In this document: positions 1 through 60,142 of the stretch, piece by piece
Position numbering within the stretch: position 1 is the first letter of the stretch
How the letters are laid out: every line of letters starts with the position of its first letter
Source of the DNA: Moniliella sp. 'wahieum'
Taxonomy: Eukaryota
DNA length: 60,142 nucleotides
Assembly: GCA_003971905.1 (NCBI GenBank)
Contig: RSEE01000050.1
Span: 434,001 to 494,142, forward strand
Direction of reading: 5' to 3'
Translations under genes and position numbers: made by a program
The notes under the pieces: model-generated
Database searches by the model: none
What the model saw: the letters and a program-made list of their open reading frames with translations, nothing else
Told to the model about the DNA's origin: nothing

Positions 1-633
1 CAAGCGTGTTTCCATCCCATATGGACACTTGATGAGATCTGGAGTGCTGATGGTCCTCGAGGGTGATGCAATCGCACTGGCAGTGGTGGTGGTCTAAGCC
101 AACCAGCAACGCCTACAGCAAGCAGCGAGTCGCCACCAGGGGCTAAGCTGCGGAACAAGGAAAAACAGGAGAGAGAAAACAACGGAACTCCCAGGCCTGA
201 GAAGGAACTGAAGGGACATTGGCCAAAGCACGAGCCACCCGATGGCTCAACAACACTGCCTTAGATTGCCAGGCACGACCATGACCTTCTACAGCAAAGC
301 TAGTGGCAAGGAATAGCAATGGGAAACCCACTCAGAAATCACGGTGATGGCTAATGAGTTCTTCGACCGTGATGGGCGTAGCTAACTGTACTGGCTGGAG
401 GTGCAAAGCGGGAATGACAACCCTCCCAGAACGGTGGCCAGCATCAACCTGAGGATGCCTCCGTGCTTTATTGCCAGTGGAGCCAGCTTATCTTTATCTG
501 TGTTTACAAAGGGTTTGGACCCACGTTAGGCCGGATGTGGTAGAACGTGCGTATTCATCATTCAGAAAGAAAATGTCGGAGGGATGTTGGCCATAGTGGC
601 CATGATCCTTTATCAAAGGGGAAAAGGGTATCA

Positions 634-2558
634 TCAAAACCAGATCCAACTCACGAGACGAATCCAACCCGTGGGCGGTGACTCGACAGGTTCAGGGTTC
701 TGGCGGTACTGAGTGATCCAAGGCTGGATGGGGACCTCACTGAGTGGGATCCACAGAGGTGTTTTTGTGACGAATTTGTATCCCAACAAGAGAAGCACAT
801 TAACAATCGGGCAGCAATAGGCCGAGATGAACGTCTGGGCCTCCTGGTTGCCTGTAACAAAAAACTCGAACCCCCCTGTCAAAAGACAGAAAGAAGAACC
901 AAGCAATCCGATCCAGGCCAGGTACGGCTGGAACCAGCTCTGCCACGGCAGCGAGGACCGCGGGATGCCCTGTTTCCGCATAGCGTAGTACACACGCAGA
1001 AAAATCAGGCATGTGACAGCCCATTGGTACAAGGCCAGCGAAGAGACCACACTCTGCAAGTATCCAAATACCTGCGTCGCACTCGAACTCACCACAGTGT
1101 ATCCCAGTGGGAACCCAGAGGTGACAACGAGCACGGCAACCCAAGGAACACCCCATCTGTGGGTCTTGAGAAACGCCTTGGGAGCAAACCCCATGTTTGC
1201 TAGGGCCATTGCTGAGCGGGACGCAGCGAGCGTACCTGCCGCACCAGAGCTGTACGCAGATGTGATACAAACTGCGTTGATGATCGAGGGTAACACTTTG
1301 ACGCCTGCATTGGAGGCGGCAACAACGTAGGGTGATGCGGAGGCGGTACCGGACGAGTTCAAGAGACGAGTATCATTGTAGGGCACAACAAGCCCGACAC
1401 AAAAGACGAGCAGAACGTAAATCCCGCCCACCCGGATAAACACACGCTTGGCTGCGCGAGGCAACGCCTGGCGTGGGTTGCGCGTTTCAGCAGCTGCGGC
1501 GCAGATCGTCTCAATTCCTTGGTAGCTGTACGCAGCGTTTGTGAGTGTGTACCAGAAGCCGAACCAGCGACCCTGGCACCCTTCAGCAGATACTCTGCCA
1601 TTGGGCCAGGATTGCGCCAATACTGAAACCCTGTCATGTGGCCGTGGGGGCCGGCTCCAAGGTCAATACAGATGCAAAAGATGACGAGTCCAATTGCTGT
1701 TGTGAGCTTGAGGATGGAAAACCCGTACTCTGTCTCGCTGTACAAACGAGTAAATGTCAAGTTGGTTGCAAGGAGAACAACGCCAAAGATGGTAATAAAC
1801 ACAGCAGGGGAGATGCTGTCGTTCCAGTATTGAACCAGAGTCGCTGCTGCCGTAAACTCAGCCGGAAGACTGACAAAATTGCCGTACAACATGGCCCAGC
1901 CACTTGCAAACGCCAATCCCTGAGAGACAAACATACCACTGTGGCGGACGTAGTAGCGCTCACTGGTGCCAAAGTGGAAAGCTGACCAGTGTCAGCAGGG
2001 GTTTTGTATAGTATAACAAGACAGGAGACGAAAACTTACTTCGGCTTGACAGAAGAGCATCGAACAAGCAAACACTCCCACGATCAAGTATCCCAGGAAA
2101 AGTGACAGAGGTCCAGCATTGGCCAAGGCCTTTCCAACACCAAGGAAGACACCGGTACCGATGGAGCCTGTCAAAGTCCGTCAGCATCCTTTTGGTCGAT
2201 GATACATCTACAGGACTTCGAGTGAAGACATACCGGCCAATGCGATCATGGCAAGCTGGCGGGAGGTAAATGCTTCGCGGACCTGATCCTGGTCAAAGAG
2301 CTTACTGGCCAATTCGGGATCCACCCCGGAAACATCGCCGTAGGTCCGAACTTTGCCTGCAAATCGGTCCAACGTGCTCACCTTGACATCCACCTTCTCT
2401 CCGTATCCTTTGTCATCCAATTCGGCCTTTTCGTCCGTCGCAGTTGTGTCATGGGCGGCGCGAGGATCGTAGAAGGTGGTGGGGACGTATCCATCTTCGG
2501 GCAACGAGGGTTCTGACGTCGGTGTGGAAGCCTTAGCACGGTGGAAGAACCTCGACAT
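634..2558 (-). CDS. Amino-acid permease (APC superfamily, fungal YAT/Dip5-like); 2 introns, frameshifted in assembly
   Basis: Motifs RQLAMIALAG|SIGTGVFLG, ETEYGFSILK, GFQYWRNPGP, AAYSYQGIET, ASASPYVVAA and multiple TM segments across ORFs 2208-2558, 1992-2174, 1359-1934 and 634-1620. Introns ~2168-2233 (GTATGT..GCTGAC..AG) and ~1982-2039 (GTAAGT..GCTGAC..AG). Confidence 0.93.
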
Positions 2559-4071
2559 GGTGGCGATGATGGTTGGAAGGAAGAACAGGAGGCAGGTGTG
2601 GCGTCAAGGACATACTATCGCACCTTGGTTTCCGCAGTTTTCAAGGCAAGGGGGAGGGTAGCAAGAAGATAATGCGAAGAACCAGGTACCGGCGGGCAGA
2701 TATCCGACTGATAGACATGTCGCATGGTCTTGCGGTCTGTCGTCCACAGAGTGGGCTGCTACCTCTCTCGCGCCTCACGCATCACGCGTGCGGCTGCACG
2801 CCTCCGTGCGACTATGTACGGGGATATAACCGGCTATCTGGAGAGAATGCAATGATGTCAGATATGCGAGCATTACGCCATGGGTTAGGCCAGGGTCCTC
2901 GCAAGCAGCCCGGCGACGTTAGGCAGAGGGGAACTGTCCACAACGCTGCCGCTGATGCACCCTGCGAGCACACGGGGCCAGAGCAGCCTCCAAGGGCTTA
3001 TCTTATCTGCGCCACAATCTTATGGTCACCACAGTGCTGTCCATTACCGGTTACCCATTACCCGTGAGCCAGTGTGCGGCTGTGGCGCTTGCTCTCTATG
3101 TCTCAGATACGAGTAATAGCAAACCACTGCTTTTCCATATTCAACGCAGGGAGGGAACCTATGTTGCAATCCCCATATCGATATGCGCACGGTTCGCACT
3201 TGCCTTCACATTGAAGGGATACGCCATGGTCCCCTATGGCCCTATAGGCCATTGGGCCATTTAAGGCTTAGGCCTTAGGAAGGGCTTAGGCCCCTGTGGA
3301 TTGGACGAAGACCTTCAAGCTTCACCCATCATGCACATCATGCATCATGCATCACTATCAGTAAGTCACTAATAGTCCTAGTCACTCGGTACAAGCGGCT
3401 CGTGCGAGTGCCTTGAGATACCATAGTACTGCGATTTAGGACTCTGAGAGCATGACAGCCAGACTACGGGTTCCCGCCGCTTCACCCAGAGTAGATTTAG
3501 CGCCCACAAGCGGAGTCCGTGGCACCTGAAGCGTGAAGTGAAGCACCTCTCCTAATAGGACTGAGCCTCGGCTGTGAAATGACTCGTCACGCGTCATCAT
3601 ATTCTTCTGACATGTGACACTGCCTCCGACTCTCTTCGCTAATACCTTCTTCTTTCGCTCACCACAGCAATGAATCCCTATCAAGATCATATGGATTTTG
3701 CCTCATCTCCTTTTCGCTTGGTACGGGATCCGATCGTATCACTAATAGCACCAACGTGAGCTGGTGGATAGATAACAAGACCACCAGCAAAAAAAGTAAG
3801 TTGAAATCTCTTCTTCTCTTTTGCTCTCTTCCACGCCTCGCTCGCCTAGGTGGCCCGCTGCCTTTTTGGACCCGAAGCACGTTGCACTTTCTCTTGCAAC
3901 TGTGTGGGTGGCTCAAACCATCTCATCTCTATACACCCGCGATAGGGCGGTGTGCAGCACCGGCAAACAGATATGATGGCCCCGAATGACCATTGTGTGC
4001 GAGATGAAGCCTGAAGGATGGGACCGATTAGGGTTAAGACATCTGTATTCATCAGACGTAACTATCATTAG

Positions 4072-4545
4072 TAGTTGAGCTGATCTTGCTCCCATTTCCA
4101 ATTTCTTCGTCCCAACCGTCTCGCTCTTTCCCTGTTCTTCCACTTCTCGCCATACCCGCTGCTTCTGCTTCTCTTCCCCACGAATGATAATGTCACAATC
4201 GGGGCTAAGGCGAGGGAGACCAGAGTCGGGACTAGGCCATGGGATGAAGCAATCGTTCGTGGGGAGGAAGCCAAAGGAAGGACATGGTGCAAAGTGGAAG
4301 AAACAGAGAAAAGGGGAGACGCACGGGAGAGAGAAATTGGAAATGGGAGCGAGATCAGCAAAACTATGAAAGCAACAGTCGGAGATAGTCGAGGGAGACC
4401 AAAAGGTCCTGTCGGAGACGGTGGAATTGGCAAGATCATTCGTGGAAGGAAACGAGAGGCATCGGACAGATAACAGAAGCGCAAGGGAGAGGAAAGAGCG
4501 AGATACACGGGATGTAGAATTGGGAAGTGGAGCGAGAGCTGTCAA
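4072..4545. repeat. ~175-bp repeat family: inverted partial copy (4072-4188) plus two diverged tandem copies (~4195-4368, ~4373-4545)
   Basis: Blocks GAGGGAGACC, RTCRTTCGTGG and AATTGGRAAnnGGAGCGAG recur in both tandem units. The reverse complement of 4072-4188 aligns to 4252-4368 (ATC(A/G)TTCGTGGGGA...GAAATTGGAAATGGGAGC(A/G)AGATCAGC). Confidence 0.8.
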
Positions 4546-5482
4546 TCACGGTTACAATAACAGAGGTCCCATTGGCCACTGAGAAAAGAGGGGGAAATGT
4601 CATATTGGGGGGTCCGCTTCCGCTTTCCGGTGGAGATGAGGTGAGTTCCTCTTGGAGGTATGGAGAGAATAAGGCGGAGAATGAAGCAAGGGCCGTCAGT
4701 ACCATTGTCTTGCAGAGAGTAATTGTTGAACGGATCAACAGTTGATGATATTGACGGGCAAAAAACGATGCCGGCATATTTTCAGTTACTATAGAAGCTG
4801 AAGAGAGACGGGATCCCTGCCTTCAGTCGATCTCGGCCTCGTCTCAGTGACCTAATGAGGATCTGAAAGCTTTACCTTGCATTACCATCTCAATTGCCAA
4901 CAAAAAAGATGTGATCGTATCGACATGCCTCTTCTGTCTCTCCTTCTCTCTCACTACTTATCGAAATGCCACATGTAGCGGCGTTCCCTGTCCTGCTTGT
5001 GGCCGAAAAGCTAGACCTCTCCCACTGGATACCAAAAGTTCCCTAAACCCAGCTAGCGGGCGACTCAATAATGGACTACCACTGGGTATCTCGTCCGGTT
5101 TGGGCGACACTTCTTCCAGCAACCCAACGATATACTGGAAGGTATCAGGGTCAAAATGTCTTAGTATAGTAGCAACAAAGAGAGCCGCCCAACAGTGCAC
5201 ATATTCCGAATCGCCTTGCCACTAGAGCATCTCTTTTCTCATCATCAAGCAAGCATCAAATGCGTAGTTACTATACGGTTTCTTTCAAAGTATCGTACTG
5301 GAACGCTTCGCGGCATCCATTGCAAAACAGGTCGAACAGGGGGAACGAAACCAGGAGAGAGAAAACTGGTCAAAAAGTACTCTCGCAGCCCCCAAATGTC
5401 GCACGCCTATGCAGTGGCGAACATAGTTCCGTATATATATATCGGGCACAGAACGTCTAACAGTTGGCAACAGGCTCGCTCC

Positions 5483-7186
5483 CTACACAAGGGGAGAAAA
5501 CTGTGCCCGGTATTGGTTCTTGATGGGCAAAGTGAGCGATTCGGCAAAGTCCGGTGGAGAAGCGGCCAATTCGTCGTCAGAGAGGCGTACCTCAAACTTG
5601 CCAAGCAAGCCTGCCAGGACCGAGCACCCCTCGTAGGTGGCCAGCGTCTGTCCCAAAACAGAGACGAGGACCCGCATTGAATGCGTGGAAGACAAAGGGA
5701 CTGAAGGTGCGCAGTGATCCATCCTCTTTAAGGAAGCGCTCTGGCTTGAACTCGGCACAGTCTGGACCCCAAATTTCCGGCATCCGTCCCATAACCCAAT
5801 CGGACCAAAGGACGGTGGTGCCCTTTTGGACGTGCACTTTAGGAAGCTGTCCCGGTTGCACGGGCTCGGCCCCTGTTCCGTACCCCTCTTGGAAGGAAGA
5901 GGAAGGAATGATGACGTCGTCCTCCACAACAAACTTGACATTCTTCGGTACCGATGGCCACAAGCGCAAGGTTTCGTTAAACACCGCTTGCGTATAAGGC
6001 TACTCTTGAGATCATCATAGTCCATCGGGCGCTGCGCTTCGGGAGGACCAAGCACATCAGCCACTCCTCTCGCAACTTGGCCACCACCCGCGGGTTCTGA
6101 TGCAACATATAGAACGCCCATCCGAGCGCTTGCGCCGTGGTGTCGCGTCCAGCAATGATAAAGTTGAGACAAACGTTCACGAGCATTTCCCGATCACAGC
6201 CTGGTCGATAAAGAGCTGGAGCAAGTCCTTGCCTGTCCCTTGCTTTTACTTAGATTCGCACTGCCTGAACGAATGGCTTCAAAGCGCTGGTCAATGATTT
6301 GGTAGCACGTCCCATGCATCAGCTTGACGCCTCGCATCTTCTCCCGTCGTGGAGAAGCGCTCCGTAAACTTCCACATTGGATGGTGAACCGCTTCATCAC
6401 CATCACTTGGGCCCAGTCAAAGGCAGTGGCAAAGGGAATTCTTTGTTTAGTCCCGTGTGCTCCGAAGGAAGAAAGCCTTGGGGGGCAGCAAAAGCCATCT
6501 CGAGGAACGAGTCGAGGTGAAGCGGAACATGAGATCGGAGAATACCGTGGTCAGTCTCGATACAATCGGCTGCCAAGCTTGCAGCGTCCAACCGACTGTT
6601 GGTACTGTGGTCTGCACGTGCTCGCGAAAATTGTTGACGCTAAAGATGCGGCTGGCGAGCTTACGTTGCGTGAGAAGTGGGGTCAGTTTCTGCTTGTTGT
6701 TTCATAAGGGAGAACAAAGAAAAAGAGGTAAAACCTGTCTCCAAACATTGCCATCGGCAACAAAGATCCTTCTTCAGACAAAAGGTCGGTCATTGTTGAG
6801 CCTAGGATTTTCCCCTTGGGATAGTTTTCGAAGTGGGTCTTCTGAATGTGCTCGATGTACTCAGGCCGGTTGAGCACGAGGGTGCGGCCGCCAAGGGTGA
6901 GGGGGATGGAGAAACTGAAGGGCATTCCGCCGGGCCCAAGGGTGCGCTGATAATCGAGAAGGTAGCGGATGATGCCGTCAAGTTTGCCGGCCAATCCAGG
7001 ACTGACGAGCGACCATGTACCGACAAGAGGGTAGGTGCCTTGGGCTACTGGAATTCCTGGTTGGGCAGCCCGTACCCCAAGCGGACGGTCGGGGTGCATG
7101 GCCAAGAGCACAACCAGCACAAGGACTGCGCTGCCGATGGCAAGCGTTAGGGGACTCGAAGTCACCAGTGTTGATACAATGGCCAT
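5483..7186 (-). CDS. Cytochrome P450, CYP86/94/704-like (probable fatty-acid/alkane hydroxylase type); frameshifted
   Basis: N-terminal TM anchor, HFENYPKG, I-helix NFIIAGRDTTAQAL, ExxR motif FNETLRLWPSVP, FKPERF and heme signature FHAFNAGPRLC. Probable intron ~6670-6734. Confidence 0.93.
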
Positions 7187-7864
7187 GGTCCAAATGCAGG
7201 AACTTGGAATGTGGGAGGAGAGGTGCTCTAGGGGGTTGGTGGTAAACCGTCAGAGCAAGGGGGGGCGCTCTTCCTTAAGTTATACAAAGGTCTCATTTTC
7301 TGCTTAAGATAGGCTGTTTTACTAGTACATATTATTGTGCTGAGTAATAACAGGGTTTGGGGAAAATAAGGTGGGATTCAGCTGTGTGGGGGCCGAGCCT
7401 GTGTGGGGGTTCTATCGGACTGGCGCGTGAACGTGATCGTGCGACCGTGCATATGTCCAATCGGCAGCAGTATCAGCGCAAGCGCCTGTCCGATTTTGCG
7501 GGGAGCAATCCTCTTCGATGGGCTCAGCGCCGAGTCATTATATGAACGGTTGGAGGAGAGAAAATGTGCACGAGTGCAAGAGGGCAAGAGGGAAAGAGTA
7601 CGAGGGGTGCAAGTGCAACGGCCGACGGACGGGTCTACGTGAAAGAGACGGTGTCACATGTCATTAAATTGCTGACTATTCCCCCACCAAAAGCGGCTTG
7701 CCTCTCTGTGTAATAGGAATCGATCTCAGCATTATATCATGCCAATCACATTTGCCCTCCGGCCTCTCCCTTTTGGGTTGGGAGGGCCAGGGCGAGCGCT
7801 GGCGAGCCTCAAAAAACGTCAACACATCTAAGACAGTAAGACAATACAACTTTGTGGTGGCCGA

Positions 7865-7917
7865 TGACCGGTGACCGGTGACTAGTGACTTTCGAATGAA
7901 CGTTCATTGAACGTTGA
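7865..7917. repeat. 7-bp-period TNA-palindrome array
   Basis: TGA CCGG TGA CCGG TGA CTAG TGA (7865-7888), TGA ACGT TCA (7897-7906) and TGA ACGT TGA (7908-7917). Confidence 0.9.
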
Positions 7918-8419
7918 ACGTGTTAAACGCGAATATATAGGAAAGGCAGCTTCTTGGTCCGACTTGGGGCATGCTGCGATTTCTCTCTCTTCAGTCGATG
8001 AGGCCAGTAAGGCCCAAGGCTTAAGGCCTTTAAGGCCCGGCCGAGCTCGGCGATCAGGTTGATCTCTAATATCCCGCGCATGGGGCGCGCGCATGCAGTG
8101 CTGCACGTATTATATGGCGTTCCCAAATGCCCAGCTTTCACAGTCCAACAGCAAAGCCGACTTGAACACCACCGTTTTTCTTTTGGGGCTCTGTGGACTC
8201 TTATTTTTGTTGTTGGGTCCCCAGAGAGCCCTATTGTCGTGGTCCAGAGGCCTTGTGAGATTCAGGAACCCCCAACCACTGCCGCCCGAGATGACAATCT
8301 TCACCCGCTCAGGCCGGGTGGAAGGCCGGCAGAGACGACGTGCCTCTCTCCCATTGTGTGGGGTATTATGACAAGAAAAGCTGCTCCAGAAGCTGGACGA
8401 TGCCGATGGTCGCCATGTG

Positions 8420-9525
8420 GTTGAGCACAGCAACCCGCTGAGCCACACTTGGCTCTCCTCCATTCCATCCGCTCCGTGCCTCCGGCTCTCTGACAAGCAG
8501 GTTGAGGTCGGCTTCCAGCTCCACAAGCTGTGCCGCGCTTGCACTCCACCCAGGCCAAGTTTGGTGCGTTGCATGAGGCAGTCCGGGAGCCCATTCTCCA
8601 GCTCGTGCGCTCTATCCCCGACACCCACGTCCACAAGGAACCTACTGTGGAGGAAGAGGATGGAACGAGGCGCGAGCGGAGGGCACTGTGCGCACTGACT
8701 TCCGCGTGATAGGGCCTGGAGCAATCGGGGGATCAGGAATGGAGATGGACCACACGCTGCGCGACACGGGATCGCAGGAGGCGCAGAGCGCGTACCGGAG
8801 GGTGGTGCATGCGAGCACCGCGACGCCTTTGGAACGCCGGGAGAAGAAGCTGCTTCGCCCGCTGACAAGAACGCCAAGGACCAAGGACCAGGGACGCACT
8901 CAAGAGACGTTTCCCCCCTGGTTTTGACGGTGCAATGATACTACGGCACCAAGACGCGGGCAAGATGCTCGCGCTGTGGAATGATTCGACTACTGACTCT
9001 CAATGGAATGGTTCCTCTCTCAGATGTCTATCACGTTCATCCGTGTCCACACGCGCTACCGTGGGTATGGGAACGGATGCGGGGAGGGTCATGATATCAT
9101 GGCGATTCCCCTGGCTCCTTAACAGGGGTAGCGCTACCAGGCAACACACGCAAGATGAACAGGTCTTCGGTTTAGGTGTAGTGTTTCCCTGTCCCAGCCT
9201 TTTTAAGCTCTGTCAATGATATGGATAAGATACCTTTCTGATGTCCTACCGTTGCTGGAGGGTAATGCTAGGATCCCCCCCTGCACAGCTCTCAGTTGTG
9301 CCAATTGGCGACGCTCGCCTAACTAACCGCGGCGGAAGAGTTCCGCTTCCAGGCTGCACACCCAATGCTCGTTCCATCACCCTCCTCTTTCTCTTCTGTC
9401 TCCTCCCCTTCGGACGTTGCTTGAAGACGTGTGGCCCCAATTTTTTGCTTTCACGACTTGTCTCTGCTTTGCAGTTGATTCATGGGATCGTCGAGTGCTC
9501 CCAAGTCGCACTCTAGCAAAAAAAG
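8420..9525 (+). mobile_element. Degenerate 3' fragment of a CRE/Cnl1-like non-LTR retrotransposon (restriction-like endonuclease region, 3' UTR, A-tail)
   Basis: Frame-hopping translation gives WLSSIPSAPCLRLSDKQVEVG (from 8450), HEAVREPILQLVRSIPDTHVHKEP (from 8572), RTDFRVIGPGAIGGSGMEMDHT (from 8691) and LERREKK. This motif order matches my recollection of the C-terminal RLE domain of CRE-clade elements. The segment ends CCCAAGTCGCACTCTAGC-A8 (9500-9525), and its 3' part is repeated at 59187-59364. Confidence 0.6.
9095..9226 (+). repeat. MITE-like family copy (right terminal repeat only), lying inside the LINE relic
   Basis: Aligns to 20570-20697: TGGCGA..CCCCTGG.TCCTT, CGCAAGATGAAC, TTCGGTTTAG, TCCCAGCCTT, TAAGCTCTGTCAATGATATG. 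Confidence 0.8.
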
Positions 9526-9715
9526 TGTCTCTGGTTTTCATCAACCAGTATAGTTGCAAAGGTGAGATGGACAGGTGAGAATACAAAAGGCACCGAATAA
9601 AGGTGCGATACAGGGAGAAAACAGGCAAAGATCGATGAGCATAATATAGAGTGCTGTGACTTTTGAGCAGAAAATGGCCCACGTCCCTACCAGTCAACCT
9701 CCAATCAAAGCCTGT

Positions 9716-12443
9716 TCAAGATCCGACAGGCGAGGTGGTCTGACTGGGGATGGGGTTAGCGGGGTCGGGGAAGGGTTTGGCCAAGTTCATAAACCCAGCC
9801 ACCCGGCCCAAGTCAACCGAAGGACCATCGGACTCGACCGCAACAACCAAATCGTCCAGCATATCCTCCACCCGCGCTTCATCCACGTTACAGCACCGCG
9901 CCATGCGCGACGACATTGTTCCACATGGGCGGCCGCCTGGGAGGCGATGGATTCCGACTTAGCGTTCCACTGGGAAGCTTGTTGTTGCAGCGCAGTAGCA
10001 AGCCAGCGCAAGCGGACCAAGTCCGCCTCCGCATCCGTCTCCATCGGACTGGAAGATAGGTGAGGCTGGAGAAACAAGTCCCAAGGTTGATTGGCTTTGG
10101 TACGATCCGCCTCGAGCGCGTCGAGCTCACCTTGCTCATCGGGCGGCAACGAAGAGCCAGGGTCCGGCGCCGAAAGAGAAGAAATAATTTGATCCACATG
10201 GGCTACGGTATGCTTGGCTTGGTCAATCTCACTAGCGGCTTGTTGTGCTTCGGCCAGTTGTTGTCGTCGAGTGGAAAGAGCACGGGTAGAGACTTGGAGC
10301 GCTGCCTGCGCCTTAGCCAATGCCGCGTGTTTGTTGTTCATCTCTTCGGCATGGAGTGTCCTGAGGTCCTGGAGTACTGCATGGATGCCTGGATCACGTC
10401 GCAGTTAGCCTCAGGCCCCAAACACAGAAGGAAAAAAGAGAAAACAGACCGTTCATCGCATCTTGGTCCTTGACCAGTGGGCTGGAAGAAGCACTCGCCT
10501 CCTGACGCGACTGCCACGTTGGGGACATCTAAGCCAGCTCCTACTCCCCAGTCTGCTGGACGAATACCGAGGTGATTGGGAATATCCTGGCGAGCTCCAC
10601 ACTCGACCAACATTCGGATCATACCTGCGTTCCCAATTCGAGAAACAATGCCCAGTGCCGTTTCGCCATCCTCATCCTGCGCGTTCAGCAGTTCATGCGC
10701 CTTGGCCGGGGAAAACACGGGCTCGAATTGGCTGTCGGGGTCGGTCGCGCCAGGGCGTTGGGGGAAGAGAACGTCAAGCACCGAGGCGAGATAATATCGT
10801 GCCGAAGCTGTCCGTCCCCGTAAGGCAGCCACCATGGCAATGTGATGAAGAATGGAGCGGCGTTATAGTCACGTGTCGCCATTGACTCGCCCAGCAAGCT
10901 CATAATGACAGGAAACACGTTCGCCTCAAACCCATTCGTTACTAGGACAGCACGGTGAAGTGCTGTTTCTCCCGCAAAATTGCCCGCTTGCACGTTTGCG
11001 CCTCCTTGATGGGGGGCAGAGCCACTAGCATCTTGACCAAGCCAACTTGGCCCAATGCTGCCGCCCAATGGAGCGGAGCGTGGCCATGGTCGTCAATCAT
11101 AATGTTCACGCTTACCGCTGGTACGGAGACGGAGGGCCCCGCGGCCTGAGCCAGTACAGCTGACATGCGAGCTAAGTGGGCTTGCAATTGGGTTGTATAT
11201 GCAGCCAATTGGCTGTTCGGGTCAGTTTCGGCATTGGAATCGAGAAAGACATTTGTCAAGGCATCCTTCAAAGCCCGTTCCTGCGCCTCGTCTGCCCCCG
11301 CCGAGAGGAATGCCTGAGGGCGGTCGGCAAAGCGAGCAGTGGGGTCATGCGCCAAGGCTTCGGGGGGACCGAGAATCATCCTGGCACTCTTGCCCATCCG
11401 GAGTGCAGCAGCCCCGGCGCTGTCCGAGGGCGCGAAGGCGGCAGTGCGAAGCAGACCCCTTCGGGGCCAAGCGTATTGAGATCCCGTACCGGCTCAAGCC
11501 CAGCCAATATGTCCGAAGCCCCGCCCTCCCCGCTGCTTCCAAGAGATCCCGCACGAGCACTCAACGGGGCAGGACCCGGCGGCGAAGTCGATGGTTCGAA
11601 TCGTGGCCGCTTGTGCTGGATGGTTTGAAGGCGGGCACAGAGGAGGAAACGAGGAACCTGGGTTGGTGCAGTGGAAGCAGTGCTGGTTTCGGGAGGGGCA
11701 AAGGCTGGGGGAGGGGGAGGATAGCCCGGTTGCTGGTGCGGCAGAGTGAAAACTCTATGAGGGCGGCTGCCGCCGCCGCTGCGGCAACGGCGGCAGCGGT
11801 GACTGCCGGTGCCGATCCGTTGCTGAGAGGAGGTGGAGGGGCGTTGGCAGGCAAGCGGTTCACGCTCTGTTGCGAGGGCGCATTCGGATTGGGTCGCTTG
11901 CCCTTGGGGGCGACAGTGAGTGTGCCGTCCGAGGCAGGGTCGAATTCCAAGAGCGTTTTGAGTAGGTGAGCGACATTGAACTGGGCTGCCAACTGGATGC
12001 CGCGAGGAAGCGGGACCCATGTACCCTGGTACTTTCCGTACCCACCCTGCACCTTCTCGTGTTCGCCGGTGAGGATGACCTTGTCGAGCACCTTTGTCCG
12101 CCGCGTCTTGCTCACCCCAGCGACCTTGAGGATCTGGGTCGCATTCAGGTAGCCATCCTCTCTCCTCCGCATGCACGCAATGCCGCGGACGGTGAGCTCG
12201 TACACGGGCACACCAGAGTAGGTCGCCAGATAGATGCGTGCGGGCGCGGCGATGGGGGTGGCGCGCCGCGGGCCCCAGGCGGCAGCATGGAGATGGCGGT
12301 GTGGAGGTGGCAGCGGCAGTGGGTGGGGCAACTGCCAGGCCAGGCATCGAGGGCGGCGGGAGGGGGCTGGGCGGCACAGGCGACGGCGTGGGCGCACTGC
12401 CGGCCGAGGGCGTCGGAGCAGACGCGGGCGATGCAGCGTCCAT
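9716..12443 (-). CDS. MBP1: APSES (KilA-N) + ankyrin-repeat G1/S transcription factor, Mbp1/Swi4/Res1-Res2 family; frameshifted
   Basis: IYLATYSGVPVYE..MRRREDGYLNATQILKVAG..HEKVQGGYGKYQGTWVPL; ankyrins IDDHGHAPLHWAAALG, GETALHRAV, LNAQDEDGETAL; C-terminal MLDDLVVAVESDG..DLGRVAGFM. Intron ~10389-10498. The exact orthologue (Mbp1 vs Swi4/Res) is not resolved. Confidence 0.88.
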
Positions 12444-12615
12444 GGGGATCACGCCCGGGGCACGGCACGGCAGGCGCACAGCAGACGGAGCAGCAGCTGC
12501 GGTCGTGGCCGGGGGAGCAGGAGCCTTACCGGTTAGCCGGTTAGGCTGCAGCGCCTGCCCGCCCTGTGGAGCTGCGCTGCCAGGGGCTGCGATGCAGGAA
12601 CGCGCTGCACAAGAC

Positions 12616-12789
12616 GACGCGTCACGCGTCACAGCCCCGCCCCGCCAGCGCCAGTGTCGCCGCCCCGCCCCCTCCTTACCTCAGCCGCAGCGCCCGGTCC
12701 GGCTCACGCGTCACGCGTCCCGCAACTTAAATAACGTGGTGTACTTAGAGTGCCGGGCCATTTCAAATTTGCCTTTCAAATTTCACGTG
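12616..12789. promoter_or_regulatory. Divergent promoter between APSES gene and MET10, with ACGCGT (MCB-like) repeats and a TCACGTG (Cbf1-like) site
   Basis: GACGCGTCACGCGTCA at ~12616-12631, TCACGCGTCACGCGT at 12704-12718 and TCACGTG at 12783-12789. Function is inferred only from yeast motif knowledge. Confidence 0.4.
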
Positions 12790-13027
12790 TGGGGTATCCT
12801 GCAAATGGAACATTGAACATTGAACACGGAGTTTTTGTTATCCGGCGTGGCTTCGCCGTGCTGGCCGCCGTTGGCTGCTCAACAATAGTGCACGAAGAAT
12901 GGCGTGCTAAGAGTAAAAATAACTGCACTCGCCCAATGGGCGCCTCAACCCCTCACCACTGCCGGCTTGGGTGGCTCTTCTTCTCCCCCCACCCCCACCC
13001 CCTTCGGAGCTCCTTAGGGCCCTCGCC

Positions 13028-16000
13028 ATGACGTCCGAGCGTTCCGCCTTTTCGCCCAGACGGCCGCTATTTTTGCTGGCGGCCTGGCCGCTGGCGTCGG
13101 CTCGGTTATCCTGGCCCAGAAGACGCTCACCAAGCACGCCCCCATCCCTCCCTCGGGCCCGTCGAGTTTTTGAGCGTGCTGCGCCCCGCTCCCTTGCCCC
13201 TGCACGCCCCCCGCGGTGGCCAAAGCACAGGATGCTCGCGCCCAGCTCACTGCCCCCGCCCCCAGCGCAGTCGCCTCGCTCGGGTCGACCGACCTGGACA
13301 ATGCTACCGTTTGGGTGCCACGGGAGTTGAGCAGCCCCACCCGGCTCCCGAGGCGCCCCCGAAACACACGGCTACCCACGCTCACTCCTCGCCGAACAAG
13401 TTGATGGCCGCGGAGCCCTGGTCCCATGCTCCTCTCTGGGCGTCTCGCCCTTGAACGGCAGCACTAGCATTGGCCTGATCGAGCGCCAATCCTACTACGG
13501 TTCCGACGCTGTCTTCGTGATTCGGACGCAACCGCTTTTGGCCGTTGGGTCGAAGCCGCCCATGAGAAGGGCCTCGAGTCCTCCAAGTCCCCAAGGTCTA
13601 CTCCCTCCAGACCCGTGCCGGTGCGGCTACAACCGTGTTGGGCTACCTTTCGGGTGCCTCTACCTCGGCGTCGTCGGCCAGCCATGGCCTTACTGCATCT
13701 ATCCTGACCAACGCAAAAGGATTGGTCGCCATGGCCCCAGCTCTGGCCTTTGCCCAAACCACCGGGCGCATTGTGGCTCAGGTATCGAGCGCTGGCCAGG
13801 CCGCCTCAGGCACGGGCGAAGACGACGTCCAATGATTGATAACGCCTCCTCTACGTTGCTTGCTGCCTCCCTATTGGCGGAGGGTGACGGCCAGTGGACT
13901 GTGATTTACAACCTCGGACCAGAACGAAGCGGCGGACGTGTCGGCAGCTGCGTACAAGTCTACCGAGGGTAATGTGGCCCATATCTTTGATGGTGCCTTT
14001 GCTGGCCGCGAGATCGACCAGGCTTTGGCTCCGTCGGCCAAGGTAGAGGGCGCCGAAGGCAAAACTGTCTTGGATGTGCTTGCCGCGCCAAATTTGGATC
14101 GTTTTCCTACACTGGCCCGGCCAGCCCGGAAGTGGTGTTGGTTGTCCCCAACACTTCTGTTTGCTGCCGCAGCTAAGTTGGCTTATACACGTCTTGGTGC
14201 CGAGGCCAAAGCCAAGACGGCTATTTTGGCTGTGCGAGTTTTGCGTCCCTGGGACGAGGCTGCCCTCCTAGCTGCCATCCCCACCAGCACCAAGCGAGTC
14301 GCCATTTTGGACATTGGCGATGGTGTTGCTCGGACGTAGAAGCCGCCTTATTTGACACCAAGACCGACGTTTCTACCCTGCCAGCTCCGGCTGACGCTGG
14401 CGCAGCTCACATCTCGGCCGCGCTTGAGCTCCTGGTTGCAGGCCCCACTTCTTGGTCTGCGGTCGTGGCCAATCTGCTCAGGTCCCGCGGGCCCCTTACG
14501 GCCATGGGAAGCTGCTCACCGTTCTTGACACTGAAGCGAGCGCTACATCCTACACTGGCAGCTGATTGCTCGCATCTTTGCCGACGCCGCTGCTCAGGGG
14601 TTGGTGCGGCCAAGGCGCTCTCTTGCCGGGCGCTCCAGCGGTTTGACAACTTCCACGGCCCTCAGGCGTCCGGAATTATCCGTTCCGACCTCCTCTTTGG
14701 TCTGCGCACCCTTCCTGTTGCTGCTGTGGCGCAGAATGGCCAAGCGCAGACGTGGTCTTGGCCCAGGCTGGTTCGCTCACCTCGGCACTCAATGCCCTTG
14801 CCTTGGTTGCCCCGGGTGGTACGGTTTGCTCGACACGTCAGGCTGGGACGCTCCTGCTGCGGAGGTGCTTTCGGAGCGCCTGCTACCCATTGTACAACGC
14901 TCGATTGCATCCTTGTCTCTCAAGCTGGTAGCCATTGACGCTGCCTCGGTGGTGTCCCAGATCGAGGCGGCCGCGGCCAAGAACAATGCCAAGGCCAAGC
15001 AAGTCTCCCTGGACGCGGAACTGGCTTCGGCCGTCCTGGCTGTTGCGGCTTTGCAGATGCACCTTAATGCGACGCCAACCACGTTGGCTACGCTGGCCCA
15101 GCCTGCTCTCGCTGAGCTGCCTGACGTCAAGGTGGAGGAGCTCGTTTCCTTTGTTGGCAATGCGCTGACTCCCGTCTCGTACGACGCGGCTGGTCTGGCC
15201 GCAGCCCAGGAGGAAGAGGGCAAGTCGTTCCCGTCTTGCCGGACTGGGAATACACTGGCTTTGCTCGTTTGGCTGACCGTGCTGCGGCAGTGGCCGAGCC
15301 TGTCGCCCGGACTGCGTCTTGGGCCTCGGCCGCATGGCAAAGGCTGTACCCGGAAGCGTACGACCTCAAGGCCGATTCCCTCCGCGCCGACCTGGCTTCT
15401 GAGAAGCTGTGGGAGATCGAGGTGACGGAGAACCGTCGCCTGACGCCGTTGGACTATGATCGTAATGTCTTCCATCTGGAGATGTCGACCAAGGGTACAG
15501 ACCTTACCTACGAAGTCGGTGAAGCTCTCGGTGTGCACGGCTGGAACGACGAGGAAGAGGTGCGCGAGTTCATTCGCTGGACCGGCTTCCAGCCCGACGA
15601 GGTCATCAGCATCCCGACCGAGGGGGGGAAGCCGAGTCGCTTACAGTGTTCCAGCTGCTGCTCCAACGCAAAGACATCTTTGGTCGCCCGGGCAAAAACT
15701 TTTACGCTGTCTTGGCCGACAAGGCGGCCAACGTCAACGAGGCCAAGTGGCTGCGCTTTGTGGCGTCTGCTGAAGGCAACAGCACGTTTAAGAAGTATGC
15801 AGAGGTGGAGACGGTGACGTACGCGGAGGTCTTGCGCATGTTCCCCTCGGTGCTGGTCAACTTTACCGTCAATGATTTGCTCACTCACATTGAGGACATC
15901 CAGCCGCGCCACTACTCCATTGCCTCGGCCCAGGCTGCGGTGGGCGAGTCGGTGCACCTGCTGATTGTCACGGTGGATTGGAAGACACCGAGCGGAGCGC

Positions 16001-16705
16001 CGCGCTATGGCCAATGCACCGTTACCTTTCCAAACTTCGTCCGGGGGACAAGGTCACCGTTTCGGTACGTCCTTCGGTCATGAAGCTCCCCCCCAGTCCG
16101 AGCAAACCGATCATCATGGCCGGATTGGGTACCGGTGCCGCGCCTTTCCGCGCCTTCCTCCAAGCCCGTGCGGTGCAGAAAGCCCAGGGTCTGCCTATTG
16201 GTCCGCTGGTGTACTACTTTGGCTCGCGCTACCGCAGCAAAGAGTACCTCTACGGAGAAGAACTGGAGGCGTTCCAAGCAGATGGTATCCTTACCCGCCT
16301 GGGACTTGCCTTCTCCCGCGACCAGAAGCACAAGATCTACATTCAGACAAGATTTCCGAGGATGCCCAGATCGTCTTCTTACCTCGCCCCCGAGATTGCT
16401 GCTTCGGGAGCAACGATCAAGGAGCCCCCTGGTCGACGCTTTGATCAAGGCCGAGGAGAAGGACAAAGGTTACTTCTACCTCTGTGGACCGTACGTCGCC
16501 CCCGCCTCCTATCCCTCCCTCTTTTCCTTGTTTGAATTGTCCTACTAACCACCCTTGTACCGTGCCCAGGACCTGGCCCGTGCCTGACATTACCGAAGCG
16601 GTGCTCACCAGTTTGGAGCAACTCAAGGGCCTAACCCGTGCCCAGGCTGAAGAGCACCTGGAGAAGCTCAAGGAAGAAGAGCGCTGGGTGCTGGAAGTCT
16701 ACTAA
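13028..16705 (+). CDS. MET10: Sulfite reductase [NADPH] flavoprotein alpha subunit; frameshifted
   Basis: VTENRRLTPLDYDRNVFHLEM, YEVGEALGVHGWND, IQPRHYSIAS, PIIMAGLGTGAAPFRAF, LAFSRDQKHKIYIQ, FYLCGP|TWPVPD, LKEEERWVLEVY*. Intron 16491-16569. The 5' start is uncertain. Confidence 0.93.
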
Positions 16706-18085
16706 GTTCCGCCGCCTATGTTGTTTCTCCCCCGGAATACGATGGGCCAATAGATGGTTTGTGCTCGGAGACCCGCATTCCCAAAGTCCAATGTATTAGG
16801 AATGAAGGTGTGCCGCTATTGACTTCGCAGAGCAGTTGTAGTAGAAGTGCATATTCAGGTCATCATGACAATTGATAAAATCATACTGAAAAGTGCACGC
16901 TTGAACCTACCTCCTATGGGCCCGTTCCATCTGCATTTCCTTTCCTTGTGCTATCGCTATGCTTCCCGCGGCCCGGGTTCCCACAAAGGACGTCTTCTGT
17001 CCGGTATCACTTGTACCAGCGCGCCACCCAACGATACCAGACTCATCTTCCAATTACTGAGTCCACCATTGTTAGCTCCACCGTCAAGACGATGGTCAAA
17101 GAGATTATTGCTGGTCGCCACGGACCCTAGCTCCACTCTTCACTCTTACTCACTTGCTTGCCGTCATGCAACTCACCTATGCCCCCTTGGTAACAACGGC
17201 TTCATTTACACAGTGTGCTTCCTCTTTGGTCTATAATGGGCCGCGCCTTGTCTAGCCCTTGGCGGGCCAATGGAACTGGGTCAGGCTGCGCCGCTGCAGC
17301 GGCCAAACGCAAGAACCTTCCAAATTTGTCTCCTTGGCCCCACCTGTAGCAATCCGCCTTTGACACATTCCCTCATGAATCAGTGATCTCTCTCAGCTGT
17401 CTCTCCCAGTCTTCCCTGCCCTTCTGACTTGGCTGGATGGGTGCAATGCATCTCATGTAGGGGAAAGGTTTGGGAGCGGAGGAAATGGGGAGCAGAGGGG
17501 AGGGAAGGGCGTTAGAGCGAGCCCGCGGCCAGCGTGGCACGGCGGGCAAGCACTTCTTGCCTCTGCCTGTTGATCTCCTCTGTGGTCCAGACAGTGAAAT
17601 CAAAGACCTTCCAGCCAGGCCAGCGCCTACGCGGTGAAGCCAACAAGGGCGCCAATGCCTGTGTCGGGCCAGGTCAGAACGCGCACGCGAGGGCAGCAGG
17701 AGAGGGGGGGTGGGGGGGGGGGTGGCAGCGAAAAGTACTGTTGAAGGGTGTTGGCGCTTGATGAACTGCTGCATGACGCGCACGGTAAGCCCGGCGACGC
17801 CCAGCCGACAACATGTTCGGTGCGACCCATCGTAGCCACCAGTCCAGTCGCAAGTCGCAGAGAAGGCGATGGAGGCGCAGAACAGGCCGCCTCCGTCCGC
17901 GCTCGATTGGTAATCCTCAACCCTAGGCCACACGTGACCGCGGCTGCCACAGGCAACTCTGCCCAGTGATTCCGCCTTGGCGGGTCTGGTTCCGCCCGTG
18001 TGGCACAGGCAGCGCACGGCCTGCTGCTGCGCCGCAGCGGCCAAGGACTAATTAGTGTGGCGAGTGGCCGTGCGGCGCGCGTCAT

Positions 18086-19000
18086 ATGTACAGCGTGCAG
18101 GTTATGCTGCCCACTATCCAGGAGGCCAGGGCCAGATCCCAAGCCCTCCCTTGCCTCCTCCAGCCTGTCTTGCCACTAACCGCCCCAACCCATGTTTTGT
18201 CCCCGCCTTCTTGGTGTTCTGGCCCTTCGCCCTCCTGCTCTATCTTCGCGCGGCCCCTCGCGCGAGTGGGGCGCGAGGGCTGGCCACGCATGCCTCATCG
18301 GCGCAGCTGCCACCGCAGGATGCACCTGCGCACCACAAGCGTCGACGCTCGAAGACGCAGCCAGGTGCACAAGACTTGGCTATTGACCCCACTGCCGTCG
18401 TGACGCCCAATGCTGGGGGCACCTTGTCCTTGCGCGAAACCTAAGTCGATGCCCTGACCCACGCCTCGCCACCCTGGGGAGAACCCACCGGGGTTCCTCC
18501 CCAGGCGCTCAAGATCGCCCCGGAAACGTTTAACGTTCAGATCCCCTTCCCCTCCCGCGGGACCACACTTTCGTCCCCCCAAATCCCCTGTTGCACACTC
18601 CGGAGCCCACCGCGGCCGAGGAAACGATCCCAACTCCTGCCCCTCTTTTTACCATCGACGAGGCCAGGCGTGTGCACAGTCCTCTGAGCCCAGAAAGCAG
18701 CAGTGAGGCTGAGGTTGAGTTAGAAGGACTTTGCTCAACCAAGGGTGGCCCGTCTGCGCAAGCTGGCGTACCTCACGAGTGGGCACACCAAGCGGTTGTA
18801 CTGTACGACCAGGCCCATCACCACTTTTATTCCATCCTTCCCAATGGCTTGTTTGCTCCCGTCGACCGGTAGCAAGTGCCAAGTCCTCCGATAGCCTCCC
18901 CGTCTTCCAATTCTCTCCGGGAGTTGCCCCGTCCGATGACTCAAGCGGAGCGTCAGGTCTCACGATGCTCTTTGGCTTCCTCATGTCTGCCTTGCTTTAA
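18086..19000 (+). CDS. Hypothetical Pro/Ser-rich protein (probably one frameshifted gene)
   Basis: Chain of overlapping + ORFs (18086-18403, 18055-18444, 18591-18872, 18731-19000) with protein-like segments such as HEWAHQAVVLYDQAHHHFYSILPNGLF and a hydrophobic tail GASGLTMLFGFLMSALL*. No family recognised. Confidence 0.35.
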
Positions 19001-19421
19001 GCGTCGTGCTGGACACTCTATTCATCACTCAAGAGGCAAAAACCTTGCGTACCTATCAGCTTGCCCAGCTTGAGGGGCATCACCCTACCGAACCAAAACT
19101 CACATAAGTTCCCGTTAATGCATGACCTTCGTGTGCCTGTCCCTGTCCCAGCAAAACAAAACTACCCATTTATAGATGGCCACGTGGTTAGCCAAATTTT
19201 CCTCCATTCACCTCACCTACGAACCAGACACACACAAGGCTTCGGAAGCAATCGCATGAGTAGTAGGGGAGGGAGAGTCATAAAGGGCTAATCACAGCAG
19301 CTACGCTAGCTGCAGCCAGAACGATGCCACGGTAGAGAAAAGGGATTCGTAACCCCCAATGCATCTACGCTGACGTGAAGTCATGTGGGCGGGGGTAAGG
19401 TGCCAAGGTGCCGGGGCAACC

Positions 19422-19977
19422 TCATGCCACAGGCTGGGCCAACAGCTTCTGGACGTCGCCCTTGATCGAGTCTGGGGAGGTGGTGGGTGCATACCGGGCG
19501 TAGACCTTGCCTTGACGGTCGACGAGGAACTTGGTAAAGTTCCACACGATCCTTCACCCAGCACACCCTTCTTCTCCGCTTCAACACCTTGAACACAGGA
19601 TTCGTGTCGTTGCCATTGACATCGCTAGTAGAGGAAGAGGTCAGTGTCTACAGCAGATTGGGTTGAGTGGGAAGGAAGGGGGGGTTGGGCATACCTTTGT
19701 TAACCATGGGGAATTGGACGCCGTAGTTGAGCTGGCAGAATGACCCAGTGTCCTCGTCCCCCTCTGGGTTCTGGGACCCGAATTGGTTGCTGGGGAACCC
19801 AATCACCTCCAGGCCTTGGTCTTTGAACTCCTCATACAGTTTTCCGAGCCCATCGAGCTGCGGTGTGAAACCGCACTTGGTCGCCGAGTTGAAGATCAAC
19901 ACAACCTTGCCCTGGGTCTGAGCGAAGTCGTACGTGCTCTTCTTCCAAGGCACAGAAAGGGAGTAGAGCTCGGACAT
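19422..19977 (-). CDS. Glutathione peroxidase family peroxidase (Cys-type, Hyr1/Gpx-like)
   Basis: [38 protein letters not shown] and [12 protein letters not shown]. Intron ~19625-19694. Stop after KLLAQPVA. Confidence 0.93.
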
Positions 19978-20547
19978 GGCGATATGAGCAAAAGGAGTAC
20001 GATGACGGGGTCGAAGGGAAGGCGAGAGAGAACGAGAGCAGGGGGATGCGTGCGAGATGTGCTGATGGGAAGTGCCCTTGGACAGGGTCGAGCCGGAGTG
20101 TTATATATATTCTCCACATCCGGCGCGCGGCCTCCGGATCGCCGGGGCTACTTGGGCGCACCTGTGACACCAGGTCACATGACCGGGCTCTTCTCGGCCT
20201 TTCGGTGCCCGCGCTCCGCCGTTGGCACCTCGACGGAGAGCCACGGCGGTCAGGCCTAAGGAGCGGCAAATGCAACCCCGCTCACCGTTCAAATTTCAAA
20301 GCGCATGCGCGTGTGCGCTCATGGCTCATGCTCATGCCCTCGCGGACGATGCCTGGCGACTCGGTCTGAGATCTGAGTAGCCTAGCCATTATTCCCCCGG
20401 ACGCGTAGCCTTGCTGCCGGCGACCCTCTGACACATCTCGAGCGGCCGCGCCATGACCTGCATGACCGGTAAATGTGCCCTGCCGGTGTTGAGTGAGTAG
20501 CTGGTGAATCTGCACGCGGATTTCACTATTCGACGACCCCTCTCTGC

Positions 20548-20697
20548 ATCCATATCGTTTACAGAGCTTATATCCTGGCGACCCCCCTGGTTCCTTGACC
20601 TTAGTGGCGCTTCCAAGTAACCCCCGCAAGATGAACGGTTCGGTTTAGACGTAGCGTTCCCCCTATCCCAGCCTTAAGCTCTGTCAATGATATGAAT
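20548..20697. mobile_element. MITE-like element, ~150 bp, with ~20-23-bp imperfect terminal inverted repeats
   Basis: CATATCGTTTACAGAGCTTA (20551-20570) vs TAAGCTCTGTCAATGATATG (20675-20694) are inverted with 2 mismatches in 20. The interior is repeated at 9095-9226 and ~34913-35032. No TSD is evident. Confidence 0.65.
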
Positions 20698-21876
20698 TCA
20701 AAAAGCAGTGGGACAAAAAGAGGCGCTGTTTTGTCTATAATAACCACCAGCTCTCGCTCTCAATACAGTGTGTCCGGCGTTTGGACTGCTTTTGTTCGTG
20801 CCAAACCAATAGGGATAGAGCCTCAGCCTGAGGCCTGAGAGGAGATATGGCCAAGAGAAGAAGGGTTTAGGCCTTAGGCCTTAGGGGGCAGACAAGCGTG
20901 AGCGCTTATTGTGGCAGTGATAATGCTGTGTGTGGTCGTCAACGCGTCAACAGACGCAAAGAACACAGGCTTTCAGAAAATATGGCAAAAGCTTATAGGC
21001 ACTAGGAAGCGAGTTGCCACCATGCCACCATGCAGTACCCATCAGAGGATGTACCAGCGGAGTTCTGGTGTGAAAAGTAAGATGCTTGATGGGATCCGAG
21101 ATATCTGATCGAGATCCATGAGACACACAAGAGAATATTTGACGGTCACTCGGTTCCTATATTGGTGCGATCAATGCAGCGATCAGCGCGATCAGCGCCC
21201 CCGGCCTGGACCTTTCTTCTCGGCGCCACTCGTCGAGCCTGGTACGCGATTATAGAACCCCTTCAAGCTTCGAGCTTCGCTTTAAGCTTTACTAGTTTTT
21301 TACTACGCATTAACACTTCAGTTTGGGTGTGTCAAGTATCTCGATTGGATCCAAGTCTTCTCGTCCGAGACACTACTGTTGGAGGGAAACTGGGAAACTT
21401 CTATGGCAGACACAAGCGAAACAAAACAAGCTCGCTGTTACGCTTTACTATATCTCAGTTGGCTGCAGTGTCAAAAATGCGAGTATAAGAGGAAATGAAT
21501 GCATCCACCAACACGGATCCCCCTCTGCAATACACAGAGGGTTTACTAGTCGCTAGTCACTGTTCATTACGTTCACTAGTCAAGTCACTGCTCTCTGTGA
21601 TAACACAGTGAATTCACATCTGACTTCGATCTGACTGGTCACACCAAAATCACTACTTCACTCTTCTATCTTTGCTAACCTCCGACATATCTGGAAATGG
21701 AATCACACACGTGGCGTGACGCACATTTTGCCCTCACGAATGTCCGCCATTTCACATGAAGCGTGAAGCTCCAAGTCTTGGTAGTATATAAGGCAAAGGA
21801 GGGGGCTACGGGATGGCAACGGCCGGCATAACTGTGGAGTGATTAGTAACACAAAGTGTATGATCATGTGGGTGTA

Positions 21877-22046
21877 ACAATCGGGGCTGAACGAGGGAGA
21901 CCAAGGTCCTGTCAGAGGCGGGGGGAAAGAACAAGGTCGTTCGTGGGAGGAAAAAGAAGGCAACGGGAAGAGAACAGAAGCAAAAGGAAAGGAAAGAGCG
22001 AGAGACACATGACGCAGAATTGGAAATTGGAGCGAGCTTATCAGCA
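21877..22046 (+). repeat. Dispersed copy of the ~175-bp repeat family at 4072-4545
   Basis: ACAATCGGGGCT..GAGGGAGACCAAGGTCCTGTC..GTCGTTCGTGG..GGAAAGAGCGAGA..AATTGGAAATTGGAGCGAG match the units at 4195-4368 and 4373-4545. Confidence 0.8.
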
Positions 22047-24730
22047 GCCCTCAGCCTTCTCAGACTTCAAGTTCAAGGTTCAAGACGTTCAAGGTTCAAG
22101 CTTCAAGGTTCACAGAGATGTTGGAACTCTCCTATATCCCCGACCTCTAACCTCACTTCATTCTCTTCCCTCCTGTATAATTGAGTTGTTGTGACGTACC
22201 CCGCATATTGCGCTTGAAGCTCTTGAAGCTTTTGATGCATACCATCCCACACTATCTTCGTATCGCCGACATCCGCGCCATCACACTAGTCACTAGTTAC
22301 TAGAGTTGCTATTAGCTTCAAGCTTTAAGCTTCACTGCCATCAGCACGGCCAACTTCAAGCTTCGCCTCCATCTTCTCATTAAATTAGCCATTCTAAGCT
22401 CCAGTCCACTTCCCGTCGCCCGCACAGTCCCTACAGCAGTCACATGTCACACAGACACCAGATGCAACGCGTAACTCCGCTCACAACGCGTAACGCGTAA
22501 CTAGTCACGCGAGTCACGAGAAACTCCGCCCGGTGATCAACTCGATTAACATAGTAACATTCGATTGGGTCACACGCGCGTATGCCCCCAACTCCCCGAC
22601 GTGTGTTCCCACGATGCTCGGAAGTGGCGTGTATAATGGCATCGTGACAAAACGTGACATGTGAGTGACATGAAACAAAATGTCACATTCGCCATCACAT
22701 GCAAGCCACCTTGCGTGTGCGTCCCCCAGCACATCACAGCGATCAGTCACTATAGTCATCTCACCGTCACCAGGCCACACCCGGTTTACGGAGACCATGA
22801 ATATTGAATGCGGGAGAGCAGATGAGATCGGACGGGCGGAGTAAAGAGTGATTAGTTACGAGTATAGCCATTAGTAGCCGGTATGTAACGGGTATAACCG
22901 ATCATTATTGCGGCAACTATAGCTTCTACTCATCGGTCCTCGATCTACACGCAGCGTTCCTTTGTCCCTACTGTTTGGAGTGCTGCAAATTATATGTGTT
23001 CCTGTGGTATGTAGCTCTGTCCGAATGTCTCCGTGACTCTTGCAATCCTGTTGCCTTCAAGCACCATGCGCCGCGTGCCTCTCCATGCGTTGCAGCATCT
23101 CGATCCGATCTGCTTGAACCTTTGGGATGTGTGTGCTTTGGTGTGAGGCGGGTTATCGATTTCTTCAGGTGGTCAGGCTGAGCGCCTGAGCCATGAGCAC
23201 ATGACTTGAGGCTAACGCGCTAATCAAAGCGTTAGCGGTGGACAGAAACGGATGAAGTTCTGGTGGGTGGTCGGAGGGTAGAGGTAGAGGCATGCAACAC
23301 GTACATGCATCATGTATCACAGCTTTCTTCCTGCCTATATTCCTGCGCGTCAAGCTATTAATAGCGAAACCTGGTCAACTTGCTATCATAGCCACCTAGT
23401 CGACCCTATTCACCGGTCACCGGCCGGCTGTCGCTCTCAGATTTCATATCTCAGATCTCATATCTCACATCTCATTAACTTCTTTGAACACGCCGTTTCA
23501 CAGCAGGAAGCCGCAAGGCCCTAGATCGATAGATCCCACATGATTAATGCATGATCAATGATGTTAATGATGCCTCTGTTCCATTCCCACCACCAGACCT
23601 TTTCTTAAAAGCCTTTTTAGATCTTAGATCTTAGATCCTTAGACCATCAACGCCATGGCGCCTTTTAAATGTTTAACGTTTAACGTTTAATCCGTGTGGT
23701 ATATCACACATCATTCATCACACATTGGTCGTCACATATCACATGTCACATGTCGCACGTCACACTTTGCGGCACCCTGGTCACCCGTCACCGATGAGAG
23801 CTTAGTTAGCGCTGAGGCGCTGAGGCTCGCACATGGATCACACATTCTTTGTCACCCGTTGCCCGTAGACGTGGGCACCAACACCGTCCGAGCGACGGTC
23901 AAGCCCTCGGGCCTCAGATCCTGAGACCCCGCCCGGACATGGCGACACGTTCCGATGAACGAACGCTGAACATGTTGAACTTGCTCAACGTGCGGGCAAA
24001 AGCGTCATCGATCGTCTGAGGCTCAGGCCCGAGGCACCCTACCGATCTCGATCAGACTAGGCACCAGCCCCAGAAGCTTCCAAAAGTTGCTGCCAGCCGA
24101 TAATCCACCACACAGCCACCAGCTGCACACGTCCTCTCGGCGCGGCAAAACCCAACAACCAATCCTCATCCCAACCAACGTCAACATCCAACCCCGAAGT
24201 TCCCCTCCCCCCCCTGGATCTGTCAATTTTGCTTCCCACCCCGTCCTGAGCTTCTCACTTCATTTCCTCCTCTCTCCCCGGCCTCTGTCATCAATAGGCG
24301 CCTCTCACAATTTGGACCCCTCTCATCATCCCAAGCCCGTCGGACACCATTGACCTCTTTCCTCTCACCCCTTCTGGCTTTGATCCCTACTGCCTCACCC
24401 CCCCTCTCCGACACTACTGGGAGCTGGGGTCAGCTTCAAAAGCCATCGCCCATCCTTTTTGTTCTCTGGTCAAGCTCTCAATCCTCCTTCGCGGAACGTC
24501 GCTCTTCAATCACCTGGTCCTTGGGAGCGTCCCTGCTCCTGTACTTTGGTACCATTCGAGTTCCCAACCCCTCGTTACCTATCTAGCGTTACCACATTCT
24601 TCCTACTCTTGGCGACCACTCTGCTAGTCACGATCCGCACCTCATCATCCTTCCCCTCAACCACTTCATCTCCGACTTCCCTCACCATCACCTTCCAAGA
24701 CCATGCATTCGCACCCCGGAACTCCGGACG

Positions 24731-26931
24731 ATGTCCGACGCAGCAGCCCCCTTTATTCGCCTCGCCTCATCGGATCTGCTCCTATCACGACGATTTCCTG
24801 CCCAACGTTGTCACCCACCCCCCGGCCTCTGGCCCCTCGCCTCGTCAAGGGCCCAGTTTCCCCCCGCCTCCTCTACCCCGAGCGGAGTCCCGCTCGGAAC
24901 CTTCCGCCCTACGCGCAAAGGCAAGGCGACCACGACCTCCGCTTCCACTCGCTCAGGGAGAGGGCAAAGCGTAGCGAAAGCATGCACGAATTGCAAGCGT
25001 AGTCATTTAGCCTGCGATCTGGCCGTACGTGATCCCTCTGTTTGCTTTTATTGTTCACAGTGGTGGGGACTAACATGATGCATGATGCCTCTTTAGCGTC
25101 CGTGCCGACGATGTTGATGCTCGACAAGGCAGAGACTTGTGTGGATGTGCAACATAAAAAGCGCGGGCGGCCCCAAAGTAAGTATACGCTAACGAGCCAT
25201 ATGATGGATCCCGCCTCATTATTGGCTTCTGAGGGTCAGTCCGATGGGCGTCCTTCGCAGGCCCTCGGTGGGACGGCAGGTGGGCGTGGCACTATCAGCG
25301 GTCATGGGGGTGGCGGCGACAGCGGCAGTAGTTTCCCCCCGACCACGTCCACCGGCCTCACCTACGGCGTGCCGCATGACGCGCTTCAGCCACGTAGTAG
25401 GCCTGCACCGTTGCCATTTCCGCCGGCCATCCCTCCCCTCCCCCAGTTGGGATGCCGACGTCGAGTCCAACCACCCTCCCTACCAACCTACTCCGCCGCG
25501 CTTTTCCAGCCGCTGCCCGAACCCCAGTGGGATCGTCCTGCTCCTTTCCCTGCTGGCGATCCACCGTATTTCCCCATGGGCGAGAGTCCCTCGCGCCACT
25601 TCTTGGCCCATCGTCCTTCGGAACCGACGTTGCGTCGGTCTTGGACAGCGGCAAGCCGCGGTACAAGCCGTGGTTCCTGGACACGAGACGTACCCTCTCC
25701 CTATGCCCGGCACTTGGGCCACGCTCGCACCCCGAGTACCGACCCGCCTCCTCTTCGTTCGGTACCCCCACCGGCCCAGGGACGTTCCCTTGTTCCCCTT
25801 GACCATCTCGTATCGGTACGCCACCGCAGTGTGCCCAATCCGTGGCACAGCGAGTCTCGGCCTCCTTCGGCCGCCTCGCCCCTTGCACGGCCACGATTAG
25901 GTTCGGACGTTTCACCTCCCGTACGGCCGGGCATGGAGCCACGCACGTACCTGCCCCCGGGGGCGTTTCGACCGTTAGACTGCCCCCCCGGCACCTGCCC
26001 CCGCGCGGCGCGAGGAACGTGGTGGGCGACGAGCCAGTGCCGATCGTCTTTCCGATCCAACCAGGCCGAAGTCGCCGAGGTCGCCTCTCGACTGGGCACT
26101 GTCTTGCCTTCTTACCGTGCTCCTGGACGGGGCCTTAGCCCACCACCTTCTTACTACCCGGGCACCTCGACCTCCCATCCCGTGTTTGGTGCTGGGCCCC
26201 ATGTCTCGCAGGACCGTGTAGCGGGGTCCGCGACGGATGTGCCCAGTCCACCGTCTCGGTCCATCTCCCAAGCTGGCCTTAGCGCGGGGGCGGGGGGGCA
26301 GGGGTACGATGACCGTTGGGAGCCCGGCGGCGTGCCCGCTGCGGTATCGTATCCAGCCTTATCCCAACCTTCTGCCGCTCCTTGTCCCGCGCACTTGGTC
26401 GGTCAGCGTAGCGCCCGGTCACCGTTGGACTGGCCGAGCGGCCGGGGGCGACGGGCGTGTCAATTGGTCTGTACCACGGAGTACGAGGTGATCCGCGTCT
26501 CGCCCCAGGCGTCGGAGCTGCTGGGCCAGGCGGAAGAAGAGCTGGTACAACGTACCCTCTGGGACTTGGTCCATGACGATGACCGCGCCGCCTTGGACCA
26601 GCTCTGTGCCCGTGTGGCCCAAGACACCTGCGGGCCACCCCACCTTGTTGTCCTCTGATTTTTCCATCCGTCAACTTCGGGCTGCATTGGACGCTCCTTT
26701 GCCCACCTTACTGAGCCCGCAGTGGGCACGCGCGTTTGCTCGGGCCACCTCCGCATCCTCCCCGCTTCGCCACGCTCACGTGCCCCCCCACCTGCGGGGG
26801 CTTGGGCGGGGACCTGAGGTGAGCTGGAGGTGCAAGTCTACCTCGGCTGCTTCTTTGGCTTGTCCTTAGCCCAACCCCCCACGTTTTCCAAGACCTGCCT
26901 AGTTGCTACCTTGGCACGTCTTGATGCCTAA
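24731..26931 (+). CDS. Zn2Cys6 zinc-cluster transcription factor with C-terminal PAS-like domain (Ert1/Rds2/AcuK-like architecture)
   Basis: CTNCKRSHLACDLA|RPCRRC..DKAETCVDVQHKKRGRP after splicing intron 25025-25096. PAS-like LVCTTEYEVIRVS..ELLG..LVQRTLWDLVHDDD. C-terminus VYLGCFFGL..LARLDA*. Confidence 0.85.
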
Positions 26932-28275
26932 TATGTTGTTTGTTCCCGCACCCACCTTCCCTTATAATCGTTGAGGTTGCTGCCTCTTTGCCCATTTTCC
27001 TTACGCCTTTTTGCCCCCATTCTGCTCTCCATATCACGACCCGCATGCCCATTGTCACCTAAGACGTCCTCCTTCATACATGCAGCACCGCCGATGGCGA
27101 TCAGCCTGTTGGCTGCGAACCGGTACAAGTAGAAAACAGGTACACGGGCTGGACGGGACCACATGATAGAATCTCTCCTTGCCAGTGGTCCAGACCAGAG
27201 TGTTGACCACCAGTGGTTCAGAATCCATCCTTCAGTGACACGTCGTGTGTATCGGGACAGTGCGTCCCGGACCTTCCACGGGCTGAAGTCCACTGGCTTC
27301 CGGGCCCGGAACCTTTCACGGCCCACTTAGAGGTCTAGCTCTCCTTAGATCTGGAAGACCATATCTCCATTTCCCAACTCCTGCATCACTAGCTACATAG
27401 GCCCGTGACCCATCAGAGATGCACAATAGACCCCCAGTGGACTCATAAGCTCGAGTACTGACCTCCAAGAGGCAGCCACATCCCACCTCTTATGCAGACT
27501 ATGATGGCGCAAAACATACACGCGCGAGACTGCCTTAATCCTATCAGGCCTCCTAAAAAACTGGTAGTACAGCAGTATGATTGAAGACCTACGTCCTATT
27601 CTAGTACTCTGTCCATCCAGTTCCAGGTCCACTAAAGGAGTCCGGGAGAAGCGTTTCGCCAGGGCACCATCGCGGCGATACGCATAACACATGGTGGGGA
27701 GGGACAAGTATTACACTGCAAGCCGAGTCCGTCGCAGCAGGTCCAAAAAGTCCTCACCAACACTAAAACTAAGCCCAAACCACTGCCACCACAAAGACAG
27801 AACAGACAAGAGCCAATAAGTCAACAGCTAAAACCACAATAACCTGGGGGTGGGGAAGAAAAGTTCATAACGTTCATCCTGGCAAAAAACCCGAAACCAC
27901 GCATGAACAGGAAATAGGAAACAGGGAACAGGGAACAGGGACCAGAAGACTTGACATAGGAGAAGCATGGCCCTAGAGCCAATCGAACGAGCTAGGATCC
28001 CAACGGGATCAAGAAGCACTGCAGAACGTCGACGAACGAGGACGGAGCGTGGACCGAATTGCGTAGGATACAAAGAGTGTGGTTAAGGCGGGACGGGCGC
28101 GAGGGACTCAAGGGCGAGCGAGGCGCAAAGGAGCATGCGCCAGCACATGCGCGGAAAGCAGAGCCAAGAACCGAGGCACAGCCAAGGCAAGAAAGGCGTG
28201 CAAGGGGACCAAGAAGGTGGTACTTGGTGCAGTGGGAGGTCACATGTCACAGGCTACTGACCGGTCACATACATC

Positions 28276-31200
28276 TCACAAGCTCGGATCCAAGGTCCAC
28301 TTTGTCGCAAGGCGAGATGAAGGGATTAAAGGTGGCATGCGAGCCACGTTCATGGAAGAGGTTGATGCGCACTTGGCTGCCCATTGGTGGCCCTTGCCTT
28401 TCCTCGCCACGCCCGGCAAGCGGAAGCGGAAGAGAAGAGGAAGCGAAGCGGACACAGCTCCGCACGGAACTTGACTGTCTTTTTGGCACTGGTCCCGTAC
28501 CACGTAACCATACCGAGCCAGGCGGGCAAGAACGAGGAACAGGTGTATCCGCCATCGCCACCGAAACCACTTGGGAAAGCAGCGCCGACAACGTCTTCGC
28601 GTTGCGCCACATCCTCCGACGAGTAGAAGGTGTAGGACGTGGGCTTGCGGTTTGAAAATGCTGCCAAACCACGAAGCTTGGCGAGGACTCTGGATGCCAC
28701 CCGGCGTTTCAGGACCTGGGTAAGAGGCGGATCATCCTTGTGCCCCGTAATACGAATGGCCAGGCCCGGGTTGCGTTGCTGCAGACGGGTCAAACTCGGC
28801 TTTCTCCGGGGCTTTGTCGGAGGCACGTTCGCCGAGCCCCCCATAGCGTGCGTAGCGTCCGCACTTACAGCCCGTGCCGAAGACGCAATGGGAGGGACGA
28901 GGTCGAGCCAGCAGCGGAGGCGGGACGCGAGTAGATGCGCGATGACGGGCGGGAACCGGGCCCATTCGGATGAGGCTCCAAACCCAAAGCATTGGTCAGA
29001 GCACCCATACCCGTCGCACGGCCAAGAGAACCACCGGGAAAAGGATTGGGCGAGGAAAGGCCGTGCGGCCCGGGATCATTACCCCTGAGCCACTCCTGAA
29101 CAAGGGATTGGGATCCGTCGCTGCAGACCCTATCGCGGGGCTTCCGCATCCATTGGATGACCCAGTGACGCGGCGAGAGGAAGACGAGAGCTGTTGCCGG
29201 ATCCGGTGGGTAAGCCGGACGTGCCCATCGGGGGTGTATGGCTCATTCTTAGCCCGAGGGATAGATCCGGAAGGGAGCTCTTTGCCCCCCAGTGGGCTCA
29301 GCCGAAGAAGCCGCGGTGCTCGGCTCTTTGCCGAGGCGCGTGAAGGCAAGGCTAAAGTCGCCTTCGTTGGTGGGGTTGAAGGTAGAGAGGAAGGCAGTGA
29401 GGCCGGGGGAAATGGGAAGAGTATGGACTGCTGGTGCCGCTTCTGTTGGCGTTCAGAAAGAAGTCCCGCCGAGTTGGTCGTTGAAGTGCTGGACAGGGCT
29501 GCCGAACCACTTAACCGCCGGCTGAGTTCCCGTCCCGCTCCACCACTTTCTTCCCATCGCCTGCCGGGTTAGATTGGCTCGGCAACCCCAAACTTAAGAC
29601 TGATGCAGGCTTTGGGGAAAGGCAGGCGCAGGAGAATGACCTGCGGCAGTAGACTCGTAGCCTGACAAGACCGAAGTACGGCGACTAAAGAGGTAAGAGC
29701 CCGTCTCGGCTTGTGCATCGCCCAGTTCGGGCTCTCCCTCGTCCTCATCCGCATCCTGGAACCGATCGCTGCGGGGGGGTAGTACCATCTGACCGTCCAC
29801 GACTCATTGCACTGCTGGTAGATCCCCGCCGACTTGAACCGCCCAAACGTGCTGCCTCATATGCTGGGCTTGGGGGGACAGAAAGTTTTGCGCCTGCAGG
29901 TGAAGCGGTCCCAACCTGTTTGACCTCTCGCCTCCATGTTGACGGCAGCGCTGCTGGAGAGAGAGCAGGGGAAACTGGTGCCGACGCCAAGTGGATGGAA
30001 GCCCGCCGGCCAGATGTGGGATTCGAAGCTGTATTGGTCCGCCACAATCCTGCTTGGGCTTGGTCAATCTTGGCCTGAAGCCGGTTGCTACGCTCAGAGT
30101 TCCCTCCCTCTGCACGAAGAATGGCAAGTTCCGTTGCCACTTCGTGGAAGAAGCGCTGGGCTGCTGCGTCATCTCCGACATGTGGCAAGGCCGGGAGGGA
30201 TGGCGGTGCCCCCGCCTGGGCTGAATCACTGAGCGTGGCCCCACGCGCAAAGTGCACAGCGGGTTGGGGGGAAGAAGGGTCGATCGAAAGACGGCGAGCG
30301 CTCGATGGCCTTTCACTCGGAATAGCTGAAGCAGAAGATGTAGGGCAATGCGTTGTGTTGGGAGCCAAAGGAGTGTATGCGCCAAATCCAGGGCTGGTGG
30401 GGGTGGTAGGGACATGACGTTGTGCTTCGATCGCTGCGGCTGCTGATGGGGCAACGGGTGGGGCAGACGACAGAGACGGGCGACGAGCAGGCCCATCTCG
30501 CAGATTGTAAGCATGCAGGGAAGCTAGTGCCTCCGCTGCGACCCCCGCAGCCTGGGGCGTCACACCATTGGGGTGCGCCGCAAGTCGGGTTTGACCGCCG
30601 ATCTGGGGACTGCCAGTTGAGGTCAAGGGGGAGTGGGGGGCAACCACCTTGGTCGAGGTAGTGTGCAGCTCTTGTGGGAGTGGAGCCGGGCTCGAGCTGG
30701 GTGAGGAGGCAGCCGGGAATGCAGGGTTGGACGCGATGGAGGAAGCGTCAGGGTGAGGGCGAGAGTTCGGCGGTGCGGACGAGTTACCCAAATATGAATG
30801 CTCGGCGGCATACGTGCCTGTCGAACCGTTGGAAGAACCTGTGACCAAGTCCCATCCTCTTCCTCTTCCTCCTCCTCCTCTTCGGCAGCGAGCTGGTTTT
30901 CAGCAACAAACGGTGTAAAATCGTTTGGGCAAAGTATCCATCGGAGAAAAGCTCTGCCTGCAACTTTTCCTTGCTGTACCCTTGGAAGAGGAAGGTGAGA
31001 CCACGGAAAATGTCGTCCTCCTCCAGAGCAAGGGGAGTTCAATCGGGCCCGAATCGGTCACCACCGGCACAGGGTTGATTGATGACAAGCGGCCATAGTC
31101 GTTGAACCAAGGGTGGTGGAAGATTTCTGCCATCGTATAGCGTTTCCGTGGTCAACGACTAGCATGCGGCGGATTAGGTCCTTGGCCGCCTCGTCGCGTA

Positions 31201-32333
31201 GATGGCGTGGCATTTCAAAGCGGCCATCCTTTACCTTTTGCAGAAGGGTGCTCATGTTGGGGTCATCAAACGGCAAACGACCGCAGAGAAGGGCGAAGAG
31301 GATAATGCCGCATGACCAAATGTCGGTTGCGACCCACGTACGACTTGCCGCTTACAATCTCGGGAGAAGCGTAATGCGGACTGCCGCACGAGGTCTCCAA
31401 CATGCGGCCCGAATGCTGAAGTGCTGCCATGCCAAAGTCGGCAATCTTGACTTGGCGCTTGTCTTTGGACAGGAGTAGATTCTCGGGTTTGAGGTCGCGA
31501 TGGCAAATGTTGAAAGAGTGACAGTGGTCTACACCAAACATGATTTGGCGAAAGTAGTCGCGGGCAGTGTTAACCTCGAGGCGGCCGCAAGCGACGAGGT
31601 GATCAAACAACTCGCCTCCCTCGACATACTCCATAATAAGGTAGAGAACCTTCTTGGTCTCATACACATCAATGAGTGAGAGCAGGTTGTCGTGCTTGAT
31701 CAACTTCATCACAATGATTTCACGCTCAATACCGATTTCCATTTGGAGACGCTTCTGGACCTCAGGGCCCGAGCCCGTGGCGGCCAGCTTGGCCTCGAGC
31801 TGATAGCGGGGAATGATCTTGACGGCGACTTTGACACCCGTCTTGGCATGATGGGCGAGGCGCACTCGGCCTGGGAGACGGTCAGCACGAGCATGGTTAT
31901 AGAGGGGTGATAAGGGACAAACGTACCAGAAGCGCCGGTGCCAATCAGGGCGCCGATCTGCCATGGGCCGATGACGGCTGGGTCATTGAACTCGCGCTTT
32001 TTTTTCTTTCCAGGCGGGTGGGAGGACGGGGCCGGTCGGGACGGGGAAGAAGAGGCATGATGGTTGATGAGGGGGGCGGGCGCGGGTGGGGGGCGGCGAC
32101 TGGCGTGGACTGAGCCGGGGGGCGGAGGGGCAGGGGCAGGGGCAGGGGCATGGGCACGGATGGCCATGGCGGGGGCAGGTGCGGGGCTAGCCGAGGGGTG
32201 GGCGGGAGGGGACTGAGGCTGGGTGGAGCGCGGGGCGATGGGCAGGACGGCCGAGAAGCGAGGCACGGCGTGAGGTGGCGGCGTGGGTGGGCGAGGGGGC
32301 GCGGCGGGCGGATTGGAGCTGGGTGATGGCCAT
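28276..32333 (-). CDS. CAMKL Ser/Thr kinase, Hsl1/Gin4/Cdr2 (Nim1-related) type; frameshifted
   Basis: IGPWQIGALIGTGASG|RVRLA, VAVKII, GIEREIIVMKLIKH, CHRDLKPENLLL, KIADFGMAAL, LETSCGSPHYASPEIV and PFDDPN..LLQKVK. Long low-complexity region and KA1-like tail (VKFRAE..RINLFHERGS). Intron 31871-31926. Confidence 0.9.
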
Positions 32334-32979
32334 GGCGCAGGGGGGGGAGGAGGGGGGCGAGGGAGGGCGCGGAGAGGCGAGTGGTGAGGGGCGAGGCAAC
32401 TGGGCCTGAGGGCAGACACGCAGGTGTTGGCGTTTAGCCGGGAGCGGCTAAGCTGATGGCTGGCCTCGGCTGGCGCGTGGAGGAGGCAGGTGGTGCTGCG
32501 GGCGGAGCCAAGAGCAGCTGTGTGCACACAATCGGCCGCGGTGCGCGCCAAGTTGAACGTTCAAGCAAAGGTGAACGCCGAGCCTCGGCGCCAGCGGAGC
32601 AGCCAACGTCCAACGCCGATTGACGGTTTGGTGGATGGGCTTGCAGCTGGCGGCTGGGCGAGCTTGCGCTTAGTGCCTGGGTCCTCGGCCCTCTTGGCTA
32701 GGCACGAGGCACTCCCGAATTGCCCGGCACTTGCTCCCCGCCACGCGCACCCGCCCCGTAGTGCACCAGTGACTAGGGTCTCCGCCCACCACCCTGCTCT
32801 CTCAGATCTCAACCTCCCCGCGCTCCTCCCAATTGTGCCTTGATCCAGTCCCTGCCAGTCCCTGCCCACGCCCTCCAGTGGCCATCGGCCGGCGGCCATC
32901 TACGCGCCACGCCCTGCCACGCCGCCCCCATCACCATCACCCCATGCCCCATGTCACATGTCACATGCCACGGTCGCCC

Positions 32980-33003
32980 TCACGCGTCACGCGTCACGCG
33001 TCA
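32980..33003. repeat. 7-bp-period array TCA(CGCG TCA)x3
   Basis: Read directly from the sequence. Confidence 0.95.
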
Positions 33004-34912
33004 CGTGCCATCCCATCACCCTCTGCGCCGCCCTTTACTCTCCGATTCAGACTGAGCTACCGGCATGCTACCCACTCCTGGTTGCAGGCTACGTGGTACC
33101 GGCTGCTGCTTGCTGGCTACCGGTTCCCCCGGTTACCAGCTACCCTCCCGCAGCACACACCCTGTGCCGATTGCACCAATATCCACCACCTTCTCCTATC
33201 CACGATCCCGCCTTTGTGGCGCCGTCTCATCGATCAACAAGTCCATGCCAGGCCGCGACAGGCAGACAGAGGCCGCCCTAGGCCGTCACGCTGTTCATTC
33301 CAGCTGCGTCCCACACACAACTGCCCACCGGATGTCCCACACCAGCGGGCACCAGCACACACCAGCCCACACCCAGCCCCCCGCCGCAAAATTCCTGCCG
33401 TCGATCTTGGCCGCAGACGGCCCTGCCAGTACAGTCCCCGTGTTGGCCCGTTCCAATTTCAAAGGCTAGCAGTTGCGATGTCAAACGTTCAAAGTTAGCG
33501 TGCCCACGCTGAGCGATCGCTGATCGATGAGATGCAACAGGTAAAAGAAGAAGCGAGGATCTAGCCACAGGGCCAGTATAGGTTGGTCGTGTTGGTCTTC
33601 AGCTGCCCGCTCCGTCCTTCGGCCATGTCCGCAAAAGTCAGCATAATCGCCACCATCCCTCCGCCCCCATCTTCCACCACCACCCACCCACTTTGCCCTC
33701 AAGACTCAGGGACCTAACTCAGTACTCACTCCTCCTTGGCCACTACCCAAGACCACCGGCCAACGAGCCTAGACCCACTACCCATATACCACTTGACCAT
33801 TTCTCTTTGGCTGATGCCTCCAGTCGGGCCTCAGTACTCAGTCTGAGTACTGAGACTCAGTATGCATCTGTTTTCTCCCCATTCTGTCTGCGCTGCATCC
33901 GCACAAGCCTGCAGGCCCGATTTGAGACTTCTCCACGTTCAACACATTCAACACGCAATGCGCGTACATTGAACATACTGAGCATTACACTGAGTACTGA
34001 GTACTGAGTCGTGAGTTCTTATTAGTGGTCCAACAGAGGATGTTGGAAGGCAGGTATTGATCTCGTTAAGGTACACCTTTTCCCCCAAATATGAGCTAAG
34101 CCGCTGGTAATGGTGGTACGCGCGAGCTCCTAGAGAGCAGCTTCGACGCCCCACTGAGCACTGAAGGCTGGAGCCGGTGGGAATCGAGTGGGTCTGCAAG
34201 ATGGATTGAGCCAACTCACAGTCTGAGCGCTCAGGAAAAGGTTTATCAGCGAAGAATCCACCCTTGCAGTCAGGAATCCGGGAGGCCTCTCATGATCTCA
34301 TCGTCGATGTCATCAGCTGCATCAACCAGAGAGGGAGAATGCGGGAGACTATGCGTTTTCGCCCTTCTGCTACAGCTTCTGCCCAACGTGCGTGCTGAGA
34401 CTTATTGCCGCGTCGCGCGTCAAGCGGCAAGCTTCAAGTGAGACGCCTCCGCTGCTTTCCTAATGTAGCCTCTGTTCTTGCTCTGGTTGCGAGGGTTGTG
34501 TCTCACTTCTGCTTCTACTCCTCTCGCTTCTCGCCGCTGTGTTTTTGTCCCTCTTTTCTGCTCTGGGCATGCTCCGCTAATATGCCCATTTCCTAGTCAG
34601 TTGCGGACACCGGAGCGGCCATGCAGGTTCCACGTTGCACACGAAGACATATACTACCTCAGGCTTCAGCCGCTCACTGTTAACATGTAACACACTAGCT
34701 CGGACGCCGGCCCCTTTTATCACTCAGGAAAGCGTCGCGGCAATTCGGCACTGGCTTGGATTGTTTATACCGCCTTTTATGCCGAGTGGATCTGTTGGGA
34801 CTTTGAGGGGTGTAGCTCCGTTCCTGAAACACTGTGTGGTATACAAGTTGGTATACCTTAACATGCATAATCTCCCTCAAGCAGGTGGCGCGCAAGACGG
34901 TCACAGGTTTGT

Positions 34913-35032
34913 TGGCGATTCCTCTGGTTTCCTAAATAACGAGCTTGGCGCCAACCACAACTCACACGCCGGATCATGAGCAAGTCGATTTCGGTGCAGC
35001 GTTTCTTTCACCCAGCCTTAAGTCCTGTCAAT
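34913..35032 (+). repeat. Third, more degraded copy of the MITE-like family
   Basis: TGGCGATTCCTCTGG..CACACGC..ATGAGCAAGTC..TTTCGGTGCAGCGTTTC..CCCAGCCTTAAGTCCTGTCAAT, colinear with 9100-9218 and 20576-20688. Confidence 0.65.
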
Positions 35033-35319
35033 ATGTCAATGTTCTGGGCCACAGTGTAGAAGGATGCATCCAGAAAGGCAATGCTCTTGTGGATACCGAC
35101 AGCTTTTTGGACAAAAAATATGATATTGATTGATAATAACGTGTGACGAGTAGGTCAAGGAGATGTGTAGCACAAAGAAGGTTGGGCACTCTTAAAAACA
35201 AAGACGAGGAGGAATCTACAGGCATAGGGGGCACAAAGTAGGATGGGCACGGGGGCGCGGGCGTAGGGGGGGGACAAACGCCAAATCAAACCCAGTTGGA
35301 AGGACAGGATAGAGGGGAT

Positions 35320-36933
35320 TCAGATCCCATTGTTAACCACGATCTGGGGACCCGACAAAGGGATCACCGACTCGGCTCGCTTCAAGGACGGAGAAGCAAC
35401 ATCCAACACGAGGTCTAAGCTATTGGTCGCAGCGCCCTTGGGAGAAGGGCCGCCGAGGCCCAAGCCAACCACGTCGAGATCAATGTCACCCTGATCCACC
35501 GGCAACTCCCCATTTGCCGAGGGTAGGGGCGACATGAAGGTACACGGTGTGAGGGGGCCCTCATCATCGTCGTCGGAATTGAGTGTCGACATGGAGCGGG
35601 GTGTGAGCCACAAACTTGGCGTCGGCGACATGACTCCTGCTTCCATGCCGGGAAGACCCACGGTGCCTCCGTAAGGTGGCGTACAGACCGACGGCGTCTG
35701 CACAGTCTTGCTCTTCGGGGAAGGCGTGAGAAGCATCTGACCACTGGAGCGCGTGCGTTGAAACGCGGCGCGGACAAGAGCGTAAGCATCCGAGTGTTTA
35801 CGGTACAGGATGCCCGACATGGAGTCCGTGGCAAGGTGTGGTGTAGCGAGGTAGCTGCCTGCGCCGTCTCGGGGTCGAGCACGCGCTTGGCGTGTGCCAC
35901 CGTCGCAGATAGAGGTTCAGATGATGAGTGAATGAGCTGAGCGAGCCACAGACTTGCCCGCGCCACTGCACTGGGCGCGATGGGGATGAGATCACGATGG
36001 TACAAGCTCAGTTCCATGAGCAACCGTGCCACTGCTGCCACATTCACGGTGGATGACGAGTCGGACGGCGAACTGTGACGGGAGAGGTAGATGCGTAGCC
36101 AGGTCTCGTGCGAGGGCCCCCCACAGGAATAGTTCAGGGTTGACAAGATGTGGGACTCCATTTGATGGAATGCCGACTCCTCCAGCGAGTTGCAGCACAT
36201 GACGGCCAACTCGCTCGCGGAAGGCACGGTGTCCTTTGCGTCTTCGTACTTGGATGCAATCCACATAGCCGCCGCACCTGCAAGCTGGTAATGCTTTTTG
36301 AGCACCACCCTCCTGCTGAGGTAGCGATCCAGTAGCCCACGCTCACATAGAGTGTTTCTGGCTCAAACTGGAACGTGGCGTGCATCTCGATGAGGAAGTC
36401 GATCAAAAAGGTTCTCATCGCCCAAGACACCTCAGGCTGAGAGTCCATCATGGCCAAATCGGGTTTGTTTTTCTGCTGTAGAACGGGTACTGTCAGTTAA
36501 TATGAAAGCTCTTCCTTGTACACAGCAAAGAGCCACTTACTTCAAGGCGGAGCATGTGAGCCACAATTTCGTCCGCATACTCATCATCAAAGATATCCAT
36601 CTTTGACGATGCAGAGCGCCGCAGGCGTTCTCGCCTGGTAAGCGCGGGCGGCAGGGCTGGGGGAAAGGGAGTTTGGGTCAAATCGGCAAGCACAGCAGGC
36701 TTGGACGACATTGACGTAGAAGATGAGATGGAATGGGCCTCCAGGGCCTGGGGCAGGGGTGTACTCTTGGGCACATCGTGGGATGCAAGCGGAAGGGCGG
36801 CTGCAGAAATGCTGTGTGAGACAGGGTGATTGTGGTTGCTGGAAGAATTGCGACGCATGGCAGTCGACGCGGCTGCCGATGCGGCTGCGGCTGGAGGGTG
36901 GAGACGCATGGAGTGGCGCTTGGTGACTGCCAT
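35320..36933 (-). CDS. G1-type cyclin (basidiomycete Cln1-like) with Ser/Pro/Thr-rich PEST-like tail; frameshifted
   Basis: DDEYADEIVAHMLRLE|..KPDLAMMDSQPEVSWAMRTFLIDFLIEMH, ETLYVSV, HYQLAGAAAMWIASKYEDAKD, FHQMESHILSTL and ARLLMELSLY. Intron ~36476-36540. Confidence 0.9.
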
Positions 36934-38412
36934 CAGGCTGCCACGGCGTGCCGAGTGGGTGGCACTCGATACAGAGTGGGCACTGTGGGAGCGGACAAGG
37001 CGAGTGTCGTGGGGGCAGCAATCATGTTTGCTTGCTGGCGAGTGCGAGCAGATCTGGCAACGGGAGGGGGACGACAGAGGGCAGTACACAGTACTGCTGT
37101 GCGTTGGCGGGGGGAAGGGGAAAGGGGAAGGAGGAAGGGGATAGGCAAAAGAATGTGTCTCGCAGCGGAGAGGCTGCAGGGGCGGGGCCGTGTAACGGGC
37201 GCGGGAAAGGGAAGTGGAAGGGGAAGGGGAAGGAGAGGAGGAGGTGGGGTGGTGGAGAGGATCAAGTGGGGAGATGGACAAACGGAAGGGATTGGTTGCG
37301 GCCGCTTTGTATGGTTGGGCCACACACGCCGTCTGCGAGCGCACGCAAGTGTGGGTCAGAATTCGATGCGCACTGGGGCCTTCTAACCTTACAACGAGGC
37401 AAAAGCGCTAAACGCACTGAAGGCCTTAAGCGAGCTGATCGGTGGTGGGTGATGTCCACCGATGATTGTGGGCTAGCGACTAAGTGAAGTGTGACATGTG
37501 ACACATGTGACATGAGACAGGCACCAAGTGACTGTCGGATACCGCGTACCAGCCATCCGCCGTGGCGCGTGGCAATATGTAGCTGATCGGCCCTCGGCAC
37601 TCCAGGCTCCAGGCTCCAGGCTCCAGGCCTCCAGGTACTCCCATCGGCTAGCGACCCTATCACCTATCGACAACGCCAGGCTCAGGTATTACTCAGTACC
37701 CCATGTGGCATGCTCACGCGCTGATGCCTTTGGTACGTTTCGCGTTATGCGCTACACGGAACGCGTAACCGCTTTGCCCTGTCTCCTGGTCACCTGGTCA
37801 CCGACCGTCGATCACCGATCATCGCCGTTGCGGGAGTACGTGCCGGCACGGGCGAGATCTGCAACGACGGGGCAGAGGATGGGGAAGTTGCACTGCTTCC
37901 CTTTGGGTGGCATGCACCTGATATTCATATTCACCGCTCAGGGCGAGAGCGAGTCGAGTACTCCTCAACGTCTCTCAACGTTCAGTACGTTCAACGTTCA
38001 ACGAGTACTGCGTACGTTGTGTACAGAGTATATATCAGAGAACATTTTTGCTACAGCGGCTACTGGGTAGTGACGTCCTGGTCCACCCGGCTATGAAGAC
38101 CGCAATGCAATGGCTCTCAAGCGTAGGAGAGTAGGCGATCGATTGCGGGCGGGATATAGGCGTTGGTTCGTGGGAAGCAGGACGAGGGCTACAGGAGAAG
38201 GCCACTACTGGTCGTTGGCTTGCTTACGCGCTTACGCGGGTACGCGCGCATCATGCATCTGCATCAGCAGTCTTCGCAGCCCGCGGTGCCACGGTGCTAG
38301 TGAGCTAGTGAGGCTTGAGGCCGGCAGTGCGCCGCGATCGGTGAAGCCAGTCACCGTCGCAACAACGGGCTTGCTTCTCTGATGTTGTGCACCCAGTCTT
38401 GGATACGAGTAG

Positions 38413-38433
38413 TAACTAGTAACTAGTAACTAG
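38413..38433. repeat. 7-bp-period array (TAACTAG)x3
   Basis: Read directly from the sequence. Confidence 0.95.
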
Positions 38434-39803
38434 GAAAAGGGGAAACACTGTTGTGAGCCTGAGGCCTGAGGCTCAGGGCCTGTAACCCTGAGGGTGACCG
38501 GTGACCATCCTGCTTCCGTGGCCTCAGGCAGGGGCTCCTCAGGCCTCACATGCCTCTTCCAGCCTGGGCAATCCTACTCTTCATATCTCAGAAGGCAAAA
38601 AGAAGCCCCAAGCAAACTGCCTGTGATGATCTCTATCTAGATCATGCAATGTTCGATAATTAAGCTTGAAGCTTTAAGCTTAAGCTTTAAGGTCAGTATC
38701 AATGAGGCTGCAAAGTCACGGAACGGGCATGGGGCAGTGTACACGTTGAAAAGCATCGAGCACATGTGGGTGCAATCATAAGGCCGATCTGTCACGCGTC
38801 ACGGTCCTCTTGTAGTTTAATCGCGTTATAATTAGGTAAACCTCCTCAGATCTCTCAGATCTCACAGCTCTCCGCCGAACTTGTTTCCTTCTCTCTACTA
38901 GTTGTTACCGGTTACCAGCGCATCCTTTGCTTCCCTTGGTACTTGGCTGGCCGTAGCAGCGAAATAGCAACGCGCAACGTGCACGCAGCTTCGAGCTTCC
39001 AGCGTCAAGCGTGACTTAGCGTTTAACCCTAGGGCCTCGCCCTCCATATCTCACGATCTCACATTTCGTGTAAACATGTCACATGTCACGTGTCACCCTG
39101 CGGGCGCCGTCGTTCCGATCCTCAAATTGGCTCGAACGAGATCACATGAGTGCATCGGTCTTGTGCGAGCCCAAGCCATCAGATGTATCGACCGACAGCA
39201 TGTCGGAGCGCTCGGAAGACAGCCACAAACCTTATTGTGCGAACAGGATATGCGTGCCGGCGTTGTTAATTGTTGGGGGTCCCTTTGGCACTTCCGGGTA
39301 CTGCGGGGTACTGCCTCTTCTTCCTCTTCAGCGAAGGGTGTGGCATGTGATGCATGTGATTGGATAGCACAACACAAGCGCCAAGCCTCTCTATTAGTCT
39401 CTACCACACAAAACGCCTTCGAGAGCGCCCGCGGGTACACAATAAAAAGGGTTACAAACATTGGATACCTGCCACTCCGGCTATTTAACTGATTGCCTCT
39501 GTCATGCATGTCCCTGTCCCCATATCCCCTTCTTCAGATCTTTCTTCAGACTTCACGTTGAAGCTTCAAACTTCAAGCTTCCCTTATTTCTTCTCTCGCT
39601 TTGCCTCACATGCTCACACCACTTCGACCCATCTCGATCGTCATCGATCATCGATCATCTTCCTGAATCGTGATACACCGTGTGAACGGCACTTAGCACT
39701 TAGTGCCCAGTACTCGGCACGATCATTTGTATCCACTTCGCATCGGTTGTAGACAAGCAATTAACGTCTCTGGGAAAAATGAATTGCCACGATGGGGAGG
39801 AGC

Positions 39804-42800
39804 TCAGAGATACAGCGATGGGGAGAAGATGATGCTGTTGGGGCGCTCGAGCAATTCCAAGGCGGCCTTGAACCGGTGTTCCAACTCCTCGTTCCCGATG
39901 GCTTTCGCGGCATCGACAAGTTGGCGCAAAAGTTCTTGTAGACGGCGGAATGTGCGGATGATGGTGCCTTCAAAAACATCAGTGAGCTTGATGAGCTCGG
40001 CAAAGTTCTTACCACTGCACCATAACAACACAGGCTGGATGAGTTCCACCTTGAAGGAACGCACATAGTCGTCCTCCTTGATGTCCAATCGGCTCTCCCG
40101 CGCCACACGTGCGATTCTCCGTGCCGTGTCCTGCAGCGCCTGGAGAGGCTGCACTAGCGCCTCTGGGATCTGCGCGGGTGTCTCGCTCTTCTCTTGGAAG
40201 ACAAGGTGGAGGCAAGAGCCGCGCATGAGGCTGGATCCAGCGTGTTGAAAACGCCCGAGAAAATGAGTTCCGTAAGCAACAGCTCGTCTCCCGTAGAGAT
40301 CTCGCATGCAACTCGTCCCTTTTGCAGTACGACGTCTGCCTCCGACACAAAGCCCAAACGACGGAGAACACGCTTACGCGACTTGAGCTCGTCCAGCTGA
40401 AGGACATTGCGCGCCGCAGCCAATTTGGCCGCCAACGCCTCGGCGCGCGCAAATGCATCAAGCTTGGCAGCGTATTCAGCCTCGAGAGCCGCAACCTGTT
40501 TGTGCGTGCTACTCTTGTCGGTGGAAACAACCTTCTTCCCTTCTTGCCTTCTTTCTTCACCACCAGGTCTTTGGAAACTGCTTCTTCGAGCGAAGTAGTC
40601 AGCTCTTTACTGCGCTTGCGCAGCAATTCCATCTTTTTGAGCAACGTCTTGAATGCATCGTCCTTGATCTTCATGTCCTTGACAGGGTCCAGACGGGGTG
40701 GGTTTCCCTTGACGCGCCGCTGGACTTCGGCCAAATTCTTGCGCATCTGCGCCCGCTTTTCCTGCGAACGCACATCCAGCATCACGATTCGAACCCCCGT
40801 CAAGTCCCGGATACAAGACAAGAGCACGGGCACGACGATCATCTCCCCTTCCCCGCCCTTGCCGACTGGGTGCATGGGTGGTGCAGCGTTGGGCCGGGAG
40901 GGCCAGGCGGAGGGGGTAGCCCAAGGATGGAACGCGCCTTGCCATGACGGACAGCGTCCGAACCAGGCTCGAGAGGCGCCACCACCAAAAGCACGTCGAC
41001 AATGTATCCCTCAGCCGCATGTAGAGGATCTTGTTGGGCACGCTCGAACTCCGCAGCTGCTTCCTTACTACGCGGAGGCTGGCGTTTTTGGAACTCAACG
41101 ACTGCCCCAGCCAAAGTCCTCTTCGCCATGTTGAACCCGTACAAGGCGTCCAGATTGAATAAAAGGAAGCGCATAAGATGGGTGGGTAGTGACAGCAAAG
41201 TAATCACTCTCCAACAGCTGCAGCTGTTTGCGCACGGCTTCCAAATCGGCCAGAATGGGTTCGTGCTTAACAATAATGGCCTTGGCCGTGGTCTCGGCCG
41301 CATCGCGCTCCCGTTCAAGACCAGGGATGGAGGCGGCTTGTTGGAACTGGTAGAAACATCGCTCCAACATGTATTCGGGACTGATTCCCTCGACGCGCAT
41401 CAGATTAAGGACCATGTTGTACCCCAAGTGGAACGCCGAGTCGAGCCGGTCTGCCTGCCCCCGAATCATTTGCTTGGCATCGTCCGGTTCCAATTGCTCA
41501 TCAAACATCATAATCACAATACCACGGTCATCCAGTCCACGACGGCCGGCCCGACCAGACATTTGATAAACTCGCCGGACGAAAGGTTGCGGAACGTAGT
41601 CCCATCCCACTTGCGCACACTAGTGAATACCACCGTCTTGGCCGGCATATTCAGGCCAATGGAGAAAGTCTCGGTGGCGAAAAGAACCTTGAGCAAACCC
41701 TCTTGGAACAAAATCTCAATGACTTCCTTAAGAATAGGGAGAAGCCCGCCGTGATGGATACCAATGCCGCGCTGAAGAAGGGGGAGAATGTGTTTGATCT
41801 GGGGCAATTCCTGGTCCTCAGGAGCCAGGACACTGATCGCATTGTTGAAAACGGTGCTCACCGTGTCGCGCTCCTCGTCCGTGTTGAATTCAAGCTTGCT
41901 CATCTGCATGGCCAGCGCTTCGCACTCACGCTTGCTAAACGCAAAAACAATCACCGGGTTGTAGTTCTTGACCATGATCATCTTGACGATTTTGTAAATG
42001 TCCGACTGGCCATCCTCGTTCTCGTTCTTGCCCTTCTTGGTTTGGCCCTTGCGCTTGCCCGCACCCGAGGTCACGGCGCTCGGGTCTTCGCCGCCGCTGG
42101 CCTTGAGGGCACCCATGGCTTTTTGAAAGTTCTCATCGCGGAAGGTGCCCTTTTCATCGACGACAAGGTAAATTCCCTCGGCGGACTGCGGGTAGAGGTA
42201 GTGCTGAAGGGGGTGGGACGGAAATTGGTGTAGACGACATGACACGACTGCTGGTGGGTTTGCGCAATCCACTCGGCAAATTGCATCGCGTTGGGAATCG
42301 TTGCCGAGAGAAAGACGTAACGGACTTGCCTTGGCAGGAGAATAATCGTCTCTTCCCAGACCACGCCACGGTCCTTGTCGCGCATATAATGAATCTCGTC
42401 AAAGATAACCCAAGCTACCTCGCGCATGATCTCTGAACCACGGTAAAGCATTGAACGCAGAATCTGTAAGAGAGAGTCAGCAGCTGGTTGGGGCACGTAA
42501 GGGGAACGGGGGGAGACGGGGGGGACGTACCTCGGTCGTCATTACGAGACAACTTGCACTTGGGTTGATCGTGACATCTCCCGTCATGAGGCCCACATCT
42601 CCGAACTCTGCAGTGAGTTCACGGTACTTTTGGTTGGATAGGGCCTTGATGGGCGAAGTGTAGACTACACGCTGCTTGGCTTTGAGGCAGTGGGCAATGG
42701 CGTACTCAGCCACCACCGTCTTACCAGCCGACGTATGGGCAGATACGAGAACCGACTCGTTCCTCTGGATACAGTACACGGAAGTTTGTTGGAATGGGTC

Positions 42801-43386
42801 AAGCGTGAAGGGGTACACCTTGGCTGGCTCCTTGGGGGGCACATGGGCGGCAAGAGGGGTGTAGGCTACCCCGGCTGGGACCGCGACTTGGTGCCGTACC
42901 GAGTGGCGCAGCTGCACTTTGCCGGCAGCCTTTCCCTCTCCAGTAGTAAGTGTGGTAGCCTCGGTACTATCGGGGGTGGAAAGAGGGGGGGCGGTGGATC
43001 CAGCTGCTGCGCCCGAAGCGGCCGAAGCAGCAGCAATGTTTTGGATCGATTCGGCAGTGAAGTCGTCGGTCACCGTGATTGCTGCGTTTTCGGGTGCCTC
43101 AGCTTCCATCCCTTGGGCGCCATCGTCGACATTGCGTTTGTTCTCGGCAATGACAGCATCGTCGACCTTTTTTTCGGCTTCTAATGCCGCTTGGACGGGG
43201 GGGGAGAGCGCCATCGTCGCCCTCGTCAGACTGACCATCGTCAGAGCTGTCGCGACGGGCTGATTTGGAGGGAAGGCTGTCGTCCGGCTCCTGGGATGCG
43301 GGACGTTTTCCCTTCGCGCTGGACGAGGGCGGTACCTCGGCCGGTTTAGGCGGCGCGGAGAAGTCGAAGAGCTCGTCGGGATCCAT
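39804..43386 (-). CDS. MTR4: ATP-dependent Ski2-like RNA helicase Mtr4/Dob1; frameshifted
   Basis: [90 protein letters not shown] and [10 protein letters not shown]. Intron 42464-42530. Confidence 0.96.
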
Positions 43387-44272
43387 GCCGGAGATGGTGA
43401 AGGGAAAAAAAGGCCACGGCGTTGTACTTGAGAGCAATGTGTTCGGTCAAGCTCAAATTTGTCTGTCATTCCGCGCCGGCTTGCATTCCGCTCGCCCTCT
43501 CCGCACTGCAGCTGACATAAGTATTGAAGGAGTGCCGCATCAGGTGCATCACGTGATGAGGCTCACATGTCCCGTCCAAGGACATGGAAAGGCGGCAATT
43601 GGCTTGGTCCTCTTCTTCTACGCAAGTTCCAGCTAGGCAGAAACACCCCGTTCCATTCCCCACCATCTCTGTAGCCGATTGCTTGGAATCATCTTTAACT
43701 CTCAACATCCTGTTAGTAAGTTGTGGTCGGCCATGCGGCCGAACGGAGTGTTAAGCAAATTTGACTTGTGTCCAGCTTGAGACGCTATATGGATGAAGGG
43801 TGGGTGCCCTCGCGAGGACAGAGAGTTGACGATTGCGCTGAGAGACGCAATCGCAAAATTTGCTTTTGCCAATGCGGTTCTTGGTATCACACCCGATACA
43901 TAGCCTATCTCGTCTATAGATGTACCAATCGCATGAAGTAGCATGCACTCGGCGATCCGCTCAGCGTTTGAGTACATATACCGATCAAGATGGGCTTTAT
44001 GTGCATGTTGCACGTGTCCAAAAATGAGCTTCAAACAGACGCGATACGAGCAGAGCTACCAAACTAGTACATTATCAAAAGACAGAGAAGAAAGGCAGCC
44101 TGGCAAGCACGCCCAAACAAATGAGACCAGGTCGGACCGATAGCGATAAGGTGGAAACGAAGGGGTCAGCCTTCCTGGCCGAAAAAGGAGGCTTGATAAT
44201 GATGTCCGTGAGGTGGATTCGCCCTCTGATGAAAAAGATATAGCGGCGAAAGGAAATAAGAACCAAGGGTCT

Positions 44273-45587
44273 TCAGGTATGGGCGATGACTGATGGCTCA
44301 GCTCGTCTCTGGAGTGTCCCCGGTGGATTCTGCCCTGCCATTTGGCGATTGATTGGGGCCAACTCGTCCTCTTCCCACAATGGCAGCTCGGGGTAGGCAC
44401 GCTTGACGTTGTACTCGGCGCCCATGGCCATGAGACAAATAAAAGGGTTGGTGACAAGTGCAAGAATGCCACCGTAGGTGCACTTGATCGCTGGGCCGAC
44501 CCAGGTGTGGGCCATTTGGTGGCCAGTCCAGATGGGCGCGACAATGCATAGGGAAATGCCCCAGAAAGGGGCCCAGACCACCAGCGCCGAAATGCCAAGG
44601 CCCTGAACAATGGTCCAAAGGAAACGCTGACAGCGCTGACCAAAGCTGACGGAAGGTGCAAGGATATCGTTGCGCTCGGTACCACAGAAGATGAAGCGAA
44701 CGAACCAAAGGCAAAATGCTTTGAACCAGCCCGTTTCGGAGGTGACAAGTGGGCCCATGGGAGGGTCTGTCCCGCCGGCACCTGGGAGGGCAAGCGGGTG
44801 CCCAGGAACTTGGTGCCTTGGGGCTGGGAGTGGAAGGAAGATGCAACAAATAGGCCAAGGCCGGCTCAGAGGAGCCACCACACCCTTATACACGTCACGA
44901 TGGACCATGGTGGAGGTAGATGACATAGGTGACAGTGCCCTGAATGAGGATGGTAACTGCCATGTCACCGGCAATTGTGTTGTCTTTGAGTTTCCACATA
45001 GTGATGTTGTTATCTGAGTTTTTACGATACATGGCGCAGGCGATCCCTCCAAAGTTGGCACCGGCCGAGATGAAGACGGCACCAATGATGTGAAAGATAA
45101 GCAAGTACCAACCTTGGGGTGTGGAGGCTCAGCGGTCCAGGGATGCGCCACATCTGCCACCAGGAGGGCTTGACTGGGTTAATGGTGCCACTGTCGGGGA
45201 AGGGCGCGCCAAAGGCAAGCTTCTTGCCTTTGAGGCCATACTCTTCAGGTCGCTTGGGCACACCACGGCGGGGAACACCCTCGTCAAAGACGGGATGTGG
45301 GGGCTGCTGCTGTTTCTCTACATCTGAGGCGGCAGCACTGGGAGAGGTTGGCGCCGAGGGCAGAGGGGCGGCCAAGGTAGGCTGGGGCGTGTTGTTGGAG
45401 GCGCTATTTGGAGGTGGGACCTGCAACGTTGGCTTGGGCGGGGTGGGATCAACGAGGGTGGCGGCGCCCTCGGAGGCGCGCGGTGGGGGGGCGTGGGCGT
45501 CGGGGCGCCGGAGCGGGCGTCGACAAAGACGTCGTTGGCGGATGACGAGCGGGACGACGGGCGGGTGTCCATGTCAGGCGCCGTCAT
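44273..45587 (-). CDS. Fungal multi-pass membrane protein, DUF2456-like; frameshifted
   Basis: IFHIIGAVFISAGANFG(I)ACAMY..TMWKL..NTIAGDMAVTILIQ and VWAPFWGISLCI..TWVGPAIKCTYGGILALVTNPFI. The family call is from recalled similarity and needs an HMM check. Confidence 0.7.
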
Positions 45588-45873
45588 GGCAGCGCAGGGA
45601 GGGGGTGGTGGTGGTGAAGCGCAGGAAAAATCAGACGCTTGTCGCTTGGAGCTTGCTGTCGCACCAGGTGACCACAGTAGCCTGGTGCGGCTCAGCGTAA
45701 TGAACGTGGTCGTCTGGTACGTGCCCACAGTGCGTAGCGTAGCCACAACCTGAACGAACCTACGCTGTGATGTGCAGGATGCATGATGCATGATGTTTGT
45801 CTGAGCGATCTGAGCAGCAAAAGCCCTCCGCCCGTCGATGATCGCAATGACCAATCGATCGTCCCATGATGTA

Positions 45874-45897
45874 TGATGCATGATGCATGATGCATGA
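45874..45897. repeat. 7-bp-period array TGA(TGCA TGA)x3
   Basis: Read directly from the sequence. Confidence 0.95.
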
Positions 45898-46114
45898 ATC
45901 AACAATTAATCAGCTTTCATTATTTGTGCCTGGCCGATCCGTCGGGGTGCTTGACGCGTCACGTGTCCGTGACATTTGAAAGGGCCAGCTGTCGACGGCG
46001 TACGTAAGTCCGCGTGGCGCACTCCGCTCGCTCTGGTCGGTACACTCAGGCGGCCTGCACGTCCCTTTGGCAACCGCACTGGCCGAGGCCACCCGATTGG
46101 CCCTCCGCCTCGCC

Positions 46115-47017
46115 ATGGACACCGCCGCCTCTGCCGCGCTCCCGCAGCCCATCGACCCGCTCCACGCGCTGCTCCTCCGCCAGCGCGCTCTCCACGCATT
46201 TGTCCACGGCCCCCCCTCCGCCCCCTCCGCCCCTCCTCCGCCTCCCACCGCGCCCACCGACACCGACACCGCCACCGCTACCCCCACCCTCGCTGCCCGC
46301 ACCGCCCAAGCCAGCGCGCTACTGTGGGAGCGGGCCCAGCAGGACCCTGTCCTCAGTGCCTTTCTGGCCAACTGTACGTCTGCCCCTCACTCCTCCACCT
46401 CTTCTCACGCACTGCCAGGGCGCAGGCTCTGACGCACCTCCGGCCCATGCTCCAGACGCACGCGACCAAGCCTACCTCTCTCCCGAGTTTGTCTTGTCGG
46501 GCCATGTGCCCGACGAGGACACGCGCCCGCGCCGCCCACAGAGCCCAACTGAGTCTGCTGGTGGAAATGTTGCCGCAATGGAAGGAAGTGGCGCGCCAGC
46601 TGGAAGAGTGCAGTTTGTTGGACAAGCGCGACGTACTTACCCTCCGCGTACCCGCTCCGGCTCTGGAGCCTACCTCCTCCCGGCCGCCCGGGCCGCGGCG
46701 CCCTGCCAGCCGAGCAAGGCATGCCTTCCTCCGACTCGCTGGATGGCGTCGATGCCCGGCCGCACACGACAGAGCAAGTGCTGGAGGACCTGGCACGCCG
46801 GCTCGCGCAGTTGGACACGGACGTCCTGGCGGGCCTCCGGGCCGACTCGGTCGAGTTGGAACAAGAGATGAACTCCCTCTTGGCATCGTATGGCCAGTAT
46901 GTGGATACGGTGAGCGAGTTGTGTGTCCAGTGGGACCAAGCGCTGTACGCGATGGAACGGCAGGTCACCCAGCTCGAGGCGCAGCAGCGACGAGTCGAGG
47001 AGGCCGAGACGTTATGA
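46115..47017 (+). CDS. Dynactin subunit 3 (p22/p24, Ro-10)-like coiled-coil protein
   Basis: LLLRQRALHAFVHG, FLAN|YARDQAYLSPEF (intron 46374-46455) and C-terminal LLASYGQYVDTVSELCVQWDQALYAME, resembling the DCTN3 LLxxY..SxxFVQWD motif. Confidence 0.68.
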
Positions 47018-47247
47018 CGTTATGTAGGTCTCTTTTCTACTGAGATACCCTAGCCTATGCAACGCGAATCGAATAGGTTGCCCGCCCTATGGTTTAGTGA
47101 ACATCTCAGGTGTATATCGAGCCTGACTCATCCAGAGCCAGGAGAAAAAGAGAAACAGGGATCAAACACACAACAGAAGCGCCCAAATTTTGGTCAAGGA
47201 GAGGGAGCACTTGGAAACCACAGCCACAAAACAGAGAGAGAGAAGAG

Positions 47248-50200
47248 CTAGGCATAACTCTCCAAATTGAGCGTCAAGGTCGCCGACGAGTTGACGGCCT
47301 GGTCGCGGTAAATGCCGACAAGTGCCTGAGAACGTTCGTACAACGACGCCTTGAGCGAAATGACGATGAACTGGAAAGCATCATTGGCGTGCTGCCGAAT
47401 ATAATCGCTAACCTTGGCCCATTTTGCGAATCCAGCGCCGCATCCACCTCGTCCAACACAAAGAACGGCGCGGGTTGGTAAGAGTGGATGGCAAACAAGA
47501 GAGCAAGGGCGGCCATCGTCTTCTCGCCGCCACTCAACTGGTCCATGTCCCGGAAACGCTTCATGGGCGGCATGGCATGGTACTTGATCCCGCTAAGGTA
47601 GGGTTCCTCCGTATCTTCCAATGACAGGTAAGCAATCCCACCCATGGGGGCGGCCCGTCCCTTGGTGAGCTCCTTGTAGATCGGATCGATTCGTTCCGAA
47701 ATGTGACGGTAGGCGCGATTGAACAGTCGCATCTCCTCCGTTTGATCCGCGCAAACTCGTCCCTAGCCTTCTGGCCTCTCGGCGCGAGCGCTCAAACTCT
47801 TGCTCGGTTTGAGCCAATTTGGTCTCCGTGTCTCCCAGACGCTCGTTGGCCTTCATGTTGGGCACCATACGGTCAATTTCCGAGGTTGCCTCCTCGATCC
47901 GTTCGGAAAAGGTCTGCTCCATCTGCTCAGAGCCATCACGCTTTTCTTCGTCGGTCAAATCGTCATATACGACTCGAATACCATAATCGCGAATGTGGAC
48001 CGGCGCGGTCGAGTCTTGGTCCACGTCCATTGCATCGTCCTCGTCTGCTGCGTTCATCAGGGGCACGCTGGCCAAGTCGCCCCGGCTCAAGGGCAAGTCC
48101 ACACCTCAAGGCGGCAGCGGCGGTAGACCTCAAGGCGTTCCGAGCCCAGACGCACGATCGTGTCGTTGCACGCGGCGATTTGACGATGGGCGCTATCAAG
48201 TGCCCGGATTGCCTGAGAAGCGCTTCGCTTCGCCGCTGACAGGGCTTGTTTGGCCTCGTCGTGTTCCGCCTGGAGCTGTGTGAGGCGGTTGGCCGCAGCC
48301 TGGCTCTGGTTTCGCAGGTCATCTACCTCGGACAGGGTCGCGTCCCGCTGGACTTGAGCAGCTTCCATCTTAGTACGTTCCTTCTCGATCGATCGTGCCA
48401 ACGTCCGCAACCGTTCCTCCACGCCCGTCACCGTCTGCAGTTCAAAGTTGAGCTGGTGCGTGATGCGCTTGACGTGAGTCTCGGACTGAAGACGAGCAGC
48501 CGCCTGGGCTTCGAGCAGGCGAACTTGACGTTCTTCGTAGGCACGGATGTGAGGAACCCCAATGCGCTCGCAGAATTCCAAACACATCGTCCTCAGCTGC
48601 GGCAATCGTCGCCCGCAGCCCGCTCGTCCGAGCTTCCTCGGCAGCCACGGCTGCCCGCGCTTCCTCCAGTTGAGGGGAAACCTTAATCTGGGCTGCAGCC
48701 ATTGATTCCTCCTCCGCCAGGTCAGACAACTTGCTTTCCAAGGCGCGTAGTTCGTCTCGCACACCGGCCATGTCAGCCTCGATCGTGTTAATTTGCCCTG
48801 TGACGGTGCTGTCATCTCCGAGAGCAACCTTGCGCTTTTGCAGCTCCTTGAGCTCTGCGTGCGCCGCGTCTTTTTGTCGCTGAAGCGCCATCAGTTCCTT
48901 CTCGTCCCATCGCCGGGTAGGGGCCTGGCGGTCTTGCCCACCCGTGATGAGACCACTTTTGTGAATGATGCCCTCGAGGGTGACCGCCTTGCCCTCTTGG
49001 CGATGCTCGTACGCCACTTTCCGGGCAATTGCCATCGTATCACATACGAGAGCATTCCCACATGCATGCTGGACAGCACGCAGAACAGCACCGGGGAACC
49101 GCATCACATCGATGGCTAGGCGAGCACCTTTGACCAAGCTGCGCAAACGGTCATTGATGGGCTTGACTTGGATCGTATCCAGCGGGATAAAGGTGGCTTG
49201 TCCCACACGCTGGTTGCGCATGTACTCAATACAGTCGATAGCTGTTTTCTCGTGATCCACCACGATCGCGTCGGCGTTGCGTCCCAGCACAGTCGAGATG
49301 GCCGTTCCATACTTGGCTTGTGTCGGCTCGCACAAGTCAATGATGCGCCCCCGCACGCCAGGGAAAAGACGTGTAAGCGTCGAGATGGTCTCCCGCATCC
49401 GTACCGCCCGATCCGATTCACGCTGGTCCGCTGAGCCTGAAGGAGGCGGTTGAGCGTCTCCTGAAGAGATTGCTGCAACACGCGTTCCCTTGAACGAATC
49501 TCCTCGCGCGCTGTGCGAAGCTGCTCAGCCTCGGCCCGGGTGCGGGCCAGGTTAGCATCCAATTGGGAAAGCCGCGCCTCGGCATCGGACCGAAGGGGAC
49601 GTAGACGATCTTGTTCCTCTTGGAGACGCTCCCGCTGGCTTGTGAGCAAAGCGGCTTTGTCTTCCAAGCTACGAATCGCTTCTGTTGCGGCACGAAGCGA
49701 GCGCTCCATGGTAGCAAACTGTTGCCGCTCAGGCATGGCCCGGCCTTCGGCAATGGCCTTGAGCTCGAGGTACTCGGCATGATCTTGCTCGTTGAGCGCC
49801 AGACCGGCAGCCTCCGCGGCAGCCTGACGGCGGGCCTCTGCAGTGGCAGCAGCGGCCTGAGCCGTCGCGCGATCCGCCTGTAGTTTGGTAACCTTGTCCT
49901 TATGCTTGACCAGATCAGCTTCAACGCGGTCACGCACGTGCTCGGAATTCTCAATGGGCGCGGCGCGAATATTCAATCCTCGTTTCGACCGCTTCCAGCG
50001 CGGTGGTTGCGCTTCGCTCAGCTCCGCCTGGGTCCGCTTGATGGCAGTCTCTTGCGCCAGAATGTCGCGCTGAACACGACCTGCGGCTGTTCGAGCGGCC
50101 GTAACACTCTGTTCTTTCGCCGGCCCGGTCTTGGAGTTCAGCAAGTTGCGCGCTCAAATTCTCAATCGTCTCCGTTTGGCGGTTGACGTCCCGGTCGATA

Positions 50201-50992
50201 TGAAAGAGCTTCCACAACAAGTGCTGGCGGACAAGGTCGTCTTTGGCATCAAGAAGTGCTTCGTAGCGCTCCGCTTCGCTCTTCTGCTCACGGAATTGCT
50301 TGTCCGAATTGATGCCGCGACGCTTGTTGAAGGCAAAGGTGGAGTTTTCGGTCGCCTTGTCCATGGCAACCTTGGCTTGTTCGTACTCCCTCGTAGCAGA
50401 TCGAGGAGCCACTGATCTGGTCCACCAACTTGCTGAGGTCTTTAGCGCTTTGAGAGGCAACCGCTTCCACGTCGCCTTGGAACACGAGGAAATTCTTGGC
50501 CTTGACGAGGATGTTAAACTGCATGAGCTTGGCGTTGTACTGGGCGTAGGAAGTGACGCGCCCGTTCAGACGGTATTCGCTGCCCCCACTGAGGTAAATA
50601 CTAGGTAGCCAACAGAGGGTCAGCCATGAAAGAGATGGGGGAAGGGGGATACGTACGTGCGCATGAACTCATGCTCGGCGCCGCGTCCATCGCGGTAAAT
50701 GGCCTTGACCGAGGCGCGCTGGCCAGATCCTGGCCGCGCGGAGCGTCAGCCTGGTCGTCGTCGGACCCATCGTCGTCCTCGTCGCGGCGACCGCGATAAA
50801 TGAGGTCGCGGAGCTGGCTGGAGCGCAGCTGTTGGCTCTTGACGCCCAAGACGAAGGAGATGGCGTCCATGAGGTTGGACTTGCCGCTGCCATTGGGGCC
50901 AATGACACAGCTGAAGGAGTAGAAGGGGCCGATGACCTGCTTGCCACGGTAGCTCTTGAAGTTCTCCGTCTCGAGACGGACGAGAGAGGCAT
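47248..50992 (-). CDS. SMC1: Cohesin subunit SMC1; frameshifted
   Basis: ENFKSYRG, Walker [38 protein letters not shown], hinge [43 protein letters not shown] and [13 protein letters not shown]. Intron ~50601-50656. Confidence 0.96.
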
Positions 50993-52005
50993 GGCGGGCA
51001 GGCGGCTTGGTGGGGGCGGTGCGGAAGGCAGCGCAGGTGGTTAGACGCGGCAGAGGCGCTCTGGCCGCCGGGCGGGCGACGTCGTCTACGCGCCCGACGC
51101 GAGCCGAAGGAACGCGTCCCCAACACTGCGCCCGTGCCGCTAGGGTTCGGCCATCGCGTGTGGGTGGCTGGCCCAAGTTGAACGTTCATATTACCCAGGC
51201 TGGGAGGGATTAGTGATTCGTGGCCCACCAGTCTACGCCCGCTCCGGCCCACACCTTCGACCTTTGTTTGACACGGCCGTGGTGAGGTTAGCCGCGCATT
51301 GGCCAGCTCTGGCTCTTTTTCGCGGCTTCCAACTTGGTCAATGCGGCCGGCTGCTTTCGGGATGCATTCGGTATGTTCGCTGGCTTCTCTTCTCGTCGGC
51401 CATCACATGTCATGCATGTCACAGCCGAACCATTCTTCACTCTCTGCTATCGTCGGCAACTCCGACAGGATCACAGCAGGGCGGTACTTGTCCCCTAAGA
51501 AACTCATAGCATTCCAACGCATACAGACCTCACACGTGGACCTGGCAACAAAGGGGCCCCACTTCCCCTGCAAGCCATACAGACTCAGCACGAGAAACGG
51601 GCTGGATCTAGGACTCTGCCTTTGCGAATGCACGGGGGCCACAAGGTCCCCACGCACCGGGCACCTGCACTACCAAAGGGACTCGCCCACCACCAGGGCA
51701 GGCGGCAGGCTAAGCCTCCCGGGAGCCAGGCCCTGAGAGAGATAAGTGCTCTCCTCGCCCTTAAGAGCCCAACCTCAAAACGAAACACAGCCATCAGTAC
51801 CAACAGACAAGGGACACTAAACACAAAAAAACAAGACCAAGCAAATCGGCCGGGGAAGTAGATGCATAGATGGGGTGGATTGGATCACCACCGTTTTGAG
51901 CCACTCTCGGTCTCGGTCATAGTGCCCCGTCTCGGGATCCGCTCAACAGCATGTGGGGCACAAGAGCCCGACAAGGGAAAGAACCACAGGCAAATTCGAG
52001 CCAAG

Positions 52006-52548
52006 TTACTTGAGCGGAATGAAACGGCCCGCCTGGGCGCCCAGACCGGACGTCCATGTGCCGAGGGGAGGTAGGTCATAGCAAACTCGCCAAGGTAGTG
52101 GGCCACCATCTCAGGCTTGATCTCCACCGTGGCAAAGACCTTGCCGGTGTAGATGCCAATCACCGAGCCAATCATTTCGGGCACGACAATCATGTTGCGC
52201 AGGTGCGTCTTGACAAGCGCAGGCTTCTCGTTGGGAGGCGCCTCCTGCTTGGCCTTGCGAAGCTTCTTGATAAGACCCATAGGCTTGCGCTTAAGACCGC
52301 TGGAAGCGACGGCGCGCACGGGCGTGGACAATGCCCATGAACTCCTCGTTGCTCAGGTCGAGCAGCTTCGAGAGCTCAATCCCGCGGTAGTAGGACTTCT
52401 TGAACGTCCGGCGGGCCTTGAGGGCGGCCGCCCAGCAGCATCGTACGAGTCCCTGGAATAACGGTCAGCACGGGCTCAACGCAACCCGTCAGGGCGAGAA
52501 ACGGGGCAGATGTAGCCTAGTCCAAGGGCCTTGCCACAACACTCACAT
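52006..52548 (-). CDS. RPS15: 40S ribosomal protein S15 (uS19)
   Basis: [69 protein letters not shown] and RFIPLK*. Intron 52453-52546. Confidence 0.96.
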
Positions 52549-53097
52549 ATTGAGCTTGCTTGGTGGGCTGGGGCACGTCGATGGTGCGCTGGAGGTCAGC
52601 TTCGTTCAGGCTAGGCGCACAACGGTAGGGTTACTCTCTGCTGCGGCGCATAAGCAGGCATTTCGGCACAGGAGGACTGTAGATCTCGTGGGGAAAATGG
52701 CTCGGTTGAGATTCGTAGTAGGGTTGTACGCGCCTATTTGTACACTCGCCCGCTTGGAATGGGCAAGGGGGGAATCTGGGGAATTGCAGCAGCGCACCAA
52801 TTGGGGACAGCAACCCGCAACAATGTTTCTGTTCGGTCTTCGCCCTGGCCAACACCGTGGTAACCATGTCTCTTTACAGCTGCTCTACGATGTTGGTCTA
52901 CGAAGGCCGTCACGCACGTCAAGTACCACATTAGAAGTCAGATGTTTTGCATAACAGCCTCGAGCGAACGAGGGACGGAGACGACGAAAATAGGCTAGGA
53001 AAGCGACGTGGGCGGTCCGTCATCGACGGTGACCATTCCAGCGCACCGACACCAACGATTAAGTAGGGGAGCGAGGGGGAGGCTTCGGTAGTCAAAA

Positions 53098-56000
53098 TCA
53101 GAACATGCCGCCGTACATGCCCGTGGGCTGTGGCCCAAACCCAGTTGGGGCAGCAGTGATCATACGAGGACCCATCGCACCCGGGCCCAGGATTGGCGTG
53201 TTGTCTTCCTCCTCCTCCTTCTGGACAGACTTGGTCTGCAGGTCGCCAGTTGCTTGGCCAAGTGCTTGAGCGCCGCATTGCGCGTTGCCGTCTGCTGGAT
53301 CATGTAGGGCTGTACAAAGTCCGAGGGGATTCCCTTGCGCCAGCGCAGCTCCTGAACATAGTCCTCCTCCAGTAGCCATTCGCACGCGTACAGCATTGCC
53401 GCCGTTGCTTCCCAGTTCCCGAGCGAGACAATGTACTCGAACAACGACTTAGCAACCTTGACATTGTTCGATTCGCTCGCGGTGGCAATGGCGTCCTTCA
53501 GCAGACGATCCCGTTGGGACAGCGCAATCGATTCATCCCACAGCTTGAGACGGTTGTACAGGTAGACGGCAATCCGGCGGAACTCGAGCAGCTCCGAGCT
53601 CTCCAGGCGGCGGGCGAGCTCAAGCATGCCAAACGACTCGACGGTGCCGAGCAGCGAGCGCAACTGTGCGTGGTCCTCCTCTTCGATCAACAGGTCAAAC
53701 ACTGCATCGTTCACCTCCGGAAGGTCGAGCTTGAGCCCGAGAGAAGGAAGCCCGAGGCAAGAGGGAACTGATCTGCCTTCAGCATGCGCACCACACGCCC
53801 CTGGTCCAACGCTTGGTCGCGCCGAGGGTAACAAGAAGGTCGTGAGAAGCAGGGGATGCTGCTGGATATAGAAGTTGATCGCACGGTAGAAGATCTCAAC
53901 GTTGGATACGCGTGCAATCAAGTCTTTGAACCCATCGTGCGTCAAGTCATCCCAAACCACCACCCGTCCATCGCCATCATCGCCGCCTCATCATTCTCCG
54001 AGTCCTTGGTCAAGCAGAAGGCCGCCTCTGGGTACATGCGTACTGTTCGCACATCCGCGCAACGGGAAGGTTGATGCGCGACCAGTGGAGCTTGAGGTGC
54101 TCCATGAGCTTCGCTGGCTGGTACTTGGCCAGACTCTGGGCACACAGAGTGAAGAGGGCCTTGCTGGCACTCTCCAGTCCAAGCCCAGCCTGGAGAAGCT
54201 CGAGCAGCTCGTCAAAAGACCCAAGCGCTCGTACGCCCGGGTCAGGCCCCCGAGCTCCTCTGCATGACCCACCACCGCCAGACCAGCAATCTGGGCCAGT
54301 TTGTACTCGCCCTTCTTGAGGCAGGCCGCATGAACTTGCTTCCACACCGCCGTGTTGCCAGCCTTCCGAGCCGCCTCGACCGCGCCCTGGTAGTCGCCAA
54401 GGAACACCAGCGTGGTAGCCAAACGGGCATAGTTGGACACGCTGGTGAACAGCATCTTGGCTGCCTCGTACAACTCATCGTTGAAGCACTTCTCTCCCAC
54501 AGCGAGAAGGTCCGCCACATTGGTCATGCTCAGGAACTCCTCCATATCCGACAGACGGTTCGCCTTGGCCAAGCAGTAGGCATATTCGGTATCGATCAGC
54601 GGTTCCGGGCCTTTTTGCGCGCCATCTGGAGGAACCGAATCAACTCCCTCCCCCGCCCAGCACGCTCAGCGATCTCGATCACCTCGCTGAAGTTGGATGG
54701 ATCCTCGGCACGGATGTAAGAGTCGATCGCGTCCTTCACCCGCAGACCGTCCAGCTGAGCCTTGGCCAGGCGCGACCAAAGCTCGGGCTGATCCAGCTTG
54801 TTGGCAAGAGAGCCGCACGATCAATGGAAACAATGTGCTCCACCAACACGTTCATCGCGTCTAGCGGGCGCTCGGCCTTTTGGTAAATCTTGAGCGCCTC
54901 TTCATACAGCCCGTTGTCGATCGTAATCTTCGCAATCTCGTCCTCGTCATACCCTTGCAGTCGCTCAATCAAGCCCATCACCTTACCCTTGTCCGTCCGC
55001 ACCGCCGTGAGGAGGAGGAGGTTCTGCAACGAGCGGTTGTCACTGAAGGCAGAGGGCTCAAGGATGATCTTCTCCAACAGCTCAATCAACTCGTGGGCAA
55101 GTCGGCCATAAACGCCTTCACCGTCACCGAAACGTCTCCGGGTTGGTCGACTCGGGCACAGCCGTGGCCACGACTTGGTCGATCAGCTGGCGACGATGCA
55201 CATTCTCCGACGACAACCACGTCCCAGAGCGCCAAGTCCCGACGCAGCACAAGGTAGCGAGCCTGGTGCTTGAACATGCCGTTCTCATTCGTCACGCGGA
55301 TCAGGTCCTCATCGCAGAAACCTTTGGCGTACGCAATGTAGGCCAGGTACGGGTCCCGCGTCTCGGAGTAGGTGCCGATGGCCTTGGGGTCATACAGAGT
55401 GTTCTCCTTCAGGAACTGCTCAGGGTTGTTGTTGGTGTCGATGTAAATCTTCGCCAACGCATTGTAAAGCGCTTGGTCCGTCTCCCCCGCAGCGACGCGG
55501 CTTTCAATCCAGGGCAGGATGAGCTTCAGCCGGTTACGCTTCTCCACCTCCGCCACCAAGTCTTCGATGGAAAAGGGGCCAGTGACAGACGCGAGCAAGT
55601 TCTTGATCACGCCCGTCGCAATCCACGTCCAGCAGCGCGCCAATCACTTCGGGGGTGCGCTCGAGTTGACCCGTTGAACGTACGTCTCAAAACTGAGGCA
55701 TCATCTTCTGGTACAAGTACAGCACCAGGTCGTGCACAAAGTTAAACCGGTCGCACACGATAATGAGCGGCAGTGGTCCTGCAGCTTGGCCTCCTTCAGG
55801 AAGTTCTTCACCTTTCGGGGTTGTAGTAGTTGGACTCGCGCGCAATCCGCTCCACTTCGCGATTTGACCGGTCCGAGTGGCGGCCTGGATGTACTTGAAG
55901 TGCACTTCCGGGTCCGTCGATAGGTTCACAACCGATCCAAGGTAGTAGTACAACCCTTCAAAGCTCTTGAAGCTCTCAAACATCTCAATAAGCTTCACTG

Positions 56001-58125
56001 GCCCCAGTAGGTCCGAGTATTTGGTCGCAATCTGCACCACCACAGCCAGTTCTGGCGGATGTTGACCTTCAGCATCTCTTTCATGCACTCGAAGCTCTGC
56101 TCGACAGTGAGTCGCCCAAAGTACTCCACGAGCCACTCCGTGTTGATCTGGACGTGTGCACCACGACCCGCTTAATATCACGAATGTCATCATAGTGTTC
56201 AAGCGCACGCTGTAGTAGCCCGGCCTTCTCAGCCAAGTTGGCGATGCGAGGACGGTCGTAGTGGGTAAACATATTGTTGCCCAAATAGCGTCCGCGACCT
56301 GGGGTGCATTGACCAGGTTCATCTCCAACAGACGCGTCTGAAGATGGCCTTGCTCAGGCTTGTTGTCCTTGAGCGCGTCCAGAAGGAACGATGTGGCCTG
56401 CTGGATCATGTTTTGGCTCATAAAGATGTCCATCAACCCGCTCACATCCACCAGCGGGCCCGATTCGTCCTGCACGAGCGTCGATGCGAATTCAGCACCC
56501 TTCTCGGGGTCCCGACGGACGATATGCTGCAGAAGCGTCGCATAGTCCGGAGTGTAGCCCACCTTGCGTGCACAGTACAATCTTGTCAACTTGACCCAGC
56601 TCAGCCATCGAAGCAACAACCTTATTGGGCACGTTGGCTCGAAGGTAGATGCTAAGCGCCAGGCTCATGTCGCTAAGGCGGACGATATCACCCAGCTCCT
56701 CAGAGCATTCAATCTTGTCCTCAGTCAGCCACTTCTCCAAAAGGTGCTTGCGGCCCTGCTGCAGCACCGGGCGGGCAAGTTCCAGCGACTCGTATTTGTT
56801 AAGGCTTCCACGTCGAGGAGAATGCCAAAGTACTGAAGGATGGGGCTGAGGGTGCCCTGCTTGCCGGGACCTGCTTGAACTTCTCAATTGTCTCGGTGTT
56901 CGAAGAATGCCACGAGGACTGTTCGCTGCAGTTTTGGCTGCCTCGCCAAACTGGCCAGAAGCGAACAGTTTGTTGAATTGCTGAAGATACAGGTCATCCG
57001 CCCCTGGCAGGTTGCCCCCGACGCCAACTTAAATGCGAGTTGAGTGTTGTTGAGCGTGTTGAGCGTGTAGGGCACCAACGTGTTTTCGTCGGCCGCCACT
57101 GACAAGACCTGGCCCTTACGGTTAATGGCGATGATACCGCTCATTGACTCGTATGGCGCCGAGGTGAATACTGTCTCGCCAGATATGCGGTTCATGTAGA
57201 TGCACGTCCCGACTCCAGGTCGTAAAGATGTACAAAACCGTACTTCGTAATCAGGTAGATGATCCCGAAACGCTTGCTGATCTGCATGGCGACGGGGAAG
57301 TCATTAGCCGCCTCGGGGGGGAAACACGTCGACAGCCTTCTTGGCAAACGCAGGCTGGCCTTGCTGGTGGTCAATTTCGACAATGTGCAGGCGGGCGCCC
57401 GTGGCAGTGCGGACCGAGAAAGTGAAGAGTTTTAGGGGTCGGAGCATCATCCGTCTTCAGTTCGGCAAAAGCTGCGGCGTGACCCTCGATGGCTGGGACA
57501 CATTGAGGCGCTTATTGTAGAGCTGGATGTTGCCCTTGATCTTGAAACCCCCAGGGGTGTTGCCCGAAATACCCACCAGGACCATCCATTCCGCATCGGC
57601 GGTGGTGCGGTAGTTATGATTTGGGAGCCGACGAGAGATGCATGACGGTCAAAGACCTTGGTCGGGTCTCCCTCGACCTCCATTGGCCAATGGTACACGG
57701 CGTGGGCGGTGACGATCCGAGGGTGACTCACTGATCCAGGTCCAGTAGACAACATCCTCGTTCATCACATGACTCTTGACTTTAGTCTTGGCTTCTATGC
57801 TGAATATCTGCAGCTGACGGCCCGCCTTGAGGGCAAGGATGCGCTGAGTGGGGTGCATGATGGCCGAGTCGGCGGTGATGGGCCGGCGGAGGCTGCAGAG
57901 AGGAAGAGAGCAACGAGGGTTAGCTTGCTTATGGATGGGAAGGAAGATCATCACGCACACATTGCTCACGTCATTGAGGTCGACGATGACCACGGAGCCA
58001 TCTTCACGAACGCAGACAAAGTTCTCAGACTCAAGGGTGACCGTAGCGAAGGAGATGGCCTCTGGAGCGACGCCCAGACTGGTGAGCTGGACGTGCTCGG
58101 AGAAGACGATGGGCTTGTCGGCCAT
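53098..58125 (-). CDS. CHC1: Clathrin heavy chain; frameshifted
   Basis: [93 protein letters not shown] and a PTG-repeat tail. Intron 57893-57958. Confidence 0.97.
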
Positions 58126-59186
58126 GGCGGGCGCCGTGGCTGACGTAGAAGGAGGGGATGGGGCGAGGGAGCGGCGGCGCCGGGCAGAGGGAAGGAGACT
58201 CGGGCGCGCTGGCCGAGAGGTGGTGGAGGGCAGAAGAAGCGACGCCGGGCTGCTGTGGCATGTCGACGGCCACGCCACACAACCAGCGCGTCACACACTG
58301 GCCGCTTGCCGCTTGCCGTCTGCGCTCCCTTGCGTACCGTGCTCCACGTCGAGGGTCACCCTTACCCGCGCGTGATGGTCAGGTGACCCAGCGCAGCTGA
58401 GGCGCTGGGGCTCAGCACGCGTTCCGCCGGGCACAGCGGAACCAACGTTGAACGTTCAAGTTGAATCTCTTTATTCCATGTTCGAGCAGGCAAAAGAAAT
58501 GTGCAACCCTACTGCCCGCCGACCACGTGACGGGTGGGTGGGGCTCGCCAATGATCGGGCATATGACAGAGTCGCGTCGACGCGTCCCTCCACTACCTTA
58601 AAAGGGGAGCGGTTGTGCAAGATAACCGAGTAACCGTGGCACAAGGCGGAGTGGTGGGGAGCCAGGAGGAGATGTGAAGAGCAATTGGGGGTATTTGCCA
58701 CAACGATACGGGGGGGGACAAGAAGAGGAGGGGGGGGGCAAAGGGGATCAGCGGAACAAGGGAGGGGATGGCGCGGACATGCCTTTGGGCTTGAAGCCGA
58801 GGTGGCCGCACGCTTGCAGGGCTGCGTATGCGCCGGCTTGGGGTAGTAACGTAAGGAACCCACGCCATGTGCTGTGGTAGGGGGAATCGACGCCGCTGAA
58901 GGAAGGCTCGCGCGCGACTGGGCAGATGGAAAGCTGCAGGACGAGGTTGGATGATGAAGATGATGCAGCTAAGTGGAGACGAGAGGTTGCCTGTATTACT
59001 GAATCATTGGCTGGAAACGTTCAGGAGTTGGACAGGAAGGCGGGAAGGGACGAGAACGAAGGTGGGATAAAGGATTCCCACTGATCGATGATGCTGACTA
59101 TTGGTTGACCCCTTTTGGTAACCCCCTCCTCATCTCTAAGCCCCATCACACTGGCAATAGTTTGACAGAGCGAAGCAGATGAAGCT

Positions 59187-60142
59187 GCTAGAGTGCGACT
59201 TGGGCCCTACGGATCAGCTGCAAATCCGCCTTCAGACAGGCGTGAAGGCAAAGAGGTGAGCACAAGTCTTCAGGCAACATCGAGTTGAAGGGACGGAAGG
59301 AGACAGGAGAGAGAAGGGAAATGAAGCGAGCAGGGCGCGCGCCCTGCGAGCGGAACTCTTCCGCGATCCACCGAGGGCCGTGCAAGGGAACCCCAGCACT
59401 ACCCTCCAACAGAAGCAGCGGAGGCTGCGAAGGCACTAAGAATTCATCCGATAGCACTTCCTCGTGTTGAATGTTGAAGGTGCCATCACGGACGGCGTGC
59501 GAAATGTTCACCGGCCCACTTGGTTACATGTGCAGCAGCTACATCCGACCAGCCCAAGTCTGCTGCCACCACCACCACCGCCCTCGCGTCTGCTCCAAAT
59601 CAGCGGGCCAGTGCATCAGAAATCAGTCGTCCATGGCAATAATGAGGGGTAGAACCTTGATGGCAGTGCCGCTGATTAGCGCAGCGGTTTGTTGTTGGAT
59701 CAACGATCAGATCGGCCATGATAAAGTGAAGAGGGCCAGGCCTTGAAGGGACACTGGGTATAGTACCGAGCCCCCGCAGTCATCCTCCTTGAATCCGGGT
59801 CCGCTTCAGCACACACCCGGTAGTGGTTCAGCCTCCAGCACGCCAATGCCGTCGGTTCAGCTTGCGCGCTCCCCTCAACACCCGTACCGCTCGTGCGAGC
59901 CTGGCCGTTGCCGTTGGCGCCGTCGCGTTCGTCAGCTGTACACAACTGAACTGCAACCGACTGACTCGACACCACCCCGGCCAACTGGGTCCTCCAGTTC
60001 CTTGCCGAATCCACCGGCAGCCCTCCTCTGACCTCCCGTCTTCCGCTCCCGCGGCCGACGATCGGGCTGCCCTCGTCAGTGACGATGGGGGACGCCAAGA
60101 GCACACGACCCCAGCCACAACCAGCTCGTTCGCTGGGACCTG
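59187..60142 (-). mobile_element. Second, highly degenerate copy of the CRE/Cnl1-like retroelement 3' end (runs off window end)
   Basis: 59187-59364 is the reverse-complement homologue of 9332-9517, with identical GCGGAAGAGTTCCGCT and CCCAAGTCGCACTCTAGC blocks. Upstream AR/HE (59887-59900, needs a frameshift) and VLEAEP (59824-59841) recall the RHE..EP RLE motifs. Confidence 0.5.

Follow-up and report, generated by a model that had tools for sequence, protein, structure and literature searches.

TNA-spaced palindromes upstream of fungal genes as candidate excision scars of a cut-and-paste DNA transposon

The intergenic DNA of the contig stretch analysed here (the window, 60,142 nt from Moniliella sp. 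'wahieum') contains many units in which a 4-bp palindrome stands between two T-N-A triplets, and the question is what process has written them. A preliminary description of the window treated the pattern as a period-7 grammar of interchangeable cores produced by an active generating process. The observation itself is real. All 55 sites listed in that description are exact, each consisting of T-N-A, the named palindrome and T-N-A at its position, and N is identical on the two sides in 44 of the 55. Over the whole window, 93 matches fall into 73 loci, of which 58 are single and 15 chained. No published description of such a pattern was found in the literature.

The excess over shuffled backgrounds is large. 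In 100 Markov simulations per order, the mean number of matches was 6.4-8.4 (maximum 17) at orders 1-4, 16.6 at order 5 and 31.5 at order 6, against the 93 observed. Enrichment is limited to TNA flanks, where the 93 palindromic cores compare with 132 non-palindromic ones (ratio 0.705); the other 15 XNY flank classes are not enriched and have ratios of 0.03-0.10. For comparison, 56.6 kb of metagenome sequence from five unrelated eukaryotic loci holds 3 palindromic and 118 non-palindromic TNA cores. Pairs of TNA with the same N peak at spacings of 7, 14 and 21 (138, 75 and 65 pairs, the baseline being near 40); spacing 9 gives a lesser peak (71 pairs). Units of TNA plus palindrome make up 61 of the 174 runs at period 7, about 3% being the arithmetic expectation for a random heptamer, and they are scarce at other periods (1/82 runs at period 5, 3/133 at 9 and 1/73 at 11). 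Fourteen of the 16 possible palindromic cores are present, TATA and TTAA being absent, and none occupies more than 11 of the 73 loci. The preliminary description had denied that the units are one transcription-factor motif, and the 14 cores agree with this, since an array of factor sites would have one conserved core.

The cores are many, but they are not freely chosen, and in this respect the idea of interchangeable cores has to be amended. A target pqTNAwx is found as pqTNA-core-TNAwx, in which the core is either wx followed by its reverse complement or the reverse complement of pq followed by pq, with a net gain of 7 bp. This is a narrower rule than 'any palindrome'. Cores look interchangeable because the core is whichever dinucleotide adjoined the target TNA, and core usage loosely tracks the dinucleotides found beside TNA. 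At least one flank fits the core in 35 of the 43 single loci with the same N (chance 12%, p = 4e-25): the left flank only in 14, the right only in 14, both in 7 and neither in 8, left and right being used equally. Over the two strands there are 81 copies of the 12-mer TNAwx + rc(wx) + TNAwx, where 0.2-0.7 are expected; with every flank class counted, 12-mers built in this way number 125, and 81 of these are TNA. The 138 same-N pairs at spacing 7 comprise 24 right-templated, 19 left-templated and 19 symmetric pairs, 5 plain duplications, 1 doubly inverted pair and 70 unclassified pairs, the baseline at neighbouring spacings being about 40. Direct-only duplications at TNA thus number 5, versus 43 one-sided inverted-templated ones, the 19 symmetric ones being indistinguishable. 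A microsatellite made by slippage only was rejected on this count and on the non-arbitrary units of the period-7 runs (61/174), in agreement with the earlier view that the lattice is no ordinary microsatellite. The second copy of the 7-mer in this +7 class retains 5 of its 7 bases.

In a second class, the +9 class, the complete 7-mer nnTNAnn stands twice with two bases between. There are 11 such repeats. In 9 of them the two spacer bases repeat the outer two of the 7-mer in inverted form, compared with 9/49 repeats whose centre belongs to one of the other 15 classes (Fisher p = 1e-4). Duplicated nnTNAnn 7-mers stand 0-2 nt apart, plain TNA-centred duplications being found at 20317, 22071 and 22087. 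As read from the letters, the duplicated unit is 7 bp long, centred on TNA and joined through filler that resembles P nucleotides. Chains of units follow the flanks as well: the final core of the nested chain at 7865-7888 switches to the one that its new right flank, CT, prescribes, which is beyond the reach of slippage. Heptamer arrays without TNA also occur (CTCCAGG at 37600, GAACAGG at 27920, CCAAGGA at 8874 and GCCGCTT at 58301); these are not explained by the scars proposed below.

Table 1. Upstream-type intervals and representative units in the window (scar denotes a putative excision scar)
Positions	Feature	Basis
2900..3700	Upstream-type interval, 5' of amino-acid permease gene (-); 6 perfect scar loci	gene map
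3044..3055	Single +7 scar, right-flank type, TTACC + GG + TTACC; core CCGG = CC + inverted copy	
7300..8100	Upstream-type interval, 5' of P450 gene (-); 3 perfect scar loci	gene map
7865..7888	Nested chain TGA-CCGG-TGA-CCGG-TGA-CTAG-TGA	
12480..13000	Divergent promoter interval, KilA-N/ankyrin gene (-) / FAD/NAD reductase gene (+); 3 perfect scar loci	
12620..12631	Single +7 scar, left-flank type, CGTCA + CG + CGTCA; left flank templates core	
20150..23950	Large divergent intergenic interval, glutathione peroxidase (-) / PAS-domain ORF (+); 14 perfect scar loci	
20317..20330	Plain 7-bp duplication without filler, GCTCATG twice; TCA at exact unit centre	
20452..20467	+9 scar, CATGACC twice with TG (inverted first two bases) between; flanks unrepeated	
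32560..34800	Upstream-type interval, 5' of protein kinase gene (-); 7 perfect scar loci	
32980..33005	Chain, 3.7 identical TCACGCG units	
37410..39800	Interval between cyclin gene 5' end and Mtr4 helicase 3' end; 12 perfect scar loci	
38660..38691	Mixed chain, TTA/TGA + AGCT units, one indel	
45180..45970	Divergent promoter interval, DUF2456 gene (-) / unknown ORF (+); 2 perfect scar loci	
45800..45815	+9 scar, TCTGAGC + GA + TCTGAGC	

The units had been placed outside coding sequence, which holds approximately. Nine upstream-type intergenic intervals, 21.5% of the window, hold 66 of the 73 loci, with boundaries that are not blind because they were drawn from a Pfam-based gene map when the array positions were already known. 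The 7 loci elsewhere equal the chance expectation. Of the perfect-rule loci, 47 of 49 lie in these intervals. Recognisable units cover 5.2% (perfect rule) to 9.9% (at most one violation) of the intervals, and their density upstream is close to one in 200 bp. Most +9 units sit in the interval 20150..23950, and an array at 45865-45897 belongs to 45180..45970. A different palindrome, TTGAACGTTCAA, recurs near gene starts.

The explanation that we favour, with moderate confidence, is that the lattice consists of accumulated excision scars of a cut-and-paste DNA transposon. An active, mutational generating process is supported, and a transposase footprint is the best reading of it. The window contains 7-bp duplications centred on TNA, filler copied inverted from the flanks, equal use of both flanks and a restriction to upstream intergenic DNA. 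Such a duplication with inverted filler has the anatomy of the scars of flank-hairpin transposases (hAT, MULE, Transib). Both copies of the target duplication remain in the 11 pairs of nnTNAnn 7-mers with a 2-nt spacer, and the bases at the junction are inverted flank, as in P nucleotides, in 35/43 loci and 9/11 spacers. DNA hairpins are probably involved, and the hairpin part of the preliminary description is to that extent retained.

We infer the following sequence of events. The element would insert at nnTNAnn, N being mostly C or G, and duplicate those 7 bp. On its exit both flanks would be sealed as DNA hairpins, each of which host enzymes would nick 2 nt from the tip, so that one end would carry the 4-nt palindromic 3' overhang wx·rc(wx) and its partner the overhang rc(pq)·pq. 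The overhangs would be overlaid in full register and ligated, and after repair or replication one palindrome would stay between two TNA copies, a net gain of 7 bp. Less often one end may be opened at the tip, which would leave either the full 7-mer twice with two inverted bases (+9) or a plain 7-bp duplication. Each scar would be a fresh symmetric nnTNAnn site, and repeat visits, possibly with slippage, would extend it into a short heptamer array. Degraded forms accompany the 81 perfect ones: a single violation is seen in 105 (7.5 expected) and a pair of violations in 221 (101 expected), and this series from perfect to violated is a continuum of scar ages.

The element was looked for in the window. 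A search for an nnTNAnn duplication around an element with inverted ends gave 0 candidates in the window, none of its 233 ORFs of at least 110 aa matched a transposase family in Pfam (E <= 1e-4), and a candidate element-end motif was not enriched there (10 matches, 13 expected). The three paralogous repeat pairs of the window contain no 7-bp indel, and no insertion or excision polymorphism was seen in them. These negative results count against the excision-scar explanation. Metagenome contigs yielded no close relatives, the best protein identity being 49%.

Known transposons share parts of this anatomy. The hAT target duplication is 8 bp (nTnnnnAn), those of MULE and Transib are 8-10 bp and 5 bp, and Artemis nicks hairpins 2 nt from the tip. 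A hairpin nicked at this position gives the 4-nt palindromic overhang needed here. As in the window, the footprints of hAT (Ac/Ds, Hermes), MULE Muta1 and Transib keep the target duplication at the empty site, and flank-hairpin footprints and the P nucleotides of V(D)J coding joints have 2-nt inverted flank copies at the joint. The unit described here, however, is 7 bp long and TNA-centred, with no element seen in the window, and canonical hAT was rejected on the difference from 8 bp. The putative scars are also far more uniform and denser than reported flank-hairpin footprints, and build tandem arrays. The available part of PMC5499845 states that in hAT, Transib, MULE and RAG systems hairpins form on the flanking DNA and that end joining leaves footprints. 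DNA transposons with 7-bp duplications are described for Basidiomycota in the available part of PMC12730594, namely hAT7 (Pucciniales), which groups with fungal and plant hAT elements including Ac and Tam3, and Kyakuja (KDZ; Laccaria bicolor). They are likened to the present case by duplication length alone; none was found in the window, and this fungus is related to their hosts at phylum level only, the best named clathrin matches being Sparassis (52-54% identity) and Tilletia (49-52%).

The particular transposase suggested earlier, PIF/Harbinger, does not fit. It predicts a 3-bp TNA duplication and a core unrelated to the flanks, and the window has 7-bp nnTNAnn with flank-templated cores; same-N TNA pairs number 50 at spacing 3 (baseline about 40) versus 138 at spacing 7. 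PIF/Harbinger and IS5-type elements share T-N-A in the target with the scars (3-bp TNA/TWA duplication), but they duplicate 3 bp, as PMC12730594 states of canonical Harbinger in its available part, and lack the 7-bp unit with flank-templated palindromes. Excision of mPing is often precise (cited in PMC4423477). The same report, in the part available, lists 94 excisions over 63% of two rice genomes, mostly with deletions and filler, both duplication copies being left in 8 of 94. Excision is treated there, as it is here, as producing small insertions and deletions throughout the genome; those scars are heterogeneous, whereas here 73 loci in 60 kb follow one rule. The heterogeneity of scars documented elsewhere counts against the excision-scar explanation.

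This uniformity bears on the first alternative, an element-free host nuclease, for example a domesticated transposase, which would cut accessible promoter nnTNAnn with a 7-nt stagger and hairpin-capped ends, repair then writing the +7 and +9 scars. No element or transposase lies within the window, the scars are denser and more stereotyped than documented transposon scars, and they are confined to upstream regions, all of which would suit such an enzyme. A 7-bp duplication with inverted filler, however, needs two events, fill-in of a staggered cut and then hairpin opening; insertion followed by excision gives both naturally and a single cut does not, which counts against the nuclease. We know of no described host nuclease with such behaviour, and consider it unlikely. 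Rather less probable is an error of replication or repair that involves no programmed cut, by template switching or fold-back synthesis at TNA with later heptamer slippage. The 444 5-mer repeats at distance 7, as compared with 112-130 at distances 5, 10 and 11, agree with it, as do the heptamer arrays that lack TNA, and extension by identical units cannot be told from slippage. But slippage makes no inverted 2-nt copy, and this mechanism leaves unaccounted for the TNA specificity (81/125 rule 12-mers), the +9 class with its complete 7-mer (9/11), the flank-following core switches in chains and the lack of such units at periods 5, 9 and 11.

Selection for function, in which TNA-spaced palindromes are kept in promoters for a dimeric protein that binds DNA or for a structure of the DNA itself (cruciform, nucleosome exclusion), is very improbable. 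The arrays do lie upstream of genes, both dyad axes are real, and TTGAACGTTCAA offers another palindrome near gene starts; against this stand the 14 cores with usage loosely tracking TNA-adjacent dinucleotides, the prediction of the core by the flank in 35/43 loci, a neutral-like decay (105 one-violation forms versus 81 perfect) and single units in 58/73 loci. Nothing in the analysis supports the structure-reading chromatin factor once put forward. A sequencing or assembly artefact, for which no supporting point was found, is negligible in probability, as the rule is strict and tied to local flanks, the pattern is confined to intergenic DNA beside intact conserved genes, and we know of no artefact with such properties.

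Excision scars are normally infrequent and untidy oddities; in the window a single clean rule covers about one third of the period-7 repeats (61/174 runs) and 5-10% of the upstream DNA. We suggest, tentatively, that a single cut-and-paste system that forms hairpins and targets the 7-bp site nnTNAnn wrote a measurable share of promoter DNA (5-10% of upstream intervals here) and was the main source of heptamer repeats; it could be a transposon family not yet described or a transposase retained by the host. In that case new cis-regulatory sequence would be generated continuously and genome-wide by transposon excision, or by a domesticated form of it. The excision-scar reading, if it holds, would also supply a mechanism for the birth of one class of tandem repeats and a naturally written map of where a transposase can reach promoters, and would allow the opening of hairpins and the joining of ends to be read in a fungus from sequence alone. 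Motif hunters should note that a palindromic promoter 'element' of this lineage can be a mutational scar.

The scars would be a readable record of the enzyme's past sites. In the reconstructed targets N is C or G in 30/35, with weak G at -2 and weak C at +2. Predicted pairing of the TNA-adjacent bases was found in 11/28 one-sided events (p = 0.07), which is only suggestive, and the core dinucleotide has a mild preference for C.

The TNA lattice, in which a 4-bp palindromic core stands between two TNA triplets with a period of 7 bp, is confirmed. All 55 positions listed in the preliminary description are exact matches, and in 44 of them both TNA copies have the same middle base (same-N). The whole window contains 93 matches to TNA + 4-bp palindrome + TNA, spread over 73 loci, of which 58 are single and 15 chained. 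Markov backgrounds of order 1-4 predict 6.4-8.4 matches, the highest count among the 100 simulations per order being 17. The ratio of palindromic to non-palindromic cores is 93:132 (0.705) at TNA, versus 0.03-0.10 in each of the 15 other flank classes; five unrelated eukaryotic metagenome loci (56.6 kb), used as a negative control, have 3 palindromic versus 118 non-palindromic TNA cores. There are 138, 75 and 65 same-N TNA pairs at spacings of 7, 14 and 21, respectively, on a baseline of about 40, with a smaller peak of 71 at a spacing of 9. The TNA + palindrome unit occurs in 61 of the 174 exact period-7 runs, compared with 1/82, 3/133 and 1/73 runs at periods 5, 9 and 11. The enrichment is confined to TNA flanks and to period 7.

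The sequence of the core is dictated by its flank. When pq and wx are the dinucleotides to the left and right of the target TNA and rc is the reverse complement, the core consists either of the wx that follows the second TNA together with its inverted copy, or of rc(pq) and the pq that precedes the first TNA. The product can therefore be written as pqTNAwx -> pqTNA[wx·rc(wx) or rc(pq)·pq]TNAwx, which is 7 bp longer than the starting site (the +7 scar). The 43 single same-N loci divide into 14 matched by their right flank alone, 14 by the left alone, 7 by both and 8 by neither, so that the flank templates the core in 35 of 43, where chance predicts 12%. The exact 12-mer TNAwx + rc(wx) + TNAwx, referred to here as the perfect rule, occurs 81 times on both strands (0.2-0.7 expected), and these 81 belong to a total of 125 such 12-mers across every flank class. 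The 138 same-N pairs at spacing 7 comprise 24 right-templated, 19 left-templated and 19 symmetric cases, 5 plain duplications and 1 doubly inverted case; 70 are unclassified.

The size of the duplicated unit is indicated by two further classes. In exact nnTNAnn 7-mers doubled around a 2-nt spacer (the +9 scar; n = 11), the spacer repeats the outer dinucleotide of the 7-mer in inverted orientation in 9/11 cases, versus 9/49 in the other 15 centre classes (Fisher p = 1e-4). TNA lies precisely in the middle of a few plain 7-bp duplications. Together, these classes show that the duplicated unit is 7 bp centered on TNA and that the joint contains 0-2 inverted bases per side. A 5-bp duplication with two inverted bases gives an identical +7 product, but leaves the +9 class with its complete 7-mer unaccounted for. 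A duplication of TNA alone (3 bp), in which each element end leaves 2 nt behind, is rejected because the cores are predictable from the flanks. In nested chains (e.g. 7865-7888) the core changes to that set by the new flank, which is beyond the reach of slippage; array growth by identical units could be due either to repeat visits or to slippage.

The best explanation, which we regard as reasonably probable, is that the lattice is made of scars left by a transposon of the flank-hairpin kind, itself unseen, which targets the 7-bp nnTNAnn. Flank-hairpin excision is described for hAT, MULE, Transib and RAG (PMC5499845), and the scars have the same anatomy, in which the target duplication is kept and inverted flank bases are found at the joint. 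The element would enter at nnTNAnn, creating the 7-bp duplication, and upon excision the flanks would be closed as hairpins. Each hairpin would then be nicked 2 nt from its tip, as Artemis does, to give two 4-nt palindromic 3' overhangs, which would be ligated in full overlap and resolved so that one or the other palindrome is kept. Such overlap ligation would yield the +7 product without trimming or synthesis and would use both flanks equally, and a hairpin opened at the tip would account for the plain and +9 classes. Under this model the two TNA-adjacent bases should pair; they do so in 11 of 28 one-sided events (p = 0.07), which is only suggestive. By this mechanism every scar would be a new symmetric target, so that the arrays would extend themselves. 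With one scar per hop, a low-copy element at about 1e-4 hops per generation could, by our own rough arithmetic, reach the present density within the neutral lifetime of a 12-mer.

The generating process and the transposase scar proposed in the preliminary description are both retained. Its PIF/Harbinger candidate is not, since that superfamily makes a 3-bp duplication and scars without flank-templated bases, as opposed to the 7-bp flank-templated unit seen here. In how it works the process resembles hAT-type excision with P nucleotides, but the 8-bp duplication of canonical hAT elements excludes membership on length. Two basidiomycete families, hAT7 of Pucciniales and Kyakuja of Laccaria, share the 7-bp duplication length with the scars; the accessible text of PMC12730594 mentions neither a target consensus nor footprints for them. 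Rice excision scars are heterogeneous, with both duplication copies kept in 8/94 (PMC4423477), whereas those in the window are uniform and dense. The duplications of CNIRT6 (3 bp), CNEST (TA) and KDZ1-3 (4-8 bp), as given in the available portion of PMC12810828, offer no 7-bp match, and for Cryptococcus T1 the accessible text of PMC9942834 gives neither a target motif nor a duplication length to match them. A literature search, which covered few subscription journals and no supplements, found no published description of a comparable genome-wide lattice.

In the window, there are no candidate elements that combine inverted ends with a 7-bp duplication, no Pfam match to a transposase family among 233 ORFs, and no enrichment of a candidate element end motif (10 matches, 13 expected). 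Three dispersed pairs of non-coding repeats, 68-79% identical, may be what is left of an old repeat family, for instance fragments of solo LTRs. Two of these paralogous pairs were aligned and contain no 7-bp indel; for the inverted pair, the BLAST match includes 34 gap positions. Within the window neither a polymorphism nor an occupied site appears.

The window is eukaryotic and fungal, and a Pfam scan of its ORFs places conserved genes along its length: amino-acid permease, P450, a KilA-N/ankyrin protein, glutathione peroxidase, protein kinase, cyclin, Mtr4 helicase, SMC, a ribosomal protein of the S19 family and clathrin heavy chain. The top named protein matches of the clathrin are from basidiomycetes (Sparassis, 52-54%, and Tilletia, 49-52% identity), which makes the window basidiomycete-like at best, as full-length clathrins fell outside the searched lengths. 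A search of metagenome contigs with the clathrin N-terminus gave five loci of only 42-49% identity and no close relatives. A codon-usage gene finder was too weak for use. ORF length is a noisy proxy for coding, ORFs of at least 150 aa spanning 67% of the window and containing 23 of the 73 loci.

Of the 73 loci, 66 fall in nine intergenic intervals that lie 5' of one or more genes and together account for 21.5% of the window, as do 47 of the 49 perfect-rule loci. The limits of these intervals were set from the Pfam gene map with the array positions already known, so that the boundaries are not blind. The 7 loci elsewhere equal the chance expectation. Of the nine, the intervals at 51190-51880 and 58300-59190 lack perfect-rule scars. 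Perfect scars cover 5.2% of the upstream intervals, and scars with at most one violation of the perfect rule cover 9.9%. One-violation forms number 105 (7.5 expected), close to the 81 perfect forms, and two-violation forms number 221 (101 expected). The excess of all three indicates that the scar-making process has been long-running and is also recent. Of 35 reconstructed targets, 30 have C or G as N, and G at -2 and C at +2 are weakly favored. This preference accounts for the commonest cores starting with C (CATG, CCGG and CGCG) and for the complete absence of TATA and TTAA.

Several other repeats differ from the scars. TTGAACGTTCAA, a different perfect palindrome, is not a duplication scar, since its two TNA have complementary N; at up to two mismatches it has 15 matches (1.6 expected), many of which are scars. 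Its GAAnnTTC core presumably resembles a heat-shock-element dimer. The TNA-free heptamer arrays do not fit the scar rule and would thus have been made by slippage or from another target class. The G-/C-rich low-complexity tracts adjoin or fall within ORFs and have no relation to the TNA lattice.

Positions of individual scars, repeats and other features in the window
Feature	Position	Remark
+9 scar	20452-20467	flanks non-repeated, clean case
+9 scar	45800-45815	flanks non-repeated, clean case
Plain 7-bp duplications, TNA central	20317, 22071, 22087	examples
+11-like case	21619-21636	TCTGACT twice around the 4-nt palindrome TCGA; only such case; filler half accounted for by scar rule
Longest ORF	25042-26658	538 aa; PAS and zinc-knuckle matches marginal only
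CATGATG duplication scar	25074	very start of longest ORF; probably 5' leader
Dispersed repeat pair, aligned	4374-4536 / 21876-22036
Dispersed repeat pair, aligned	9094-9226 / 20570-20697
Dispersed repeat pair	9332-9518 / 59186-59364	inverted
Inverted repeat	4072-4136 / 4302-4366	65-nt arms, 80% complementary, 165 nt between; intergenic, downstream of P450 gene
TTGAACGTTCAA	32553-32564, 58448-58459, 51178-51189 (one mismatch), 7896-7907	near the 5' ends of the kinase, clathrin, SMC and P450 genes; three share flanks (C)CAA(G/C)GT
TNA-free heptamer array	37600-37628	CTCCAGG x4
TNA-free heptamer array	27920-27941	GAACAGG x3
TNA-free heptamer array	8874-8890	CCAAGGA
TNA-free heptamer array	58301-58318	GCCGCTT
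Low-complexity tracts	32119-32381, 37110-37278, 46204-46288, 17704-17722	types: AGGGGC x5, GGGGAA-type, CCCCCTCCG-type, G19 run
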